From positions 14,722-78,721 of the forward strand of contig JBKJTY010000035.1 in the NCBI GenBank assembly GCA_046590235.1: a stretch of DNA of 64,000 nucleotides, in the 5' to 3' direction. The notes under the pieces were generated by a model, which was given only the letters and a program-made list of their open reading frames with translations, was not told the origin of the DNA and made no database searches. Below, in pieces: positions 1 to 64,000 of this stretch. This DNA is from Candidatus Magasanikiibacteriota bacterium. GTDB lineage: Bacteria > Patescibacteriota > Patescibacteriia > Magasanikbacterales > GWA2-37-8. How positions within the stretch are numbered: position 1 is the first letter of the stretch; every line of letters begins with the position of its first letter. Position numbers and translations under genes: made by a program.

Positions 1-2
1 AA

Positions 3-3000
3 GCGGATGGCTCAGGAACGCTCACTACAAAGACATGTAATTTAAGTTGTCTTTGGGAAACAAAAGTCTCCGCTCCATCTGAGAATGCTTGCGTTGATTT
101 CAATAAATGTGGCAATGGCCGTATTGATTCTGGTGAACAATGTGATGATGGTAAAAAGGAGCGCGGCGGACAAAATGGTAAGTGGAACAAATGTACAAAT
201 CTATGTACTTTCCCACCAAAGGCGCCTCCAGAAGGCCCGGGTTATTGTGGTGATAAAATAATTGAAGGGGCAAATGAGGTTTGTGATGCAGGTCATGTGA
301 AGGTGAGTTATAGTAATGTTTCCGATGATTGCACACCAATACAAACTTGTCAGAATAAAGAAGTTTGTGATCCAAAAAAGTGTAAAGTTGATGGTATTAG
401 CTATAACGATTTCTGTACCGATGTTGCAGATTGCCGCGGTTACTTATCAGGCTTCCAACAAGCTTTGCAGCCTTGGTACGCTGCTGCTGGAGGGGTAAGT
501 TTCCTTGCACCAAGCTCAAACGAAATCCAGATTACTACTTCACTTGCAGGTACATATAATATAAACTATCAATCAAACGGCTCATATTGTAACTACGCTT
601 CTTCGCCATATAAATGTCATGCAGAATTTACCTATTCCACAGCATTTTGCGCGACAAACTATGGTCATGTTGATTTTACTATTGATAAGAGTCAATGTTC
701 TGGTGGAATTTGTCCTTCGGTGATTACTTCGATGACTAATAACACGGCTTGTGCGGGTACAGGCGTGGGTATTGGCAGTTCACAGGTAACTGTAGTTTTG
801 AAGCGTAACGAAAGTCTGGCTTGTGAAAAACCAGCTAACGCTACATGTCGCACAGAAGTTGACCAAAGCACTTGTGTTACTACAAATAAATGTGTGACAC
901 GACGTGTGGCAACTACCACTGTTGCTGCAGTTGGCGAACCAACATACGGTGTAATAAAAGCAGCTTCGTGTAATTGGGATTGTCAAAATACAGGTCCCTA
1001 TTGCGGTGACGGCGTTGTGCAATCTGAATTTGGTGAAGAATGTGATGGTAACATTACTTGTCCAGTAGGCGGCGTTAGTGGCACTAAAACCTGCAATGCA
1101 AGCTGTAAATTTAATGACAGCGCAAGTGCGGCATGGTGGGCGCTCGATGTACCTTCAAGTGACGGCTATACCTTTGTTGACCGCAATGGAACAGCTAATG
1201 GCAGTTGTGAAAAAGGCAGTTGCCCAGTTTACAATGAAACCGGTGGTCCTAAAAATGGTGGTAACTATCGCTTCACGGGGAGTGATGTGGTAAAAGTTGC
1301 AGATAAAGCTGCGCTTATGCCAACAACTGTAATGAGTATTGAAGCTTGGATCAAACCTGAGGCAAACCCAACTAATTTTGCACGTGTAATTGAAAAAGGT
1401 GGCTATACTGTCGGTGGTGGCTATGATCTTGAAACAAATTATAAATCAGGCGACGCTATAAACAATCGAGTTGCTTTCAATGTGTGGGGAGCAGACGGCA
1501 CAACAAGTGCGCGGGTTTACTCAAAGTCTGAATTACCACTGAATCAGTGGACCTATGTTGTTGCAACATATGAATATCAACCAACTACCGAAAAAGAATC
1601 ATTAAAAATTTATTTAAATGGCAAGATTACGCCTGATAGCGAAGAATTAAGAATAAATGTTAAGGCGCCAACACTTGCTAAAAATACTAAAGAAGTAACG
1701 ATTGGCGGTCGTGCAACTGGTGGAAATTATTTTATTGGTTCCTTAAATAATGTCCGCGTTTTGAATCGTGTGCTCCAACCAAATGAAGTTAAAGATCGTT
1801 TTGAAAATGCATGGCCATGTACAGTTCCAGCACGCTCAAGTGTATTGACTGCGGCAGCTGGTACTTGTGGTGATGGACAAGTCGATCCAAGTGAAGTGTG
1901 CGATCTAGGTGAAAAGAATGGTGTCACATGTAACCCGGCATACGGCCAGACCTGTACCTTCTGTCAGGGAAATAGTGCTCCAGGTAAAAATGATGGCTGT
2001 AAAAATACCTATAATGTACGTTCAGAACAATTTTGTGGCGACGGTATTATCCAAGGTGCTGAGGTTTGTGAAACTGACCAAGCAACAGGTGATATATATG
2101 CAAGTGCGCAAAGCCAGACAAGTACACTTGGTTACACAGCTGAACGTAAGGGTTATAAAGTTTTGCAGTGCAATGCTGAAGTTACGGAAAGCAATGTTTT
2201 CAAGAAAGGTACCAAAACTTGTTCGAATGATTGTAAGCGTCTCTTTGTACAGGAAACCAACACACTTGCTTGTGTAACCTGTGGTATTAATACGGTAAGC
2301 GGTGTTACTGTACAAGGAAATATTATCAATGTTGTTGATGTAAAATCAAAAAATCCACTATACGCAGACTCATTAACTCCGACATCATTTAGCCAAATCA
2401 TACTTCGTGGGGGAATATGTCCAGTAGGTTCTTTCTGTGCTGAAATACTTGGTCGTGAAGGGTTAGCCCGTGTACGTCAAAGTGGTTTAGCTAGCAATAA
2501 TGCCTTGTATGAACTTTATTACGACGCGTCTGCTACTGGCGGCATAAGTCTTCCAAAAATTGCACCATTAAATTCAAACCCACTTTGTTCTGCTCCTGCT
2601 AACGACGTAAAGCAAAGCTATAACATATCTATTAATAATAGCGATCCTTTCATATTCCCAATTTCAGCAGAGCCTACGAGTTGGCAATATGACCTAGTTG
2701 TATCACCGATTATCAGTATCGATGGTCTCAAGGATCAAACCGGACGCATTGCAGGCAGTAGTCGTCCGAATGATATGCGTGTAGTGGTCAGTTGGGTGGG
2801 CGCAACGGATTTCAGCGCCGGATTCGTTCGTTCTATGGCAACAGAATCAGTTGTTGAAGACGCTGTAATGACAGCAAATACAGTGGCAGGTTATAATTAT
2901 TTCTCCAATACTAAAACACGAAGTGATACGGCAACTATTCCGTGGAATATCTGGTATCACGGAAAAGGTGTAACTAACGGTGGTATAAGTGTTGAATCCT

Positions 3001-3374
3001 TCACACTTGATACTAGTAGAATGAGTAATGATAATTATAAATTCTACGTTAGAACATCTAATTCTAACGATCCGATTAAGAATTACAAGACAAGTGCTTT
3101 AGTAAAAGTTGAAGTATACTTGCCAAAAACAGGCGAACAGATGTTCTATAAAACAGATCGTCCAGTTAAAACTTTCTACCTAAGCGGAGCGGATATCAGC
3201 AGTAACACCAACGCAGGTTACTGGCACGTGTTCACCATAGATAAAAATGGCGCACCAATTGCTAACAAAATTCGTAATGCCGCTTTCTATGTTCCTAACT
3301 CAGAAGGCACAGCGACACTCAATGAAAACTATCCAAACGGCCGAATAGTCGGCGGTGTTACGGAAATGTACTAA
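3..3374 (+). CDS. 5'-truncated secreted Cys-rich repeat protein with a LamG/concanavalin-like domain (adhesin-like); the ORF is open from nt 3 with no upstream stop, so the gene starts before the window
   Basis: Frame 3 is open from position 3 to the stop at 3372-3374. It carries repeated CGDGxxxxxE(x)CDxG modules (CGNGRIDSGEQCDDG, CGDGVVQSEFGEECDGN, CGDGQVDPSEVCD, CGDGIIQGAEVCETD) that resemble Myxococcus-type cysteine-rich repeats. The central region is LamG-like (SIEAWIKPEANPTNFARVIEKGG ... LNQWTYVVATYEY ... IYLNGKI). Confidence 0.6.
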   Translation, partial: ADGSGTLTTKTCNLSCLWETKVSAPSENACVDFNKCGNGRIDSGEQCDDGKKERGGQNGKWNKCTNLCTFPPKAPPEGPGYCGDKIIEGANEVCDAGHVKVSYSNVSDDCTPIQTCQNKEVCDPKKCKVDGISYNDFCTDVADCRGYLSGFQQALQPWYAAAGGVSFLAPSSNEIQITTSLAGTYNINYQSNGSYCNYASSPYKCHAEFTYSTAFCATNYGHVDFTIDKSQCSGGICPSVITSMTNNTACAGTGVGIGSSQVTVVLKRNESLACEKPANATCRTEVDQSTCVTTNKCVTRRVATTTVAAVGEPTYGVIKAASCNWDCQNTGPYCGDGVVQSEFGEECDGNITCPVGGVSGTKTCNASCKFNDSASAAWWALDVPSSDGYTFVDRNGTANGSCEKGSCPVYNETGGPKNGGNYRFTGSDVVKVADKAALMPTTVMSIEAWIKPEANPTNFARVIEKGGYTVGGGYDLETNYKSGDAINNRVAFNVWGADGTTSARVYSKSELPLNQWTYVVATYEYQPTTEKESLKIYLNGKITPDSEELRINVKAPTLAKNTKEVTIGGRATGGNYFIGSLNNVRVLNRVLQPNEVKDRFENAWPCTVPARSSVLTAAAGTCGDGQVDPSEVCDLGEKNGVTCNPAYGQTCTFCQGNSAPGKNDGCKNTYNVRSEQFCGDGIIQGAEVCETDQATGDIYASAQSQTSTLGYTAERKGYKVLQCNAEVTESNVFKKGTKTCSNDCKRLFVQETNTLACVTCGINTVSGVTVQGNIINVVDVKSKNPLYADSLTPTSFSQIILRGGICPVGSFCAEILGREGLARVRQSGLASNNALYELYYDASATGGISLPKIAPLNSNPLCSAPANDVKQSYNISINNSDPFIFPISAEPTSWQYDLVVSPIISIDGLKDQTGRIAGSSRPNDMRVVVSWVGATDFSAGFVRSMATESVVEDAVMTANTVAGYNYFSNTKTRSDTATIPWNIWYHGKGVTNGGISVESFTLDTSRMSNDNYKFYVRTSNSNDPIKNYKTSALVKVEVYLPKTGEQMFYKTDRPVKTFYLSGADISSNTNAGYWHVFTIDKNGAPIANKIRNAAFYVPNSEGTATLNENYPNGRIVGGVTEMY

Positions 3375-3386
3375 CTGCTATTACCT

Positions 3387-3779
3387 ATGAGCAAAAAAAT
3401 TGGTATACTATCTCTACTTATTCTCTTAACGGGGCTCGGCTGTAAGCCGGCCCCGGAGCAAACCATACCACCTGCACAGCAGGCGGTAACATCTACTGCC
3501 TCAGCGCAAGAGCTTAGAACTAAACAGGTAACCGCTGAATATCAAATACTGCAGCAAGCAGCCGTTGCCGACACTGATCTAGACGGACTGTCAAATGAAG
3601 AAGAAAAGAAGTTTGGAACCAATGTAAAAAATGCAGATTCGGACGGAGACGGTCTTTTGGATGGAGATGAAATAAAAACATTCAAAACAAATCCGATTAA
3701 TGCAGATACTGACAGTGATGGAAAGAAAGATGGTCAAGAAATTAAAAGCGGTGGTAATCCGCTTGATAGTAAAAAATAA
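3387..3779 (+). CDS. lipoprotein with Asp-rich Ca-binding (thrombospondin type 3-like) repeats
   Basis: Signal peptide with a lipobox (LLTGLGC). Repeats DTDLDGLSNEEE, DSDGDGLLDGDE and DTDSDGKKDGQE. Confidence 0.55.
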   Translation: MSKKIGILSLLILLTGLGCKPAPEQTIPPAQQAVTSTASAQELRTKQVTAEYQILQQAAVADTDLDGLSNEEEKKFGTNVKNADSDGDGLLDGDEIKTFKTNPINADTDSDGKKDGQEIKSGGNPLDSKK

Positions 3780-3780
3780 T

Positions 3781-4530
3781 ATGTTTGACGAAAAACCACC
3801 AAAAACTTTCGAAGCACCCGGTAATGTTCCGACTGAACCAGCAGACATGTTTGCTGGTATTAAAGATGAGTCTGACGACTCGTCAGGTCGTTTACCAGAC
3901 GCATTATCTTCTGGGCTATTAAAAAAGAAAGAATCATCCATGTCAGTAATGCCTGATGTGTCTGGTGGTAACCAAAGTGGTATGACCATGCAGGCAACTG
4001 GCACTTCTGGTTTTGTTAAAGCGTTTATCGGCTTAGCCATCATTGTGGTTGTAGCAGGACTTGGCGCGGGTGGTTGGTGGTTATATAAAACAGCACAAGA
4101 TTCATCTGTACCGGCTACAGTGCAGCAACAAAATGAAACAGAGTCTCCAGTAATTACAGAATCGCCGGTTGTAACGACTTCACCCGAACCAGAACAGCCA
4201 GCTACGGTGTTTGCATCATCTTCAACTCGTACTAATAATGATAGTATATTGTTTGGAACAATGATTGACACAGATAAAGATGGTATCAATGATGTGCAAG
4301 AAAGAGAGATTGGTACGGACCCAGTAAAGAGCGATACTGATGAAGATCAGTTAAATGACGGCGACGAAATGTTTATCTGGAAAACTAACCCGCTAAAAGC
4401 TGATACCGATGGCGATAGTTATCTAGATGGTGCGGAAATTAAAAACGGTTTTACCCCGCTCGGTCCTGGTCGGTTAGTTCCAACCACAAGTACAACAACT
4501 ACAGTTAAAACTTCCTCCACCATTCAATAA
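3781..4530 (+). CDS. membrane-anchored protein with C-terminal TSP3-like Ca-binding repeats
   Basis: The ATG at 3781 immediately follows the upstream stop. It has one TM segment (FIGLAIIVVVAGLGAGGWWLY) and repeats DTDKDGINDVQE, DTDEDQLNDGDE and DTDGDSYLDGAE. Confidence 0.5.
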   Translation: MFDEKPPKTFEAPGNVPTEPADMFAGIKDESDDSSGRLPDALSSGLLKKKESSMSVMPDVSGGNQSGMTMQATGTSGFVKAFIGLAIIVVVAGLGAGGWWLYKTAQDSSVPATVQQQNETESPVITESPVVTTSPEPEQPATVFASSSTRTNNDSILFGTMIDTDKDGINDVQEREIGTDPVKSDTDEDQLNDGDEMFIWKTNPLKADTDGDSYLDGAEIKNGFTPLGPGRLVPTTSTTTTVKTSSTIQ

Positions 4531-4533
4531 ACT

Positions 4534-5760
4534 ATGTTTGGTCAAAAACAAGACAACCAAATCGTCGAACCACAGCTAGATATTGCGGTAACCACTATAC
4601 CAACTGATTTTTATGCGGGTGCAAACCCAACTATCACTTTTAAGCACGTGGAAAAAGTGGTCCAGGCAAATGAGCAAGGATTGCTTACGCCCGCTGATAA
4701 AAAAGCTTTAGATAAAGCAACCGCGGTTGGAAGTGGGCAAGAACTTCATCCAGCTAATGTTCTCGGTAACCGGAAAAAGTTATTTCTCATCGGTGGAGGA
4801 TTGTTTAGTTTATTTGTGGCCGGAGCAGGGGGTTACTACTGGCTTCAAAATAAACCGACAGCTCCAACAACAAATCAAACGCCAATCGCAATCGTTCCTA
4901 CACCGGTTGACGTCGAAGTTCCTTCCACCACACCGTTTGTTGCTCCTGCTACAACTACCGAACAAATCCCTGTAGTTGTAACTAATCCAGATAGTAGTAT
5001 TGAATTTCCTGCGCTCTTGCTAAGTAAAAGTTTTGATTTAGACAATGACGGGCTAACAGATTTAGAAGAAGAGATGTATAAAAGTGATTCAGGTAATCCA
5101 GATACTGATAGTGACGGCTACCTAGATGGTAGTGAAGTGTTTCATTTATACAACCCAATCGGTAAAGAGCCTATCAAACTTATCGAATCTGAGGTAGTTA
5201 AAGAATTTACAAATCCAAGTTTTGGTTACACTCTGTATTACCCAATTAGTTGGGTAGCTGGCAATGTTGACCAGGAATATCGTGACATGCTTTTCAATTC
5301 GGTAAATGGCGAGAATGTCGAAGTGCGTGTTTTTGACAAGCAAAGCGCTATGACATTTGCAGATTGGTTTGCAGTACATGCATCTGATCAAAAATACGGT
5401 GATTTAAACGATTTTGAAACCCGTTTTGGTGACAAGGGATCCCGTCGTTATGATAAGCTGGTTTATTATTTCGCTACTCCAAATCGTGTTTTTGTATTAG
5501 TATATCATCCGACTATTGGAGCATCTACAATCAACTACGCAGCCACAATCGAAATGATGGCGCGCAGCTTTACGGTAAGCGGACAGTCGTTCGATGTTAT
5601 TCCGCTGCAAACCGCTTTAACAAGTCCTGTTACCGAAATCCCATCTGAACCAATTGGTATCACCCAAACAACCCCAGAAACGACCATAGACGACTCAGCT
5701 GCTACAACAACAGTCGCAGCAGACTCAATCGATTCAACTTCAACAAGCACAACATTATGA
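4534..5760 (+). CDS. membrane-anchored protein with a TSP3-like repeat and a C-terminal globular domain
   Basis: One TM segment, a Thr/Pro-rich linker, the motifs DLDNDGLTDLEEE and DTDSDGYLDGSE, then a ~200-aa C-terminal domain. Its stop overlaps the ybeY start. Confidence 0.45.
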   Translation: MFGQKQDNQIVEPQLDIAVTTIPTDFYAGANPTITFKHVEKVVQANEQGLLTPADKKALDKATAVGSGQELHPANVLGNRKKLFLIGGGLFSLFVAGAGGYYWLQNKPTAPTTNQTPIAIVPTPVDVEVPSTTPFVAPATTTEQIPVVVTNPDSSIEFPALLLSKSFDLDNDGLTDLEEEMYKSDSGNPDTDSDGYLDGSEVFHLYNPIGKEPIKLIESEVVKEFTNPSFGYTLYYPISWVAGNVDQEYRDMLFNSVNGENVEVRVFDKQSAMTFADWFAVHASDQKYGDLNDFETRFGDKGSRRYDKLVYYFATPNRVFVLVYHPTIGASTINYAATIEMMARSFTVSGQSFDVIPLQTALTSPVTEIPSEPIGITQTTPETTIDDSAATTTVAADSIDSTSTSTTL

Positions 5761-6191
5761 TAGAAATTGCCTACCATAAGGAGGTAGCATGTCCTATAAG
5801 TAAAGCGGATGTATCTTTAATTACCGCTATTGCAGCTAAGCATGAGAAGAAAATTAAAGGTTTAGTAGAGGTCACCATTGTCAGTGATGCAACAATAAAA
5901 AAATTAAACCACCAATATCGAGGTAAAAATAAAGTTACTGACGTGCTTTCATTTGGTTGGGAAGAAGGGGGCAAAATGCCATCTACGATTCTAGGTGAAA
6001 TTTATATCTGCTACGATCAGATTAAAAGACAGGCAAAAACATTTGAATGTCCTGTTAAAGAAGAGTTTACTCGCATGTTGGTGCACGGATTGTTGCACAT
6101 TGTTGGGTATGATCATGTGACCAAAGCGCAAGCTGGAAAAATGTTTCCACTACAAGAAAAAATTGTTTCTAAAGCTTGCGACCTTTTATGA
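5757..6191 (+). CDS. ybeY: rRNA maturation endoribonuclease YbeY
   Basis: Zinc-binding motif HGLLHIVGYDH; size (144 aa) is typical for YbeY. Confidence 0.8.
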   Translation: MIEIAYHKEVACPISKADVSLITAIAAKHEKKIKGLVEVTIVSDATIKKLNHQYRGKNKVTDVLSFGWEEGGKMPSTILGEIYICYDQIKRQAKTFECPVKEEFTRMLVHGLLHIVGYDHVTKAQAGKMFPLQEKIVSKACDLL

Positions 6192-6556
6192 TGAGCATTA
6201 AACAGCTTGGAAAAAGCTTTAGTCATGCTGTACGGGGAATTATCTACGTTTTTAAAAACGAACAAAATTTTCGGATCCACACTGCTTTAACAATAGTAAC
6301 GGTAGGTGTGGTATGTTTTTTTCCGCTTGTAACCTGGGAGCGTGTATTAGTTATCATATTGATCGTAATGGTACTTACCATGGAGCTTTTGAATACAGCG
6401 CTTGAACGTTTTGCCGACCTCCTAAAGCCGCGGTTAAACTTCTATGTTGGCACAATTAAGGACATTATGGCGGCTGCTGTTCTGATCACTTCGCTCGGTG
6501 CCCTAATAATCGGTATTATCATCCTTTGGCCGCACTTTCTGACTTTGCTTAAATAG
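6176..6556 (+). CDS. dgkA: diacylglycerol/undecaprenol kinase (DgkA family)
   Basis: 126 aa with 3 TM segments and the DgkA-type motifs EQNFRIH and ELLNTALERF. Confidence 0.7.
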   Translation: MRPFMMSIKQLGKSFSHAVRGIIYVFKNEQNFRIHTALTIVTVGVVCFFPLVTWERVLVIILIVMVLTMELLNTALERFADLLKPRLNFYVGTIKDIMAAAVLITSLGALIIGIIILWPHFLTLLK

Positions 6557-6588
6557 TGTATACTAAATAGAAGGATTATCATCAACCT

Positions 6589-7854
6589 ATGAGAAAAGAT
6601 CAACAGCTTATCGCAGGTCTTGATATCGGCTCCTCAGCCGTTCGTATTGCTATTGGTCAATTTGTTGCCGGTGGTGAAATGGGACGTGACGTGGAATTAC
6701 AGATTCTTGGAGCTGGAGAAGTACCCTCCGCCGGTGTTCATAAAGGCGTCGTCAATAGTATTGAAGATGTCGTTTCTTCTGTTTCCGCTTGTCTTGAAGT
6801 AACTGAACGCATGGTTGGTACACCTATTAATTCTATTTGGGTAGGTATTTCTGGCTTACATATTATTTCACAACCAAGTAAAGGCGTTGTCGCAGTGTCA
6901 AAAGCAGACAACGAAATCACTGAAGAGGATGTAGCAAGAGCTATCGATGCTTCACGTACAATTGCCACCCCGCTAAATTACGAAGTTTTGCACGTTTTAC
7001 CAAAAAGTTTCAGTATTGATGGTCAAACAAAAGTCAAAGATCCAGTAGGTATGACGGGCATTCGTTTAGAAGTTGATTCTCAAATTATTCTTGGTTCATC
7101 ATCTCAAATTAAAAATTTAACTAAAGCGGTTTACCGAACCGGATTAAATATCGATGATTTAGTTTTATCTAGTTTAGCAACAGCTGAAGCCGTAATCACT
7201 TCACGCCAAAAAGATATTGGCGTCGTTGTTGTTAATCTGGGTGTCGCTACAACCAGTATGGTAGTTTTTGAAGGTGGAGATATCATTCATACAGCAATTT
7301 TACCAATCGGATCTGAGCATATTACCAACGATGTTGCTATTGGTTTACGCACTTCAATTGAAGTAGCAGAAGCAGTAAAGATTGAACATGGTGACTGTAT
7401 GCCATCTGAAGTTTCAAAACGCGATGAAATTGATTTGTTTGATTTAGGTTCTGCTTCACATGAACCTGTAAAAAAACAATACGTTAGTGAAATTATCGAA
7501 GCGCGCGTTGAAGAAATTATTTCTAAAATCGACCAAGAACTCATTAAAATTAAACGCAATGGTTTGTTGCCAGCTGGCGCGGTCTTTACCGGTGGGGGAG
7601 CAAAGCTTCCTGGTTTGATTGAGCTCGCGAAACGACAATTACGCCTGCCGGCAATCTTAGGTTATCCATTGCATATCACCAGTGTCACCGATAAGGTGAA
7701 TGACTTGGCTTTTTCAACAGCCGTAGGTTTAGTAAAATGGGGTGGAACGATGCAAAACTATGGTCATAGTACAGGAAATCGCGGTGGGTCCATGAAAAAA
7801 GTAGGTAGAGTTTCAACACAGTTAAAGAAGTGGATCAAAACGCTCATTCCGTAA
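6589..7854 (+). CDS. ftsA: cell division protein FtsA
   Basis: N-terminal LIAGLDIGSSAVRIAIGQ, actin-like ATPase fold, 421 aa, located immediately upstream of ftsZ. Confidence 0.85.
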   Translation: MRKDQQLIAGLDIGSSAVRIAIGQFVAGGEMGRDVELQILGAGEVPSAGVHKGVVNSIEDVVSSVSACLEVTERMVGTPINSIWVGISGLHIISQPSKGVVAVSKADNEITEEDVARAIDASRTIATPLNYEVLHVLPKSFSIDGQTKVKDPVGMTGIRLEVDSQIILGSSSQIKNLTKAVYRTGLNIDDLVLSSLATAEAVITSRQKDIGVVVVNLGVATTSMVVFEGGDIIHTAILPIGSEHITNDVAIGLRTSIEVAEAVKIEHGDCMPSEVSKRDEIDLFDLGSASHEPVKKQYVSEIIEARVEEIISKIDQELIKIKRNGLLPAGAVFTGGGAKLPGLIELAKRQLRLPAILGYPLHITSVTDKVNDLAFSTAVGLVKWGGTMQNYGHSTGNRGGSMKKVGRVSTQLKKWIKTLIP

Positions 7855-7865
7855 GAATTGTTAGC

Positions 7866-7894
7866 TTGACAGTAGAGAAAGTGCGTTATACACT
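7866..7894 (+). promoter_or_regulatory. sigma70-like promoter for ftsZ (TTGACA-N17-TACACT)
   Basis: TTGACA at 7866-7871, a 17-nt spacer, TACACT at 7889-7894, about 100 nt upstream of the ftsZ ATG. Confidence 0.5.
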
Positions 7895-7995
7895 ATAGTG
7901 CGAAGGACGCCTTCGCTTATTTTATTACTAAGTAAGTTGAACACAAAAAGTATTCAGGCTGTTAGGAACTAAGTCACTTACATTTTCAAACTTTT

Positions 7996-9255
7996 ATGCC
8001 TCAAGTTAAACCAGAAATTGAAGCGTTCGCAAAAATTAAAGTTGTTGGTGTTGGCGGATCTGGCGGATCAGCAGTTAACCGTATGATGGCGAGTAAAATT
8101 CGCGGTGTTGATTTTATTGTAATGAACACTGATATCCAAGCTTTGCACCACAATAACGCTCCGACTAAAATCCATATTGGTAAAACTGTTACACGTGGTT
8201 TAGGTGCAGGTATGGATCCTGAAATCGGACGCAAAGCTGCTGAAGAATCACAAAATGAAATTCGTGAAGCGCTCAAAGATAGTGATATGGTTTTCATTAC
8301 CTGCGGTATGGGTGGTGGTACAGGCACTGGAGCAGCGCCAGTTGTCGCTCAGGTCGCCAAAGAACTTGGCGCACTCACCGTAGCAGTAGTAACCAAACCA
8401 TTCTCTTTTGAAGGCCCGCAGCGTTCTACGATTGGAAATAAAGGTTGGGAAGACTTAGCAAAAAATGTAGATACGATTATCACTATTCCAAACGATCGTA
8501 TTTTGCAAATAATTGATAAAAAAACAACACTACTCGACGCGTTCAAGATTGTCGATGATATTTTACGCCAAGGTGTGCAAGGTATTTCTGAGCTCATCAC
8601 TATTCCTGGTCTTATCAACGTAGACTTTGCCGATGTTCGAACTATTATGCGCGACACCGGTTCTGCGTTAATGGGTATTGGTACGGGCAGTGGTGAAAAT
8701 CGAGCTATCGAAGCAGCGAAGGCTGCGATTTCTAGTCCGCTCCTCGAGCTTTCTATCGATGGTGCGCATGGTATTTTATTTACTATCACTGGTGGTCCTG
8801 ATCTTACCATGAACGAAGTCAGTGAAGCTGCTAAAATTATTACTTCATCAGCTTCAACTGAAGCAAAAATTATTTTTGGTGCAATCATTGATGAAAGCAT
8901 GACAGGTAGTATGCGTATCAGTGTGGTAGCTACAGGTTTTGACGAACGTCGCCCAAGTTTAGTAAAAGATGATGAAAGTTCTTCAGGTCAAACATTATTT
9001 GCTGCTGGCAAATATATGCCAAGCACCTTCCTACGTAAAGCCCAGAAAGAAGAAGAGGAAGAAGAACGTCGTTTTAAAAACTACACACAAAAAACTTCTC
9101 CACAATCACAATCTCCAGCTCAGGTAATGCAGCAGCCTCCGATGATGTCGCAACCACAACCGCAACAACAGCAGCAACAAGAAAGAACCATGCCAAAAGT
9201 TGGCGATGATGAAATTGAGATCCCAGCTTTCATTCGAAGGAAAATGGGTATATAA
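7996..9255 (+). CDS. ftsZ: cell division GTPase FtsZ
   Basis: [17 protein letters not shown] and the tubulin signature [13 protein letters not shown]. The C-terminus has a Q/P-rich linker ([17 protein letters not shown]) followed by a conserved tail ([12 protein letters not shown]). Confidence 0.9.
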
Positions 9256-9264
9256 TACCTTTGT

Positions 9265-9720
9265 ATGCGTTGCCCTGTTTGTAATCATCCAGACGTAAGC
9301 GTAGTCGATACTCGCTCTGCCGAAGATGATTTGGCAGTTCGACGACGTCGCGAATGTGAAAAGTGCAGTTATCGATTTTCCACGATTGAAGAAATTGAAC
9401 TCTTAGATATTATTGTGGTTAAACAAAACGGTGAGCGTCAAAGCTACATGCGTGAAAAGATTGAAAATGGTATAAAGCGCTCACTAACCAAACGTCCTTA
9501 CACGCAAGATAAATTTCATCGTTTAATCCACGCGATTGAGCGTGACATCCAAAAGAAGCGCCGACGTGAAATTGCAAGTAAAGAACTTGGTGAGATGGTC
9601 ATGAAACATCTTAGCGCGTTTGATAAAGTTGCTTACATCCGTTTTTCGAGTGTGTACCGGGATTTCAAAGATGTAAAAACATTTGAAAAAGAATTAAAAA
9701 AGATTACAAAAAAAGTTTAG
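9265..9720 (+). CDS. nrdR: transcriptional repressor NrdR
   Basis: N-terminal Zn-ribbon MRCPVCNHPDVSVVDTRSAEDD ... CEKC followed by an ATP-cone; 151 aa. Confidence 0.85.
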   Translation: MRCPVCNHPDVSVVDTRSAEDDLAVRRRRECEKCSYRFSTIEEIELLDIIVVKQNGERQSYMREKIENGIKRSLTKRPYTQDKFHRLIHAIERDIQKKRRREIASKELGEMVMKHLSAFDKVAYIRFSSVYRDFKDVKTFEKELKKITKKV

Positions 9721-9728
9721 CCTAGCTT

Positions 9729-10163
9729 ATGTACAAACACGGGGCACAACCTGAACTGGAGTCAGAAAAAAAACTTCCGCTCAAAAAACAGGTTGCTAAG
9801 GAGGGTAGTATAGAGCAAACAACTGTGTCATCGCTTACCAAAGTCGATGAACTTTCGGCTATACGAGAATTGATGGAAAAGAATTTGAAATGGTCGCAAA
9901 TAATCTACGAACAAAATCGTAAAATTAATAATAAGTTATTGTGGGCAGCAATTGCAGGCTGGGTGCGTTTGGTTATCATTGCAGTTCCGCTCATCTTTGC
10001 TTTATTATATTTACCGCCGCTCATTAGAAACGTACAAGAGAGATATGTACAGATCTTTAGCGGATCAACAGAAGCGGGTAGAAGCCAGAGTATCAAAGAC
10101 CTTCTCAATTTGTTGCCGCTGAGCAATAGTCAGCGCGAACAAGTTAAAGCCATGATGAAGTAA
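9729..10163 (+). CDS. hypothetical membrane protein (1 TM)
   Basis: ORF with a single hydrophobic segment (AAIAGWVRLVIIAVPLIFALLYL); no recognisable motif. Confidence 0.35.
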   Translation: MYKHGAQPELESEKKLPLKKQVAKEGSIEQTTVSSLTKVDELSAIRELMEKNLKWSQIIYEQNRKINNKLLWAAIAGWVRLVIIAVPLIFALLYLPPLIRNVQERYVQIFSGSTEAGRSQSIKDLLNLLPLSNSQREQVKAMMK

Positions 10164-10166
10164 CCC

Positions 10167-11603
10167 ATGTTCAAGCATACCAAAATTGGTGCGACAATTG
10201 GTCCGTCATGTGAAAGCATGGCTACTTTAGAGCAAATGGTTAAAGCGGGCATGAATTTTGCTCGACTTAATTTTGCGCATGGCACCTACGAATCACACGC
10301 TGTACTCATTAAAAGTATTCGTGCAGTAGAGAAGAAAACAGGGGAGCCTATAGCTATTCTTCAAGATCTTCAAGGACCGCGTATTCGCATTGGTGCCCTT
10401 CCGGACGCTGGTGTTGATGTAAAAAAAGGGGAAGTGATTGCTTTTAATACCAAAAATACAAAATATAATGGGAAACACATTCCAGTCGATCATCGTGAAT
10501 TACATAAGTTTATCAAAAAAGGACATCGTATTTTAATTGATGACGGTCGTATTGAATGTGAGGTGACAAAGGTTGCGGGCACGGTCGTCACAGCAGAAGT
10601 AACTCAGGAAGGTGTTATCAAATCCCATAAAGGCATCAACCTTCCAGACAGTAAATTAAAGATTCCTGCTCTTAGTGATAAAGATAAATCTGATTTACAA
10701 TTCGGTGTTATTGCAGGGGTTGATATGATAGGTTTATCTTTTGTTAGTACGGCAAAAGATATTAAGGACGTCAGAAAATTAATTGCCAAGTTTTCCAAAG
10801 AAGAAAAGATTGATATCCAGCCAATCGCAATCATTGCCAAGATCGAACGCGTTGAAGCGGTTAAAAATATTAAATCAATTATTGCTGAAGCTGACGGTAT
10901 CATGGTTGCTCGTGGTGATTTAGGTTTAGAGCTTCCAACCGGCGAAGTACCAATTATTCAAAAAAGAATTATTGAAGAATGTAACCGCCAAGCAAAACCA
11001 GTAATGGTAGCGACGCAGCTCCTCAATTCCATGCAGACCAGCAAACGTCCAACCCGTGCTGAAGCGAGTGATGTTGCAAATGCGGTTATTGATCACGCTG
11101 ACGCATTACTTCTTACAAATGAAACAGCTAGCGGTGACTACCCGGTGTTAGCTGTCGCAACAATGTCCTCGATCATCTTTAGTACCGAAAGTTCTGTTTA
11201 TGATGATTTAGCACACGCACCACTCCATAAAAAAGGTCTTCCAATTGATGAGGCTATAGTTGATATGGTAAAACTTCTCACCGATGAAGTTAAGGCCCAT
11301 GTAATCCTCGGCGCAACCAAAACCGGCCTATCCGCTCGCCTCCTCAGTCACGTCCGCCCAGCACTGCCACTAGTAATCGCCACCGATCGTGAAATCATCT
11401 GGCGACAAATAAATATCTCCTGGGGTGTTAAACCAATCCTTTTAAGAGAGCTTCCGGTCAGTAGCGAGCGATTTCTCAAGCTAGCAGAAGACTACCTCCG
11501 CACCAACAAACAAATTAAAACCGGACAAAAACTCGTTGTCGTCCTCGGTGAACCAGTCGGCGAAGCAGGCAGAGTCAACATGGTAGAACTTATAACAGTC
11601 TAA
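10167..11603 (+). CDS. pyk: pyruvate kinase
   Basis: N-terminal TKIGATIGPSCESMATLEQMVKAGMNFARLNFAHG, 478 aa, PK barrel plus C-terminal domain. Confidence 0.85.
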   Translation: MFKHTKIGATIGPSCESMATLEQMVKAGMNFARLNFAHGTYESHAVLIKSIRAVEKKTGEPIAILQDLQGPRIRIGALPDAGVDVKKGEVIAFNTKNTKYNGKHIPVDHRELHKFIKKGHRILIDDGRIECEVTKVAGTVVTAEVTQEGVIKSHKGINLPDSKLKIPALSDKDKSDLQFGVIAGVDMIGLSFVSTAKDIKDVRKLIAKFSKEEKIDIQPIAIIAKIERVEAVKNIKSIIAEADGIMVARGDLGLELPTGEVPIIQKRIIEECNRQAKPVMVATQLLNSMQTSKRPTRAEASDVANAVIDHADALLLTNETASGDYPVLAVATMSSIIFSTESSVYDDLAHAPLHKKGLPIDEAIVDMVKLLTDEVKAHVILGATKTGLSARLLSHVRPALPLVIATDREIIWRQINISWGVKPILLRELPVSSERFLKLAEDYLRTNKQIKTGQKLVVVLGEPVGEAGRVNMVELITV

Positions 11604-11628
11604 AAAACCAGCCGCTCGGCTGGTTTTG
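11604..11628 (+). terminator. rho-independent terminator after pyk
   Basis: aaaaaaCCAGCCgctcGGCTGGtttt directly after the stop codon. Confidence 0.55.
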
Positions 11629-11868
11629 TCATTCACAATAAAATGTCATTCAGAGCGAAGCGTGGAATCTTCCTATTGTTCAATCTACCATTTTTACTTC
11701 ACTATCGTTCTTTTATTCTCTTACTGTTGCACAGTTTGCTTGTCACTTTCTTTATAACTAAAGGAAGGTAACCCCTGCCTGCCGGCAGGCAGGAAAGAAA
11801 GTTTCGGGGGAAAGTAAAACTCGGCTGCGGCCTCAAACAGTTACTTTCCCCCGAACCCCCTAGCGAGT
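11629..11868. repeat. Copy a of a duplicated ~230-nt structured intergenic element (R1). It carries an inserted 20-bp palindrome at 11775-11794.
   Basis: About 85% identical over ~170 nt to 21659-21830 (gtcattcacaataaaatgtcattcagagcgaagcgtggaatcttcctattgttcaat...). The 3' stem gggggaaagtaa...ttacttccccc is replaced in copy b by gggggttgctca...tgagcagcccc, a compensatory change. Confidence 0.6.
11775..11794. repeat. 20-bp perfect palindrome CCTGCCTGCCGGCAGGCAGG (mini-insertion; second copy at 19211-19230)
   Basis: Present after GTAACC in R1 copy a, but absent at the corresponding site of R1 copy b (gtaacc|aaaagaaag at about 21798-21806). Confidence 0.6.
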
Positions 11869-11873
11869 GATTA

Positions 11874-13118
11874 TTAAAGAGTTGGGTAAAGAGGAAATTT
11901 CTTTGTTAACTCCTTAACAGAATTACGGATGTCGAGAAGTTTTGCTTCGTCTTTTGAATTCATAATAGTTTCATCAATCCAAGCTGCAACTAATTCCATC
12001 TCAGCTTCCTTCATGCCACGCGTAGTAAGTGCTGGAGTACCCAAGCGAATACCTGAAGGATCCATTGGAGAACGAGGATCATCTGGAATCATATTCTTAT
12101 TAACCGTAATGCCAGCCTTATCAAGTGCAACCTGCGCTTCTTTTCCAGAAAGACCTTTTTTTGTTACATCAATTAAGAGAAGGTGGTTATCAGTGCCACC
12201 ATGGCAAAGCGCATAACCTTTAGCGCGAAATACATTTTCTAAAACCTTCGCATTTTTCTTAATTTGCAAAGCGTATTCTTTAAACGCTGGCTCAAGGGCT
12301 TCCTTGAAGGATACAGCTTTAGCCGCAATATTGTTTTCGTGTGGACCACCCTGAAGGCCTGGGAAAACAGACTTATCAATCGCTGCTGCATGAATTTTTT
12401 TGCACATAATCATGCCACCTCGAGGCCCACGAAGGGTTTTGTGGGTGGTTGTAGTGACAACATCAAAGAGGGGAACCGGATTGTTCATTTGTCCACCGGC
12501 AATGAGGCCGGCAATGTGGGCGATGTCAGCCATAGTGAGCGCGCCAACTTCGTCAGCAATCTTTTTAATCGCTTCGTATTCAATTTCGCGAGAATAAGCA
12601 GAGTAACCAACTAAGATCATTTTTGGTTTGTGCTCGAGTGCCATTGCGCGAAGGTTGTCGAGGTCAATCTTGCCTTCAGCGTTTGTCTTATAACGGATAA
12701 AGTTAAAAATCTTGGCCATCGCTGTGACCGGGTGGCCGTGGGTCAAATGTCCGCCGTGGGACAAGTCCATACCAAGCACAGTGTCGCCCGGCTTCAAAAG
12801 TGCAAAGTAAACAGCAATATTAGCAGGAGCGCCCGAGAGAGGTTGCACATTCACGTGTTCAGCACCAAAAAGTTCCTTCGCACGATCAATTGCGAGCTGT
12901 TCCACTTGGTCAATATATTCGCAACCACCATAATACCGTTTGCCAACGTAACCTTCAGAATACTTGTTAGTCAAAACAGAACCAAGTGCTTCAAGAACAG
13001 CAGGGGAGACAAAGTTCTCTGATGGAATCATCTCCAAACCTTCTTCCTGGCGCTCCTGTTCGAGTTTAATACTTTTTAAAACGTCTGGGTCAAATTCTTT
13101 TAATGTTTGGGTGTGCAT
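11874..13118 (-). CDS. glyA: serine hydroxymethyltransferase
   Basis: [25 protein letters not shown], a PLP fold, 414 aa. Confidence 0.9.
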
Positions 13119-13227
13119 AAAAAATAACCACTGAATAAAGCCTCCACAGATAGTGCGAATTAAATCATACCGATGTACCTTTAGAATGGGATTATAGTAA
13201 CACTAACTTTGGTGGGATGCAAGGATA

Positions 13228-13257
13228 TAAAAAAGTAGCTGGAAAGCTACTTTTTTA
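13228..13257. terminator. bidirectional terminator hairpin at the elp3 3' end
   Basis: aaaaaaGTAGCTggaaAGCTACtttttt overlaps the elp3 stop codon. Confidence 0.5.
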
Positions 13258-14902
13258 ATGTTTTAACCATATAAGTCTTCTCGAGTTTGTAGCCCCATTT
13301 GCGGTAATAACCACGAACGCCCACACCCGATATAACTGCCAGTTTATCAACTTTACTTTTCTTAACAATTTTTTCCGCCTGCAACACCAACTTTCTTCCT
13401 AAACCTTTATGCTGTGTAGATTCTTTCTGCTGCTTGCCGATACGCACTAGCTGGCCATAAGTATGAAGCTCGCGAATATACGCGCCATATGAGTTTAACT
13501 TTTTATTAGGATGGATAACTGGAACGGTAACTACACGCAAGCGACAGAAAGCAAACACTACTTGGCGCTTCTTATCTTCGTAGCTAATAAAATATTCAAT
13601 ACCACCACGAGTTTCGTATTCATCAATAAACAAAACCGGTTCGAGTTGTTTTGCTGTCCAACCGTCAGTATTCACGTGTCCGATTTCACGACAGCGCAAA
13701 CATTTGCACGTAGTACCATCTTTCTTCATTTCCATTTCAATTACTTGGCGAAGGTTGGTGACCTTGTTACCTTCTTCAATGTATTGGCCTGGAATATCAC
13801 GGATCAAGCGTGAGACACGGGAATAGCGAGGGAGGTGGCTTTTAAATGTTTTGATAATATCGATCAAGTCACGAGTTGGATATGCTTTGTATTTACCCTG
13901 CATAAACAAGTCGTACAATTCAGAACCCTTCACGACCGTGCAGGGGTAAATCTTAATCATATCTGGTTTAAATCCTGGATCAGTAAAAATACTTTCCATC
14001 ATCTCTAAGTCCATTTGCGGAGTAGCACCAGGTAATTGTGGCATCAAATGGAAGTCCACCTTATAGCCATAGTTACGGAGCAATTCAGTTGCTTCACGAG
14101 AACGCTCAGTTGTATGTCCGCGCTTGGTCAATGCTAAAACACGGTCGTCTGTATGCTGGATACCAAGTTCAAGGCGAGTACAGCCTTGTTCGCGCATCTG
14201 CCAAATAGTATGTTTGTTAATACAATCCGGGCGAGTTTCCAAGGTCAGGCCAATAATACGGTGTTTCGCACCTTCATTAAGTCTCTGTTGTTTATATAAT
14301 TCAGCTTTTAATTTTTCGAGCGAAGATGTTTCAGTCAGTTTAGTAAATTTCGGATTCTTTTTTCCGTAGGTATTGCACGCTTCAAATGATCGGAGGATAA
14401 ACCAATATTGGTAGGCGAGGGGATAGGAGTTCCAGGTACCGCCTTTAACAATGAATTCAATTTTATCAGTCGGATGTCCGTTATTTTCGAGCGCTTCAAT
14501 ACGACGGGCCATTTGCTCAAAGGGATCAAAATGTAACATGAGCGCGCGCATCGCGGCAGGCTCTTCAGACAAATAACTTTTCGGCATACGTTCGTCCAAT
14601 GGGCAATAGGTACATTCGCCAGGACATGGATATGGTTTAACTAAAGAAGTAACAATCGTAACACCAGATAATGTTCGGACGGCACGGCGCATTAACATTT
14701 TTTCAAGCGCCTTATTTTGAGTAATTCTTTTCTTCTTCAGCAAGGTATGGTAAACTCTCAAAAGTTCAGTTTTGGTCGGGAAACTCTTCTCACTTTTTAT
14801 ACCAGTCACCGTATCGCGTTTCAGGGTATTAAAAGCAGCCTCGTCTTTCGGGAGTTTAATAGCCGCAGCAAGAATAATTTTTTCAGCATTATGGTTAAGC
14901 AT
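13247..14902 (-). CDS. elp3: Elp3-family radical SAM/GNAT protein (tRNA U34 carboxymethyl-modification enzyme homolog)
   Basis: Radical-SAM cysteine cluster CPGECTYCP, a TIM-barrel radical-SAM region, and a C-terminal GNAT-like segment (QHKGLGRKLVLQAEKIV...). 551 aa. Confidence 0.7.
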   Translation of the reverse strand: MLNHNAEKIILAAAIKLPKDEAAFNTLKRDTVTGIKSEKSFPTKTELLRVYHTLLKKKRITQNKALEKMLMRRAVRTLSGVTIVTSLVKPYPCPGECTYCPLDERMPKSYLSEEPAAMRALMLHFDPFEQMARRIEALENNGHPTDKIEFIVKGGTWNSYPLAYQYWFILRSFEACNTYGKKNPKFTKLTETSSLEKLKAELYKQQRLNEGAKHRIIGLTLETRPDCINKHTIWQMREQGCTRLELGIQHTDDRVLALTKRGHTTERSREATELLRNYGYKVDFHLMPQLPGATPQMDLEMMESIFTDPGFKPDMIKIYPCTVVKGSELYDLFMQGKYKAYPTRDLIDIIKTFKSHLPRYSRVSRLIRDIPGQYIEEGNKVTNLRQVIEMEMKKDGTTCKCLRCREIGHVNTDGWTAKQLEPVLFIDEYETRGGIEYFISYEDKKRQVVFAFCRLRVVTVPVIHPNKKLNSYGAYIRELHTYGQLVRIGKQQKESTQHKGLGRKLVLQAEKIVKKSKVDKLAVISGVGVRGYYRKWGYKLEKTYMVKTLKK

Positions 14903-15598
14903 AAAGGCCTCGACATTATACAGAAAACACGGGATGACTACAACACGATTGCCGAGTCATTTTCCGATACCCGCCAACATGCGGGTGAACTGGTGCAGTT
15001 TAGACCATTTTTGGCTGAAGGTCAATACATCCTGGATTGGGGCTGTGGCAATGGCCGGCTATTGTACTTATTAAAAGATTTCGATATTCACTACTTCGGC
15101 GTTGACCAAAGCCAAGGACTTTTGAAGCAGGCTAAGAAAAACCCGCTTGTGGAGTTCCAAGATGCTAAGTTTTTTTGCACTGCGCACAAAGATAAAAAGT
15201 TTGATAACGATTACTTCGACCTCGTTTTCATGATCGCATCATTCCATCATTTACCTGATGAAAAAACTCGCCTCGCACAGCTCAAAAAGACTTTTAAAGA
15301 AATGAAGTCCGGCGCACGAATTATTATGGTTAATTGGAACCTAGAAAGCGACTGGGCTAAAGCAAAATTTAAAAAAGATTGGGAAAAAATTGATGAAAAT
15401 GATTTCTTAATCCCATGGAAAAGTAAGGATGGCGCAATCATCGTTCAGCGCTATTATCACCACTTTGAAAAACAAGAAATCGAAGATTTAGTAACAAAAA
15501 TCGGTTTCACTATTGAGAAACTGGCATTTGCTACAAATGGAGAGTGGAGTGATAAGAAAGCCGGTAAAAACCTCGTTTTAATCGCTAAAAAGCCCTAG
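14891..15598 (+). CDS. Trm9/ALKBH8-type class I SAM methyltransferase (putative tRNA cm5U methyl ester synthase)
   Basis: ESFSDTRQ (the Trm9 FSxTR motif), motif I LDWGCGNGRLL, FMIASFHHLPDEKTRL (compare IAVxHHxxxxERR), LIPW and QRYYHHFEKQEIEDL (compare ALKBH8 HRYYHVF). Its ATG at 14891 overlaps the divergent elp3 start (14900-14902) by 12 nt. Confidence 0.7.
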   Translation: MVKHKGLDIIQKTRDDYNTIAESFSDTRQHAGELVQFRPFLAEGQYILDWGCGNGRLLYLLKDFDIHYFGVDQSQGLLKQAKKNPLVEFQDAKFFCTAHKDKKFDNDYFDLVFMIASFHHLPDEKTRLAQLKKTFKEMKSGARIIMVNWNLESDWAKAKFKKDWEKIDENDFLIPWKSKDGAIIVQRYYHHFEKQEIEDLVTKIGFTIEKLAFATNGEWSDKKAGKNLVLIAKKP

Positions 15599-15624
15599 TA
15601 TAGCGACTGCTGTGGATAATTGCA

Positions 15625-15653
15625 TTGACCTTAGGCAAAAATAGGACTATACT
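15625..15653 (+). promoter_or_regulatory. promoter TTGACC-N17-TATACT driving the GC-rich cassette
   Basis: TTGACC at 15625-15630, a 17-nt spacer, TATACT at 15648-15653. Confidence 0.5.
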
Positions 15654-15667
15654 CGTTCAATAGTTAT

Positions 15668-15775
15668 ATGAATCATATTCAATCCTACAATTTGTGCGCA
15701 ATGAAGAAGTTGGTTATTACCACCTCTATTGTCGTGCGTTTTGATAGCCAGGGTGAATATGGTCTTCGTGCATAA
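15668..15775 (+). CDS. small ORF (35 aa) at the 5' end of the GC-rich cassette; possible leader peptide or small protein
   Basis: ATG 15668 ... TAA. The ORF is just downstream of the promoter; there is no homology evidence. Confidence 0.2.
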   Translation: MNHIQSYNLCAMKKLVITTSIVVRFDSQGEYGLRA

Positions 15776-15936
15776 ACAAGTGCATCAATCCATCCTTTCA
15801 CCCTGAACTACCAAGTTCGGGGCTTTTTTATGAGAGGGGTGTAACGTCGTTTGGAGCAGCCAGTTTTAAGAGAGATTGGCTGATCCAAAGGATCCAGTTC
15901 GCTATATCGGCGACTGTCACACGGCAGGAGTCTCAG

Positions 15937-16233
15937 ATGAACATCGATCGGCACATGGAAGGCATTCGCACTAGGAGCGACATCGAGAAGGAGCGCAAGC
16001 AGAAGGAGCGCGAGAAGCTCGAGGACAGCGTCAAGCTGTCGATGTGGATCGGGAACAACCAGAAGGCCAGGGGAGTTTTGCAGCTCCCGTCGGACATCAA
16101 CGTCCTTCCGGGCTGCGGCTGCGAGAAGAAGGACCAGATCGGCAAGAAGGGGTTCTCGATGACTCGCCTCAACGTGAGCCTGCCCTGGGAACACTACCGG
16201 TGCCCGAAGAAGGCTAAGAAGGGTAACGCCTAG
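15937..16233 (+). CDS. hypothetical basic protein (98 aa), GC-rich with foreign codon usage
   Basis: RBS AGGAG 7 nt upstream. Codons are strongly G/C-ending (GAG, AAG, CTC, GGC), unlike the flanking genes. Sequence is KERKQKEREKLED...HYRCPKKAKKG. Confidence 0.5.
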   Translation: MNIDRHMEGIRTRSDIEKERKQKEREKLEDSVKLSMWIGNNQKARGVLQLPSDINVLPGCGCEKKDQIGKKGFSMTRLNVSLPWEHYRCPKKAKKGNA

Positions 16234-16254
16234 TTTCCGAAGCTGCTGCCGTGC

Positions 16255-16310
16255 GGAGGGAGGCGGTCCATATATTTCGACGAACAGTCGAATACATGGC
16301 CGCCCCCTCC
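16255..16310 (+). other. long hairpin (15-bp stem with a nested inner hairpin) between the ORF and the ribozyme
   Basis: GGAGGGAGGCGGTCCAT ... ATGGCCGCCCCCTCC; the loop contains a TTCGAC/GTCGAA palindrome. Confidence 0.5.
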
Positions 16311-16312
16311 GA

Positions 16313-16383
16313 GCCTCTATTCTTTCCTTAGTAAGGAAACTGATGAGTCCCTGATAGTTATGAAGAGGACGAAAATAGAAGTG
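16313..16383 (+). ncRNA. hammerhead self-cleaving ribozyme, type III topology (predicted cleavage between 16322 and 16323)
   Basis: Helix III 5' strand CUCUAU (16315-16320), then UUC with cleavage predicted after it. Helix I is UUUCCUU-AGU-AAGGAAA (16323-16339). CUGAUGA is at 16340-16346. Helix II is GUCC-16 nt loop-GGAC, with G10.1-C11.1 conserved. GAAA is at 16371-16374. Helix III 3' strand is AUAGAAG. Confidence 0.6.
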
Positions 16384-16477
16384 TAATCATATAGATCAGT
16401 GAGTTGTTGTATGACGATTGACTGATCTACATGATTTTGCACTTTCACCGGCCACACGGCCGCATTGGAGGCAGCAC

Positions 16478-16657
16478 ATGTGTGAGGCAAAGGATGGTTC
16501 GTTTAGTGGCGTTTCCACACAGAGCGATCTTTCGCCTGAAGACCAGGCTGAACTCGCTAAGCTCGTTACGCCAACATCGGTCACACCGGTCAAGCCGCGC
16601 GAGCTCATCGATGCGCGCAAGCAGTGCTCGGAGCGCACGAAGCCGCCGATCTGGTAG
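16478..16657 (+). CDS. hypothetical small acidic protein (59 aa), GC-rich
   Basis: RBS GGAGG upstream of the ATG; same foreign codon usage as its neighbours. Confidence 0.4.
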   Translation: MCEAKDGSFSGVSTQSDLSPEDQAELAKLVTPTSVTPVKPRELIDARKQCSERTKPPIW

Positions 16658-16804
16658 TTCTTTTTTCCTCCCGGTCGGCCAGGTATGTGTACCTGGCCGA
16701 CCGCGGAGTTCAATCTGAACGATAAGCTATTTTTAAAAAATGGTTTACCGGTCCGATTGACCTACGACTACCATACCGGTGGTCTAAACAAAGGAGTAGT
16801 TCGC

Positions 16805-17194
16805 ATGAGCCGGCCGTTCAAGGTCTTTGGTGCGCTGAGCAGTGAAGGCCTCAAGTTTCTCGAGGAGTTCTTCGAGGGAGGAAAGGAGGAGTTCGAGCAG
16901 TCGCTGGCGTTGGTCCTCGACAAGGGCCATCTCAACCTGAAGAAGGGTGTGCGGATCGAGATCCAGATCCCGCTGATCGTCTTCACTTTGAAGGCGAGCG
17001 CGCAGACGAAGCTCGAGGGCATGTCGCTCGTGAGCGACTCGCTCGTCGAGGTCGCAAAGACCGAAAAGGGGAAGGAAAAGTTTTTCGTCTTCGAGCGCTT
17101 TAAGCTCGTTGAGAAGTACCCCGCCGCCAAGACGCCCCAGCTCGCGATCGTTCCGACCGAGGCGGAAGCTGGCGTCGCCGAAACGGCCGCCTAA
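16805..17194 (+). CDS. hypothetical protein (129 aa), GC-rich
   Basis: RBS AAGGAG upstream; G/C-ending codons; no recognisable motif. Confidence 0.5.
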   Translation: MSRPFKVFGALSSEGLKFLEEFFEGGKEEFEQSLALVLDKGHLNLKKGVRIEIQIPLIVFTLKASAQTKLEGMSLVSDSLVEVAKTEKGKEKFFVFERFKLVEKYPAAKTPQLAIVPTEAEAGVAETAA

Positions 17195-17213
17195 CGGTGG
17201 TCACAACACAATA

Positions 17214-17247
17214 GGGGATGGTAGCAGCTACGCTGGCTACCATCCCC
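17214..17247 (+). terminator. strong hairpin terminator closing the GC-rich cassette
   Basis: GGGGATGGTAGC-agctacgctg-GCTACCATCCCC, a 12-bp stem. Confidence 0.55.
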
Positions 17248-17315
17248 GAACCTTATTCTTATTTTGTTAACGTCCATCACGGCCGTTTTTTTATTTTTTA
17301 TGGTATAATAAAGCC

Positions 17316-18224
17316 ATGACACTTTCCATCATCCTAGCCGCCATCGGTTTTTCCCTCCTAGCGATCGTCACCATCCTCGATAAGTTTATTGTCTCCAACG
17401 AAAAAGTTTCACCGTTGGTCTTTGTTTTTTATTCTACTATAATTGCACTACCACTCGTTCTTATTACACCGTTCGCAGAACCGCTCGCCACTACGCGTCT
17501 CTGGATTTTTGCCGGTGTCAGTGGTACGAGTTACGCAATAGCGCTTTATACATTGTATAAAGGTTTTCAAGCTAGCGAAGTAAGTCATGTCGGGCCGCTA
17601 GTCGGTGCGATGGTACCAATTTTTACAATTCTTCTCAGCACATTTTTTGCTCCTGAAATATTTTCACAAAATCAAATGTTTGGGATCGGCTTACTCGTAT
17701 TTGGTTCTCTGATTATTTCAATTGAGAATGATAAACATTTTTTTGGTTGGCATGAAAGCATGTTGTGGGGAGTGGTAGCAGCATTTTTCTTTGCACTTTT
17801 TTATACGACGGCAAAACCAGTCTACGATGGTGCAGGTTTTTATCCGGGTTTTGTTTGGGTTTGGTTGCCAATGGGGCTGTGGGGAATCGCGCTACTCGTA
17901 TTTTCTAAAGCAGTTCGCAAGCATGTTTTTACAAAACGAAAAAAACAAGCAGCTACAAATCATAAAGACACACTTATTATTATTTCCAATAAAGTTGCGG
18001 CCTTCGCGGCTGTCGGTCTGACACAATACGCTGTCTCGATTGGGAGTGTAACGATCGTGAATGCGCTCACCGGTTTACAATATGCAGTACTTGTAACATT
18101 AGTTGGTGTCTTATCTCATTTTAAACCAAAATTATTTAAAGAAGAGTATACACATGGTGAGGTGTTGCAAGAAACACTTGCGGTACTACTTATAATCGCT
18201 GGTTTAGCTTTGTTATTGGTTTAG
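17316..18224 (+). CDS. polytopic membrane protein, probably a DMT/EamA-like transporter
   Basis: About 10 TM segments in two halves; there is an extended -10 (TGGTATAAT) upstream. Confidence 0.4.
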   Translation: MTLSIILAAIGFSLLAIVTILDKFIVSNEKVSPLVFVFYSTIIALPLVLITPFAEPLATTRLWIFAGVSGTSYAIALYTLYKGFQASEVSHVGPLVGAMVPIFTILLSTFFAPEIFSQNQMFGIGLLVFGSLIISIENDKHFFGWHESMLWGVVAAFFFALFYTTAKPVYDGAGFYPGFVWVWLPMGLWGIALLVFSKAVRKHVFTKRKKQAATNHKDTLIIISNKVAAFAAVGLTQYAVSIGSVTIVNALTGLQYAVLVTLVGVLSHFKPKLFKEEYTHGEVLQETLAVLLIIAGLALLLV

Positions 18225-18225
18225 T

Positions 18226-19209
18226 ATGAAGAAAAAATTACTTGTCGTAGGAATTATTTTAACTGCATTGCTCGCCGGGTATATAAGCCTATTTTTTATC
18301 GACACATCAAGTCAGGATATTCGCTATGGTATTAGTTTTGATCCAGATTACGCACGATATATTAATAAAGATGCAGGTAAGGCGTATATGACCACACTAA
18401 ATGATTGGCATTTTAAATTAATCCGTTTACCGGTGCACTGGGATGTTATTGAAAAAAAACAAGGTACATTTGATTTCAGCGACATCGATTGGTATGTTGA
18501 TCGAGCAAAAGATAGTGGGGCAAAAGTGATTTTGTCTATCGGTCAAAAAACACCACGCTGGCCAGAGTGTCATATTCCAACGTGGACTAAAGAATTGGAC
18601 CAGGCAGAATATATCGCTGCGGTTAAAAGCTATTTAGAGGCCGCTGTTGTGCATTACCGTGGTAATCCGGCATTAGAAATGTGGCAAGTTGAAAACGAAC
18701 CTTTTTTACATTTTGGTAACTGTCCAACAGTTACAACTGGCGATTTACATTCCGAAATTACACTCGTAAAAAAACTTGACCCAAACCATCCTACGCTTGT
18801 AGGGGACAGCGGTGAACTAAGTAGCTGGCTGGTAACCGGTACTGCGGGAGATTATTTTGGTACAACTGTATACCGCTTGGTTTACAATAAATACTTTGGC
18901 TACCTTAATTATGATTTCCTTCCTGCCGCATTCTACCGTTTAAAGCTATGGTTAGTAGGTAGAGAACCATCAAAAGCCTTCTTGTTGGAGTTGCAAGCGG
19001 AACCTTGGCTCACTGAAAAGCCCTTTAAAGAAGTTGCGCTTGAGGAGCAATATCAATCAATGAATTTGAATCGTTTAGAAAACAACATTTCCTACGCGCA
19101 ACAGATTGGTTTAAGCCGGGTATATCTCTGGGGTGCGGAGTGGTGGTATTGGCTTTTGGAACAAGGTATTCATGATATTCCGGATTATGTAAAAACTCTC
19201 CCCAAGTAA
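18226..19209 (+). CDS. membrane-anchored TIM-barrel glycoside hydrolase (GH5-like NEP catalytic motif)
   Basis: N-terminal TM segment. The sequence reads HWDVIE...KVILSIGQKTPRWP...EMWQVENEP, where the ENEP motif is typical of clan GH-A acid/base sites. Confidence 0.45.
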   Translation: MKKKLLVVGIILTALLAGYISLFFIDTSSQDIRYGISFDPDYARYINKDAGKAYMTTLNDWHFKLIRLPVHWDVIEKKQGTFDFSDIDWYVDRAKDSGAKVILSIGQKTPRWPECHIPTWTKELDQAEYIAAVKSYLEAAVVHYRGNPALEMWQVENEPFLHFGNCPTVTTGDLHSEITLVKKLDPNHPTLVGDSGELSSWLVTGTAGDYFGTTVYRLVYNKYFGYLNYDFLPAAFYRLKLWLVGREPSKAFLLELQAEPWLTEKPFKEVALEEQYQSMNLNRLENNISYAQQIGLSRVYLWGAEWWYWLLEQGIHDIPDYVKTLPK

Positions 19210-19210
19210 C

Positions 19211-19230
19211 CCTGCCTGCCGGCAGGCAGG
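19211..19230. repeat. second copy of the 20-bp palindrome CCTGCCTGCCGGCAGGCAGG
   Basis: An exact copy of 11775-11794, here immediately after GTAAC of the hydrolase stop codon context. Confidence 0.6.
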
Positions 19231-19276
19231 CGTTGACTTCTTTAAGTATTTAAGCTATACTGAAGAAGCTTTAAAA

Positions 19277-19350
19277 GCGCACTTAGCTCAGTTGGTTAGA
19301 GCATCTCGTTTACACCGAGAGGGTCGAGGGTTCGAATCCCCCAGTGCGCA
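19277..19350 (+). tRNA. tRNA-Val (anticodon TAC)
   Basis: Acceptor stem GCGCACT/AGTGCGC, D-arm GCTC..GAGC, anticodon stem TCTCG/CGAGA with loop TTTACAC, T-loop TTCGAAT. No CCA is encoded. There is one A-C mismatch in the T-stem. Confidence 0.8.
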
Positions 19351-19356
19351 CGTATG

Positions 19357-19389
19357 AAAATAGCAGCTTAACGCTGTTGTTTTTTTATT
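19357..19389 (+). terminator. terminator module T (left direct repeat of the islet)
   Basis: aaaatAGCAGCttaacGCTGTTgttttttt; an almost identical copy is at 21619-21648 and a variant at 20604-20634. Confidence 0.55.
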
Positions 19390-19463
19390 CCTACTTCATT
19401 CGAGCACCATGTCGTGCACAATAAAAACACATTCGTTTAATCGAGTGTGTTTTGTTGTGTGTA

Positions 19464-19492
19464 TTGACAAAATTGCATTTTATTGCTATACT
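19464..19492 (+). promoter_or_regulatory. promoter TTGACA-N17-TATACT for cassette A
   Basis: TTGACA at 19464-19469, TATACT at 19487-19492. Confidence 0.5.
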
Positions 19493-19554
19493 ATGCCGTT
19501 GGGATTAATTTCTCAACACAACCATAAACGTTTTTTACAACCCAAGGAGTAGTG

Positions 19555-20412
19555 ATGGAAAAGGTGCGTGCCGTAGCGGTTCTGTTGTTCATGTTTACAA
19601 CCTCCAACCTTGCCATCGCGGCAGAGAAAGAGCTCTCGATTCCCAAGGATCAGCTAGCCCTGCTCGACAAGGCCAGGAAGGCCCTCGTCAAGATCGCCGC
19701 CAAGAGCGACCGTGCGAAAGGGTTGTTGGCTTTGTACAACAACCACGCAGTTCCGGCCCTTACCGATAGCGACCAGGTTCGGATCGTTTCCATCCCGAAG
19801 GTGGTGCCGTACTTTTTTGTGGCGGCGAACCCGCGGGTTGAGACGCAAGTCTCGAATGAGGGTGGAACATTCGCCTATTTTAACTGTACTGAACAGCCGA
19901 GCTTGCTCTTGAAGAATTTCCCGACTGTCTCAGAAACGGTCCATGGCATTATGCTGGCCCACGAGTTGGTGCATGCTGAGGACTGCCTGTTCGGAGGCGA
20001 GGGGGCAAATAAACAGCATGATGATGCTTGGTTGATCGGCGAATTGCATGCGCACAACACTGTCTGGATGCTGCTTAACGACATCTCCGACGGAGGTTGG
20101 AATAAGGTTGTGACAGGTTCTCTCCGTCGGCGAATGCAGATGATGAGCGCCGGCCAGGACAACCCGAAAGCAATGGTCTTCGGATATTCTACAGATGATA
20201 TCGTGAGCATTGAAAAAATGTTCGGTGCCCAAGATGATGTCGCAATCGGCGCCTTGATTGCCCAACTCCAGGTTGATGTGAACATGCTCAAAATCGCGCT
20301 CAATACACCTGGCAGCGGCGTGCTCTACGACGTGTCTCCTGAACTGGCAGAAAATCAGTTGAGGTTAGTCAAAGCGTTCTACAAAGAGAACGAACAAGCT
20401 ATTCAGCAGTAG
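19555..20412 (+). CDS. secreted protein with an HExxH-like motif (possible metallopeptidase-like), GC-rich cassette A
   Basis: RBS AAGGAG; signal peptide (AVAVLLFMFTTSNLAIAAE); motif AHELVHAED; GC-rich codon usage. The ORF track's first M is a GTG at 19552. Confidence 0.5.
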   Translation: MEKVRAVAVLLFMFTTSNLAIAAEKELSIPKDQLALLDKARKALVKIAAKSDRAKGLLALYNNHAVPALTDSDQVRIVSIPKVVPYFFVAANPRVETQVSNEGGTFAYFNCTEQPSLLLKNFPTVSETVHGIMLAHELVHAEDCLFGGEGANKQHDDAWLIGELHAHNTVWMLLNDISDGGWNKVVTGSLRRRMQMMSAGQDNPKAMVFGYSTDDIVSIEKMFGAQDDVAIGALIAQLQVDVNMLKIALNTPGSGVLYDVSPELAENQLRLVKAFYKENEQAIQQ

Positions 20413-20430
20413 CGGTTTCTTCGCAAACCG

Positions 20431-20634
20431 CCACGGTCCCGGATACTCAGGGGATCGTGGCGAGTAGGGTCAAAAAACCACCTACAAACTCACGAAGTTT
20501 TCAAGCGATTGGAAATTTCATGAGTAGGTGGTTTTTTAATTCCAACCACCGCTTTATTTCTCTAACCATGGTGTTCCATCGAGCACCCACGTCGTGCACA
20601 CATGAAAATAACAGTGTTTAGCTGTTATTTTTTT
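20431..20634 (+). repeat. structured 3' repeat unit of cassette A (modules S1 stem-loop, S2 long hairpin, M motif, T terminator)
   Basis: S1 is ccacggtccc...gggatcgtgg. S2 is aaaaaaccacctac-38 nt-gtaggtggtttttt. M is ggtgttccatcgagcacccacgtcgtgcaca. T is aaaataacagtgtttagctgttattttttt. All four are repeated after cassette B. Confidence 0.55.
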
Positions 20635-20656
20635 GTCTTCACACAAGCTTCAATCC

Positions 20657-20685
20657 TTGACAATGGATCAAAAATTAATTACACT
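20657..20685 (+). promoter_or_regulatory. promoter TTGACA-N17-TACACT for cassette B
   Basis: TTGACA at 20657-20662, TACACT at 20680-20685. Confidence 0.45.
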
Positions 20686-20734
20686 GTCACAGCCCTTTTC
20701 CAATGAAACCTTCTATCCCTTGGAGAAATAAACG

Positions 20735-21424
20735 ATGCGTGCAATTATTTTCACGATCTTCATTGCTGCTCTGCAGCCGTTGGGTGAGCAGCCTATAAAA
20801 TCACAAGCACCTTTAGCGGAAGAAAAGACAGCCTCTTTGGCTTGTAAGAACGGTCAGGAAGGGCTCAAGAACACGAAAGGATCGCCGTGGTGGTGGATTA
20901 ATAAGATCAATCGGAATTGCGACGCAGAAGCAAGTCGTGAAGCCTACCGTGCAAACTGGGAGCGTTTTCGGACAACTTTCCCAGTTGCGGCAGCTTGGAT
21001 GGCTATGCAGTTAGACTATGTAGTCGACGCAACAATCATCCAGAAAGACCTGTTGTCAGGCTTCGTAACAAACGTAAACTTTGATTCTGACGCAATTGAT
21101 CCAGAAATGGCACAAAAAATACTCGAAAGATTAAAGGGTTATGGTGCCATAATTTCTGCCGAATCAAAACCAATCATTGTGACGGTAACCAGCGTGTTCG
21201 ACAAGCCGGATTGGTCAGAAGCAGACAAGTACCGATACGTCTTTGCCTGCAAGTTTTCTCAAGTGGTGATGGAGTATGGAGCCTTCAAGGTAATTGCTGA
21301 TGCCGCCGATGAAGTCGTAGTGCCAGACATTTACATGAAAATGGGAGATTGTCACGAGTTAATGACAGTCATCCCCGAGTTGGTAGAAAATATCGTGGCT
21401 GAATACCGCAAGCAGAACAAATGA
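20735..21424 (+). CDS. secreted hypothetical protein, GC-rich cassette B
   Basis: Signal peptide MRAIIFTIFIAALQP; GC-rich; no recognisable motif. Confidence 0.5.
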   Translation: MRAIIFTIFIAALQPLGEQPIKSQAPLAEEKTASLACKNGQEGLKNTKGSPWWWINKINRNCDAEASREAYRANWERFRTTFPVAAAWMAMQLDYVVDATIIQKDLLSGFVTNVNFDSDAIDPEMAQKILERLKGYGAIISAESKPIIVTVTSVFDKPDWSEADKYRYVFACKFSQVVMEYGAFKVIADAADEVVVPDIYMKMGDCHELMTVIPELVENIVAEYRKQNK

Positions 21425-21438
21425 ACATGTCAAAAAGT

Positions 21439-21648
21439 CACCGCGATCCCGGATACTCTGGGGGTCGTGGTGGGAGCTAAAAAACCACCTACAAACTCAT
21501 AAGTTTTTCAAGTAATTGGAAACTTCATGAGTAGGTGGTTTTTTATTTCAACACTTCCAACCATCGCCTAATCTCAACAACCACGGTGTTCCATCGAGCA
21601 CCCACGTCGTGCACATATAAAATAGCAGCTTAATGCTGTTGTTTTTTT
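21439..21648 (+). repeat. structured 3' repeat unit of cassette B (S1, S2, M, T). The T copy is the right direct repeat of the islet.
   Basis: Modules are colinear with 20431-20634. The S1 stem has compensatory changes (caccgcgatccc/ggggtcgtggtg versus ccacggtccc/gggatcgtgg). Confidence 0.55.
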
Positions 21649-21658
21649 ATACCCACAA

Positions 21659-21870
21659 GGTGTCACTCGCAATAAAATGTCATCCAGAGCGGAGCGTGGG
21701 ATCTTCCTATTATTCAATTTTACTTCGCTATCGTTCTTTCTTATTTTTCACTCTTGCACAGTCCGCTTGTCACTTTTCTTTGTAACCAAAGCAAAGTAAC
21801 CAAAAGAAAGTTTCGGGGGTTGCTCAGACTCGCCTCGGCTCAGACAGTGAGCAGCCCCAGAACCCCAACT
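21659..21870. repeat. copy b of structured element R1 (lacks the 20-bp palindrome)
   Basis: Aligns with 11629-11868 and carries the compensatory 3' stem. Confidence 0.6.
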
Positions 21871-21933
21871 CCTCGGGCTGTTTTATTATTCTTACTCATG
21901 GTATAATTAAGTAATATTTAATTATCTGAATGG

Positions 21934-24069
21934 ATGTTTATGCAAAAAAGTAAAAGGATTTCGACGCTATCAATCGCGTTACTTAGTTTGCTTTCTTTGG
22001 CAACTTCACTATTTAATCCAATAGCAGCGTCAGCGCTTGAAACATGGACTGAACGTCGGCCTGAAGGCATCGATGGCGATAATACTTGGGAAGGTGCTAG
22101 CGATGCTGATGGGTCAAACCTGATCGCAATAAACACAGCTGGTGAATTATTCATTTCGACAGATAGTGGTGTTAGCTGGAATCCGACTAATCCAGTACTA
22201 GATTCTGAAAATTGGAGCACGGTAGCATCTGATGCAGATGGTTCAAATTTAATTGTTGCACGCAATGGTCGTGCTTACATTACGACTAATGGCGGTTCTA
22301 GCTGGGCTGAAACACAACCAGCAGGGGATACAGATAAGTTGTGGATAACTGTTGGTAGTGATGCTGACGGCTCCACACTTATGGCAGCTGCTAGTTTTGG
22401 TCGTTTGTACATCTCTGCAAACGGTGGTACTACATGGACCGAACGCCAGCCAGCTGGAGATGTTAATAGTAGTTGTCAAAGCATGGTATCAGACACTACT
22501 GGTACTAATCTTTTTGTTCAATGTGCGAACCGTCTTTATACTTCAACTGATGGTGGTGTCAATTGGACTGAACGCCAGCCTATGGGTAATACAAATTTTT
22601 TTGCGAGAGATCTTGCTTCTGATGCGACAGGTTTAAAACTTGTTGCGGGCGTTGAAGGTGGTCGCCTGTATACGTCAGCCGACGGTGGCGCTACATGGAC
22701 CGAGCGTCAACCTGCTGGGGATACAAATCAACAGTGGGTAGGACTTGATTCGGGTGCAGATGGCACACATTTGATCGCAGCGGCGAACTCTGGTCGTTTG
22801 TACACATCCTCAGATAGCGGTGTTACTTGGACTGAGCGCCGGCCAGCAGGTGATGTAGATATAGGATGGAGATTTGCGGCCATGGGCGGTAATTTTACTT
22901 TCTTTGTAGGTGCAAATAATGGTAGGTTGTATACGGGTATTATAGATGAAGCCGGCCCAATAATTACCACTTACTCCCCAGCTGACAATGCTACCGATGT
23001 TGCTGTTACTGCCAATCTCACTATCACCCTAGATAGCACCTTCGTCACCGGAACAAACAAAAATATTATCATTAAAAAATCTTCTGACGATAGTATTGTT
23101 GAAACAATTTCAGTTAGCAGTAGTCAAGTAATCGCAAGTGGTTTAGAAATTACCATTAATCCAAGCGCATCTTTGAGCTATAGTACAAGCTACTATGTCC
23201 AAATGGACGCTGGTGCGTTCCAAGACGCCTATAGCAATGACATGCTAGCTATCTCCAATACAACAACCTGGAACTTTACAACTGTCGCCGCACCACGAGT
23301 TGGTGGTGGCGGATATAGTCCACCACTCGTTTCCACACCAGTCGCGCCTGTAATCACCATGCCAATTTACGAACCACCCCTCATCCCCAATCCAGCGGAT
23401 CCGGTAACAATCTCACCAATAAACATTGCGCCACCTATTATTGTGCAACCTGTCATTGCTCCTGTTGCACCAGTCATTACGCCGGTGGTCGTTGTTCCAG
23501 AAGTAACAACCCCTGTTGTCGTCACGCCTGTCTCAGCCCCGCTCATTACTGCGCCACCAATCCAAGTTAAACTCCTCAACCCAGGCATCCGCTCAGTAGA
23601 AGTGTTAAATCTTCAAAAAACACTTAACCAACTCGGTTATACTGTTGCACAAACTGGTCCTGGCTCAATCGGCAATGAAACAAATTTCTTCGGTAAAGCC
23701 ACCTATAACGCGCTTCTGAATTTCCAAAAATTAAATAATTTGCCAACAACCGGTATTGCCGATAAAGCTACAATAGAAACAATCAATCAAAAGTCTGTTA
23801 CAGGAGAAGTACTAGGTGTAAAACTCATTAAATTTACACGCAACTTAGCAACCGGCAGTAATGGCGATGATGTTAAACGCTTACAGCAGTGGCTTAATGC
23901 CAACGGCTTCACGGTCGCGGAGTCAGGTCCTGGCTCTGTTGGTAAAGAAACTAAACAGTTCGGTAAAGCAACCCGCGAAGCACTCAAACGCTTCCAAAAG
24001 GATAGTGGTGAAAAAGAAACGGGAATCTTTAGCGTAAACACAAAAGAGAAGATTAATGGAATGCTCTAA
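21934..24069 (+). CDS. secreted BNR/Asp-box beta-propeller protein with an Ig-like domain, a Pro-rich linker and two C-terminal peptidoglycan-binding domains
   Basis: Signal peptide. At least six Sx[DN]xGxxW repeats (STDSGVSWN, TTNGGSSWA, SANGGTTWT, STDGGVNWT, SADGGATWT, SSDSGVTWT). Pro/Val linker. Two PG_binding_1-like repeats (LQKTLNQLGYTV..., VKRLQQWLNANGFTV...). Confidence 0.65.
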   Translation: MFMQKSKRISTLSIALLSLLSLATSLFNPIAASALETWTERRPEGIDGDNTWEGASDADGSNLIAINTAGELFISTDSGVSWNPTNPVLDSENWSTVASDADGSNLIVARNGRAYITTNGGSSWAETQPAGDTDKLWITVGSDADGSTLMAAASFGRLYISANGGTTWTERQPAGDVNSSCQSMVSDTTGTNLFVQCANRLYTSTDGGVNWTERQPMGNTNFFARDLASDATGLKLVAGVEGGRLYTSADGGATWTERQPAGDTNQQWVGLDSGADGTHLIAAANSGRLYTSSDSGVTWTERRPAGDVDIGWRFAAMGGNFTFFVGANNGRLYTGIIDEAGPIITTYSPADNATDVAVTANLTITLDSTFVTGTNKNIIIKKSSDDSIVETISVSSSQVIASGLEITINPSASLSYSTSYYVQMDAGAFQDAYSNDMLAISNTTTWNFTTVAAPRVGGGGYSPPLVSTPVAPVITMPIYEPPLIPNPADPVTISPINIAPPIIVQPVIAPVAPVITPVVVVPEVTTPVVVTPVSAPLITAPPIQVKLLNPGIRSVEVLNLQKTLNQLGYTVAQTGPGSIGNETNFFGKATYNALLNFQKLNNLPTTGIADKATIETINQKSVTGEVLGVKLIKFTRNLATGSNGDDVKRLQQWLNANGFTVAESGPGSVGKETKQFGKATREALKRFQKDSGEKETGIFSVNTKEKINGML

Positions 24070-24123
24070 ACTTCATTACTAAAAAATAATGGCTTTAATA
24101 AGCCATTATTTTTTTGTTTATCC

Positions 24124-24152
24124 TTGACAAGCGCAACTCTTACGGGCATACT
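24124..24152 (+). promoter_or_regulatory. promoter TTGACA-N17-CATACT
   Basis: TTGACA at 24124-24129, CATACT at 24147-24152. Confidence 0.4.
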
Positions 24153-24201
24153 ATGCACGAAGAATAACCTTAACCTATCTCAAATACCCTGGAGTCAGAC
24201 A

Positions 24202-24600
24202 ATGTCTAACACGGCGGTTAAGGAAGTAAAAAAAGTCCTTCCTCCTATTCCCCCCATCGAAAATACAAGGTGTTCACCTGCCAACAGAAAGCAGAAAGAA
24301 CTTCCGTTATTTGACGATGTGCAGCAGTTTGTGGTGACCGTTGTGGCATCACACGTCGGTGTCGGTTGGATTACTCCGCGCCAATTGTTTGAGGTAATTG
24401 CGAAGTATGACGGTTGGAACACCGGTCAGAAAACCACGTTTCTTCCGTTGTTCAGTCGGCTGATTGAGCTTGAATTACTTGAAGTTCGAGGGCCGAAAAA
24501 AGGTTTGGAATACCGTATAACTGTTTCTGCCGCAATCAAATACCTTGAATGGACAGAAGAACAAGCTCGCGACTTAGGCCTCAGTGGAACGGCCGAATGA
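24202..24600 (+). CDS. hypothetical protein (132 aa), possibly winged-helix
   Basis: ORF starting MSNTAVKEV...; weak resemblance to wHTH folds only. Confidence 0.35.
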   Translation: MSNTAVKEVKKVLPPIPPIENTRCSPANRKQKELPLFDDVQQFVVTVVASHVGVGWITPRQLFEVIAKYDGWNTGQKTTFLPLFSRLIELELLEVRGPKKGLEYRITVSAAIKYLEWTEEQARDLGLSGTAE

Positions 24601-24632
24601 TAAAAAAATACGATTGGGGATAAATAAAAGCA

Positions 24633-24693
24633 AGACCGTCTCCAACTCGTTTTAACAATAAATATTGTTGTTAGAACGAGGCGGTCTTATAAA
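24633..24693. other. long imperfect inverted repeat with a palindromic loop, followed by a terminator-like hairpin (24700-24730)
   Basis: aagaccgtctccaactcgttttaac-aataaatatt-gttgttagaacgaggcggtctt, then AACAAC-tgagtatagctcg-GTTGTTtttt. Confidence 0.4.
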
Positions 24694-24752
24694 CAACTGA
24701 GTATAGCTCGGTTGTTTTTTAATCTGACATTTTAGGCAAAATCTGGTATACT

Positions 24753-26912
24753 GTGGTCATGACTCGATCCATGCTTTCCAGTCTATTTTCTCCGAAATCA
24801 ATCGCGATTGTCGGAGCATCCCGCGATAAGACCAAAATTGGTCATATTGTTTTGCGTAACATAAAAGATGGGGGATATGAAGGGAAAATTTTTCCGGTTA
24901 ATCCTTCCGCAAAGAAAATAGATGGACTCGAAGCATTTCCAAATTACGAAGCACTTCCGAAAGTTCCTGATCTTGCCATCATTGCACTACCAGCCGCACT
25001 TGTACTTGAATCTGTCACCGCAATCGGAAAAAAGGGAACAAAAAATATTATCATTTTCAGCGCCGGTTTTAAAGAAATGGGTGGGGAAGGCGCAAAACTG
25101 GAAGAACAACTGCTCGCGCTCGCGAACAAATATAAATTAACAATTGTTGGTCCGAATTGCTTAGGTTTAGTAAGTCCGGAAGCACATTTAAACGCAACAT
25201 TTGGAAAGGTAGATCTTAAACCAGGCAATGTTCGCTTCATCTCTCAGTCCGGCGCCATTGCGACCAGTATTTTTGATTGGGCAGAATCCGCACAGATTGG
25301 TTTAGGAGAATTTATTACACTTGGTAACAAAACTGTAGTTGGCGAAGATGCCGTTTTACGCCACTGGAACGAACAAACAATCAAACCAATAACTAGAAAG
25401 AAACAGCAAAATGAAGGATTGTCTGGTTACCAGCCTGTTGGATTATATTTAGAATCCATTGTCCACGGCCGAGAATTTTTACGTTATGCTAAAGAAATTT
25501 CTAAACACGATCCAGTTTTTCTTTTAAAACCTGGAAAATCTGCTGGCGCGCAAAAAGCCATGATGTCTCACACTGGATCATTGGCGGGCAACGATGCAGT
25601 GCTCAACGCTGCACTCAAGGATGCGGGTATTATGCGTTGTGATGGTATCGAGGATGTCTTTGACTTAACCCGTGCATTTGCTTGGGAAAATGCACCAGAA
25701 GGTCCAAACGTAGCCGTCGTATCAAATGCTGGAGGTCCAGCCGTTATGAGTGCCGATCTTCTCGTTGAAGCAGGGCTTACCCTTGCTCCGTTAAGTGAAA
25801 AAACACATCAAGCACTTCAAAAACATCTTCCACGTGCCGCTGGAATCATGAATCCAGTTGATGTTCTCGGTGACGCCTTAGCAGATCGATACGCCATCGC
25901 CCTTGAAGCAGTGCTTACAGATAAAGCAGTTGATGCGTTGGTGGTTATTTTAACACCGCAAATGATGACGCAGGTTGCTGAAACAGCGAAAGTTATTGCG
26001 ACACTTGGAAAAAAGCATCATAAACCAATTGTTTGTTCATTCATGGGTGGTCGCACTATTATTAGCGGTGAAGTTATTTTGAATAAATATAAATTACCAT
26101 CATTCCGTTATCCAGAACGAGCTATTAAAGCGCTTGGCAAAATGTGGTGGTGGCAATCATGGAGAACAAAACAGCAAAAAACAATGGATAAGCCAAAACC
26201 GGTCATTGGTAGTGCAAAAATTGAAAGTGAATTGCAGGCTCGACAGAAAAAAGGCCAAACTGCATTAACTCCAATCGAAGCAAACAATCTTTTAGAAAAA
26301 ATTGGTTTGCGTATCCCACCATCTTTCAGTTGTAGTAAAAAAATAGATGCAGAAAATTTCTTTAAACAGCAAGGTGCTATTGTTTTAAAACTTGCTTCTG
26401 AACGCGTGCTTCACAAAAGTGATGCCGGCGGTATTATTACTAATATCCGCACGGTAGATGAATTGTCGAAAGCTTGGGATGTGCTTGAAAAAAAAGTTAC
26501 TGATTTGAAATCAGCAGGGGACATCAGTGCGACTATTCAAGCGCAAAAACAACTAACGGGCGGCTTAGAAATCATCGTTGGTATCACTACTGATGCGACA
26601 TTTGGTCGTGTGCTTATGTTTGGTGCTGGTGGTGTATTGGTTGAGCTTGTTAAAGATCGCAATTTGCACTTACTACCTCTCAGCAGAACGGCTATCGAAG
26701 AATTAGTCAGTTCATCACTCATTTTCCCAATGCTCAAAGGTTACCGCGGTGAACAATCGTTTGCCTTGGAAAAATTGTATGATCTCATTGAGCGACTCAT
26801 CAACGCTATTAACGAAATGCCATCCATTGCTGATGTAGAAATAAATCCGATTATCATTACTCATGAAGACGCTTGGGCAGTAGATGGAAGAATCATTTTA
26901 CACACCGTATGA
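24753..26912 (+). CDS. acd: ADP-forming acetyl-CoA synthetase (fused alpha/beta; acetate--CoA ligase [ADP-forming])
   Basis: N-terminal CoA-binding domain SIAIVGASRDKTKIGHIV, a succinyl-CoA-synthetase-like flavodoxin domain, and a C-terminal ATP-grasp. 719 aa. Confidence 0.75.
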   Translation: MVMTRSMLSSLFSPKSIAIVGASRDKTKIGHIVLRNIKDGGYEGKIFPVNPSAKKIDGLEAFPNYEALPKVPDLAIIALPAALVLESVTAIGKKGTKNIIIFSAGFKEMGGEGAKLEEQLLALANKYKLTIVGPNCLGLVSPEAHLNATFGKVDLKPGNVRFISQSGAIATSIFDWAESAQIGLGEFITLGNKTVVGEDAVLRHWNEQTIKPITRKKQQNEGLSGYQPVGLYLESIVHGREFLRYAKEISKHDPVFLLKPGKSAGAQKAMMSHTGSLAGNDAVLNAALKDAGIMRCDGIEDVFDLTRAFAWENAPEGPNVAVVSNAGGPAVMSADLLVEAGLTLAPLSEKTHQALQKHLPRAAGIMNPVDVLGDALADRYAIALEAVLTDKAVDALVVILTPQMMTQVAETAKVIATLGKKHHKPIVCSFMGGRTIISGEVILNKYKLPSFRYPERAIKALGKMWWWQSWRTKQQKTMDKPKPVIGSAKIESELQARQKKGQTALTPIEANNLLEKIGLRIPPSFSCSKKIDAENFFKQQGAIVLKLASERVLHKSDAGGIITNIRTVDELSKAWDVLEKKVTDLKSAGDISATIQAQKQLTGGLEIIVGITTDATFGRVLMFGAGGVLVELVKDRNLHLLPLSRTAIEELVSSSLIFPMLKGYRGEQSFALEKLYDLIERLINAINEMPSIADVEINPIIITHEDAWAVDGRIILHTV

Positions 26913-28666
26913 AATCATCGTTTGTCATAACTATCGGCGGGGAAGCAGGCTTTGGTATTATGTCAGCCGGTTTAACGCTTGCAAAAATTGCCACCCGCTC
27001 AGGTTTTAGTTCATTTGGCTACGCAGAATATCCTTCAATTGTTCGTGGAGGATACAACGTCATGCATATTGCTGTTGGGGCTGAAGTTCGCGCGCCAAAA
27101 AAGTCTGTCGACTTTCTCATTGCCTTAAATCAAGAATCAATTAAACAAAACGCAGCAATTTTAGAACATGATGCCTGTGTTATTTTTGACGCTGACCAAA
27201 AAATTACTACGACGACACTAGCTCCGAGTATTGAAAAAATTCCAGTTCCATTTAACCGTTTTGCTAAAGAAATTGGTGGAAGTATTTTGATGCGCAACAC
27301 CGTCGCGCTCGGGGCGTTAGTAGCGCTTGCAGGTGGAGACTTAGAAATTCTCAAAGAATTAATTGATGAAGAATTTGCAACCAAGAAAAAAGATGTTGCT
27401 GTCCGTAATAAAAAATGTGCCGAAGCTGGTTATAATTATGTCAAAAAAGAATTTGCTTCGTTGATAAGAACTGATCTAAAACCTTTCAGTAAAAAAACAG
27501 AACGCTTGGTCATGACTGGTAATGACGCCATTGCACTCGGAGCAATTGCTGCCGGTATGCAATTTGCGGCGATTTATCCAATGACCCCAACATCAAACAT
27601 TCTCCATATTCTTGCTCCACACCAAGAAGAATTTGGGTATATTTACAAACAACCAGAAGATGAAATTTCTGCATTAACTATGGCCATTGGTGCATCGTTT
27701 GCTGGTGCTCGTTCAATGGTGGCGACAGCCGGTGGGGGCTTTTGTCTCATGACTGAAGGCTACGGACTGGCTGCTATGACCGAAACACCTGTTGTGATCG
27801 TCGTAGGGATGCGCGGTGGGCCGGCAACCGGCCTTCCCACATGGACTGAACAAGGTGATCTACAATTCATACTGCACGCGCATCAAGGCGAATTTCCACG
27901 CATCGTGCTCGCTGCTGGAGATCTTGAGGAAGCCTTTTCGCTTACCATGGATTCTTTTAATCTGGCAGAAAAATATCAAACACCGGTTATTGTACTTGTT
28001 GATAAACATCTCTGTGAGAGTTTTGCCTCAACCAAACCATTTGCGTATGGTAAATACAGTATTGAACGCGGAAAAACGTTGCTCAAATACCAAGAAAATT
28101 ATCCACGTTACGCCTTTGCTGATGATGGAATTTCACCGCGCGCTTTTCCAGGCAGCGGTAATCACATCTTGGCAAACTCCGATGAACACAATGAACGAGG
28201 GTTTACTGATGAAAGCAGTAAAAACCGTATTCATATGATGGATAAACGCATGAAAAAATTGGAAACGTGCGCTAGAGTAGAAATGCCTGAACCAATAATG
28301 TATGGGCCTAAAAATGCTGATTTAACAATTGTTTCCTGGGGAAGTAATAAGGGTGTCATTCTCGACGCAATACAAAAGTACGACAATGTAAATTATCTCC
28401 ATATCACTTGGATGAACCCGTTTCCAACAGCCTTTGTAAAAAAGATTTTGGCAGGAAGTGAGCGCATCATGATTATGGAATGTAATTACAACGGACAGCT
28501 CGACCAACTTATCCAAGAAAAAACCGGCGTAATCATTAAAGAAAAATGGTTCAAATACGACGGCCGCCCATTCTTTGTTGAAGAAGTTATAGAAAAAGTA
28601 AATTCTCTTTTAGCACAACCGTATGGCATTGCCATTCCAAAACAAACTAGAAATAAAGTCGCCTAG
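26909..28666 (+). CDS. 2-oxoacid:ferredoxin oxidoreductase subunit alpha (fused gamma-alpha)
   Basis: POR-gamma-like N-terminus (ITIGGEAGFGIMSAGLTLAKIA) followed by alpha domains. The ATG overlaps the acd stop as ATGA. Confidence 0.75.
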   Translation: MKSSFVITIGGEAGFGIMSAGLTLAKIATRSGFSSFGYAEYPSIVRGGYNVMHIAVGAEVRAPKKSVDFLIALNQESIKQNAAILEHDACVIFDADQKITTTTLAPSIEKIPVPFNRFAKEIGGSILMRNTVALGALVALAGGDLEILKELIDEEFATKKKDVAVRNKKCAEAGYNYVKKEFASLIRTDLKPFSKKTERLVMTGNDAIALGAIAAGMQFAAIYPMTPTSNILHILAPHQEEFGYIYKQPEDEISALTMAIGASFAGARSMVATAGGGFCLMTEGYGLAAMTETPVVIVVGMRGGPATGLPTWTEQGDLQFILHAHQGEFPRIVLAAGDLEEAFSLTMDSFNLAEKYQTPVIVLVDKHLCESFASTKPFAYGKYSIERGKTLLKYQENYPRYAFADDGISPRAFPGSGNHILANSDEHNERGFTDESSKNRIHMMDKRMKKLETCARVEMPEPIMYGPKNADLTIVSWGSNKGVILDAIQKYDNVNYLHITWMNPFPTAFVKKILAGSERIMIMECNYNGQLDQLIQEKTGVIIKEKWFKYDGRPFFVEEVIEKVNSLLAQPYGIAIPKQTRNKVA

Positions 28667-29510
28667 CGATTTAAATTCACCCGAAGTCTGTACGTGGTGC
28701 CCTGGTTGTGGTGACCTGGCTATTTGGGCTGCTTTCAAACAAGCGGCAGTCGAAGCAGGTTGGGATAATACCAACACCGCGCTTGTTGCCGGCATTGGTT
28801 GTCACGGACACATTGTAAACTTTCTTAAAATGACCAGTTTCGAAGGCCTGCACGGACGTGCACTTCCCGTTGCTGCTGGTATCAAAATGGCAAACCACGA
28901 TCTCAACGTTTTTGTTTTCACTGGTGACGGCGATTGTCTGGCTGAAGGCGGTAATCATTTCATGCATGCTGCAAGGCGCAACCACGACATGACCGTTATT
29001 TTGCATGACAACGCCATCTATGGCCTCACCACTGGTCAAACATCACCTCGCTCACCAAAAGGTTTTGTTTCTAAATCAACTCCTGAAGGCAACCTTGAAG
29101 AACCAATCCACCCACTTCGTTTAGCCTTTGCTGCTGGCGCTACTTTTTTAGCACGTTGTTATGCTGGCGACATTCCACGCTTAGTTGAGCTCATGAAATT
29201 AGCAGAGCAACATAAAGGTTTTGCCGTGCTCCAAGTTTTGCAGCCGTGTGTCACATTCAACAAATTATACACGCACCAGTTTTATCAAGAAAATATTTAC
29301 GAATTACCAGTTGAGTACGATCGCACTGATAAGACGGCAGCTTTTGGTAAACTACAAGAGTGGGGGATGAAGCAAATTCCTGTTGGTATTTTCTATCAAG
29401 TCGACGAACCAACGTTCGAAGGACAGGTTCCGCAACTCAAAAAACAAACACTCGTCAAAGGTGGTCCGAAAAAAAGAACGATTACGGATTTGTATAAAAA
29501 TTATCGCTAG
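28623..29510 (+). CDS. 2-oxoacid:ferredoxin oxidoreductase subunit beta (TPP-binding)
   Basis: GCHGHIVNF and GDGDCLAEGGNHFMHAARRN (TPP/Mg site); Cys residues for the Fe-S cluster (CTWCPGC). Confidence 0.75.
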   Translation: MALPFQNKLEIKSPSDLNSPEVCTWCPGCGDLAIWAAFKQAAVEAGWDNTNTALVAGIGCHGHIVNFLKMTSFEGLHGRALPVAAGIKMANHDLNVFVFTGDGDCLAEGGNHFMHAARRNHDMTVILHDNAIYGLTTGQTSPRSPKGFVSKSTPEGNLEEPIHPLRLAFAAGATFLARCYAGDIPRLVELMKLAEQHKGFAVLQVLQPCVTFNKLYTHQFYQENIYELPVEYDRTDKTAAFGKLQEWGMKQIPVGIFYQVDEPTFEGQVPQLKKQTLVKGGPKKRTITDLYKNYR

Positions 29511-29513
29511 CCT

Positions 29514-29981
29514 ATGCACGTGGTAATTATCTTCGCTACCAATTCAGGTTCGACCTATTTAGTAAGCAAGCGTTTAGAAAAGCTGCTTACTAAAAAACAT
29601 AGTGTTCGAGTGGTTGAAGTAAAAAATGTCATTATCAATGATGTTGCTAACGCTGACTTAGTTATTTTCGGATCTCCAAGTTGGGATTTCGAAGGTCGTG
29701 AAGGAATGCCCCACCAGATGATGCTCGCCTGCATGGAAAGAGTCCGGCCATACAAGTTCAATGGTAAGGCCGTTGCCGTCTTTGGTTGTGGCGACACCTC
29801 CTATACCTATTTCTGCGGGGCAGTCGATCAACTCGAAAAATTTGTCCATGAACAAGGTGGAACGCTTGTTATCCCATCTCTACGGATAGACGGTTACCAT
29901 TTTGACGAAAAAAGAGCGATTACACAGGTAGAAGACTGGGCAATGCACCTCCTCAAAATTAAACGCAGTGTAGAAACGTAA
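29514..29981 (+). CDS. flavodoxin
   Basis: VVIIFATNSGSTYLVSKRL (FMN phosphate-binding loop); 155 aa. Confidence 0.65.
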   Translation: MHVVIIFATNSGSTYLVSKRLEKLLTKKHSVRVVEVKNVIINDVANADLVIFGSPSWDFEGREGMPHQMMLACMERVRPYKFNGKAVAVFGCGDTSYTYFCGAVDQLEKFVHEQGGTLVIPSLRIDGYHFDEKRAITQVEDWAMHLLKIKRSVET

Positions 29982-30017
29982 TAAATGGCTATCTAAGCCA
30001 TTTTTTGCTTAAGAGCC

Positions 30018-30046
30018 TTGACAAAAGGCTCTTTTTATGTTATACT
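30018..30046 (+). promoter_or_regulatory. promoter TTGACA-N17-TATACT
   Basis: TTGACA at 30018-30023, TATACT at 30041-30046. Confidence 0.5.
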
Positions 30047-30069
30047 CATCTGTTTCCTATCGAAACGCA

Positions 30070-30113
30070 CTGGGGAGAAATGAGCTTATAGTATAAGGCT
30101 CATTTCTCCCCAG
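30070..30113 (+). promoter_or_regulatory. perfect 16-bp stem-loop in the 5' leader of the GC-rich ORF
   Basis: CTGGGGAGAAATGAGC-ttatagtataag-GCTCATTTCTCCCCAG, between the promoter and the start codon. Confidence 0.5.
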
Positions 30114-30146
30114 CACGTTACGGCGATGGGGCGCCAAGGGGACCAA

Positions 30147-30560
30147 ATGCAGTCTGTTGTGGGTACGTACTTCCGTCTTGCTCGTGAAAACGAGGTTATC
30201 GACGAAGACGGGTACTTCCACGGTTATATCTGCCAGATGGACCACGGCATCGAACTCGATCGAAGCCGACCGGTGTTCTCGATCGAGGCACTCAAGGAGT
30301 ACCTCGACAAGACCAACACCGTCGATACTGGCGAGTTCGTCGCGACCGCCCGGAAGCTCAAGTTTCCGGAAGAAAAGACGGCTCGCGATCTGTTCTATGA
30401 CGACATGTACGCCCTCGAGGAAGAAGGCGATCGCGTCCGGGCTAAGCGAGCTCTCCCGATGGAGAAGTTCATGAATCTCATGATCCTGGCCGGCCTGTCG
30501 GAACGCGAGCGGGTCGCGGCAAACCTCTTCGGAGGAAGCGCGCAGCACGCAGCCGCGTAA
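30147..30560 (+). CDS. hypothetical protein, GC-rich with foreign codon usage (alternative start at 30126)
   Basis: RBS AAGGGGA upstream of the 30147 ATG; G/C-ending codons; no recognisable motif. Confidence 0.45.
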   Translation: MQSVVGTYFRLARENEVIDEDGYFHGYICQMDHGIELDRSRPVFSIEALKEYLDKTNTVDTGEFVATARKLKFPEEKTARDLFYDDMYALEEEGDRVRAKRALPMEKFMNLMILAGLSERERVAANLFGGSAQHAAA

Positions 30561-30641
30561 TCAAGCGCCTAGTGTCATATGGTGTGAGTAATCGCAACCA
30601 GACCTAGTACTACCGCTCTGACAAGCACAACTTGTCGGAGC

Positions 30642-30672
30642 CCACCAAAAAGAACCCAATAATGGGTTCTTT
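30642..30672 (+). terminator. rho-independent terminator
   Basis: aaaaAGAACCCAataaTGGGTTCTtttt. Confidence 0.55.
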
Positions 30673-30813
30673 TTACGTTTATTGATTTCATAACTATTTT
30701 ATCTTTATTTTATCTAAATAGTAATGCTTCTCATATACACTCCATCAGTCTAAACGAGCCTTGCTGTGGCATGTCTGTTTATAAACCCTAACGCAATAAG
30801 GAGGAGTAATCGA

Positions 30814-31329
30814 ATGAAAGTCGTGAAAGGTCAAAGCCGATTGGTTATTATCTTTCCGATGCTCGGTATTGCAGTCAAATTTCCTCGCGTGTATGTAACT
30901 CAAGGACTACGTACTTTGCATCACCAAGTAAGTCGCGGTAGGTTTCAGAGAGCGTGGAAGCGAGGTATGCATTTGCCAGGCAGTATCCGCGGCCCATTTT
31001 TCCAGGGTGTCGTGATCAATTGGCATGAATTCCGGTTCTATCGGAATACTCGCCACACGTTCTTGCAGCCAACGTACTTCTCATTGTTTGGCTTCGTGAA
31101 TATCCAAAGGGCTGGGAAACCTTGCCTTGAAGATCCGCCGAAATTCTGGAATAAAATGCACTGTGTAATTGGTGATGCGTTGTTCATCGATCCACACCAT
31201 TTTGAAAATCCGGACAACTTCACGGTTGTTAACGGAAAACTCAAGATGCACGACTATGGGTGGGGCGATACGCAGCAGATCATCAAGGAGTACGGAAGAA
31301 GAATTGCCGATGAAGTTGCGCTCGGCTAG
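30814..31329 (+). CDS. hypothetical basic protein (171 aa)
   Basis: Strong RBS AAGGAGG 9 nt upstream of the ATG; no recognisable motif. Confidence 0.4.
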   Translation: MKVVKGQSRLVIIFPMLGIAVKFPRVYVTQGLRTLHHQVSRGRFQRAWKRGMHLPGSIRGPFFQGVVINWHEFRFYRNTRHTFLQPTYFSLFGFVNIQRAGKPCLEDPPKFWNKMHCVIGDALFIDPHHFENPDNFTVVNGKLKMHDYGWGDTQQIIKEYGRRIADEVALG

Positions 31330-31449
31330 TTAGGGGAATCAAAAGGAGGGGGGAACTCGCGGTGCGTACTCAATTGTACGCGCCGCTTGTATTTTTAACT
31401 ACTCTTTACTTTTGTAAAAGCTACGTAAATAAGGTATACTATACGCATT

Positions 31450-32520
31450 ATGAAGGAGGTAGTCTTGCACAAAGGAACATTCAAGAAAACTGCCACGGTC
31501 AGCCAGGCAGTTTTTATGATTACCGGACTCACTATTGGTGCTGGTGTTTTTGGTTTGCCGTACGCCATTGCCCAACTCGGATTAATTCCAGGCCTGTTAT
31601 TATTGCTTTTTATTGGCCTCATCATGCTCGGCATTAATTTGATGGTGGGTGAAATCACGCTTGCATCAGGTGATGAATTACAATTACCAGGACTCGCTGG
31701 AAAATATCTTGGTGGGTGGGCGAAGGCACTTATGTCGGGCGTTATTGTTATCAGTTGGTTTGGCACACTCCTCGCATATCTTGTTGGTGAGGGGCAAGCT
31801 CTCGCTGGTATTTTCGGCGGCAGTGAATTATTGTGGGGAATTATTTTTTGGTCATTAGCCAGCTTCATGCTGTGGGGCGGACTTTCCAGACTTAAAAAAA
31901 TAGATCAAATTATCAGCGCTGTTGTTATTCTTTTCCTTGTCGTCATTTCGCTCGCAATCATTCCGAACGCAACGGTCTTTAATGCGACATTATTTAATCC
32001 GGCAAATCTTTTTGCGCCAATTGGTGTTATTATTTTTGCGTTGCACGCTACCCCCGCAATCGCCGAAGTCCACGCGCTTGTCAGAAAACCTTCACTCTTC
32101 AGGCGTGCTATTATTTGGGGAACAGCTATTCCGGTAGCAGTGTACATGCTTTTTGTTGCGGCAGTCGTGCTCGTCACGGGTACGTTCACCACTGAAGTGG
32201 CAACTATCGGTATTGGTACAGCGTTTGGTCCATTCGCAAGTATCATCGCCAACCTCGTCGCCATTCTTGCCATGTTAACGTGCTATTTGGGATTAGGGAA
32301 CGCGCTCCAGGAAACATTCACCTGGGATCACGCCATCAGCGAACGACTTTCTTTAATGCTCGTTATCACTATCCCGCTCATGTTGTTTTTACTTGGCTTC
32401 AGAAATTTCATCCTTATCCTCAATGTTGTCGGTGGCGTCTTTATCGCTATCGAGATCTGTCTCTTGGTTCTCATCTACCTGAAAATGCGACATCAGCAAC
32501 ATAAAAAAACTCTCCGGTAA
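31450..32520 (+). CDS. amino-acid permease (Aa_trans/HAAAP-like, about 11 TM)
   Basis: TATVSQAVFMITGLTIGAGVFGLPYAIAQLG, typical of Trp/Tyr/Ser-type permeases. Confidence 0.55.
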   Translation: MKEVVLHKGTFKKTATVSQAVFMITGLTIGAGVFGLPYAIAQLGLIPGLLLLLFIGLIMLGINLMVGEITLASGDELQLPGLAGKYLGGWAKALMSGVIVISWFGTLLAYLVGEGQALAGIFGGSELLWGIIFWSLASFMLWGGLSRLKKIDQIISAVVILFLVVISLAIIPNATVFNATLFNPANLFAPIGVIIFALHATPAIAEVHALVRKPSLFRRAIIWGTAIPVAVYMLFVAAVVLVTGTFTTEVATIGIGTAFGPFASIIANLVAILAMLTCYLGLGNALQETFTWDHAISERLSLMLVITIPLMLFLLGFRNFILILNVVGGVFIAIEICLLVLIYLKMRHQQHKKTLR

Positions 32521-32524
32521 AGCC

Positions 32525-32599
32525 TGTCATTCCCGCGCAGGCGGGAATCCAGTATACCAACGATATGTGTCCTGGATTCCCGCCTACGCGGGAATGACA
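32525..32599. terminator. large inverted repeat (28-nt arms, each with an internal palindrome); bidirectional terminator/cruciform between convergent genes
   Basis: tgtcattcccgcgcaggcgggaatccag ... ctggattcccgcctacgcgggaatgaca. Confidence 0.55.
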
Positions 32600-32630
32600 A
32601 AACAAAAAATCCCTCGTTGAGAGAGGGATT

Positions 32631-32984
32631 TTACATCGTCGGAGTTGTCGTGTCGGTAGTAGTGTCAGCGAGGTCGCCAGTTGGCGGCTTCACTGATTTC
32701 GGGTTAGGGGAGTAGAGGGGGTTCTTAATCTTCCAGCGGTCAATGAATTGGCCGATGCCCTTCTTCGCCAACTTGTTCTTAACAGTCGTATGGCGCTGGG
32801 ACCATTTAACCAAACTTTCAAAATTAAGCTTATAACGACCGGAGACCACCACGTAGGTCACTTCCTGGGAAGCAATCGCACGGCGAATCGTCTGGTTGTT
32901 CACGCCAAAGAGGCGAGCCGCTTCAGAGACTGAAACGCGGATAATTTCCTTAGATTCTGGCTTATTTAGCGGGTCTTCGTTCAT
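32631..32984 (-). CDS. HTH DNA-binding protein (excisionase/MerR-like HTH_17) with a T-rich C-terminal tail
   Basis: VSEAARLFGVNNQTIRRAIA helix-turn-helix. The start is chosen at the internal Met; the ORF is open to 33008. Confidence 0.45.
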   Translation of the reverse strand: MNEDPLNKPESKEIIRVSVSEAARLFGVNNQTIRRAIASQEVTYVVVSGRYKLNFESLVKWSQRHTTVKNKLAKKGIGQFIDRWKIKNPLYSPNPKSVKPPTGDLADTTTDTTTPTM

Positions 32985-33271
32985 AGATGTATACAGTAGA
33001 CTACACAAATTATAGCACGATTTACCCCTTTTGTCAATGCCGGCTATAAGTAGTGCTACTCATTTGTCTACACTAGTGTATACAAAAAACATAATTTTTT
33101 ACAAGGTGAGACAGTCAAAAATGCGCTAAAGCTAGAGTAGAACGCCCGCTTCGGGTCTAAGGTTTGACCAAATCGACGTTTTATGGTACTATAATGCCTA
33201 TCCAAAGAGTGTCACAAAAGCTCTTTGAATGGTCAAAGTGTAACACTTTAAACCTTTTCACGTCTTCTAGG

Positions 33272-33817
33272 ATGCTAGAAAAAATCGCGGACAAACTACT
33301 GCTGTACCGGCTGCAAGTGAAACAGGATCCTGAAGCCTACGCTAAGCTATACGATGCTTATGTTAAACAAATCTACCGGTTTGTTTATTTTAAGGTTTCG
33401 TCGCATGAAGAGGCGGAGGACATCACTTCAGAAGTGTTTTTGAAAGCGTGGCACTATATACAAGAAAAAAAGGAAATTAAGAGTTTCAGTGGTTTGCTCT
33501 ACCGCATAGCGCGTAACGCAATCATTGATTTATATCGGTCGAAAGCGACCAAGCCAGAGTCACGCCTAAATGAAGATGTAGAAGTGGGGGATGGTGGTAA
33601 ATGGTTTGCGGACATCAACACGAAAGTGGAGAGTCACCGCGTGATCGAAGCGATAAAAAAATTAAAACAAGAATACCAAGAGGTTTTGACCTTCCGGTAT
33701 GTCGATGAACTTGAAACGGGTGAGATTGCAGAAATTCTAGGAAAGAGCAACCTGACAGTCCGGGTGACGCTCCATCGAGCGGTTTCTAAATTAAAAATGT
33801 TACTAGAAAGTAAATAG
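33272..33817 (+). CDS. ECF-type sigma-70 family RNA polymerase sigma factor
   Basis: Region 2 (YRFVYFKVSSHEEAEDITSEVFLKAW) and region 4 (LTFRYVDELETGEIAEILGKSNLTVRVTLHRAVSKLK); 181 aa from the internal Met. Confidence 0.7.
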   Translation: MLEKIADKLLLYRLQVKQDPEAYAKLYDAYVKQIYRFVYFKVSSHEEAEDITSEVFLKAWHYIQEKKEIKSFSGLLYRIARNAIIDLYRSKATKPESRLNEDVEVGDGGKWFADINTKVESHRVIEAIKKLKQEYQEVLTFRYVDELETGEIAEILGKSNLTVRVTLHRAVSKLKMLLESK

Positions 33818-33831
33818 TATCGTATAAACGT

Positions 33832-35190
33832 ATGAGTAAGGACATTGTCCGACAACTCAAACAGTTAAAACATGACACGGTTAACCCACGAAGTGAGTGG
33901 GTTGCAACAAACCGTGCTCTTTTGCTTTCTCAGATTAAAAACACGCTTCCAGTAGAACCGGTCATCTCGACTGAGAAAAAGCTGGAAAAAATATGGGCAG
34001 CAATGGCTATTTTCTTACCTCGCCCTTTAGTGTATAATGTAGTTCGTCCAATCGGTGTCCTGTTACTCGTCAGTTTTGTAGCTACTAGTGCTTACTCAAG
34101 TACAGTGAAAGCTTCGTACGAGACTTTGCCAGGTGATTGGCTTTATCCAGCTAAACGCACAGCAGAACGTGCACAAGGAGCAGTAATCTCGCTCTTGGGT
34201 GACCAGAATACTGAAACAAAGTTTCATGTCAGTCTGGCACAACGTCGCGCTTCGGAAGTTAAGCAAATCATTGCCATAAACGATCCGGCAAAAGTTGCAA
34301 ACGTTGGCACAACGGTAGCCGAGCTCAAAAACGAATTGAATTCAATCAATACAAAGCTCGAACCCGGATTAAACACGATGCATGCGGATACTGCGAAAGA
34401 AGTAAAACAAAACACTGAAGCGATTAAAGATACGCTCCAGGATGTCAAAAATACTTTGTTACTCAGCTCATCAAGCACCAATAAAACATTGTTGCAGGTA
34501 GGAGAAACAAAAGATTTGGCTAAAGATATTTCAGTGAATGCCATGGAAGCCATGGTAGTAAAACATCTTGAAGGCGACAACACAGTCTCAAGACAAGATG
34601 TTAAAAATGCTCTTGATACTTCAATTGCTAATGTAGCAGTCGACGTACTCGCTTCCAAACAAACAGTTGATGGTGCGAAGACAATCGTAGACAGTGTCAA
34701 AACGCAAGTTACTGATTTAACAGGTGAAATAACAAAACAAAAAACTGAAAGTTCGCTCGCAACAACAACGCAAGCGTATAATCAGAAGTTAACCGATGCG
34801 GCTTCGCAAACAAAAGAAGCTTCCATCCAGACCGATCAAGTAACGGCAGCGGTTGATAAAAAAATCGATGAGGTGCGACAAGCGGTTAGTGATGATAATC
34901 TGACAAAAGCAATCGATAATCTCAAAGAAGCAAGTGAAGCAACAAAACAAGCTGAAAAAATTTCTGACACAACCATTTACACAACGCAGGCGGTACTCCC
35001 GATTGTACAGGTTATAAAAGATGCAACTGCGCTGGCTACCATTATCACTTCTTCCACTTTAAATGTATCGACTACAAAAGATATATTTTCTCTGGCTAGT
35101 ACGTCGCTCATGAGTCCGTTACTTAATGCGCCGATCAGTACTAGTACAAAGATGGTAAGTGAAAGTGTAAGTTCTACCGTTAAAAGATAA
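33832..35190 (+). CDS. putative anti-sigma factor / membrane-anchored coiled-coil protein
   Basis: One TM segment after ~60 aa, the motif ETLPGDWLYPAKR, and a long T/K/Q-rich helical region. It lies immediately downstream of the ECF sigma factor. Confidence 0.4.
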   Translation: MSKDIVRQLKQLKHDTVNPRSEWVATNRALLLSQIKNTLPVEPVISTEKKLEKIWAAMAIFLPRPLVYNVVRPIGVLLLVSFVATSAYSSTVKASYETLPGDWLYPAKRTAERAQGAVISLLGDQNTETKFHVSLAQRRASEVKQIIAINDPAKVANVGTTVAELKNELNSINTKLEPGLNTMHADTAKEVKQNTEAIKDTLQDVKNTLLLSSSSTNKTLLQVGETKDLAKDISVNAMEAMVVKHLEGDNTVSRQDVKNALDTSIANVAVDVLASKQTVDGAKTIVDSVKTQVTDLTGEITKQKTESSLATTTQAYNQKLTDAASQTKEASIQTDQVTAAVDKKIDEVRQAVSDDNLTKAIDNLKEASEATKQAEKISDTTIYTTQAVLPIVQVIKDATALATIITSSTLNVSTTKDIFSLASTSLMSPLLNAPISTSTKMVSESVSSTVKR

Positions 35191-35411
35191 CTACATAAGC
35201 TCATCTCTCTCGATGCATGCTCCTCGACATTCAGGATCAGCCACGGAGAGAGATGGTTTAAGTAAATCAAGTTAGGCTTAAAAGTCGATGATCACATAAG
35301 TGATTTGCCTAGCTATTAAGTCCTTTCTGTCGAAAGATGGAAAGCAACTCTCGTACGCTGACACTCTTTACTGAGTCGCGCAGTTAGTACAGAGTCTATT
35401 TATTATAAATT

Positions 35412-38400
35412 ATGTCGAACGTATTAAAAGTAGGTAAAAAAGTACTTACAGTTGGTACAGTCATGAGCACTATGCTCTGGTCTGTCGGCGTAGCAGCATT
35501 GTTGCCAGTGGCAGCTTCAGCAGCTACTTGCCCAGCATTCAAGTCAGGCGACTTGTTAAAGGTAACTGGTAAACCAGCTATCTACGCTGTTGATTCCAAC
35601 GGTAAGGTTCTCTATTTCCCATCTGGCGATGAATTCAAAAGTTGGAATGTAGACGAAAAATACAGTGGTTACACAACTGTTTCTCAGGAATGTTACGACG
35701 CAATGCCAGTGCCTTCAGCATCACCATTCGGCGTTAACTACCGCGCAGGTTCAAACATCGTAAAACGCTCATCTTCTGATCAGCTTTACGTTGTTCAACC
35801 AGGCAACAAATTGGCAAAGATCACTGTAGATGCTGCTAAAGCTCTCTATGGTACATCTTTCAAAACAATGACTGTTGCTGATGTTTTCTGGCCAAACTAC
35901 TCCGCTAACCGCGGTGCAGATGTGACAGAAGCTAAAGCACACCCAGGTATGCTCGTCTCAAACGGCGGCAAAACTTGGTACGTTGATGCAGACGCTAAGT
36001 TGTGGGAAGTAACCGCAGCTGGTATGTCAGCAAACCGCTTCAAGGCTGCTTTTGTCCGCCCAGTAGCTGCTTCTGCAGTTGCAGGTTTGGTATCTGGTGG
36101 TGTTCTTGATGCATACAACGCAATGGTTGCAGACCGCACTCAAACTGGTGGTGGTTCTGCAGTTGTCCCAGGCACAGTTGTAACAGGTGGAGCTTTGACA
36201 GTCTCATTGGCTGCAAGTAACCCAGCTGGCAACAACTTGGCTTCTGGTTCAGCTTTCAACCAAGTTCTTAAATTGAACTTGTCTGCAGGTTCCCAGGACG
36301 TTTCTGTTACAGGCTTAACATTCCGCAAGAGTGGTTTTGCTGCTAACACAGTAATCAGTGGTCTCGATATCATCGATTCCTCTGGTACACGTCATGGCAA
36401 TGTTGCTTCCTCTGTTAACGCTGATAACGATGTCACTTTGCTTTTTGCAGGTGCTCCTATCACTGTTAAAGCAGGTACAACTGAAACTGCTACTCTCCGC
36501 ATTAACTTGGGAAGTACAGCTACAGCTGGTACACTTTCATTTAGTCTCTTGAACGCAAGTTCAGTCACATCTAACGGTTCCGTTGGTGGTTCCTTCCCTG
36601 TAGCTGGTAACGTATTTACCCTACAAAATGCTGGTAACTCCTTAGGTTCTGTTACTTTGGACGAAGCTGCAATCAGTGGTGCTAATGGCACAACATTAAA
36701 TGTTGATCCAAACAACCAGCAAGAAATTGCTAAATTCTCTTTCGCTGCTGGTAGTAATGAAGCTGTTAAACTCGGCAAATTGACTCTTTACAACAATGGT
36801 ACAGCTAGTGACAGTGATGTCATGGATGTGCAATTGGTTGCACAAGATGGTTCCGTTCTCGCTACTGCTCAGCAGGTTAACAAGAACGTTAACTTCGATT
36901 TGTCTGCAAACCCTTACTTGATCGACAAAGGTCAAACTAAGAGTTTGACTGTTCGCGCTAAAATCGTGAACGGCGCAGCTCGCACAATCCAATTCGTTGT
37001 TTACAACGACTACGATGCAGTGTTGACAGGTGTAAGTACAGGTACAAGTATCCTTTCAGTTGCAGGTGCTACTGACACTTCATTCCCAATCGGCAATGCA
37101 GGTGCTACTTACAACCAAGTAATAGTTGGTAGTGGTTCTATTTCCTTCAACAAGGATTCTAGCTCACCATCTGCTTCTGTTGCTCCAAACACAAGCGGCG
37201 TTGTTTTAGCAAAATACTTTGCTAAACCAACTGGCGAAAGTATGGAATTGCGCAAAATCGCTCTCGGCTTGGTAACAAGTACAGCTCAGGACATGTTCTC
37301 TGGATCCTTCACGGTGAGAGTTAACGGTGCTGCTGTATACAGTGGTTCACCAGACGCGGTTGTTAACCATGCTACTGTTTTGACTTCTATCACACTTTCA
37401 ACATACCCAACGTTGATTGCTGGTCAGAACAACTACATCACAGTTGAAGCTAACATCGATTCACAAGCTACAGGCGGTGCAACAAACATCGTCTACATGG
37501 ATTTGACTGAAGTTAAACGTTTGGTAACAAACGACATCACAGATCCAGGTGTTGGTATCTCACAAGCTAACCAAATTACAGTTCAGGCTGCTGCATTGAA
37601 AGTAACCACATTGGCTACTCCAGTTGCACAGTCAATCGTAGTTGGTACAAGCAACTTCATCTTAGCTCAATTCGAATTGAATCCTTCTTCCGTATCATCT
37701 GGTGAAGATGTACGCGTAAGTAAGATCATCGTTTCTGACGTTAAGACTGGTAGTGCAGCTTATACTGATATCTCCAACTTAGTTCTCTACGATCAGAATG
37801 GCAATGCTATTGCTACTTCTGCAAGTACTGCAACTAACGCAGCTTCTACAACATTCACATTTGCTAACGCTCTAGTAATCCCTAAGACGGGTTCTGTTCT
37901 GTTGACATTGAAGGGTGACGTAGTTGCTCGCGCAGGTTCAGGCACACACACATTCTCAGTAGTTAACGCTGCTGAAGTAACAGTTACAGGCAAGGATACA
38001 GGTAACTCTGTAACTCCATCTGTCGGAAACGGCAGTGGTCAAGCTATGACTGTTGCTACATCTGGCACACTCAACTTATCATTGGTATCTGGCACAAACG
38101 GTGCTCCTTCCAGTGACCAGGTTGTTACTGTTGGTCAGACTAATGTTCCAGTCTTTGCTTTCAAATTAACTGCACAGAACGAGCCAATCAAAGTTACAAC
38201 TTTGAAACTCACTGCTACAGGTACTTTGAACACAGTAAACGACTTGTCAAACATCAAGTTGTACCGCAACAATGAAACCACTCCATTTGCTTCTGCAAAT
38301 CAGATGGCTTCCAGCTCTGCAATCACAAACACTTCAACAGTGTTCACATGGACTGCAACTGACAACTTGCTTGCTGAAGCTGTTCAACCAGGCACATCCG

Positions 38401-39116
38401 TTACTATCTATGTCAAAGCTGACATCGGTATTGCTAACCAGGCTGTCCTCGGTGATAGTTTCCGCTTCGCAATCTTGGATGCTTCCACTGATCTTGTAGC
38501 AAAAGGTGCTTCAAGCGGTGCTTCAGCATCAGTTGCTGGTACTGCAGCTGTTGTAGGCAAAACCTACATCACTCCATTTAGTGTCAGTGTCACTGCAGAT
38601 GCTCCAACAGCAGGCAGTAGTGTTACACAAGCTATCTTGGCTGGTACACAGCTCGCTCGTATTAAGCTCACAAACAATGGTAGTGCTAAGGTCACTATTA
38701 CTGGCATCAAATTCACTAACAGTGGATCAACTGCTGGTACAACAAGTACCTTCAAACTTTGGTACTCTGACCAGAACTCTACTAACTATCTTGGTACTGT
38801 AGCTTCAAGTACAATGGGCTTCACAAACACATTGTCAAACATCGACTTTAGTAGCTTGGCAACAGCTGGTTCAACCTTCACTATTGATGGTGGTACTAGT
38901 CGCTATGTTACAGTAACAGTCGCTGCTTTAGGTGGTTCTTCTACATCTGGTGATACTTACCAGTTGTCTATCGCTTCAGTTGGCGATATCACCTATACTG
39001 CACAGGAAACCGATCTTGGTTACGACTCAAACAACACTGGCGGCGCTCTTTCAGGTGCTTCCAACACATTGTTTGCAGAAGGCAAACCAAGTATGGGCAC
39101 ATTGGTTAAACAATAA
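35412..39116 (+). CDS. giant secreted repetitive surface protein (S-layer-like), 1234 aa
   Basis: Signal peptide. Extremely S/T/A/G/V-rich with ~100-aa periodic beta-rich modules (..LTLKGDVVARAGSGTHTFSV.., ..IKLTNNGSAKVTITGIKFTNSG..). Strongly biased codon usage (gct/ggt/act/tct/gtt), about 220 nt of 5' leader, and a strong terminator. Confidence 0.55.
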   Translation: MSNVLKVGKKVLTVGTVMSTMLWSVGVAALLPVAASAATCPAFKSGDLLKVTGKPAIYAVDSNGKVLYFPSGDEFKSWNVDEKYSGYTTVSQECYDAMPVPSASPFGVNYRAGSNIVKRSSSDQLYVVQPGNKLAKITVDAAKALYGTSFKTMTVADVFWPNYSANRGADVTEAKAHPGMLVSNGGKTWYVDADAKLWEVTAAGMSANRFKAAFVRPVAASAVAGLVSGGVLDAYNAMVADRTQTGGGSAVVPGTVVTGGALTVSLAASNPAGNNLASGSAFNQVLKLNLSAGSQDVSVTGLTFRKSGFAANTVISGLDIIDSSGTRHGNVASSVNADNDVTLLFAGAPITVKAGTTETATLRINLGSTATAGTLSFSLLNASSVTSNGSVGGSFPVAGNVFTLQNAGNSLGSVTLDEAAISGANGTTLNVDPNNQQEIAKFSFAAGSNEAVKLGKLTLYNNGTASDSDVMDVQLVAQDGSVLATAQQVNKNVNFDLSANPYLIDKGQTKSLTVRAKIVNGAARTIQFVVYNDYDAVLTGVSTGTSILSVAGATDTSFPIGNAGATYNQVIVGSGSISFNKDSSSPSASVAPNTSGVVLAKYFAKPTGESMELRKIALGLVTSTAQDMFSGSFTVRVNGAAVYSGSPDAVVNHATVLTSITLSTYPTLIAGQNNYITVEANIDSQATGGATNIVYMDLTEVKRLVTNDITDPGVGISQANQITVQAAALKVTTLATPVAQSIVVGTSNFILAQFELNPSSVSSGEDVRVSKIIVSDVKTGSAAYTDISNLVLYDQNGNAIATSASTATNAASTTFTFANALVIPKTGSVLLTLKGDVVARAGSGTHTFSVVNAAEVTVTGKDTGNSVTPSVGNGSGQAMTVATSGTLNLSLVSGTNGAPSSDQVVTVGQTNVPVFAFKLTAQNEPIKVTTLKLTATGTLNTVNDLSNIKLYRNNETTPFASANQMASSSAITNTSTVFTWTATDNLLAEAVQPGTSVTIYVKADIGIANQAVLGDSFRFAILDASTDLVAKGASSGASASVAGTAAVVGKTYITPFSVSVTADAPTAGSSVTQAILAGTQLARIKLTNNGSAKVTITGIKFTNSGSTAGTTSTFKLWYSDQNSTNYLGTVASSTMGFTNTLSNIDFSSLATAGSTFTIDGGTSRYVTVTVAALGGSSTSGDTYQLSIASVGDITYTAQETDLGYDSNNTGGALSGASNTLFAEGKPSMGTLVKQ

Positions 39117-39166
39117 TCAATTAGCCTAACTAAGGTAACGTTTTCACAACGTAATAAAGTGACTAA

Positions 39167-39199
39167 ACACCCCCGATTATATCGGGGGTGTTTTTGTTT
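39167..39199 (+). terminator. rho-independent terminator after the S-layer-like gene
   Basis: ACACCCCCGAT-tat-ATCGGGGGTGTttttgtttt. Confidence 0.6.
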
Positions 39200-39248
39200 T
39201 ATGATGATTGACTTTTGAAGGTCTTTCCTCTAAACTATAGGAGTAATT

Positions 39249-41321
39249 TTGCTTAACTTTACTATGCGTGAAACTATTGAAAAAGTCATTCGTCTGCTAC
39301 TCTACTGCACATTTTTTGTTCCATTAGTGGTCATGCCGACATCATTTATTTTTCCGTTTATCGTTCCAAAGATTATATTGTTTAGAACCATTGTAATCTG
39401 TATGGGCGCAGGGTACACCATGCTACTCTTTAGTAGTTGGAAAAATTATGCGCCGCGTCTCACCCCGGTTACAGGTGCTCTCTTGGCTTTTTTACTCAGC
39501 TTTACCATTTCAACCTTTGTTGGCATAGACACTTATCACAGTTTTTGGGACAATCATGAACGCATGCTTGGTCTATTTACGATTGCCCATTACGTTCTAT
39601 ACTATTTTGTTCTCAGCGCTGTTTTGAAAACATGGTCGGATTGGAAAACTGCTTGTAAATTATTTTTAATTGCCGGCTCACTTGTCATGTTTGTTGGTTT
39701 AATTCAAGCTGCAAACCCGTATTTCTTGTTAAATGGCGGCAGTGACCGTGTGGCAAGTACGCTTGGCAACTCAATCTACGTCGGGGCATACGGTCTATTT
39801 TTGATCTTTTTAAGCGTACTGATATTTTTGCGTGAAAGCGATGTATTATGGAAGTGGATTACAGTAGTAACTACCTTTTTAGCTTTTTGCGGCATTCTCT
39901 TTAGTGGAACTCGTGGTGCAATTCTTGGCTTAATGGCTGGGATTTTGACCGCAGTTGTGCTCTACATCGTATGTTTAAAGGACCATCTCCGAACAAGAAA
40001 AATGCTAACGGGGATTATTGCGGCCGGCGTAATTATAACTGGAGTAATGTATGTAAACCGCACAAGCGAATTTGTTCTTAACATTCCAGCTGTCAGCCGT
40101 GTACTTAACACTTCAGTTGAGAGTGTTAAGAATAGTCCTCGCGCTTACGCGTGGAAAGCAGCTGTTGAGAGTTGGAAAGATAAACCAGTATTTGGTTGGG
40201 GTCCAAACAATTTTTACTACGCCTTTAATGAAAATTACAATCCGCACACGTTACGTTTTGGCTATGGTGAAACATGGTTTGATAATGCGCATAACATTAT
40301 TCTAAATACCTTAGCAGTCCAAGGCATGTTTGGGGTTATTAGCTACTTAGCGATATTTTGTGCCGGGGTGGTTATGCTAAATCGCGCCCATAAACAGCAG
40401 CGAATTAATATACATCTGTTTGTTGTTGGTACAGCTTTTCTAGTGGCGCATTTAATCCAAAATATTACCGTTTTTGAAAATCCAACATCATACCTATATT
40501 TTATGTTCTGGTTAGCGATGATCAATCGTATGACCCAGGTAGTAGAAACTGTTGATGTAAAAAGCAGTAAACCATTTAAAATTGTTAAAACATTTCATGT
40601 TGTCGTTGTTGGTGGTTTTGCCTTGATAGCAAACCTCATATTCAACTTTGAACCTGCTTCTGCAAACATGCAAACGTTAGCAACTATTCAGGCAATGAGT
40701 TCAGATCCAATTCGTGCTTTACCAGCAATCCAAGACACACTCAATAGAAACTCACCGCATATCGATGATATAAGAAACGATGTTGGTAGACAATTAATTG
40801 ATATCGTAGCAAATAACCATGAAAAGTTGGGCAAAGACAGAAGTATGCAACTTTTATTGGTTGCAGATGAAGCTTTACAGAAAAATTTGGTGTTACACCC
40901 GCGTGATATTCGAATTCATTTATTGATTGCTCAGCTTGATCAAACCGCTCTCCAGATAACCAACCAGCCACAATTCTTAATAGCAGCCGAAGAGTATACG
41001 CAAAAAGCGCTTTTGGAATCACCTCGACGTCAACAAGTAATCTATAGTTTGGCTAATATAAAGTTACAATTAGGTAAAAATGATGAAGCTATCGCCTTGC
41101 TACGAGGGGCGCTCAGTGATGATTCGACGATCGCTGAAACGTATTGGCGGCTAATGGTTGCCGAGAAAATGGCAAACCATGAAGATAAAGTTAAAGAAGT
41201 GTACTCGTTAGCTCAGCAAAACAAGATCACTTTTACTGCGGAAGAACAACAGATCGTTAACCGTGTTTTACTAGCTCCTCCTCCTACACCAGCAGCTGAT
41301 GTAAAGAAAGGTGTAAAATAA
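39249..41321 (+). CDS. O-antigen ligase/Wzy_C-family membrane protein with a C-terminal TPR-like domain (possible O-oligosaccharyltransferase)
   Basis: About 12 TM segments; motif LFSGTRGAILGLMAG typical of the WaaL/PglL family; C-terminal ~250 aa is a soluble helical-repeat region. Confidence 0.55.
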   Translation: MLNFTMRETIEKVIRLLLYCTFFVPLVVMPTSFIFPFIVPKIILFRTIVICMGAGYTMLLFSSWKNYAPRLTPVTGALLAFLLSFTISTFVGIDTYHSFWDNHERMLGLFTIAHYVLYYFVLSAVLKTWSDWKTACKLFLIAGSLVMFVGLIQAANPYFLLNGGSDRVASTLGNSIYVGAYGLFLIFLSVLIFLRESDVLWKWITVVTTFLAFCGILFSGTRGAILGLMAGILTAVVLYIVCLKDHLRTRKMLTGIIAAGVIITGVMYVNRTSEFVLNIPAVSRVLNTSVESVKNSPRAYAWKAAVESWKDKPVFGWGPNNFYYAFNENYNPHTLRFGYGETWFDNAHNIILNTLAVQGMFGVISYLAIFCAGVVMLNRAHKQQRINIHLFVVGTAFLVAHLIQNITVFENPTSYLYFMFWLAMINRMTQVVETVDVKSSKPFKIVKTFHVVVVGGFALIANLIFNFEPASANMQTLATIQAMSSDPIRALPAIQDTLNRNSPHIDDIRNDVGRQLIDIVANNHEKLGKDRSMQLLLVADEALQKNLVLHPRDIRIHLLIAQLDQTALQITNQPQFLIAAEEYTQKALLESPRRQQVIYSLANIKLQLGKNDEAIALLRGALSDDSTIAETYWRLMVAEKMANHEDKVKEVYSLAQQNKITFTAEEQQIVNRVLLAPPPTPAADVKKGVK

Positions 41322-41323
41322 GT

Positions 41324-42046
41324 ATGGTAAGGCCTACCTATTCAGTTGTCATACCAGTGTACAATGAAGAAAAGAGAATTCCGATTAACATCGATGCGAT
41401 TTTCTCTTTTTTTGCTGATGTAGGCAGTTCGGTAGAAATTATTTTTGTAAATGACGGGTCAAAAGACGCTACAGCAAGTGTATTGTCAGAATACCAGAAA
41501 AAATACTTTTTCACGGTAATCAACTATTCAATTAACCGTGGAAAAGGTTACGCTATCCGGGAAGGTGTAAAAAATGCAACAGGGGATTGGGTCGTATTTT
41601 TTGATATCGATCTTGCCACTCCGCTGCAAGAATTTATAAAGCTTATACAATTAAAAACAGATACCGACAATATCATCATTGGCAGTAGAAGAGTAGAGGG
41701 GGCACACATCAAAAAAAGTGAATCAAAGTTGCGGACATTTTTAGGGCAAGGATTTACTAAAATTTCGAACATACTTGTTCCAAATATTGCCGACTTTACT
41801 TGTGGATTTAAATGCTTCTCTCGACAAGCAGCGTTAACAATCTTTAGTCGAGCTCGAATCGATCGGTGGGGGTTCGATACGGAATTATTGTATATAGCTT
41901 ATCTCCATAAAATAGCTATCAAACAAATTCCTGTAGCTTGGTCGCACGATAATAATTCAAAAGTAAGAGTAATTAACGCTATCTTTAGCTCAATTAAAGA
42001 GTTGACGCAGATGAAGATAAACCAATTAAAGGGTTTGTATAAATAA
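41324..42046 (+). CDS. GT2 polyprenol-phosphate sugar synthase (DPM1/GtrB-like)
   Basis: YSVVIPVYNEEKRI, FVNDGSKDAT, FFDIDLATP (DxD). Confidence 0.65.
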   Translation: MVRPTYSVVIPVYNEEKRIPINIDAIFSFFADVGSSVEIIFVNDGSKDATASVLSEYQKKYFFTVINYSINRGKGYAIREGVKNATGDWVVFFDIDLATPLQEFIKLIQLKTDTDNIIIGSRRVEGAHIKKSESKLRTFLGQGFTKISNILVPNIADFTCGFKCFSRQAALTIFSRARIDRWGFDTELLYIAYLHKIAIKQIPVAWSHDNNSKVRVINAIFSSIKELTQMKINQLKGLYK

Positions 42047-42047
42047 T

Positions 42048-42776
42048 ATGGAATTACACGAATACGCAAAAATGGATGCCATAGAAAAGGATCACTGGTG
42101 GTTTGTTGCCAAACGAAAGTTTTTAAGCGTGCTTGTTAGCAATTATGCGGGGGGCGATAAGAAAATGCTCGATATCGGTTGTGGCAGCGGGGCAGTGCTC
42201 GATTTTTTTAAAGCGAAAGGGTATCAAGCGGAGGGTGTCGATATGAGCGAAGCAGCTTTAGAATATTGTGATAAAAAAGGTTTGTCTGTAAAGCAGGGAA
42301 GAGCTGAAGAGTTACTGTATAGTGATAATTCTTTTGATATTATTATAGCTTCTGATGTCTTAGAGCATATTGATGATACGACGAGTGTGCTTAAGGAAAT
42401 TAAAAGAATTTTAAAACCAGGAGGTATATTTATCGTGACTGTGCCGGCTCACCAGTTCTTGTTTTCACAGCACGACATTGCCCTTCATCACGTCCGCCGT
42501 TATAGCAAAAAACTATTAGCACAAAGTTTACAAACGTATTTTTCGGTTGAATGGATCGGGTGGTTGCATGCAGCAATACTTCCGCTTGCCGTGATTGCTC
42601 GTTTGACACGCCGGTTTATTCCGAGCAAAAAAGATTCGGATGTCGGTGAATCAAGTAGGTTTGTTAATGCTATTATGAAAAAAATATATGCATTAGAATT
42701 TTTTTGGTTTAAACATTTGCATTTACCATGTGGATTGTCATTGGGTGCGGTAGTCAAAAAGGCTAAAAAAATTTAG
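42048..42776 (+). CDS. class I SAM-dependent methyltransferase
   Basis: Motif I LDIGCGSGAVL; post-I acidic residue. Confidence 0.6.
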   Translation: MELHEYAKMDAIEKDHWWFVAKRKFLSVLVSNYAGGDKKMLDIGCGSGAVLDFFKAKGYQAEGVDMSEAALEYCDKKGLSVKQGRAEELLYSDNSFDIIIASDVLEHIDDTTSVLKEIKRILKPGGIFIVTVPAHQFLFSQHDIALHHVRRYSKKLLAQSLQTYFSVEWIGWLHAAILPLAVIARLTRRFIPSKKDSDVGESSRFVNAIMKKIYALEFFWFKHLHLPCGLSLGAVVKKAKKI

Positions 42777-42783
42777 GCTGCAT

Positions 42784-44304
42784 ATGTATTTTATCAAAAA
42801 GAACGCAATTATTTTAAGCGGAGTTAGTTGGTTGCTTGTGGCTTTTTTTTCAGTAATTCGGTATGCCGCTATTTTTAACTATAAGTGTTACTTTCTAACT
42901 AATTCATTTTTGTGCCGTACGGAGATTACAAGTAGTGAAAAAGTAATGCTTTTTTTACTTATTACAACTTTCATAGTAGGTGCGATTATTGGGGGGTATG
43001 GAATATGGAAGAGGTATACTGCTGGAGAAAAAGTCTTGCCGTATGAAGGTAAAAAAGCGTACGCTCTTGTGGCCAGCTTTGTGCTGCTAGCGTCGCTGAC
43101 TATTCCGTTTGGTTCAGGGGATTTTTCATATTACTTTAATACTGGGAAAGCTTTTTATCAAAATCAAAACCCATTTGTTGATGAGCGGAACATCGAGCAA
43201 CCCTTTGTAGGTCATGGTAAAGTGTCATCCCTGACCGGATTTACGTATGGGCCGTTAGCCGGGCTGGTCTTTGAAAGGTTTTACGCGTTTAGCCACGATA
43301 GTCAAATTTATTTCATAACTCTTTGGAGACTGTTTATTATCCTCATTACTCTAGCTTGTTGCGGTACAATTGTTAAAATTATCCGCTTGCTTGGTTCAAA
43401 AGCTGAATACGCTAATTGCGCACTAGTATTACTTTTGCAACCGCTCTTTTTATTTGAAGTCATAGTTAATTGTCACTTTGACTTACTGTGGTTATTATTT
43501 GTATTACTGGCGCTATGGGCTGCTATCTTAAAGCGCTGGTGGCTCGTTATTCCGCTGCTTAGTATTGGGATATGGCTCAAATTTATACCGTTACTTTTGA
43601 TCCCATTCTTTGCGTTGTGGTGGTGGCAAGAACTCACAATGGTTAATTGGAAAAAAAGAGTAACAGAAATCGCTCTTAGTAGTTTAGTTGCTGCAATTAT
43701 AACTGTAGTAGCTTGGTGGCCGCTATGGGAAGGTTTTCGTGTGTTTGACTCCTTTATGCTTCAGACAAAATGGGCGGCAAACAGCATCTTCGCAGCTCTC
43801 TACTATTCATTAAAACCAAGCTTTGTTTGGTTATTACAGGATAAGGCCCACTGGTTTTTGACCAGACTCTTGCAAGGCTCGCTTATTATGTTTGGAACAT
43901 ACTTACTACTACCATATATAAAAAAAGTCTTCGCGGTAATTCGGAAAAAAGAACATTTAGCGCCATATGAATATGTGCAAATGATGTTCATTTCTCTTGT
44001 AGTGTATTCCTCACTGATTCAAAAGTCATTTTGGCCCTGGTACATTATTTGGTTGTTACCGTTTGGGGTCATAGTCTATGAAAAAACAAAAAACGTTTTG
44101 TTGGGGCAGCTATTAACATGGTTGAGTCTGGCACCATTAAGTTTCTATCCCATTTGGCAACTTAATTGGGCAATCTTTAAGACAGACGCTGCTGCAACTA
44201 CTTGGTTTTGGTGGGTCCTTTTCATACTAATTTGGGTTTACCCACTTTCAAGATTGATTAAAATGAGAAAAAGTAATTTTGAACAACCAATCGACTCTAT
44301 TTAA
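42784..44304 (+). CDS. polytopic membrane protein, putative GT-C fold glycosyltransferase
   Basis: 506 aa with about 12 TM segments; positioned downstream of the DPM1-like synthase. Confidence 0.35.
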   Translation: MYFIKKNAIILSGVSWLLVAFFSVIRYAAIFNYKCYFLTNSFLCRTEITSSEKVMLFLLITTFIVGAIIGGYGIWKRYTAGEKVLPYEGKKAYALVASFVLLASLTIPFGSGDFSYYFNTGKAFYQNQNPFVDERNIEQPFVGHGKVSSLTGFTYGPLAGLVFERFYAFSHDSQIYFITLWRLFIILITLACCGTIVKIIRLLGSKAEYANCALVLLLQPLFLFEVIVNCHFDLLWLLFVLLALWAAILKRWWLVIPLLSIGIWLKFIPLLLIPFFALWWWQELTMVNWKKRVTEIALSSLVAAIITVVAWWPLWEGFRVFDSFMLQTKWAANSIFAALYYSLKPSFVWLLQDKAHWFLTRLLQGSLIMFGTYLLLPYIKKVFAVIRKKEHLAPYEYVQMMFISLVVYSSLIQKSFWPWYIIWLLPFGVIVYEKTKNVLLGQLLTWLSLAPLSFYPIWQLNWAIFKTDAAATTWFWWVLFILIWVYPLSRLIKMRKSNFEQPIDSI

Positions 44305-44313
44305 TAGTATGTT

Positions 44314-45348
44314 ATGAATCAAAATACACCTAAAAAAGCACTTATCACTGGTATTACTGGGCAAGACGGCTCCTATCTTGCTGAGTTTTTATTAGAAAAG
44401 GGGTATGAAGTACACGGGATTATTCGTCGCTCAAGTAGTTTTAATACTGGACGCATTGACCATCTTTTTAAGGATCGACATGAAAAGAATGTTCGCCTCC
44501 ATCTTCATTATGGAGATTTAACTGATGGTACTAACTTAGAACGCATTCTTGCGAACGTGAAACCTGATGAAATTTATAACCTTGGTGCGCAGAGTCATGT
44601 AAAGGTTAGTTTTGAGATGCCAATCTATACAGCTGAAGCTGATGGCCTGGGAACAATACGCTTACTCGATGCAATTAAAGAATCTAAGTTGCCAATAAAA
44701 TTTTACCAGGCTGGTTCATCTGAAATGTTTGGTAAAGTTCTGGAAGTTCCACAGCGTGAAACTACGCCGTTTTATCCACGTAGCCCGTATGGGTGTGCCA
44801 AGGTGTTTTCTCATCATATTGCTGTAAATTATAGAGAAGCGTACAATATGTTTGTCTGTAACGGCATATTGTTTAACCATGAATCACCTCGTCGAGGTCA
44901 AACATTTGTTACTAAAAAGGTCACTAAGGGTTTAGCAAACATCAAGCTCGGCAAACAAGACGTGGTGTATGTTGGTAATCTAAATGCTAAACGCGACTGG
45001 GGTTTTGCCAAAGATTATGTTGAAGTGATGTGGCTTATGCTGCAGCAAGACAAGCCGGATGATTACGTTGTTGCAACAGGAGAAACACATAGCGTGCGGG
45101 AAATGATTGAAGTTGCTGGCAGTTATCTTGGTTTTACAATTACTTGGAAAGGTGAAGGTTTAGATGAAGTTGGTATTGATGCAAAAACCGGTAAGACAAT
45201 TATTAAAATTGATCCAGAATATTTCCGTCCGTCCGAAGTCGATCTGTTAATTGGTGATGCTACTAAAGCTAAGCAAAAATTAGGCTGGGAGCCAAAAGTT
45301 GGCTTTAAAGAGTTGATCAAAATTATGTGCGAAGCTGACCTCGTCTAA
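44314..45348 (+). CDS. gmd: GDP-mannose 4,6-dehydratase
   Basis: [43 protein letters not shown]. Confidence 0.85.
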
Positions 45349-45365
45349 GAGAACTAATTACTTAT

Positions 45366-46535
45366 ATGATAAAACTTATCAAATCATCGTTTTATAACGA
45401 AAAAAAAACTAAACGTGCTTTAATAAGCTTTATAAAAAAAGCCAAGATTTTTAGCATGAACGATGAATGTGCCCGTTATGAGATTGAATTTGCTAAGAAA
45501 CAGCAACGTAAACATGCGGTATTTGTCAGTAGTGGCAGTATGGCAAATTTGGTTGTATTACAAGCTTTGTTAAATCGTGGTGATCTAAAGGTGGGGGATA
45601 ATGTAGGCGTCTCTGCTCTAACATGGGCCACTAATATCATGCCAATCATACAATTGGGCTTGAAGCCGGTTATAATGGATTGTAGTATAGAAAACCTTAA
45701 TGTCACCGCAGAAACGGTTATTGAAACATTAAAAAAATATAAACTTAAAGCTTTTTTTATCACGCATGTCCTAGGATTCTGTGCTGATATTGCTAAGATT
45801 AAAAAAATCTGTGATCAGGAAAAAATTATTCTTCTCGAAGATACGTGTGAGTCGCTTGGGTCAAAAGCAGAAGGAAAACTACTGGGGAACTTTGGTTTAG
45901 CCAGTACTTTTTCCAGCTTTGTCGGCCACCACTTTTCAACTATTGAAGGTGGAATGATCTGCACTGACGATTCAGAATTGCATGAGTATTTAGTAATGGC
46001 ACGTGCGCATGGTTGGGATAGGAATCTTACTCCAAAACAGCAGGCAGCTTGGAGAAAAAAATACAACATAGACGAGTTCTATTCTAAATACACCTTTTAT
46101 GATCTAGCTTATAACGCCCGTCCAACTGAAATCCAAGGTTTCATAGGTAAAACAACTATTGGCTATTGGAATACAATCGTTAAAAAACGTGAAGGACATT
46201 TTAAAAAACTACATAAAGCAACACTGGAAAACCCAGACATACTTCCGTTGAAGGTGGGTCATATGGATGTTGTGTCTAATTTTGCTATGCCGGTTGTTTT
46301 CAAAAGCAAAGAGCTTTGGAAGTTGTATCGTACCCGTTTTGAAAAAGCTAAAGTGGAGATCAGACCTATTATCGCTGGTAATATGTCAAAACAACCCTTT
46401 TTCACCAAGCGTGTAGCGAAAGGACAATCTTGCCCGGGGGCTGCGTTTGCTCACGAGAACGGCTTCTACTTTGGTAATAATCCAGAGTTAACCAAGAAAG
46501 AAGTGCAACAGCTCTGTACATTGCTTAAAAAATAA
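45366..46535 (+). CDS. DegT/DnrJ/EryC1-family PLP enzyme with His-His replacing the Schiff-base Lys (ColD-like GDP-4-keto-6-deoxymannose 3-dehydratase)
   Basis: FSSFVGHHFSTIEGG at the position where aminotransferases carry SxxxK. Confidence 0.55.
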   Translation: MIKLIKSSFYNEKKTKRALISFIKKAKIFSMNDECARYEIEFAKKQQRKHAVFVSSGSMANLVVLQALLNRGDLKVGDNVGVSALTWATNIMPIIQLGLKPVIMDCSIENLNVTAETVIETLKKYKLKAFFITHVLGFCADIAKIKKICDQEKIILLEDTCESLGSKAEGKLLGNFGLASTFSSFVGHHFSTIEGGMICTDDSELHEYLVMARAHGWDRNLTPKQQAAWRKKYNIDEFYSKYTFYDLAYNARPTEIQGFIGKTTIGYWNTIVKKREGHFKKLHKATLENPDILPLKVGHMDVVSNFAMPVVFKSKELWKLYRTRFEKAKVEIRPIIAGNMSKQPFFTKRVAKGQSCPGAAFAHENGFYFGNNPELTKKEVQQLCTLLKK

Positions 46536-46537
46536 TT

Positions 46538-47491
46538 ATGGAAAAACAAGCAAAAATTTACGTCGCTGGTCATAAGGGGTTGGTTGGTTCAGCAATTAAA
46601 CGTGCGTTGGAACGCGAGGGTTATACCTCGATAATTGTGAGAACGCATCAAGAATTAGATCTATTGGATCAGCATGCCGTTGAAGAATTTTTTAGCCACG
46701 AACAGCCGGTGTATGTTTTTTTAGCGGCAGCAAAAGTTGGCGGAATAGTCGCTAACATGGCTGCGCCAGCTTCGTTTATCTATGAAAATGTTCAGATTCA
46801 GAATAGCATCATACACGCTTCCTATAAGCATGGTGTTAAAAAACTATTATTCTTAGGTACTTCATGTATCTATCCGCGCGTATGTCCGCAACCAATGAAA
46901 GAAGAGTATCTATTAACAGGTCCTCTTGAGCCGACTAACGAAGCATACGCATTAGCCAAAATTACAGGCATTAAAATGTGCCAGTATTATGACGTGCAGT
47001 ACCAGACAGACTTTGTTGCCGTCATGCCACCTAATATCTACGGCTACAATGATACCTTCGATTTACAGCGCTCTCATGTCATTCCAGCGTTGATCCGTCG
47101 TTTCCATGAAGCCAAGGTCGCAAATAGCCCAACAGTGACCCTGTGGGGAACGGGTACTGCCCGCCGAGAATTCTTATTTGCCGATGATGTGGCAGAAGCC
47201 TGTTTGTTTTTTATGGATAACTTTAAGCCGTCTGAGGAGCAGGTTAAAAAAGGTGAGATATTCATGAATGTAGCGGCTGGAACGGACCAAACCATCGCCG
47301 AGCTTGCCAAAGTGGTCGCGTCAGCGGTAGGGTATACGGGCACGATTGCCTGGGATACTACCAAGCCTGATGGTATGCCTCAAAAGCTGCTTGATACCAC
47401 TAAAATGACAACTCTGGGTTGGCGGCAAAAAACGAGCTTAGAAAAGGGTGTCGCCCTGACATATCAATGGTATTTAGAAAATCAGCCTTAA
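46538..47491 (+). CDS. fcl: GDP-L-fucose synthase-like epimerase/reductase (Fcl/ColC-like)
   Basis: KIYVAGHKGLVGSAIKR, an SDR Rossmann fold, 317 aa. Confidence 0.75.
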   Translation: MEKQAKIYVAGHKGLVGSAIKRALEREGYTSIIVRTHQELDLLDQHAVEEFFSHEQPVYVFLAAAKVGGIVANMAAPASFIYENVQIQNSIIHASYKHGVKKLLFLGTSCIYPRVCPQPMKEEYLLTGPLEPTNEAYALAKITGIKMCQYYDVQYQTDFVAVMPPNIYGYNDTFDLQRSHVIPALIRRFHEAKVANSPTVTLWGTGTARREFLFADDVAEACLFFMDNFKPSEEQVKKGEIFMNVAAGTDQTIAELAKVVASAVGYTGTIAWDTTKPDGMPQKLLDTTKMTTLGWRQKTSLEKGVALTYQWYLENQP

Positions 47492-47498
47492 GACTACT

Positions 47499-48314
47499 AT
47501 GGAAACCATAATTCGACCAAGAAAAAAAATTACGCTACGGGATTTTACTGAGTTAGTTCAGTATCGTGAATTATTGTATTTTTTCACCTGGCGTGATGTT
47601 AAAGTCAGGTATAAACAAACCATGCTTGGTGTAATGTGGGCTATTTTTCAACCCGTCATCACCATGGTAGTGTTTACCATCTTCTTTGGTAAATTAGCAA
47701 AAATTCCTTCAGATAATATCCCTTATCCAATTTTTGTGTATGTCGGCTTGCTTATTTGGCAATTTTTCTCCACATCACTCAATGAAACAAGTGATTGTCT
47801 GGTACAAAATAAAGCCATTATTACCAAAGTCTACTTTCCACGCTTATTGTTGCCATTTTCTTCAGTCATTACAAAGTTTGTAGATTTTTTCATCGCTTCG
47901 TTAGTCTTAATCGTATTAATGGCTTACTATCATTACTTACCTAATATTTTAGGATTATTTATCTTGCCACTCCTATTGTTTATCTCATTTTTAGCAGCAT
48001 CCGGCGCAGGTTTACTCTTGGCTTCAATCAATGTAAAATACCGCGATGTCAGATATATTTTGCCTTTCTTTATTCAGCTATTACTCTTCATGACTCCTGT
48101 CATTTACCCAGCGAGTATAGCGGGTAAATATTCGTGGATATTGGCGCTTAACCCTATGACTGGTGTAATTAAGGCGGCACATGCGGCTATTTTGGGCAAC
48201 GCACCTATAAATTGGGTGTTGCTTGGTATTTCAGGCATAATTTCAGCTATCCTGTTTGTGGTAGGAATACTCTACTTTAAAAAGACCGAACGTTACTTTG
48301 CAGATATCGTATAA
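47499..48314 (+). CDS. wzm: ABC-2 type polysaccharide export permease (Wzm/TagG-like)
   Basis: ELLYFFTWRDVKVRYKQTMLGVMWAIFQP; 6 TM segments. Confidence 0.75.
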   Translation: METIIRPRKKITLRDFTELVQYRELLYFFTWRDVKVRYKQTMLGVMWAIFQPVITMVVFTIFFGKLAKIPSDNIPYPIFVYVGLLIWQFFSTSLNETSDCLVQNKAIITKVYFPRLLLPFSSVITKFVDFFIASLVLIVLMAYYHYLPNILGLFILPLLLFISFLAASGAGLLLASINVKYRDVRYILPFFIQLLLFMTPVIYPASIAGKYSWILALNPMTGVIKAAHAAILGNAPINWVLLGISGIISAILFVVGILYFKKTERYFADIV

Positions 48315-48318
48315 ACCT

Positions 48319-49611
48319 ATGGAACCAATTATTAGTGTCAAAAGTGTCAGTAAGCGGTACGATATTACCCATGCTAATGGGAAGTATGTTACCTTGCGCG
48401 ATGTAATGACTAACATACTCAAAAGTCCGTTTAGTTTTCTTAAAAGCAAGGCAAAAAAAGCCTTTCATGGTGAGAATAAAGAAATTTTTTGGGCATTAAA
48501 GGATGTAAATTTTGATATTAAACGTGGTGAAGTCGTTGGTATTATTGGCCGTAATGGTGCTGGTAAATCAACCTTACTTAAAATTCTTTCGCAAATTACA
48601 CCGCCAACCGGTGGTGAAATTACGTTGCGAGGTCGGGTTGGTTCATTGCTTGAAGTCGGAACTGGATTTCACCCTGAATTATCAGGTCGAGAAAACATTT
48701 TGTTAAACGGGGCGATTTTGGGCATGAAGAAAAAAGAAATAATTGCTAAGTTTGATGAAATAGTTGCATTTGCGGGCATTGAAAAATTTTTAGATACTCC
48801 AGTTAAATATTATTCATCTGGCATGTATGTTCGGCTGGCTTTCTCTGTTGCCGCACACATGGAGCCGGATATTTTAATTATTGACGAAGTGCTAGCAGTG
48901 GGAGACGTTGAATTTCAAAAGAAATGTCTCGGAAAAATGAACGAAGTTTCAAAACAAGATGGGCGCACTGTCTTGTTCGTTAGTCATAACATGAATGCTA
49001 TCGAGGATTTATGTTCTCGGGTTTTATACTTCGATAAAGGGGTTCTTATTAAAGATAGTACTAATGTACGCGAGGTTGTAAGTGAGTATATTCGTGGTCA
49101 AGAAGACGGTAATATTGTCACCGAATGGGTTAATAATGGTAAAGAGTATCGTAATCCATATTTCATTCCAGAACGTATTGCTATCGTTGATGAACGCGGC
49201 GATAAAATGGTCATGCCAAAACGGAACGACGCTGAATGCTGGATTCAAATCGAAGGAACAGTTACAAGTCTTAACAAATCTCTGACAATAGGTTACGCAA
49301 TTTTTAGTGAAGAGGGGAATTTGCTCTATTGGTCATTTCATACCGATGCTGAAGAAAATAAGTGGCCCCAATTAAAAATGGGAAAAAATGTGTTGCGAAG
49401 TAAGTTTCCAACTCGGTTATTGAACGAAGGTCTTTATCGTATCGAATTCATAAGCAGCCTACATTTTATCCAGTGGCTAACCGAGCCTGGTGTAAACGCG
49501 CCGGCAGTGTATCTGACTATACAGGGTGGCTTAAGTAATTCACCATATTGGATGATCAAGCGAGCGGGTTTGTTAGCTCCGGTTAACGAATGGTCATCAT
49601 TGAATCAATAA
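48319..49611 (+). CDS. wzt: ABC transporter ATP-binding protein Wzt/TagH-like with a C-terminal glycan-binding domain
   Basis: Walker A GRNGAGKST; the ABC signature region LSGGQ is present as YSSGM; about 180 aa beyond the NBD. The ORF track starts at a TTG at 48298; the ATG at 48319 is preferred. Confidence 0.7.
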   Translation: MEPIISVKSVSKRYDITHANGKYVTLRDVMTNILKSPFSFLKSKAKKAFHGENKEIFWALKDVNFDIKRGEVVGIIGRNGAGKSTLLKILSQITPPTGGEITLRGRVGSLLEVGTGFHPELSGRENILLNGAILGMKKKEIIAKFDEIVAFAGIEKFLDTPVKYYSSGMYVRLAFSVAAHMEPDILIIDEVLAVGDVEFQKKCLGKMNEVSKQDGRTVLFVSHNMNAIEDLCSRVLYFDKGVLIKDSTNVREVVSEYIRGQEDGNIVTEWVNNGKEYRNPYFIPERIAIVDERGDKMVMPKRNDAECWIQIEGTVTSLNKSLTIGYAIFSEEGNLLYWSFHTDAEENKWPQLKMGKNVLRSKFPTRLLNEGLYRIEFISSLHFIQWLTEPGVNAPAVYLTIQGGLSNSPYWMIKRAGLLAPVNEWSSLNQ

Positions 49612-49625
49612 CTATAAAGAAGGAT

Positions 49626-50507
49626 ATGGTTATAATGCAGTTACTCGGTGGTTTAGGAAATCAGATGTTTCAGTATGCGGCAGGAAAAGCACTGGCAACC
49701 CATCATAAAACAGAATTTAAAATTGATACGAGCGGATTTAAAGAGTACGCCTTGCATGATTATGTACTGGATCATTTTATGATAACAGCGGGGGAAGTTA
49801 GTGAGAGTGAGTTACCCTCTGTTAAAGAACGTGCACTGCCCACATCCCGAATATGGCGAAAGTTATATCCGTATGTGCAAGCTTTACGGCCATACCATTC
49901 AAGACGCATTTTTGACGAACCATATTATCACTTTAATAAGCGTTTTTTAAAGCTACCGCCAAATGTTTATATCCGTGGTTATTTTCAAAGTGAACGTTAT
50001 TTTAAAGATATTGAAGATATTATCCGCAAAGAATTTGTAGTAAAACAAGAATATGGCCAGCTGGATCAGTTTTTGGCTGAAAAGCTAAAAACGCATGATG
50101 TAATTTCAGTTCACTTTAGACGCGGTGATTATGTTACCAATAAAGGTATAAACAAATTGTATGGTACGCCGTCATTTGAGTACTATGAAAAATCCATCCA
50201 GCAAATTGCCGCACGCTGCAAAAATCCGTATCTATTTATTTTCTCAAACGACAGCGCGTGGGTTAAAGAAAACTTTACCACACAAGTTCCAAAAACATTT
50301 ATTAGTGATTTCTCAATGAGTAATTTTCAAGAGCTCACTTTAATGTCAAAGTGTCACCACAACGTCATTGCTAATAGTAGTTTTAGTTGGTGGGGTGCGT
50401 GGCTTAATCAAAATCCGTCAAAAATAGTTCACGCGCCATCTCGATGGTTTGTAACTAAAAGGTGGAATACGAAAGATGTTATTCCAAAAAATTGGACGCA
50501 AGTATGA
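49626..50507 (+). CDS. GT11 alpha-1,2-fucosyl(colitosyl)transferase-like glycosyltransferase
   Basis: GT11 motif I LLGGLGNQMFQYAAGKALA. Alternative starts are at 49590 and 49635. Confidence 0.65.
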   Translation: MVIMQLLGGLGNQMFQYAAGKALATHHKTEFKIDTSGFKEYALHDYVLDHFMITAGEVSESELPSVKERALPTSRIWRKLYPYVQALRPYHSRRIFDEPYYHFNKRFLKLPPNVYIRGYFQSERYFKDIEDIIRKEFVVKQEYGQLDQFLAEKLKTHDVISVHFRRGDYVTNKGINKLYGTPSFEYYEKSIQQIAARCKNPYLFIFSNDSAWVKENFTTQVPKTFISDFSMSNFQELTLMSKCHHNVIANSSFSWWGAWLNQNPSKIVHAPSRWFVTKRWNTKDVIPKNWTQV

Positions 50508-51520
50508 GTAAAAATCCCAGAGTTTCAGTGGTAATGCCCGCATATAATGCAGAAAAGTTTATTGGCGAGGCAGTTGAAAGCATACTTAATCAAACGTATG
50601 CGGATTTTGAATTAATTATTATTGACGATGGGTCAACGGATCAAACTGCTGCTATTGTGCGTTCATTCAAAGATGATCGCATACGTCTTATGCAGAATGG
50701 GGTTAATTTAAAAATTACCAAGAGCCTTCTTCGTGGGTGGGATGCTGCAAAAGGGGAGTATATTATTCGAGCTGACAGCGATGATATTAATCTTCCAGAA
50801 AGATTTTTTGAGCAAGTGCAGTTCATGGATACACATAAAGATGTAGATATATGCGGTTCATGGCTACAATGTTTTGGTGTTTCGGATGAAATAGTGCGTT
50901 ATTTACCAGAACACAATGATATACAGCTTTATTTAATGGTTTTCTGCTGTATCGGTCACCCAACAGTAATAATGAGAAAAAAGTCGTTTGAGACACATGG
51001 TTTGGGATATGATGAGAAGCTTGTATATTGCGAAGATTATGATCTGTGGGTGCGCTCAAGAAAGCTATTGCGTTTTGCCAATATACAAAAAGTATTAGTT
51101 AAATATAGACTTTTAACATTCACAAAATCAATACAGAAAGATCTTGATAGTAAGTCAGATGAAATTCGTTTTAGGCAGATTATTGAATTATTACCTGAAT
51201 GTTCCGAGGCAGACAAAAAAACTTTTTATAGCATAATTACTTTACAATTTGAACGTAATCCAATCTTTCTTAAGGAGGCTTGCGCTTTTTTAATTCGCAT
51301 GTCAAAAGCAAATAAAGTGCAAAAGATTTACGATCAAAAAGCCCTTTACGCATTTATAATTCAAAACTGGTTGTATATCTGCAATCTCTACAGTAAATCG
51401 CAGCTGGTATCTTGGCCAAATTTTTGGAAAGCCACCGCACAAATTGCATACCTTAGTCCAAGTGTATTTATGTATAAAATTATTCACAAATTACTAAAAG
51501 TGATTAGTCATAAAACTTGA
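50504..51520 (+). CDS. GT2 glycosyltransferase
   Basis: VSVVMPAYNAEKFIGEAVESILNQTYADFELIIIDDGSTD and DSDD. Its ATG overlaps the upstream stop as ATGA. Confidence 0.7.
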   Translation: MSKNPRVSVVMPAYNAEKFIGEAVESILNQTYADFELIIIDDGSTDQTAAIVRSFKDDRIRLMQNGVNLKITKSLLRGWDAAKGEYIIRADSDDINLPERFFEQVQFMDTHKDVDICGSWLQCFGVSDEIVRYLPEHNDIQLYLMVFCCIGHPTVIMRKKSFETHGLGYDEKLVYCEDYDLWVRSRKLLRFANIQKVLVKYRLLTFTKSIQKDLDSKSDEIRFRQIIELLPECSEADKKTFYSIITLQFERNPIFLKEACAFLIRMSKANKVQKIYDQKALYAFIIQNWLYICNLYSKSQLVSWPNFWKATAQIAYLSPSVFMYKIIHKLLKVISHKT

Positions 51521-51532
51521 TCGTAGAATAAT

Positions 51533-52309
51533 ATGGCAATTACTGCTCACTGCTTAGTTAAAAATGAAGAAAAGTTTATTACATACGCCGTACGATCGGT
51601 GATCGATTTTATTGACCAGATACTGATCTTTGATACAGGATCTTCAGATACTACTGTTGCAAAAATTGAGGCTTTAATGAAAGAATACCCTTCAAAAATA
51701 TATTTTGAAGAAAAGGGTATATGTGATAAAAAACGTCATACAGAGCTTCGCCAGGAAATGGTTGAAAAAACGACAACTGACTGGTTTATGGTTTTAGACG
51801 GTGATGAAGTATGGACTAGGAGAGCGATTGCCGAAGCGGCAGAATTAACAAAGCGAACTGACATAGATTGTCTTATTGCACCTTTTTATCTTGCTGTGGG
51901 TGATATCTACCATTATTCTTGGCGTGGACAATTTACAATAAATGATAAAAAAATCCATGCCACTGCGCGTTTTTTCAAAAAACATACGGGAATACGCTGG
52001 AAGGGTCAGTATGGGGAAGATTGCCTATTTATTAATGGAAAAAACTGTATTGATATAAGTAGAAAACAAATTTTACAGCATAAATTCTGGCACCTAACGC
52101 ATTTAGAGCGTTCATCGATTGGTAGCGATTATTCCTCAGGACAGTCGCGAGATTTAAAAAGAGTCCCGACGTACTTCTTGCTTGGAAAAAAGATTACCGA
52201 ACCAGTTCCGGAAGTTTTTGAAGGTCAACCCAAGCTTGGCTCTGCACGTTCATTTATACTATTTTTGGGTCACTGCGTAAGAAAGATGCAGCAAAAATTA
52301 TATTATTAA
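51533..52309 (+). CDS. GT2-like glycosyltransferase (divergent)
   Basis: ITAHCLVKNEEKFITYAVRSV...FDTGSSDTT and DGDE. Confidence 0.45.
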   Translation: MAITAHCLVKNEEKFITYAVRSVIDFIDQILIFDTGSSDTTVAKIEALMKEYPSKIYFEEKGICDKKRHTELRQEMVEKTTTDWFMVLDGDEVWTRRAIAEAAELTKRTDIDCLIAPFYLAVGDIYHYSWRGQFTINDKKIHATARFFKKHTGIRWKGQYGEDCLFINGKNCIDISRKQILQHKFWHLTHLERSSIGSDYSSGQSRDLKRVPTYFLLGKKITEPVPEVFEGQPKLGSARSFILFLGHCVRKMQQKLYY

Positions 52310-52319
52310 CTTAAAGTTT

Positions 52320-53294
52320 ATGACTATTCTAGTTACAGGTGGAGCAGGATTTATTGGGTCGCATTTTGTGCAGCTTATTTCAGCCCAGCCAAACACAAAA
52401 GTTATTGTAGTAGATAACTACTATCAAGGTAAAGAAAATATTTTAAAAAGAGACAATGTAACCTATCACGAAGTTGATATCTGTAACCTTGAAAAATTAC
52501 AGGCTGTGTTCAAAGAATCTCCTGTTGACGCTGTGGTTCATTTTGCCGCCATAGCAAACGTGCCAGACTCTATTGCTCGACCTGCTGGTTATTATCAAGC
52601 TAATATCATCGGCGGATGGAATCTTTTAGCTTGCATGTTAGAAAATGGAGTTAAAAAAATAATATTTTCGTCTTCAGCCGCAGTCTATGGTGAGCCGCTC
52701 AGCGATTTGATTAAAGAGGACCATCAGAAAAAGCCAATCAATCCATATGGGTATACCAAATTAGCTTTCGAAATAATGCTTAAAGATTATCATACAGCAT
52801 ACGGTATTAATTCCGTATCTTTCCGTTATTTCTGTGCGGCAGGCCGTGAAGAAACTGGAGAAATTAATGAGCATCATATTCCAGAAACACATGTTATACC
52901 AATGTTGCTTGAAACAGTCACAGGCAAACGAAAAGAATTTTGTGTGTACGGCAATGATTTTCCTACTCCAGACGGCACCGGAATTCGTGATTATATCCAT
53001 GTGAGTGATTTGGCTGAAGCGCACGCATCAGCTCTTGATGTTCTTATGAAAGGTAATTCTGTGTGCACAGCATATAACTTGGGTACGAACCGCGGCTGTT
53101 CAGTTATGGAGCTTATCACCGCAGTTGAAAAAGCGAGTGGGAAAAAGGTTCCGTACGCAGTAAAACCTCGACGGCCAGGGGATGCGTCAGTTTTGGTAGC
53201 TGATGCTACAGCTGCGCGCCGCGATCTTGGATGGCTCCCTAAGTATATTTCCATAGATTCAATTATTGAATCAGTGTATAAATTTTACCGGTAA
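52320..53294 (+). CDS. galE: UDP-glucose 4-epimerase family SDR
   Basis: ILVTGGAGFIGSH and the YxxxK catalytic pair (YGYTKLAFE). Confidence 0.75.
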   Translation: MTILVTGGAGFIGSHFVQLISAQPNTKVIVVDNYYQGKENILKRDNVTYHEVDICNLEKLQAVFKESPVDAVVHFAAIANVPDSIARPAGYYQANIIGGWNLLACMLENGVKKIIFSSSAAVYGEPLSDLIKEDHQKKPINPYGYTKLAFEIMLKDYHTAYGINSVSFRYFCAAGREETGEINEHHIPETHVIPMLLETVTGKRKEFCVYGNDFPTPDGTGIRDYIHVSDLAEAHASALDVLMKGNSVCTAYNLGTNRGCSVMELITAVEKASGKKVPYAVKPRRPGDASVLVADATAARRDLGWLPKYISIDSIIESVYKFYR

Positions 53295-53296
53295 CT

Positions 53297-54025
53297 ATGA
53301 AAGCACTTATTTTAGCTGCTGGTCTAGGCACGCGTTTACGTCCTCTGACTGATACAATTCCTAAGCCCCTGGTTAAAATAGGTGGGCGCCCGTTGCTCGC
53401 TTACCATTTTGATTCTTTGCGGAAACATGGAGTTAATGAAGTTTTGATTAATACTCATTATCTATCAGAGCAAATCAACCATTTTGTTAAAGAGTACTGC
53501 GCTGAACACAGTGATTTCCAAGTAAGTCTTACATTTGAACCTGAACTCATCGGTAGTGCTGGCACATTACGTGCAAATGAAGGATTTTTTAGTAATTGCG
53601 AGGATTTCTTTGTTGTTTATAGCGATAATTTAACCAACATTAACTACAGCCAATTATTGTTAGAGCATAGGTTAAAGAAAGGTATTGCCACAATTGCAAG
53701 CTACTTTGAACCAAATCCAAGTTCTAAGGGAATTATTATTTTTGATAAGAATAATCGAATTGAGCAATTTATTGAAAAACCTCGACCAGAACAAATTGTT
53801 AGTAATATTGCAAACGGTGGTATTTATGTGTATAATAAAGCGATTTTATCATACGTACGGGGCCTAAAGAAGGATCCTGTAGACATAGGTAAAGATCTTT
53901 TTCCGGCTTTGGTGGCTGCTGGAGAAAATATGTACATATATCCAATGAAAGAATTCTTACTTGATATTGGAACTATGGAAGGTTACGATAAAGCAAATAA
54001 CATAATAAATACATTGGAATTTTAA
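53297..54025 (+). CDS. sugar-1-phosphate nucleotidyltransferase (HddC/ManC-like guanylyltransferase candidate)
   Basis: KALILAAGLGTRLRPLTDTIPKPLV; 242 aa, short form. Confidence 0.6.
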   Translation: MKALILAAGLGTRLRPLTDTIPKPLVKIGGRPLLAYHFDSLRKHGVNEVLINTHYLSEQINHFVKEYCAEHSDFQVSLTFEPELIGSAGTLRANEGFFSNCEDFFVVYSDNLTNINYSQLLLEHRLKKGIATIASYFEPNPSSKGIIIFDKNNRIEQFIEKPRPEQIVSNIANGGIYVYNKAILSYVRGLKKDPVDIGKDLFPALVAAGENMYIYPMKEFLLDIGTMEGYDKANNIINTLEF

Positions 54026-54027
54026 AT

Positions 54028-54792
54028 ATGGAAAATAGTACAAATATTTTTGGCGGTGAACGATTAGATTCAAAAAGTGGTTTATCAAAAAATAACCTCA
54101 CGGAGCATTTAGCGCGCTATGGGCAAGTGCCGGGAAATACAGAAGCTATTATTTTAGATATTGGCTGTGGTAGCGGACACGGCAGCTCACTTTTGGCAAA
54201 AAAGTTTAAAAAAGTTTATGGTGTAGATGTTGCGGAGGACGCAATTGCTTACGCAAAAAAGAATTGGGCTACCTTGAATGCTGAGTTTATGGTAGGTTCT
54301 GGCACAGCTATTCCCTTTGCCGATAAAACATTTGATGCGGTAGCTGCTTTTGAAGTTTTTGAGCATATTGAAAAATGGGGATTATTCTTACAAGAAATAA
54401 AACGCGTTTTAAAACCGGGCGGCAAGCTCTACATGTCAACCCCAAATAAAGATATTTATTCGCCGGGCACAAAAAAGCCGATCAATCCACACCACTTTTT
54501 TGAAATGACTATTCCTGAGTTCAAGAATGCATTATCAAACTATTTTGTAATTGAGAAGTTTTGCGGCCAACGCACACCGATTTATAACGACCATTTTGTG
54601 TGGAAGATAGCTAACCCGCTCTTTAAGCTTTTTAAGCCAATTATTGGGTATAAAGCTATTAATACCTGTAAATTAAAAATTATCAATTGGATTAAACCAG
54701 ATCTTGAATTGAGTGATATTGTATTTTCAACTGATGAGGCCTTTTTGAAAAAATCTCGATTTATGCTCGCGCATTGCGTCAACTCATTGTAA
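54028..54792 (+). CDS. class I SAM-dependent methyltransferase
   Basis: ILDIGCGSGHGS. Confidence 0.6.
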   Translation: MENSTNIFGGERLDSKSGLSKNNLTEHLARYGQVPGNTEAIILDIGCGSGHGSSLLAKKFKKVYGVDVAEDAIAYAKKNWATLNAEFMVGSGTAIPFADKTFDAVAAFEVFEHIEKWGLFLQEIKRVLKPGGKLYMSTPNKDIYSPGTKKPINPHHFFEMTIPEFKNALSNYFVIEKFCGQRTPIYNDHFVWKIANPLFKLFKPIIGYKAINTCKLKIINWIKPDLELSDIVFSTDEAFLKKSRFMLAHCVNSL

Positions 54793-54803
54793 AAGCATTT
54801 ATT

Positions 54804-56126
54804 ATGGGCGAAAAGGTAAAATTGCTCGAACTAGTAAGTTCATTGGGGTATGCCGGCACACAACGTGCCATGTTAACTTTTTGCAGGAATATCAATAAAA
54901 ACTTTTTTGAAGCTTTTGTTGGTGCGTATGATGCCGGCGGACCTCGTGAAAATGATATTAAAGAGATGGGCCTCAAATACGTAGTTGCAAACAAAGACAT
55001 CACTGCATTGCTTCGTTTTATAGAAGAAAACACCATTGACATAGTTCATTTCCATCGTTCCGGTCACCATATCCCATTTGAGTATGAAATCATTAAAGGT
55101 ATAAAAAATTTAAACAAAAACATTATTATTATTGAAACAAATGTTTTTGGAAAATTTGATACCCTCGCATTCCCGCTAATCGATTGTAGTATAGAGGTTA
55201 GTAAAATGATGATGAACGAGCGGTATGTAAAGCTCGCGGGTGCATTTGATCCGGGACGCATGCTGGTATTATACAGTCCTGTCGATGTGAACACATTTCT
55301 AAAAAATAAACCTACTGAGGAAGAAGTGTTAGTTTACAAAAATAAAAATGGCATCAAAAAGGATGAATTCGTTATTGGCCGATTGGGGAGGCCAGATGTT
55401 TCAAAATGGTCTGATCTACTCATCAATATGATGCCGCACCTTGTGAAATTAGTGCCAAACGTAAAATGTATCTTGCAAGCAGCGCCAACATCACGGATTA
55501 AAAGGATTAAGAAAAGTCGTTGGGCAAAGTATTTTGTCTTCCTGGAGCCGTCCACAGATGATAAACAAATTGGATTATTCTATAGCGCACTCGATGTTTA
55601 TACACATTCATCAAAAATTGGTGAGTCTTTTGGGTTAACAATGGCTGAAGCCGCACTTTTTGATAAGCCGGTGGTGGTTAACTCAACTCCTAACCGAGAT
55701 AATAATCAATTGGAGTTAGTTGATCATATGCAAACGGGCATTATCGCAAATGAGCCACAAACATTTGCCCGCGCACTTGCGTATTTGTATCAGAATTCCG
55801 AAGAGCGAGAGCGAATGGGAAAAAAAGGTCACGAAAAAATTGTGCGTGAGTGTGATGGAAGGCTTGTTACAAGTATGCTCGAAAAGATATGTATAGAAAA
55901 AATGTTGGAAAAAAGTTTGCCTGTTGAGCCTCTTGCCGCTAAACACTATCGCTTAGTACAACACTATCCTTCAACAGAAGACGTTATAGATTACCGTGTA
56001 GAATATCAAAAAAGATTGCTTAATAATTTTACCAAGTTAACGGCCGTTGAAAAAGCTGTTAATTTGTTAAATAAACCAAAAGATTATTTTTACAAACTAT
56101 CAGATTTCATAGAAAATAAATTTTAA
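54804..56126 (+). CDS. GT4 retaining glycosyltransferase
   Basis: C-terminal EX7E-like region SKIGESFGLTMAEAALFDKPVVV. Confidence 0.6.
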   Translation: MGEKVKLLELVSSLGYAGTQRAMLTFCRNINKNFFEAFVGAYDAGGPRENDIKEMGLKYVVANKDITALLRFIEENTIDIVHFHRSGHHIPFEYEIIKGIKNLNKNIIIIETNVFGKFDTLAFPLIDCSIEVSKMMMNERYVKLAGAFDPGRMLVLYSPVDVNTFLKNKPTEEEVLVYKNKNGIKKDEFVIGRLGRPDVSKWSDLLINMMPHLVKLVPNVKCILQAAPTSRIKRIKKSRWAKYFVFLEPSTDDKQIGLFYSALDVYTHSSKIGESFGLTMAEAALFDKPVVVNSTPNRDNNQLELVDHMQTGIIANEPQTFARALAYLYQNSEERERMGKKGHEKIVRECDGRLVTSMLEKICIEKMLEKSLPVEPLAAKHYRLVQHYPSTEDVIDYRVEYQKRLLNNFTKLTAVEKAVNLLNKPKDYFYKLSDFIENKF

Positions 56127-56181
56127 GCTTATGTATTGAACCAAAGTTATTTACATATATGATCTTGATAACAACAAAAAA

Positions 56182-57504
56182 ATGATCGAAAAAATAAAAG
56201 TTGTTTCACTCGCTAATGACCTTGGTATGGGCGGAACAGCGCGACAAATTGTAACATTGGATAATTACATTAACAAAGACATCTTTGATCATCTTGTAAT
56301 ATCACTATCCTCAAACGATAATACACGACGTCAGAGGCTGGGCCAAGAAACCGTACGTGAAGCGGGAACGAGCGAAGAGGCAGCCAAAATAATACAAGAA
56401 TTTGGGGCCCATATTGTTTACGGTCATAGACATGGGCGCAATGAGCCTTCGCATGATGCTTTAGCACGTTTACTTACTGATCAGACGATAATCCATCAAA
56501 ATACTTTTAGTGCTTTTGATGCTGGAGATTTTGGGAAAAAGGCAGTTCAGCATGTGTTTGTAAGTCAAACAAACGTTGTAAAATATTGCCGTCAAAACCG
56601 GTTACCATTTGTTTTTAATAAATTAAAAACAGTTTTTGCTCTCGTAGATGTTAATAACTTTGAAAAAAACAAACCAACAGTTGAAGAAATAGAAAAATAT
56701 CGTAAAAAAATAGGTTTAAGGCAGGGCAGCTTTGTTGTGGGAAGAATTGCACGCCCAGTGGCGGAAAAATGGGATGATATGATGGTTCTTTTTGGAAAAA
56801 GAATTTCAGATCCGAAGCCTGATATTCAGTTTGTCGTTTATGGGGTCCCTGAAAATAAAAAAGAACTTCTGAAAGTTGTAAACAGTAATATAATAATTTG
56901 CGACCCAACCGCGTCTGATAAGGAATTGGCCTGCTTTTATTCTGTAATAGATGTTTTGGTGCACGCCAGTCCTATCGGTGAGTGTAGTTCAGCAAACATA
57001 GCTGAAGCAATGCTGTTTGGAAAACCCATCGTGGTTAGCTCAACACCATTCCCGCTTTTTACATTTGGACGCAATCACACTAAAGATAATGGTCAAATTG
57101 AGCAGATAATAAATGGAGTTAATGGTTATATAGTAAAAAATGCTGCAGCAATGGCCAAAGCTGTAATTGAACTTCAGAATAATAAGGAGGTAACAAGAGA
57201 AATAGGAGAGCGAAATCGCAAAAAAGTAATGGAAAATTATGATGCAAATATTGGTGTTAAAACGTTAGAAAAAACATTTATTGAAACACTTGCGAGTAGC
57301 GGTAAAGAATTGAGTCCTGCAATCAACAAATATGCGGCAACATTAGTCTATTTCCCTTCAGAGCAGATGATAGCACAATGGTTTGACGAGTATGATAGAC
57401 AACTTGCACATTTTTATGGCAAAGAGTACCATAATACTGCTTTTGAAGTATTAAAGTTGTTTTGGTGGAAAAATAAAAGCCGATTTAAATCTTATTTTAG
57501 GTAA
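56182..57504 (+). CDS. GT4 retaining glycosyltransferase
   Basis: SPIGECSSANIAEAMLFGKPIVVS. Confidence 0.6.
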   Translation: MIEKIKVVSLANDLGMGGTARQIVTLDNYINKDIFDHLVISLSSNDNTRRQRLGQETVREAGTSEEAAKIIQEFGAHIVYGHRHGRNEPSHDALARLLTDQTIIHQNTFSAFDAGDFGKKAVQHVFVSQTNVVKYCRQNRLPFVFNKLKTVFALVDVNNFEKNKPTVEEIEKYRKKIGLRQGSFVVGRIARPVAEKWDDMMVLFGKRISDPKPDIQFVVYGVPENKKELLKVVNSNIIICDPTASDKELACFYSVIDVLVHASPIGECSSANIAEAMLFGKPIVVSSTPFPLFTFGRNHTKDNGQIEQIINGVNGYIVKNAAAMAKAVIELQNNKEVTREIGERNRKKVMENYDANIGVKTLEKTFIETLASSGKELSPAINKYAATLVYFPSEQMIAQWFDEYDRQLAHFYGKEYHNTAFEVLKLFWWKNKSRFKSYFR

Positions 57505-57525
57505 AAATAATATTGTATTCTAGCT

Positions 57526-58542
57526 ATGATTATTGTACGCGCGCCGTTAAGAATCAGCTTTATTGGGGGAGGCACTGACCTGCCTGATTTTTATTCTAGA
57601 TATCCAGGTAGAGTCATCTCAACCACAATAGATAAATTCGTCTATATTACAATCAATCCAATGTATCGTGATGGTCGTTTTATCGTAAAATATCAAACGG
57701 TAGAAACGGTGGAAAAGCCAGAAGAATTAAAACACGACCGTGTTCGTGCGGCATTGCTTGATCTTAACGTCAAAAAAGGTTTGGAATTAAGTTCTTTTGC
57801 GGATATTCCTTCTAAAACAGGTCTTGGATCATCTTCTAGTTTTTCAGTCGCTCTTATTAAAGGTCTTAATGCGTTAGCTGGTAAAACAATGAGTCGCGGT
57901 GAAGCCGCTGAAGCAGCGTGTCGTCTAGAAATTGACCTACTACGAGAGCCGATTGGCAAACAAGACCAATATGCAGCTGCATTTGGCGGTTTTAATATCT
58001 TTCAATTCAATTCTGATCATACGGTAACCGTTGAACCTGTGCTGCTTGATTTTAAAAAGCGTGCGACACTCGAGGATCATGTGTTGCTTTTCTTTACAGG
58101 TATTACACGTCAGGCTTCAAGTGTCTTAGTAGACCAACGCTCAAAAATTGATAAAAATTTTGAAACCTACAAGCAAATGTCCGATTCAGTTTACGATTTT
58201 CGTGACAAATTAGTTGAAGGAGATGTGGCTGGAATGGCAGCAATGTTACACGAAGGATGGTTGCGTAAAAAGAGCTTGAGTGACAAAGTGTCCAACGGGC
58301 CAATAGACAATCTTTATGAAGAAGGTATTCGAGCTGGGGCGCTCGGCGGTAAGGTTTTGGGCGCGGGCGGCGGCGGTTGTTTATTGTTTTTGGCTCCCCC
58401 AGAAAAGCATGCGGCAATCCTGCAAGCGCTTACAGAAAAAGCTAAACAAGAGGGTCTGGGAGACTCCCAAGAAATAAAAGTTAAATGTTCACAATCAGGT
58501 ACTGATATCCTGTTTAATACTAGCTGGCACTCATACACCTAA
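57526..58542 (+). CDS. hddA: GHMP sugar kinase, D-glycero-D-manno-heptose 7-phosphate kinase-like (HddA)
   Basis: IIVRAPLRISFIGGGTDLPDFY; GHMP motif GLGSSSSFSVAL. Confidence 0.65.
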   Translation: MIIVRAPLRISFIGGGTDLPDFYSRYPGRVISTTIDKFVYITINPMYRDGRFIVKYQTVETVEKPEELKHDRVRAALLDLNVKKGLELSSFADIPSKTGLGSSSSFSVALIKGLNALAGKTMSRGEAAEAACRLEIDLLREPIGKQDQYAAAFGGFNIFQFNSDHTVTVEPVLLDFKKRATLEDHVLLFFTGITRQASSVLVDQRSKIDKNFETYKQMSDSVYDFRDKLVEGDVAGMAAMLHEGWLRKKSLSDKVSNGPIDNLYEEGIRAGALGGKVLGAGGGGCLLFLAPPEKHAAILQALTEKAKQEGLGDSQEIKVKCSQSGTDILFNTSWHSYT

Positions 58543-58546
58543 TACT

Positions 58547-59143
58547 ATGAAAACATACATTAATAACTATCTTCAAGAAAATATTGATGCGATGAATGCA
58601 GTCTCACGTCTTGAAATTTCTAAAGCGATAGCGCTTTTACAGTCTACCTACGAACGAGATGGTCGTATTTATATTTTTGGAAATGGCGGATCACTGGCGC
58701 TCGCTACACATTGGGTAAGTGATTTTAATAAAACAGTCTTCAGTCACAATCTTGAATTGCACACTCGACGATTCCAAGCAATTCGCTTGCCGACCACTGA
58801 AGAAGAAATGTCAGCATGGGCTAACGACGTAGGCTTTGATATGGTTTTTGCAGGCCCATTACAGAACTATCTCCAGGACAGTGATTGTGTTATTGCTATT
58901 AGCAGTTCCGGCAACTCCCCAAATATTATTAAAGCTGTTGAACTCGCTAAAAGCCGTCATGTACCAGTGATTGGTCTGTCAGGTTTCGACGGCGGTAAAT
59001 TAGCAGCCTTAGCCGATGCCGCGCTAGTTGTTCCGACTGAAAAAGGAAAATATGGACCGGTTGAGGGCGTCCATGGAGTATTGTTGCACCTCATCACCAT
59101 GTATTTTCAAGCTTATTTTGACCATCTAGTGGCTAAAAAATAA
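58547..59143 (+). CDS. gmhA: sedoheptulose-7-phosphate isomerase (SIS domain)
   Basis: RIYIFGNGGSLALATHWVSDF...IAISSSGNSPNII. Confidence 0.7.
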   Translation: MKTYINNYLQENIDAMNAVSRLEISKAIALLQSTYERDGRIYIFGNGGSLALATHWVSDFNKTVFSHNLELHTRRFQAIRLPTTEEEMSAWANDVGFDMVFAGPLQNYLQDSDCVIAISSSGNSPNIIKAVELAKSRHVPVIGLSGFDGGKLAALADAALVVPTEKGKYGPVEGVHGVLLHLITMYFQAYFDHLVAKK

Positions 59144-59146
59144 TAC

Positions 59147-59653
59147 ATGAGCAAAGGAATGAAAATAGCCTTTTTTGACCGCGATGGCGTAATAAACAAA
59201 AAGGCAGAAGAACATCATTATATTACTCGAGTAGAAGATTTTGTATTTAACAAGTCAATTTTTCAGCTTTTCCACAAATTAAAAAAGTTAGGTTTTGAGT
59301 TCATTGTTATTACAAATCAGCGCGGTGTTGCGCGCGGGCTCTATACCGAACAAGATTTAAAAAACATCCACGATCACATGTGTCAGAAATTGACAGAGCA
59401 GGGGATTACTTTGCTCGATATTTTTTATTGTCCACACGATATCGGACAGTGCGATTGTCGAAAGCCTCAGCCTGGATTATTAGAGCAAGCATGTAAAAAA
59501 TATACTATCGACCTTTCAAAGTCGGCGTTAATAAGCGATAGTAAAGGCGAGATTGAAATGGGTAAGCTTTTTGGTATTAAAAAATCAATATACATTGAAT
59601 CTGATACTATAACCGATGATACGGCAAAAGAATTAGAACAATCAACGTTATAG
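59147..59653 (+). CDS. gmhB: D,D-heptose 1,7-bisphosphate phosphatase (HAD)
   Basis: IAFFDRDGVIN and the CxHxxxxxCxC-like zinc motif (CPHDIGQCDCRKP). Confidence 0.7.
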   Translation: MSKGMKIAFFDRDGVINKKAEEHHYITRVEDFVFNKSIFQLFHKLKKLGFEFIVITNQRGVARGLYTEQDLKNIHDHMCQKLTEQGITLLDIFYCPHDIGQCDCRKPQPGLLEQACKKYTIDLSKSALISDSKGEIEMGKLFGIKKSIYIESDTITDDTAKELEQSTL

Positions 59654-59683
59654 CCCTCTGGATGAGCCTGGAAGGTTTAAACT

Positions 59684-60592
59684 TTGTCTTACTGGCAAGA
59701 AAGGATCAAGCGTATTGATTTTTGCCTTAAAAAGGAGTATTCTGAAGATGAATTACTCAACCAAAATATGGCCACTATTTCCGCCTGTTTAGTCGTTTAC
59801 AACGAAGAAAAAGTTATTGAAAAGTGTCTATCCAGCATCAAGGGGTTAGCTGATGAAATTATCATTGTTCATGATGGACAATGCTCTGATAGAACTCTTG
59901 AAATAGCTAAAAAATATACAAATAAAATTTTTATTCGTGAACATATCGGTGAAGCAGAGCCACACCGTGCTTTTTCTTTTAATCAAGCGAGTGGTGACTG
60001 GATTTTACAAATTGACGCGGATGAATTCCTCAACGAAAAAGATTTTCCAATTATACGACAAAAATTGCTTAATCCAGATATAGGTGGACTGCTGTTTCAA
60101 TGGGAAATGTGGACCGGAAGCAAAAGTGTTATTATACCCGGTTTCCGAAAAATGTGCTTTATACGCAAGGACTCTTTCCATTACTGCGGAGTACCGCACG
60201 AAGCTGGAACTGTAGATAAACGTTTGGAAAAAACTGATATAACATTATTCCATCGTCCTGCCTATAATAACATTGCTTGGAGAGCATTTCTAAAAAAGCG
60301 CGCTAAGTGGGTTCCGGTGCATGCAAAATACTTCTTTCCCGAGCTAGTTAGCTATGACTGTTTTAACACTAGTCCAGAGAAGTGGATTAAAAGAACTGAG
60401 CGCGTTAAAAAATACATTGCATTTTATATTCTTGTTGAGCCGTTTAAAATGTTTTTAGGCCAACAAAAGAATGGTTTATGGAAGAGTTGGTCCGGGATAA
60501 ACATTTCAATGCAGCATTTTTACTACTATTTGACTCTCTACCTCCTGGTTAGGAAAATGAAAACAGCAGTACTACCTAAAGAACACTTATGA
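59684..60592 (+). CDS. GT2 glycosyltransferase
   Basis: ISACLVVYNEEKVIEKCL, DGQCSDRT, QIDADEF. The ORF track starts at a TTG at 59684; an alternative ATG is at 59768. Confidence 0.6.
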   Translation: MSYWQERIKRIDFCLKKEYSEDELLNQNMATISACLVVYNEEKVIEKCLSSIKGLADEIIIVHDGQCSDRTLEIAKKYTNKIFIREHIGEAEPHRAFSFNQASGDWILQIDADEFLNEKDFPIIRQKLLNPDIGGLLFQWEMWTGSKSVIIPGFRKMCFIRKDSFHYCGVPHEAGTVDKRLEKTDITLFHRPAYNNIAWRAFLKKRAKWVPVHAKYFFPELVSYDCFNTSPEKWIKRTERVKKYIAFYILVEPFKMFLGQQKNGLWKSWSGINISMQHFYYYLTLYLLVRKMKTAVLPKEHL

Positions 60593-61305
60593 TGATACTT
60601 ATCCAAACGATAGTTATACTAATTGCAGTAAAGTACCTATTACTATCTTTTGGGTATAGTATTTGTTTTATTATTACTTCAAAGACTTTTAGGCAGCTAA
60701 TTGTAAAAAGAAAAGCAACTAAGAATGAAAATGCTAGCGCAGATAAAGCAGTGCAGCCAGGTTTTTTGAGCAGAGTACTAAACGGTTGGTTGCGATACTC
60801 ATTAATGTGCACCGGTCGGATTCCAAGTCACTTTATAAGAAGTATTCTTTATAAGAAGGTGTATCATGTACAATTAGGAAAAAAAGTAGTGGTCCATGGC
60901 GGGGCGGAGATTAGAGCTCCCTATAATGTTGAAATTGGAACAGGCACTATTATTGGTGATAACGCAATACTAGATGGTAGGAACGGCATAGTAATCGGGA
61001 AGAACGTTAATCTAAGCACTGGAGTGTGGATTTGGACAGAACAGCACGATGTGCAAAGCCCGCATTTTTCATGTAATAACCAGGGTGGGCGTGTTACTAT
61101 CGGTGATAGAGTGTGGATTAGCGGTAGAGCAATTATTTTACCTGGAGTTACTATCGGTGAAGGCGCTGTGGTAGCCGCAGGCGCAGTCGTAACCAAAGAC
61201 GTAGAGCCATTCAGTATCTATGGCGGTGTTCCAGCTAAAAAGATAGGTGAAAGAAATAAAGATCTTGTTTATGAGTTTGATGGTAAGCCGCTAGCTTTTT
61301 ATTAA
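60589..61305 (+). CDS. membrane-anchored hexapeptide-repeat (LbH) sugar O-acetyltransferase
   Basis: N-terminal TM segment; IGTGTIIGDNAILDGRNGIVIGKNVNLSTGVWI...IGDRVWISGRAIILPGVTIGEGAVVAAGAVV. Confidence 0.65.
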   Translation: MMILIQTIVILIAVKYLLLSFGYSICFIITSKTFRQLIVKRKATKNENASADKAVQPGFLSRVLNGWLRYSLMCTGRIPSHFIRSILYKKVYHVQLGKKVVVHGGAEIRAPYNVEIGTGTIIGDNAILDGRNGIVIGKNVNLSTGVWIWTEQHDVQSPHFSCNNQGGRVTIGDRVWISGRAIILPGVTIGEGAVVAAGAVVTKDVEPFSIYGGVPAKKIGERNKDLVYEFDGKPLAFY

Positions 61306-61307
61306 TA

Positions 61308-62018
61308 TTGCATATGGATTCAAAAAACGAAATGGCTGTTTCGATCGTAATCCCAACGTATAATGAAGCAAAAAATCTTCCGCTGTTGCTTGAAGAAATA
61401 TTCATGTATTTAAAACAGGCGTCTATTGAAGCTGAAGTTGTTATTGTTGACGATAATTCACCAGATGGGACAGGGGATATTGCTGAAGAGCTTAAAAGAA
61501 CCTATCCATTGCAAGTAATCCATCGGACTGGTAAACTGGGGCTGGGGAGTGCGGTGCGCGCAGGTTTTAAAGTGGCACGAAACCCGATAATCGGCGTTAT
61601 GGACGCTGATTTAAGTCATGATCCAGCAATCTTAAAGGAGCTCATACATTCATTAAATGATAATGATATAGTAATTGGTAGTCGATTTAATGAAGGAAGT
61701 ACGGTTGAAAACTGGACAATTATTCGGCAGATAATTTCTAAAAGCGGGGTATGGATTGCCTGTAAATTAACTAAGGTTAAGGATCCTCTGAGTGGTTACT
61801 TTTTTTTAAAAAAAGAAAATTTAGAAAAGTTGGAGCTACAAACAACCGGCTACAAAATTCTTTTGGAAATACTTGTAAAAATGATTGATGTTAAAGCGAA
61901 AGAAGTACCTTACACATTCCGAATGCGAAAATACAGTACGTCAAAATTAAACTTTAAAGAATTTATTTATTTTGGCAAACAGTTAATTGAGTATTCTTGG
62001 TATAAATTATTTCATTAA
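61308..62018 (+). CDS. GT2 polyprenol-phosphate mannose/glucose synthase (DPM1-like)
   Basis: VSIVIPTYNEAKNLPLLLEEI, VVIVDDNSPDGTGDIAEEL, GVMDADLSHDP. Confidence 0.75.
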   Translation: MHMDSKNEMAVSIVIPTYNEAKNLPLLLEEIFMYLKQASIEAEVVIVDDNSPDGTGDIAEELKRTYPLQVIHRTGKLGLGSAVRAGFKVARNPIIGVMDADLSHDPAILKELIHSLNDNDIVIGSRFNEGSTVENWTIIRQIISKSGVWIACKLTKVKDPLSGYFFLKKENLEKLELQTTGYKILLEILVKMIDVKAKEVPYTFRMRKYSTSKLNFKEFIYFGKQLIEYSWYKLFH

Positions 62019-62027
62019 AACTTTTTT

Positions 62028-62654
62028 ATGGCAAAAAATAGTTGGGATAGTTATTGGAAAGAAAATAAAAATAAAGAAACATTTTTTAATGGACTTGTTG
62101 CAGTATTGCGTAAGTATTACTTTGCAAAAGCCTTTGCTAAATTTCTTAACCAACATCATCCAGTTAAAGGGAAGAAAGTTTGTGAAATCGGCGTAGGTTC
62201 TGGACTTACCTTGGCACATATTAAAAACCTTGGTGCTAGCAGTTGTGTCGGCGTTGATAATTCGAATGAAGCAATCGAATTGGCAAAGCAAGAAAATAAA
62301 ACGTGCGAATTTGTCTTTGGTGACGCTTTTAAACTTCCGTTTGCGGACAAAGAATTTGATATCGTGTATTCACTTGGTCTAATCGAACATTTTAACAGAG
62401 ATCAGCAGCGCCAAATTTTGGCTGAGCAAAAGCGAATTGCTAAGGAATGTGTATTTATCGAAGTTCCATACGACGTATTCTACTTTAGATGGTTATTTGC
62501 ATTTAATCGTTCACGCGGCCGTACGTTAACCTTCAGTGATGAAGAATTATTTACCAAAGCTACTTTCCGTGATATTGGATTAAAAGGTGAAAGTAAGTTA
62601 ATGCCAACTACCTTCTTCCTGACCATCGGACATTTTGAACCTAGTAATACTTAG
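62028..62654 (+). CDS. class I SAM-dependent methyltransferase
   Basis: VCEIGVGSGLTLAH; VFGDAFKLPFADKEFDIV. Confidence 0.55.
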   Translation: MAKNSWDSYWKENKNKETFFNGLVAVLRKYYFAKAFAKFLNQHHPVKGKKVCEIGVGSGLTLAHIKNLGASSCVGVDNSNEAIELAKQENKTCEFVFGDAFKLPFADKEFDIVYSLGLIEHFNRDQQRQILAEQKRIAKECVFIEVPYDVFYFRWLFAFNRSRGRTLTFSDEELFTKATFRDIGLKGESKLMPTTFFLTIGHFEPSNT

Positions 62655-62656
62655 GT

Positions 62657-64000
62657 ATGTGGGAAAAAATTCAAAAGATCTATAACCACAAATGGTGTAA
62701 TTATTACCTTGTATTAGTGGGTTCTCTTTTGATATCTTTTTTTCGAATTGACCACCAAAGTCTTTGGTTGGACGAATCAATTAGTATTGAATGGGCGGCA
62801 AAAAAGCCATTGATTTGGATTTGGGAAAATGTTCCGAAAACCGATCTTCATCCACCAGTTTATTACAGTATTCTGCATTTCTGGCAAAGCGTTTTTGGTG
62901 ATTCAGTCTTTTCTATCCGCGCCCTTTCCGCATTATTCTTTGTAGGCAGTAGTTTGCTTATATATTACTTTGCGAAATTAATTTTTTCATCAGATAAAAA
63001 AGCATTGGTGGCAAGTTTGTTGTTCATAACAAATCCATTCGCCGTCTTGTACGCACAAGAAGTGCGCTCATACTCATTTCTGATTTTTTTAATTCTCATA
63101 AATGCTATTTTCTATTATAAAATAGTTTTCTTGAAAGAAGAAAATAAGCGTTTATATCTGTGGTACTTCCTAACGGCCCTCATTTTCATCTATACCAATA
63201 TTATTAGTTTGTTTGTATTGCTAGCGCACGCAATCATTGTGCTTTCAAAGAAAGATTTGAATTTATTTAAGAAATTTTTATTTGTATATACTTTATTATT
63301 TTTGGCTTACATTCCCGTGCTGAAAATTGTACAAAGCGCTAACAAGTTTGATTACTCATATTACTACACAGAAAAGTTTAACATTGTAATGCAAGGTGTC
63401 GTTGCTATAGCCGGCTTTATTGGCGCAAGAGTAAACGTCTTAAATGGTAAAAATCATATTTACGGCTTGTTAGCAGCGAGCTTGGCGCTTTACGGGTTGA
63501 TTTTTCTTTTTGGTTTAAAAAATATAAAAAAATTAAATACCTACTTACTTTATTTTTTTGGTCTTTCATTAGCGATTACTTTAGCTGTAACATATAGTAA
63601 ATTTCCAGTACCCGATCCTAAATACTTTTATGTAGCTTTCCCTTCGTTCATCCTCCTAGTCGCTAATATACTAGCTGTTATCGATAAAAAAATTATTAGG
63701 AATACAATTTTAGCTGCAGTATTACTGGTTAATAGTGTTTTTCTTTACAATTACTTTTTTGTAAAAGCGTACGAGAGAGAAAATTGGAAGTCAGCAGTAA
63801 AGCAGGTTGAACAAAACTATGCCACAGAAAAGAATAAAACAGCTGTAATGATAGCCCCGTTTTCTGAGCCGTATACAGCATGGTCATATTATAGTCAGGA
63901 TAGTATTCCGGGTATTGGCGCTTTTAAATATGGAAATAGCACCACATCCATAGAACGAGCTTTTAGCGAATTTAACAAACCAGCAAAAGACATTATTTAT
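62657..64000 (+). CDS. 3'-truncated GT-C fold membrane glycosyltransferase (PMT/ArnT GT39/GT83-like). The ORF is open to the window end.
   Basis: The ATG at 62657 has no stop through 64000 (absent from the ORF track for that reason). Motif SLWLDESI in the first periplasmic loop (compare the DE/DD motif of PMT/ArnT); more than 9 TM segments. Confidence 0.5.
   Translation, partial: MWEKIQKIYNHKWCNYYLVLVGSLLISFFRIDHQSLWLDESISIEWAAKKPLIWIWENVPKTDLHPPVYYSILHFWQSVFGDSVFSIRALSALFFVGSSLLIYYFAKLIFSSDKKALVASLLFITNPFAVLYAQEVRSYSFLIFLILINAIFYYKIVFLKEENKRLYLWYFLTALIFIYTNIISLFVLLAHAIIVLSKKDLNLFKKFLFVYTLLFLAYIPVLKIVQSANKFDYSYYYTEKFNIVMQGVVAIAGFIGARVNVLNGKNHIYGLLAASLALYGLIFLFGLKNIKKLNTYLLYFFGLSLAITLAVTYSKFPVPDPKYFYVAFPSFILLVANILAVIDKKIIRNTILAAVLLVNSVFLYNYFFVKAYERENWKSAVKQVEQNYATEKNKTAVMIAPFSEPYTAWSYYSQDSIPGIGAFKYGNSTTSIERAFSEFNKPAKDIIY

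Follow-up and report, generated by a model that had tools for sequence, protein, structure and literature searches.

Two GT2-methyltransferase-GT-C cassettes, best read as Gtr-like glycosylation systems, in a surface-glycan locus of an uncultured Patescibacteria-type bacterium

Gene order and locus context

The stretch of DNA analysed here (the window, 64,000 nucleotides) comes from an uncultured Patescibacteria-type bacterium and carries two three-gene cassettes within a surface-glycan gene cluster. These cassettes are best read as Gtr-like extracytoplasmic glycosylation systems that include a putative donor-tailoring methyltransferase and lack the GtrA flippase. In each, a GT2 gene is followed by genes for a class I SAM methyltransferase and a polytopic GT-C protein; this order, pointed out in the initial annotation, is present at 41324-44304 (cassette 1) and 61308-64000 (cassette 2), and the third methyltransferase mentioned there for position 54028 was located as well. 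All cassette ORFs are on the + strand, separated by gaps of 1-10 nt. When the 25 locus genes were shuffled, the ordered triple arose twice in a fraction of 4e-4 of 1,000,000 permutations. The relevant features are listed below.

35412..39116, + strand, 1234-aa secreted surface (S-layer-like) protein; N-terminal hydrophobic signal-like segment; rich in Ala, Thr, Ser, Val and Gly
39165..39193, + strand, terminator-like hairpin after the surface-protein gene; 13-bp stem with 7 GC pairs, T-run
39249..41321, + strand, Wzy_C (O-antigen-ligase-type) membrane protein with C-terminal TPR region; PF04932 2.2e-22 and TPR_19
41324..42046, + strand, cassette 1 GT2 (GT2_1); PF00535 2.1e-28
42048..42776, + strand, cassette 1 class I methyltransferase (MT_1); PF08241 4.2e-24
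42784..44304, + strand, cassette 1 GT-C (GTC_1); MptA_B family, PimE/PIG-M/ALG3-like fold
47499..49611, + strand, Wzm/Wzt ABC exporter; ABC2_membrane, ABC_tran; Wzm/Wzt- and TagH-like NCBIfam matches
54028..54792, + strand, third class I methyltransferase (MT_3); PF08241 8.8e-27
61308..62018, + strand, cassette 2 GT2 (GT2_2); GT2 domain match 2.4e-29
62028..62654, + strand, cassette 2 class I methyltransferase (MT_2); PF13649 1.6e-17
62657..64000, cut by the window end, + strand, cassette 2 GT-C (GTC_2); PMT_2 (PF13231)

The 1234-aa surface protein, the probable glycosylation target, has no Pfam match and no recognised S-layer domain. Proteins of 1218-1268 aa hold the same position in three other loci (L082, L083 and L119; L numbers denote loci used for comparison), and its first 530 aa share 33% identity with the L082 protein. 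Beyond the hairpin lies a promoter-like site (39208-39236), identified by consensus match only. The Wzy_C/TPR protein has 12 hydrophobic segments and an architecture corresponding to that of WsfB/PglL (PMC2943079), and is a candidate oligosaccharyl:protein transferase. Wzm/Wzt, whose Wzt subunit bears a C-terminal extension of about 170 aa, would export the glycan built in the cytoplasm. The locus also encodes Gmd, Fcl-like, GalE and heptose-pathway proteins; the portion of it within the window shows no initiating phosphoglycosyltransferase. A search for a GtrA-type flippase (about 120-140 aa, 3-4 TM) found no small multi-TM ORF in 39000-64000. The single such ORF in the whole window (6176-6556) encodes a DAGK_prokar protein, not GtrA, and the small ORFs adjoining related cassettes have no TM segments, so no GtrA-type flippase was found there either.

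Proteins of the two cassettes

The initial annotation had described the second cassette as a duplication of the first and had named an exact duplicate, that is an assembly artefact, as a possible objection. The pairwise alignment of module members that it proposed gave 34% identity between GT2_1 and GT2_2, 31% between MT_1 and MT_2 and no detectable similarity between GTC_1 and GTC_2, and no direct DNA repeat of at least 25 nt was found in 39000-64000. Recent duplication and assembly artefact are therefore ruled out; the sole support for either is the shared gene order, and we give them a negligible chance, as each cassette also has its own orthologues in other genomes. The GT-C proteins are of different classes (PimE/PIG-M-like, MptA_B family, for GTC_1 and PMT/ArnT-like for GTC_2) and the methyltransferases of different subfamilies, so that the cassettes are analogous rather than paralogous copies.

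Both GT2 proteins are nearest to polyprenyl- or dolichyl-phosphate glycosyltransferases, which bears out their earlier description as DPM1-like. GT2_2 matches PfDPMS (5mlz), with which human DPM1 has been compared (PMC5526996), at 1.9e-51 over the whole catalytic domain. The conserved residues are Glu12, the DXD motif (DADLSH), His94, Arg117, Arg131, Ser135, Lys178, Arg202 and Lys208 in PfDPMS numbering, with Gln93 to Ser as the single change. The acceptor-phosphate residues are R126, R140 and S144 in the numbering of GT2_2 itself, a Y-K pair stands in place of F177-K178, and both R and K are present in the A-loop. The features expected of DPM1, Ppm1 and DPMS enzymes (DXD, acceptor-phosphate Arg/Arg/Ser and A-loop Arg202/Lys208) are all found here, and GT2_2 is best read, from its sequence, as a polyprenyl-phosphate mannose synthase catalytic domain of the DPM1 type, lacking a TM anchor. 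The top NCBIfam matches of GT2_1 are PgfS and ArnC, and its best seven PDB sequences are all DPMS, ArnC or GtrB. Its match to DPMS is weaker (6.6e-15) and stops before the A-loop. It has DIDLAT where DADLQH is expected, and it keeps Arg117 and Arg131 (as R122 and R137) but has Gly in place of Ser135. The loss of Ser135, together with an Asp at the presumed equivalent of Lys178 (a position read by eye outside the alignment), makes its acceptor less certain. GT2_1 is probably also a polyprenyl-phosphate glycosyltransferase without a TM anchor. The GT2 component of Gtr systems can thus be recognised at the sequence level in both cassettes, strongly in GT2_2 and more weakly in GT2_1.

All three methyltransferases are covered by Pfam Methyltransf_11/25/23 matches, neither the GxGxG SAM motif nor the acidic residue following strand 2 varies within the MT_1 and MT_2 families, and the AF2 model of MT_1 (pLDDT 93) has the class I fold. 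MT_1 and MT_2 consist of one domain each (208-242 aa) and resemble generic small-molecule methyltransferases; the objection that they might be rRNA methyltransferases was not upheld, since they look like enzymes acting on small molecules, lipids or sugars. MT_1 carries an N-terminal HWWF motif and has 815 homologues at E<=1e-10, and among the 120 listed most align over near full length; its family alignment has 28 invariant columns, GxGxG among them. The small MT_2 is highly conserved, with homologues that are 49-69% identical, and has just 3 representatives at E<=1e-30 among the 1.84 billion searched. Hydropathy analysis found no clear TM segment in MT_1 or MT_2; hydropathy and amphipathicity give only weak hints of membrane association. 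MT_3 shares 32% identity with MT_1 over 135 aa and 36% with MT_2 over 94 aa. It sits inside a GT4/heptose block with no DPM1-like GT2 or GT-C flanking it, and is a stronger candidate than MT_1 and MT_2 for O-methylation in the cytoplasm or for chain capping.

GTC_1 has 10 hydrophobic segments. It has no match in the local Pfam copy, and PF26314 (MptA_B_family) is recorded for this exact protein; it is placed with MptA_B/PimE-type enzymes by this profile, by its GT-C fold and by an acidic residue that its first outward loop carries. GTC_2 has 10 hydrophobic segments in its visible part, about 47 aa lying beyond the window end. Even truncated, it scores 38.5 bits for PMT_2 (PF13231), whose cut-off is 26.1. 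The PMT/ArnT-like motif LWLDESI noticed earlier occupies residues 36-42, just past the first hydrophobic stretch, and provides the loop 1 DE motif of PMT_2/ArnT-like proteins. The LW(L)DE(S) motif is kept in its relatives, where LWLDES aligns with LWNDES, LWLDEA, ETDEA and W-DES. The L093 orthologue (495 aa) is 54% identical, and the top NCBIfam match of GTC_2 is a mycobacterial mannosyltransferase. As in Gtr systems, a GT-C is therefore encoded alongside the GT2 in both cassettes.

Conservation of the cassettes and alternative readings

Each cassette is independently conserved among Patescibacteria. In six other loci on five contigs (L082, L083, L084, L086, L119, L120) cassette 1 adjoins an upstream Wzy_C/TPR gene, giving a conserved block of Wzy_C/TPR, GT2, methyltransferase and MptA_B GT-C. 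The Wzy_C/TPR orthologues are 42-52% identical in L082, L083 and L086, the L084 protein is a partial orthologue (38% over 272 aa), and the counterparts in L119 and L120 are identified from Pfam and position alone. L121 has the same GT2-methyltransferase pair among unannotated flanking genes. The syntenic GT2 proteins of L082-L084 are 61-65% identical. The genes downstream of cassette 1 vary, with Wzx flippases in related loci and Wzm/Wzt here. GTC_1 homologues in L087 and L088 occur without a methyltransferase, an aminotransferase set being present instead, and the methyltransferase is therefore accessory and not essential to the GT-C.

For cassette 2, the gene immediately before MT_2 encodes a GT2_2 orthologue (58-63% identical) in 21 of 22 metagenome loci; one extra methyltransferase intervenes in the remaining locus. 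In every long-enough locus a protein with 8-12 hydrophobic segments follows the pair immediately or within about 4.5 kb (counts fall below 8 where the contig ends first), and it is not always the same protein. A conserved GT2_2-MT_2 pair with a varied GT-C partner is the Gtr pattern of a constant donor-making part and a variable GT-C. One contig (L084/L093) has the two cassettes on either side of another, Wzx-type locus. The two activities can also be fused: a 497-aa fusion of GT2 and an MT_1-like domain adjoins a PMT_2 GT-C in L019, a 502-aa protein (P0210) joins a DPM1-like GT2 to an MT_2-like domain, and methyltransferase/GT2 fusions in L092, L097, L099, L105 and L114 lie upstream of 10-TM proteins. 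Distant MT_1-family members from at least five phyla adjoin GtrB-like GT2 genes and PMT_2 or YfhO GT-C genes.

Two distinct lipid-P-sugar-dependent steps, as the initial annotation had proposed, are the best reading, because the GT2 proteins are nearest to polyprenyl-P enzymes and both membrane proteins are GT-C. We judge it somewhat more likely than not that the two cassettes independently add sugars outside the cell from a lipid-phosphate carrier, with the donor methylated before flipping. An ABC-pathway cap fits less well than methylation linked to the pathway of the lipid-carried donor, because the GT2-methyltransferase pairing is near-obligate and fused in some genomes, and because orthologous cassettes are found in loci of the Wzx type that have no Wzm/Wzt. 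The cap alternative would have the methyltransferases act on a cytoplasmic Und-PP-linked glycan, as chain-terminating caps or internal O-methylation in the manner of WbdD/WsaE, their placement between GT2 and GT-C being mere tight operon packing. The locus is indeed ABC-transporter-dependent, with a Wzt extension that could read a cap, related loci are rich in methyltransferases, and WsaE, which caps an S-layer glycan, joins a methyltransferase to GT2 domains, so that split or fused GT2-methyltransferase capping enzymes exist. However, GT2_2 is not a polymerising GT, because it has the full DPMS acceptor-phosphate signature, and neither MT_1 nor MT_2 shows the Wzm/Wzt coupling together with a coiled-coil, kinase or polymerising-GT fusion that marks chain-terminating methyltransferases. 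With MT_3 at hand for such a role, we regard capping by MT_1 and MT_2 as unlikely.

GtrB, ArnC and archaeal DPMS have TM helices that both GT2 proteins lack, and this raises another explanation, in which each GT2 glycosylates some other acceptor (a glycan, glycolipid or small molecule), the methyltransferase methylates the product, no lipid-phosphate donor is made, and the neighbouring GT-C draws on a housekeeping polyprenyl-P-sugar pool from elsewhere. The weak DPMS likeness of GT2_1 and weak matches to GpgS and MftF/MftM-type enzymes agree with it. Yet GT2_2 aligns end-to-end with the DPMS catalytic domain and keeps the Dol-P-binding residues, catalytic subunits of the DPM1/Ppm1 kind without TM helices are known, and recurrence next to GT-C genes across phyla would be hard to account for; we consider this explanation improbable. 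A methyltransferase serving mainly as a structural or regulatory partner that tethers or activates the anchor-less GT2, like DPM2/3 or Ppm2, would suit the tight pairing, the fusions with TM-less DPM1-like GT2 domains and the lack of any other membrane-anchoring partner encoded nearby. But the SAM-binding motifs are invariant across both families, which implies catalysis, and the methyltransferases themselves have no clear TM segment, so such a role appears very improbable.

Known systems and proposed mechanism

We compared the cassettes with Gtr-type systems (GtrA flippase, GtrB synthase, GtrC/GT-C) and with the CsbB-YfhO, GacI-GacL and pentofuranose systems (PMC11127046). The likeness to Gtr lies in a GT2 for charging polyprenyl phosphate encoded beside a GT-C that uses a lipid-linked monosaccharide outside the cell, and in the modification of a glycan from a separate Wzx or ABC pathway. 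Unlike Gtr systems, the cassettes have no GtrA-like flippase and their GT2 proteins have no TM anchors; the SAM methyltransferase is an integral member, near-obligate in cassette 2, and two cassettes with GT-C proteins of different classes share one locus. Actinobacterial Ppm1, which acts with PimE, MptA/MptB and Pmt, offers a second comparison: GT2_2 is a TM-less DPM1-type domain like Ppm1-D2 or human DPM1, GTC_1 belongs to PF26314 with a PimE-like fold, and GTC_2 has its mycobacterial match. The host here is, however, not an actinobacterium, there is no Lnt/Ppm2 partner, a methyltransferase is present, and the cassettes are compact and lie inside a surface-glycan locus.

Tailoring of lipid-linked donors is represented by ArnD on Und-P-Ara4FN, DprE1/E2 on decaprenyl-P-ribose, the ORF13 epimerase on undP-Ribf, and AglP. 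Conversion of undP-Ribf to undP-Xylf by the epimerase and the action of DprE1/E2 are precedents, within cassettes of this kind, for tailoring a lipid-linked monosaccharide donor (PMC11127046). In these systems, as proposed here, an extra enzyme, encoded together with synthase and GT-C, modifies the sugar on or en route to the carrier, ahead of its transfer outside the cell; the chemistry differs, being methylation in our proposal. AglP is a methyltransferase in the dolichol-phosphate-based Agl glycan assembly pathway of Haloferax (PMC3871713), and shows that a SAM methyltransferase can belong to such a pathway. That pathway assembles an oligosaccharide on dolichol phosphate, however, and AglP lies outside any three-gene cassette. 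The S-layer glycosylation (slg) clusters of Geobacillus and Paenibacillus resemble the locus in that, downstream of a surface-protein gene, they have a Wzy_C(+TPR) transferase, wzm/wzt and nucleotide-sugar genes as well as GTs and methyltransferases, tightly packed with some overlaps and at lower GC, but they have no DPM1 and GT-C cassettes. Unlike MT_1 and MT_2, the methyltransferases WsaE and WbdD form fusions with polymerising GT or kinase/coiled-coil domains and are tied to ABC export.

In the proposed mechanism, the TM-less DPM1/GtrB-type GT2 would charge polyprenyl phosphate with a hexose at the inner membrane face, giving, as we infer, a polyprenyl-P-sugar; in cassette 2 the hexose would very probably be mannose, from GDP-mannose. 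The adjacent cytoplasmic SAM methyltransferase would then tailor the donor sugar, most likely as the lipid-linked monosaccharide and otherwise as the nucleotide sugar. Because SAM is cytoplasmic and neither methyltransferase carries a signal peptide, any methyl group on a sugar delivered by GT-C must be in place before export. After flipping, presumably by a route without GtrA, the GT-C (PimE/PIG-M-like in cassette 1, PMT/ArnT-like in cassette 2) would move the sugar onto an extracytoplasmic acceptor, which is likely to be the glycan of the 1234-aa protein or the protein itself. For the main glycan of this protein we envisage cytoplasmic assembly, export through Wzm/Wzt and attachment by the Wzy_C/TPR enzyme.

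The recurrence of both cassettes in related genomes suggests that sugars added outside the cell are methylated beforehand. We tentatively propose, with somewhat more doubt than confidence, that the methyltransferases O-methylate the monosaccharide on polyprenyl phosphate, giving for example polyprenyl-P-(O-methyl)mannose, which would be a lipid-linked donor of a kind not described before; to our knowledge, methylation of a polyprenyl-P monosaccharide has no description. If this is true, methylation on polyprenyl-P would be the sole route to a methyl group on a GT-C-added sugar, and GT2, methyltransferase and GT-C would form a distinct system of four steps (charge, methylate, flip, transfer) with a wide distribution, covering Patescibacteria and, for the MT_1 family, also Acidobacteriota, Ignavibacteriota, Actinomycetota, Alphaproteobacteria and DPANN archaea.

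Gene order of the glycan locus

All substantial open reading frames from 35412 to the end of the window lie on the + strand. Past the surface-protein gene, which is the first of them, most intergenic spacings are 1-25 nt, the widest is about 55 nt, and there are some overlaps between genes. GC content is 0.34-0.40 in the glycan locus (about 40000-64000) versus 0.41-0.50 in the upstream housekeeping part of the window, which encodes FtsA, pyruvate kinase, Elp3 and 2-oxoacid:ferredoxin oxidoreductase. The Elp3-type radical-SAM/GNAT tRNA-modification enzyme is full-length (13247-14902, - strand; TIGR01211, 534.9 bits, cut-off 350). Judged by the names of homologues, Magasanikbacteria among them, the genome belongs to Patescibacteria. 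A positive GC skew persists on the coding strand of the glycan locus.

Features of the glycan locus and the adjoining surface-protein gene, in order
starts 35412, +: surface protein, 1234 aa, Ala/Thr/Ser-rich, signal-like N-terminus
39165-39193: strong terminator-like hairpin directly 3' of the surface-protein gene (13-bp stem, 7 GC pairs, T-run)
between hairpin and cassette 1, +: Wzy_C protein (Pfam), 690 aa, C-terminal TPR region
41324-44304, +: cassette 1, comprising a GT2 (GT2_1), a class I methyltransferase (MT_1) and a GT-C (GTC_1)
44314-47491 and 49590-50507, +: Gmd, RfbH/ColD-like DegT-family protein, Fcl/ColC-like reductase, with the GT11 listed below nearby
after the Fcl-like reductase, +: Wzm and Wzt (Wzt 48298-49611)
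after Wzm/Wzt and before MT_3, +: GT11, two GT2s, GalE, nucleotidyltransferase
54028, +: third methyltransferase (MT_3)
after MT_3, +: two GT4s, then HddA-like, GmhA and GmhB genes
after GmhB and before cassette 2, +: GT2, hexapeptide acetyltransferase
61308-64000, +: cassette 2, comprising a GT2 (GT2_2), a class I methyltransferase (MT_2) and a GT-C (GTC_2) cut by the window end

A Pfam search with the 1234-aa surface protein gave no match. A promoter-like site lies between the hairpin and the Wzy_C/TPR gene (element span 39165-39236); hairpin and site together suggest that the surface protein is highly expressed and that the glycosylation genes are transcribed by read-through or re-initiation. 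Gmd, the DegT-family protein (best match RfbH, 2.1e-55, below the cut-off) and the Fcl/ColC-like reductase could lead to GDP-fucose or to a 3,6-dideoxyhexose such as colitose. The C-terminal extension of Wzt, about 170 aa long, matches no Pfam family; such extensions in Wzt proteins of other systems bind the capped terminus of the glycan. The genes of a GDP-D-glycero-D-manno-heptose-type pathway (HddC-like, HddA-like, GmhA, GmhB; 53297-54025 and 57526-59653) are interrupted by MT_3 and the two GT4 genes, and some S-layer glycans contain heptose. The layout is similar to that of the S-layer glycosylation (slg) clusters of Gram-positive bacteria, in which the role of oligosaccharyl:protein transferase has been proposed for a Wzy_C protein with TPR repeats, or accompanied by them (WsfB, PglL, WsaA/WsaB; PMC2943079).

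The order GT2 - methyltransferase - polytopic protein, which the initial annotation had noticed at both ends of the locus, is borne out by open reading frames, Pfam matches and hydrophobic segments. The products of 41324 and 61308 are GT2s (PF00535, 2.1e-28 and 2.4e-29), those of 42048 and 62028 are class I SAM methyltransferases, as is the third methyltransferase reported at 54028, and the proteins of 42784 and 62657 are polytopic, with 10 hydrophobic segments apiece. When the 25 genes of the locus were shuffled, the ordered triple occurred twice in only 4e-4 of the permutations. Corresponding members are nevertheless distant from one another in BLASTP comparisons: GT2_1 and GT2_2 share 34% identity over 124 residues and MT_1 and MT_2 31% over 122 residues, while GTC_1 and GTC_2 have no significant similarity. 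MT_3 resembles MT_1 (32% over 135 residues) to roughly the same degree as MT_2 does. There are no direct DNA repeats of at least 25 nt in 39000-64000. Since the pairwise identities are low or undetectable and the DNA is not repeated, what recurs is a design and not a sequence. Most of the earlier interpretation was right, but the second cassette had wrongly been taken for a duplicate of the first; a recent duplication and an assembly artefact are both excluded by the BLASTP comparisons and the repeat search.

Predicted activities of the cassette enzymes

GT2_2 aligns over its full length with the catalytic domain of dolichyl-phosphate mannose synthase (DPMS) of Pyrococcus furiosus (5mlz, 1.9e-51). 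We mapped the DPMS residues defined in the structural paper (PMC5526996) onto this alignment. GT2_2 keeps Glu12, the DXD motif (DADLSH versus DADLQH), His94, Arg117, Arg131, Ser135, Lys178, Arg202 and Lys208, and the sole change among the mapped residues is Gln93 to Ser. Hydropathy gives no trans-membrane (TM) helix in GT2_2; human DPM1 and mycobacterial Ppm1-D2 likewise have none. GT2_1 is more divergent. Its seven best matches among PDB sequences are all DPMS, ArnC or GtrB (6.6e-15 to 1.3e-12), its top NCBIfam matches are PgfS and ArnC, and it keeps Arg117 and Arg131 with Gly at the position of Ser135; it is a probable polyprenyl-phosphate glycosyltransferase.

GTC_2 exceeds the gathering score of PMT_2 (38.5 versus 26.1), and its best NCBIfam match, a weak one, is a mycobacterial mannosyltransferase. 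The protein is truncated by the window end; an orthologue in locus L093 of another genome is 54% identical and 495 aa long. The LWLDESI motif reported earlier occupies residues 36-42 of the 62657 open reading frame, and its LWLDES aligns with LWNDES, LWLDEA, ETDEA and W-DES of related PMT_2 proteins, as expected for the acidic first-loop motif of a GT-C. Local Pfam and NCBIfam searches with GTC_1 gave no match, and its family, PF26314, was found only in precomputed annotations. Searches of PDB sequences with GTC_1 and GTC_2 gave no matches, so structure prediction was needed for these proteins. Four GTC_1 homologues (P0125-P0128, 751-760 aa) extend at the C-terminus into a further soluble domain, about 250 aa long and without Pfam annotation.

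The AF2 model of MT_1 (pLDDT 93.2) has a class I methyltransferase fold, and the structures nearest to it are small-molecule, lipid and sugar methyltransferases. The fold search returned generic class I enzymes only and gave no clue to the substrate. Profile and structure matches of the methyltransferases point in the same direction and rule out rRNA methyltransferases, the identity that the initial annotation had named as one that would overturn its interpretation, as well as DNA methyltransferases. No signal peptide was found in the methyltransferases, and a hydrophobic-moment analysis for membrane-binding helices in the methyltransferases and GT2s was not decisive.

Conservation of the cassettes in other genomes

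MT_1 has 815 homologues at E<=1e-10, and most of the 120 listed match over nearly the full length; 20 aligned homologues have an N-terminal E..HWWF..R motif in common, and their C-terminal region is also conserved. The order Wzy_C/TPR - GT2 - methyltransferase - MptA_B-family GT-C is kept around MT_1 relatives of 46-56% identity in six loci (L082, L083, L084, L086, L119 and L120), among them a Magasanikbacteria MAG (L086). L121 has the same GT2-methyltransferase pair with unannotated flanking genes. L082, L083 and L119 also encode a surface protein (1218-1268 aa) upstream. In L082-L084 the GT2s are 61-65% and the GT-Cs 34-42% identical to those of cassette 1, and the Wzy_C protein of the window shares 42-52% identity with its counterparts in L082, L083 and L086. 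Downstream of the block these loci encode a Wzx flippase and other sugar genes, versus Gmd...Wzm/Wzt in the window. Because the downstream genes differ while the block is kept, the four genes represent a conserved core, and the glycan region next to it is variable.

GTC_1 homologues in L087 (5761-10548) and L088 (1329-5945) are preceded by a GtrB-like GT2 with two TM segments, a conserved soluble protein (about 180 aa) and a DegT aminotransferase, and no methyltransferase precedes them. This arrangement resembles Arn-like donor tailoring, a variant of the same cassette idea, and shows that the enzyme between synthase and GT-C is exchangeable. A scan of species-representative genomes placed full-length MT_1-family members (28-38% identity) in other phyla. 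GtrB-like GT2s (300-440 aa, about two predicted TM segments) are adjacent in L003, L014, L016, L020 and L025 and lie within one or two genes in L004, L007 and L010; the adjacent GT2 of L023 has 269 aa and no TM segment. The polytopic neighbours belong to GT-C families: PMT_2 (L010, L019, L023) and YfhO (L016), with a weak PIG-V-like match in L019. L019, from Acidimicrobiales, also encodes a 497-aa fusion protein, in which an N-terminal GT2 (33% to GT2_1) is followed by a full-length MT_1-like domain (30%) at the C-terminus.

The small MT_2 protein is strongly conserved (homologues 49-69% identical). Only three of 1.84 billion representatives match its profile at E<=1e-30, so that at 50% identity the family amounts essentially to a single cluster, and members carrying a source name are all labelled Patescibacteria. 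A metagenome scan gave 25 MT_2 loci, and in 22 of them the contig extends upstream of the MT_2 gene. A GT2_2 orthologue is immediately upstream in 21 of these 22 (E about 1e-27 to 1e-92, the weaker values being genes cut by contig ends), and in the remaining one an extra methyltransferase stands between the two. Downstream genes vary. A GTC_2 orthologue follows directly in L093, L101, L111 and L112, and a different 10-12-TM protein in L098 and L108 (the same as L089). In L097, L099, L105, L114 and L115 a second, fused GT2-methyltransferase (471-477 aa) and a 240-aa protein come first, and in L092 the 240-aa protein (Methyltransf_21) precedes a 488-aa fusion; in these six loci a polytopic protein with 8-11 hydrophobic segments is next, or partial at the contig end. 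Gtr systems, composed of a GtrA flippase, a GtrB polyprenyl-phosphate-sugar synthase and a GT-C transferase, likewise combine a constant donor-making pair with a variable GT-C (PMC11127046).

Fused GT2-methyltransferase genes downstream of the GT2_2/MT_2 pair
L092, 9353-10819
L097, 5722-7137
L099, 3290-4705
L105, 6395-7828
L114, 5628-7052

P0210 (502 aa), the third-best representative match to MT_2, is itself a natural fusion. Its residues 31-248 form a DPM1-like GT2 (29% to GT2_2) with the MDADFSHDP and GSRY...YRRLLIS signature, and residues 290-484 an MT_2-like domain (36%, 8e-36). L084 and L093 belong to one 38.8-kb contig, a Wzx-type locus opened by cassette 1 and carrying cassette 2 towards its far end, with inner genes unlike those of the window.

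Proposed pathway and alternatives

Extracytoplasmic glycosylation from polyprenyl-phosphate sugars is a general bacterial route to surface-glycan diversity. Both cassettes of the locus have a GT2 of the DPM1/GtrB type, and their GT-Cs differ in class. Adjacency ties each GT2 to a methyltransferase, fusions of the two occur in other genomes, and the cassettes are independent of the type of export pathway. We propose that each cassette would make a polyprenyl-phosphate hexose, tailor it by methylation and transfer the tailored sugar outside the cell. SAM is cytoplasmic and the methyltransferases lack a signal peptide, so any methyl group on a sugar delivered by the GT-C must be added before flipping; its target would be either the lipid-linked sugar or the nucleotide sugar. 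The whole is a Gtr-like cassette for extracytoplasmic glycosylation that includes a methyltransferase and occurs twice in analogous form, with functions predicted from sequence, modelled structure and synteny. The position of cassette 1 beside surface-protein and Wzy_C/TPR genes suggests a surface glycoprotein or its glycan as acceptor, and the PMT-like GTC_2 could act directly on protein.

To our knowledge, tailoring of lipid-linked donors in known systems is epimerisation or deformylation, not methylation, and ArnD is one precedent for tailoring a lipid-linked monosaccharide. Others are the epimerase that converts undP-Ribf to undP-Xylf and DprE1/E2 (PMC11127046), and Haloferax AglP is a methyltransferase in a dolichol-phosphate-based glycan pathway (PMC3871713). 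The literature searched contained no report of methylation of a polyprenyl-phosphate monosaccharide, nor a precedent for a methyltransferase within a three-component system or for Patescibacteria S-layer glycosylation, which at incomplete coverage is weak evidence of novelty. No GtrA-like flippase was found in the window or the related loci. The three-TM product of 6176-6556, upstream of ftsA, is ruled out as a GtrA flippase by its match to DAGK_prokar (diacylglycerol/undecaprenol kinase family, 1.4e-28).

MT_1 and MT_2 might instead be cap or terminator enzymes like WsaE or WbdD, a role that we disfavour: it is at odds with the adjacency to a DPMS-type GT2 in 21/22 loci, Wzx loci carry the cassettes too, and neither protein has coiled-coil or kinase domains. 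A more plausible candidate for cytoplasmic O-methylation or a chain cap is MT_3, which lies among GT4 and heptose genes, and such a cap might be read by the extended Wzt. A purely structural methyltransferase is unlikely given the invariant SAM motifs. It is possible, mainly for GT2_1, that the GT2 acts on a non-lipid acceptor.

Under the proposed donor methylation, the near-constant pairing, and sometimes fusion, of a methyltransferase with a DPM1-type synthase yields a cheap, concrete and testable biochemical prediction: the polyprenyl-phosphate hexose of the pair should gain 14 Da when methyltransferase and SAM are present. Patescibacteria depend on host-cell contact and, as far as we know, have almost uncharacterised envelopes. 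Confirmation would inform their cell-surface biology and would give a function to two unannotated methyltransferase families, those of MT_1 and MT_2.

Follow-up and report, generated by a model that had tools for sequence, protein, structure and literature searches.

Three tightly packed open reading frames (ORFs), all on the + strand, occupy positions 44314-47491 of the window, i.e., the whole 64-kb stretch of DNA that was analysed, and their coordinates agree with those given in the preliminary description of this DNA. The first ORF (44314..45348, 344 aa) encodes Gmd, the enzyme of the ColB step. It is followed after 17 nt by a gene for a predicted ColD-type PMP/PLP-dependent GDP-4-keto-6-deoxy-sugar 3-dehydratase (45366..46535, 389 aa) and, after a further 2 nt, by a gene for an Fcl-type GDP-4-keto-6-deoxy-sugar epimerase/4-reductase (46538..47491, 317 aa), which would take the ColC step. 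Directly upstream of gmd, also on the + strand, lies the gene of a 506-aa polytopic membrane protein (42784..44304), probably a GT-C glycosyltransferase.

Genes of a glycan exporter and of a glycosyltransferase come directly after the three-gene module on the same strand. The exporter is composed of a Wzm-type ABC-2 permease (47499..48314; PF01061 62.4 bits, and 79 bits, below the cutoff, with the galactan Wzm/RfbD model) and a Wzt-type ABC ATPase (48298..49611; PF00005 83.3 bits, 170-200 bits with the TagH and Wzt models), in whose C-terminal extension of about 170 aa (167 aa scanned) no Pfam match was found. The glycosyltransferase belongs to family GT11, of the alpha-1,2-fucosyl/colitosyl type, and scores well above the Pfam gathering score (PF01531, 120.8 bits against 23.9); it had been placed at 49626, and Met at this position is indeed the probable true start within the ORF 49590..50507. 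The same + strand gene string continues with a short sugar-1-phosphate nucleotidyltransferase, a candidate HddC (53297..54025, 242 aa; PF00483 141.6 bits), and with a separate heptose module (57526..59653) of HddA-like, GmhA-like and GmhB-like genes that carry Pfam GHMP, SIS and HAD domains.

The 4,6-dehydratase

The product of the first ORF exceeds the curated equivalog cutoff of TIGR01472 (579.9 bits against 415; PF16363 520.8 bits), which bears out the earlier naming of gmd as one flank of the 45366 ORF, and the SSE and YGCAK catalytic motifs are readable in its translation. Gmd structures overall reach 450-490 bits with this protein, the highest value being that of human GMD, whereas the GDP-heptose 4,6-dehydratase of C. 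jejuni (7us5), which served as the one heptose-dehydratase reference, reaches 134 bits. Judged by its sequence, the window Gmd is thus an orthodox enzyme of the mannose type and not of the heptose type. Two Gmds that are 70% identical to it come from related loci (L035 and L057) with ManC nearby and heptose genes near neither.

The predicted C3-dehydratase

The DegT/aspartate-aminotransferase fold of the 45366 ORF is recognised both by domain search (PF01041, 183.9 bits) and by Foldseek, where the top matches of its AlphaFold model (pLDDT 89) are all ColD chains (TM 0.86-0.88). Among solved relatives ranked by sequence, ColD comes first (2gms, E 1.3e-54), E1 second (3bcx, E 2.6e-39) and the aminotransferases third. 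The preliminary description had proposed that a His stands here in place of the Schiff-base Lys and had recommended an alignment to ColD, which confirms the substitution. In the phmmer alignment the motif FSSFVGHHFSTIEGG (residues 182-196) pairs with FSSFYSHHIATMEGG of E. coli ColD. Its first His lines up with the residue that is replaced in two mutant ColD chains, 2r0t (H188K, Lys) and 3b8x (H188N, Asn), and so occupies the ColD His188 position. His188 is 100% conserved among 120 homologues, and no Lys stands at or beside position 188. Nine residues are common to the ORF and ColD, namely His188, His189, Asp159, Glu162, Ser183, Arg219, Asn250, Arg252 and Arg333, and each is conserved in 98% or more of the 120 sequences that make up the family set.

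One may ask whether the middle enzyme could be something other than a ColD-like dehydratase, i.e., a transaminase that relies on a different residue, an Fe-S enzyme of the E1 kind that employs the conserved cysteines of the clade, or an inactive paralogue. The identity to E. coli O55 ColD is 33% only, far from the 62-67% that characterised ColDs share with one another, residue 187 is Gly where ColD has Ser, and Cys 35, 106, 149, 161 and 199 are each at least 94% conserved in the ColD-like clade, C161 being the only one that ColD shares. We nevertheless regard such a function as highly improbable. The missing Lys argues against a transaminase, and the four extra cysteines stand at Val/Ile positions of ColD, which suggests that they are buried core residues. 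The CxC...C motif of the E1 cluster sits in an insertion that is missing from the 45366 ORF in the alignment to E1, where the E1 stretch DCYCAPGCDNTC lies opposite the cysteine-free residues DRNLTPKQQAAW, and no E3-like reductase gene was found in the locus. Finally, 93 columns of the clade are at least 98% conserved, which excludes decay.

The window enzyme has the fold and the His-for-Lys exchange in common with the CDP-3,6-dideoxyhexose pathway (E1/RfbH/AscC with the E3 reductase), and RfbH is its best NCBIfam match (188 bits, cutoff 423). However, it is shorter than E1 (389 against 437 aa), has no [2Fe-2S] cysteine insertion, the feature by which E1 and SpnQ differ from ColD, and its gene adjoins that of a GDP-mannose dehydratase instead of one for CDP-glucose. 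Sequence comparison places the 45366 ORF in a large, separate and uncharacterised clade of Patescibacteria, of which ColD is the nearest characterised relative; members of this clade are publicly labelled as aminotransferase or CDP-sugar E1 dehydrase, although they are probably GDP-sugar 3-dehydratases.

More than 500 relatives were among the matches listed in the metagenome scan, and gene neighbourhoods were surveyed in 89 distinct related loci, 55 of them with both neighbours visible and 38 with flanks of 12 kb or more. In 42 of the 55 the ColD-like gene has a Gmd gene no more than 3 kb away, which indirectly backs the function predicted for the 45366 ORF, namely the removal of oxygen from C3 of a GDP-4-keto-6-deoxy sugar at the expense of glutamate.

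The epimerase/reductase and the question of fucose

The enzyme encoded at 46538..47491 has the features of the Fcl family of short-chain dehydrogenases, i.e., the Ser/Thr-Tyr-Lys triad and the Cys/His epimerisation pair, and its TSC, YxxxK (YALAK) and SHVIPAL motifs, all kept, have aligned counterparts in both Fcl and ColC of E. coli. With the GDPFucSynFcl model (cutoff 500) it scores 451.9 bits, compared with 551 for E. coli Fcl and 304 for E. coli ColC; against E. coli Fcl (1bsv) it reaches 369 bits. The Fcl-like neighbour of the preliminary description is therefore present, but the name ColC that was attached to it does not hold in the strict sense, since the enzyme, which is 53% identical to Fcl of E. 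coli but only 39% identical to ColC of E. coli O55, falls outside the enterobacterial ColC clade.

As it groups with Fcl and not with characterised ColC, this enzyme could equally yield GDP-L-fucose directly from the Gmd product. The window Gmd and Fcl-type enzyme look orthologous to the pair of the de novo GDP-L-fucose pathway (Gmd with Fcl/WcaG; they are 58 and 53% identical to E. coli Gmd and Fcl, respectively), and a GT11, the E. coli counterpart of which is annotated as an alpha-1,2-fucosyltransferase, is also present. It may thus be that GDP-L-fucose for GT11 is the main product of Gmd and the Fcl orthologue and that the ColD-like enzyme draws off only a part of the 4-keto intermediate, so that fucose and colitose are made side by side or the ColD product enters another sugar. 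In 27 of the 55 loci the ColD-like gene has an Fcl-like gene at a distance of up to 3 kb; about half are without such a neighbour, as this explanation would allow. What speaks against it is that, unlike in the fucose pathway, a ColD-type gene stands here between gmd and fcl, an arrangement conserved across many Patescibacteria. In 19 of the 55 loci the three genes follow one another on the same strand in exactly the order gmd-colD-fcl, a recurrence that is difficult to account for if the three enzymes do not act in sequence. Moreover, no second Fcl-like gene is present in the locus to take the ColD product, and the invariant catalytic residues favour an active dehydratase. A scheme with fucose as the main product therefore keeps a small chance, though not a negligible one.

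Heptose genes and the supply of mannose

The preliminary description had listed GmhA, HddA, GmhB and a short guanylyltransferase in the same locus and had raised GDP-heptose as a possible substrate of the pathway. Candidate genes are present on the + strand, and in each case the best match is the right family, but every score is below its curated cutoff: 167 bits (cutoff 600) for the HddA-like GHMP kinase (57526-58542), 96 (209) for the GmhA-like SIS isomerase (58547-59143), 146 (178) for the GmhB-like HAD phosphatase (59147-59653) and 84 (300) for the candidate HddC. The kinase reaches 165 bits with the heptose kinase WcbL (4usm), and the module is orthologous, at 36-43% identity, to that of L013; this locus and L072 represent a Peregrinibacteria lineage in which the triad is likewise paired with a heptose module. 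The nucleotidyltransferase at 53297 is the only sugar-1-phosphate nucleotidyltransferase in the window. Its top PDB match is a UTP-glucose-1-P uridylyltransferase (130 bits), and among NCBIfam models man1P_GTase_Rv (105 bits) stands above HddC, a ranking shared by the HddC-GmhB fusion of L013, with whose N-terminal domain it is 32% identical (118 bits); ManC-type queries gave no match with it. As had been noted before, manB and manC are lacking: no homologue was found in the whole 64 kb with E. coli and Patescibacteria queries. This absence says little, because 33 of the 38 related loci with long flanks are likewise without them nearby.

These genes leave some room for a module that acts on GDP-heptose and yields GDP-3,6-dideoxy-L-xylo-heptose. 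Such sugars are less unusual than had been assumed, since in C. jejuni HS:5 and HS:11 a ColD homologue takes part in the synthesis of GDP-3,6-dideoxyheptoses (PMC10440746). That pathway, which is also that of HS:45, resembles the present locus in its ColD-type C3-dehydratase acting on a GDP-4-keto-6-deoxy sugar and in its GmhA, HddA and HddC-type genes gathered in one locus. ColD homologues tolerate a C7 substrate, as the C. jejuni enzymes, which also take a 6-hydroxy heptose, are 62-67% identical to the hexose ColD, against 33% for the window enzyme. However, the 4,6-dehydratase of C. jejuni is heptose-specific and is the enzyme to which the window Gmd shows the low score given above. Dehydratases do tell GDP-mannose from GDP-heptose: GDP-mannose is converted in low yield by the heptose enzyme DdahA and in high yield by the Gmd HP0044 (PMC7949155). 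The C5-epimerase, a cupin, and the C4-reductase of C. jejuni are separate enzymes, whereas the scanned cluster ORFs of at least 150 aa revealed neither a cupin nor a dTDP_sugar_isom domain. Since the Gmd beside the clade is usually orthodox and ManB/ManC homologues outnumber heptose genes five to one in the neighbourhood (5 and 1, respectively, of the 38 loci with long flanks; the ManC of L002 has the ManC beta-helix domain), GDP-heptose is an unlikely substrate. If it were used, the locus would hold a three-enzyme route to GDP-3,6-dideoxy-L-xylo-heptose, distinct from the four-enzyme Campylobacter pathway, and dideoxyheptose would be a surface sugar of Patescibacteria.

A predicted GDP-L-colitose branch

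Colitose is 3,6-dideoxy-L-xylo-hexose, i.e., 3-deoxy-L-fucose. The three genes are best explained, with moderate confidence, as a GDP-L-colitose branch from GDP-mannose that forms part of a large locus for a cell-surface glycan in an uncultured member of the Patescibacteria (CPR). The colitose-like product foreseen in the preliminary description, from a ColD-type gene between Gmd and an Fcl-family enzyme together with a GT11, gains support from ColD as the best match, the invariant His, the lack of an Fe-S insertion and the recurring gene order. In this pathway Gmd would oxidise and dehydrate GDP-D-mannose to GDP-4-keto-6-deoxy-D-mannose, which we infer to be the substrate of the ColD-type enzyme. 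The latter would form a PMP-sugar Schiff base, His188 would take the C4' proton and the 3-OH would be expelled; subsequent hydrolysis would give GDP-4-keto-3,6-dideoxy-D-mannose and ammonia, and PMP would be renewed from L-glutamate without a reductase partner, in line with the mechanism described in PMC8987622 and PMC10440746. The Fcl-type short-chain dehydrogenase, in a presumed ColC-like role, would then epimerise C5 and reduce C4 with NAD(P)H, and a 3-deoxy substrate handled with the stereochemistry of fucose synthase would give exactly colitose. GT11, with this L-sugar as its likely donor moiety, would place it on a glycan, which would be exported by Wzm/Wzt and probably attached by a Wzy_C/TPR ligase-like protein.

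The three predicted steps are those of the known GDP-L-colitose pathway (ManC/ColA, Gmd/ColB, ColD, ColC) of E. coli O55 and O111, Yersinia pseudotuberculosis and Vibrio cholerae O139, so that a known pathway would be present in a new host and no new mechanism is revealed. The likeness extends beyond the ColD-type enzyme, with its retained catalytic His188, to the E. coli O55 locus (L021), in which a Fcl-family enzyme is likewise adjacent and the sole GT11 of the colitose cluster (21227-22099) is 33% identical to that of the window; GT11 homologues also occur near the ColD-like gene in six other distinct loci. The differences lie in the low identity and Gly187 of the dehydratase, in the reductase, which is an Fcl orthologue and not a ColC-clade enzyme, in the lack of manB and manC from the cluster, and in the host, a Patescibacterium, the glycan of which would leave the cell through the ABC transporter Wzm/Wzt and not, as in E. 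coli O55, by the Wzx/Wzy route. The acceptor here is likely wall glycan or a surface protein, not lipopolysaccharide.

Cell-surface context and related clusters

The Patescibacteria are tiny, mostly uncultured and attached to host cells, and we know of no experimental work on their surface glycans. The S-layer glycan (slg) clusters of Geobacillus and Aneurinibacillus seem to resemble the locus in their ABC-transporter export, Wzy_C-type ligase/oligosaccharyltransferase and methyltransferases, and in the GDP-sugar and GDP-heptose supply genes that adjoin a large surface-protein gene; colitose is, to our knowledge, not known from them. The 3,6-dideoxy sugars have so far been known mainly as antigenic determinants of Gram-negative pathogens, and this locus and its relatives suggest that they may be a common surface decoration in Patescibacteria. 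As the chemistry is that of textbooks, the value of the locus lies in annotation and in a concrete target for glycan analysis.

The ColD-like clade appears to serve more than one end product, since the loci of the closest homologues of the window enzyme (67% identity; L015, L016 and L022) have thiamine-diphosphate enzymes and no Fcl-like gene. The 506-aa membrane protein, for which the window copy gave no Pfam match, has homologues of 35-37% identity beside Gmd or ColD-like genes in these three loci and in L012 and L023, and those of L012, L015 and L016 bear the precomputed domain PF26314 (MptA_B_family).

The triad and its middle enzyme

The three genes at issue lie on the plus strand with intergenic gaps of 17 and 2 nt: a Gmd ORF (44314–45348; 344 aa), a ColD-type ORF (45366–46535; 389 aa) and an Fcl-type ORF (46538–47491; 317 aa). 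The plus-strand genes follow one another with very short gaps, unbroken from ~39.2 kb to the end of the window, which has a G+C content of ~40%. All enzyme activities proposed here for the locus are predictions; what the sequences show directly are the family assignments, the His-for-Lys substitution, the lack of an Fe-S motif and the conserved synteny. The reading considered moderately probable is that Gmd, a ColD-type dehydratase and an Fcl-type epimerase/reductase would convert GDP-mannose to GDP-L-colitose, that the GT11 transferase encoded downstream would transfer colitose, that Wzm/Wzt would act as exporter and that the heptose module would feed a second sugar. The chemistry of such a triad is already known and a colitose-type pathway was predicted in many phyla (PMC7725333); in the searched library nothing relevant was found that ties colitose or S-layer glycosylation to Patescibacteria/CPR.

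The product of 45366–46535 has the DegT fold (PF01041, 183.9 bits). Among its solved relatives the ColD chains of E. coli come first (E 1.3e-54), followed by E1, the Fe-S CDP-sugar 3-dehydratase (E 2.6e-39), and aminotransferases, e.g., perosamine synthase, come far lower (E ~1e-17). The AlphaFold model (pLDDT 89.3) matches ColD best (TM 0.86–0.88), then E1 (0.82), then aminotransferases. The preliminary description had placed His where aminotransferases carry the Schiff-base Lys, and the alignment bears this out: the motif FSSFVGHHFSTIEGG pairs with FSSFYSHHIATMEGG of ColD and its first His stands where the H188K mutant chain has Lys and the H188N chain has Asn. By coincidence the two numberings agree, and the query residue, too, is His188. 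The E1 stretch with the [2Fe-2S] cysteines, DCYCAPGCDNTC, pairs with DRNLTPKQQAAW, which has no cysteine there. The protein shares only 33% overall identity with ColD of E. coli O55. Across 120 homologs sharing 58–67% identity with the ColD-like protein, His188 is invariant and His189 is kept in 99%; residue 187, a Ser in ColD, is Gly in all of them, and the conserved Asp159, Glu162, Ser183, Arg219, Asn250, Arg252 and Arg333 are common to ColD. Source labels for the clade read DegT-family aminotransferase or CDP-sugar E1 dehydrase, and genuine E. coli ColD likewise receives a generic aminotransferase name from PGAP. That the middle enzyme is something other than a ColD-like dehydratase is considered very unlikely.

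The window belongs to a bacterium of the Patescibacteria (CPR). The Patescibacteria clade of the ColD-like protein is large, divergent and uncharacterized. Named relatives of the protein come from Patescibacteria, Magasanikbacteria, Peregrinibacteria, Parcubacteria and Saccharimonadales assemblies, and by exact look-up the identical protein occurs elsewhere on one 4.7-kb Logan contig only, in the same gene order. Five cysteines of the protein (C35, C106, C149, C161 and C199) are each at least 94% conserved in the clade. E. coli ColD has only C161; the other four are Val/Ile positions there. They are probably buried core residues and less probably a metal site; an Fe-S cluster is unlikely, since ColD has Val or Ile in their place and the protein lacks the region of the E1 motif.

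Comparative loci

Loci were gathered from a genome collection (10, by single-protein scan), from exact look-ups (7) and from metagenomes (80, among the matches listed for an alignment query); after duplicates and three distant loci (L009–L011) were dropped, 89 distinct loci of the ColD-like clade were kept. Where both neighbors are visible (55 loci), Gmd lies within 3 kb of the ColD-like gene in 42 and an Fcl-like gene in 27, and the exact order gmd-colD-fcl on one strand is found in 19. The closest ColD-like homologs (67% identity), in loci L015 (10001–11212), L016 (10001–11164) and L022 (4142–5302), have no Fcl-like neighbor. L015 and L016 also hold thiamine-diphosphate enzymes, an HMGL/DmpG-like aldolase, a second DegT protein (~430 aa) and extra short-chain dehydrogenases, and L012 and L017 hold B12-radical-SAM enzymes, a gene content that suggests that other Patescibacteria make yersiniose-like sugars, C-branched or methylated 3,6-dideoxy ones. 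Two loci from assemblies labelled Gammaproteobacteria (L003, L004) carry ColD-like genes 52–55% identical to that of the window, with neither a Gmd nor an Fcl-like neighbor within 10 kb; they could be mis-binned Patescibacteria contigs, or the enzyme could be put to a different use.

Fcl or ColC

The reference proteins were taken from E. coli O55:H7 (NC_013941), namely ColD, ColC, GT11 and ManB/ManC of the colitose cluster as well as Gmd and Fcl of the colanic-acid cluster; a search with E. coli gmd DNA also met the O156 fucose cluster. The Fcl-like ORF of the Gracilibacteria locus L008 was left out due to 25 stop codons under table 11. The catalytic motifs are all common to Fcl, ColC, the window protein and its orthologue in locus L013. 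Catalytic residues thus fail to separate Fcl from ColC, as every one of them is kept in both, and therefore only overall similarity is usable. The window protein reaches 369 bits to E. coli Fcl and shares 53% identity with Fcl vs. 39% with ColC, ColC and Fcl being ~40% identical to each other. On the Fcl model it scores 451.9 bits, under the cutoff of 500; the scores run from E. coli Fcl (551) through the window protein (452) and its orthologue in the Peregrinibacteria-lineage locus L013 (446) to ColC (304). The third enzyme thus appears to be an Fcl orthologue, a short-chain dehydrogenase of GDP-fucose-synthase type: the Fcl-family neighbor of the preliminary description stands, its grouping with ColC does not. 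An Fcl orthologue beside Gmd would be in keeping with a pathway that makes mostly GDP-fucose and yields colitose on the side, a reading which we regard as unlikely; it is from the gene order, with the ColD-type gene between the two, that we infer a ColC-like role. Colitose is 3-deoxy-L-fucose, and because of this the stereochemistry of Fcl (C5 epimerization and C4 reduction), applied to the ColD product, gives colitose.

Hexose or heptose

The Gmd protein scores 579.9 bits on TIGR01472 (cutoff 415) and 490 bits against human GMD, and is 58% identical to E. coli Gmd proteins, which marks it, by family, as an orthodox GDP-mannose 4,6-dehydratase. It reaches only 134 bits to 7us5, the GDP-heptose 4,6-dehydratase of C. 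jejuni, vs. 450–490 bits to Gmds, and so appears to be of the mannose type. In vitro these enzymes discriminate between substrates: the yield with GDP-mannose is low for the heptose enzyme DdahA and high for Gmd HP0044 (PMC7949155).

The preliminary description had proposed GDP-heptose as a possible substrate and called a dideoxyheptose unusual. There is a precedent, since C. jejuni HS:5 and HS:11 produce GDP-3,6-dideoxy-L-ribo- and L-xylo-heptose (PMC10440746); their route involves a heptose 4,6-dehydratase, a ColD homolog with 62–67% identity to hexose ColD, and a separate C5-epimerase and C4-reductase. As hexose and heptose ColDs are so alike, and the C. jejuni ColD homolog also accepts a 6-hydroxy substrate, the ColD-like protein is uninformative on the substrate; the enzyme that bears on this question is the 4,6-dehydratase.

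In favor of a heptose version of the triad pathway is the 242-aa protein at 53297: no other nucleotidyltransferase is encoded in the window, and this one resembles the HddC domain of an HddC-GmhB fusion in L013 (32% identity, 118 bits) but matches none of the ManC-type queries. Its NCBIfam ranking, with mannose-1-P guanylyltransferase above HddC, is uninformative because the L013 fusion ranks alike. Its PDB matches include both UDP-glucose and GDP-mannose pyrophosphorylases; a UDP-glucose pyrophosphorylase is at the top and HddC lower, and its gene adjoins that of GalE (368 vs. a cutoff of 262, passed). Against the heptose version stand the mannose-type Gmd and the 38 loci flanked by 12 kb or more: only 1 of them (L013/L072) has any heptose gene, vs. 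a ManB and/or ManC homolog in 5 (L002, whose ManC has the ManC beta-helix domain, L026, L033, L035 and L057). The Gmds of L035 and L057 share 70% identity with that of the window. The heptose version is hence held to be decidedly unlikely, and the proposal of GDP-heptose as the substrate is not borne out as the more likely one. The absence of manB/manC from the window says little, because 33 of the 38 loci also lack ManB and ManC nearby; the upstream half of the window holds no sugar-phosphate mutase or isomerase. In L013 the 426-aa nucleotidyltransferase-GmhB fusion (19584–20864, minus strand) adjoins a GHMP kinase and a SIS isomerase, a region that looks like a compact GDP-heptose module; the transferase domain of the fusion scores higher on the mannose-1-P guanylyltransferase model than on HddC.

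The surrounding putative glycan locus

Downstream of the triad, all on the plus strand, lie the Wzm/Wzt exporter genes, the GT11 (PF01531, 120.8 bits; 33% identical to its only counterpart in the O55 colitose cluster), GT2 and GT4 transferases, methyltransferases, one acetyltransferase, and the HddA-like (57526), GmhA-like (58547) and GmhB-like (59147) genes. The gene set around the triad resembles that of a surface-glycan or glycoprotein locus with ABC-transporter-dependent export. Since a partial plus-strand ORF with a PMT_2 domain (62657–64000, running past the window end; 38.5 bits; dolichyl-phosphate-mannose-protein mannosyltransferase-like) follows a polyprenyl-phosphate-sugar-synthase-like GT2 (61308–62018, plus strand), the locus would also use lipid-phosphate sugar donors outside the membrane. 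The Wzt ATPase (48298–49611) has a C-terminal extension of ~170 aa with no Pfam match; comparable extensions in E. coli O8/O9a bind the methylated end of the chain. The locus has three methyltransferases, at 42048, 54028 and 62028.

Directly upstream of gmd (42784–44304, plus strand) is the gene of a polytopic membrane protein (506 aa) that has no Pfam match and whose homologs (35–37% identity) adjoin Gmd/ColD-like genes in L012, L015, L016, L022 and L023, those of the first three belonging to the MptA_B family of GT-C mannosyltransferases; it appears to be a conserved partner of the module. Further upstream are a methyltransferase and a GT2, a 690-aa Wzy_C (O-antigen ligase-like) protein with a long C-terminal extension, 323 aa past the matched domain (39249–41321), and next to it a Ser/Thr/Ala/Gly-rich 1234-aa protein (35412–39116) with an N-terminal hydrophobic segment, for which the Pfam scan gave no match. 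The latter may be an S-layer or surface protein, and its pairing with Wzy_C suggests protein O-glycosylation, by analogy with S-layer glycan loci of Gram-positive bacteria. Just upstream of the surface-protein gene, at 33164–35190, are genes for an ECF-type sigma factor (Sigma70_r2/r4) and for a DUF5667 protein that may be an anti-sigma factor. Genes in the upstream half of the window include ftsA and ftsZ (6589–9255), and fermentative core metabolism is represented at 10167–11603 and 24753–29510 by pyruvate kinase, an ADP-forming acetyl-CoA-synthetase-like protein and 2-oxoacid:ferredoxin oxidoreductase.
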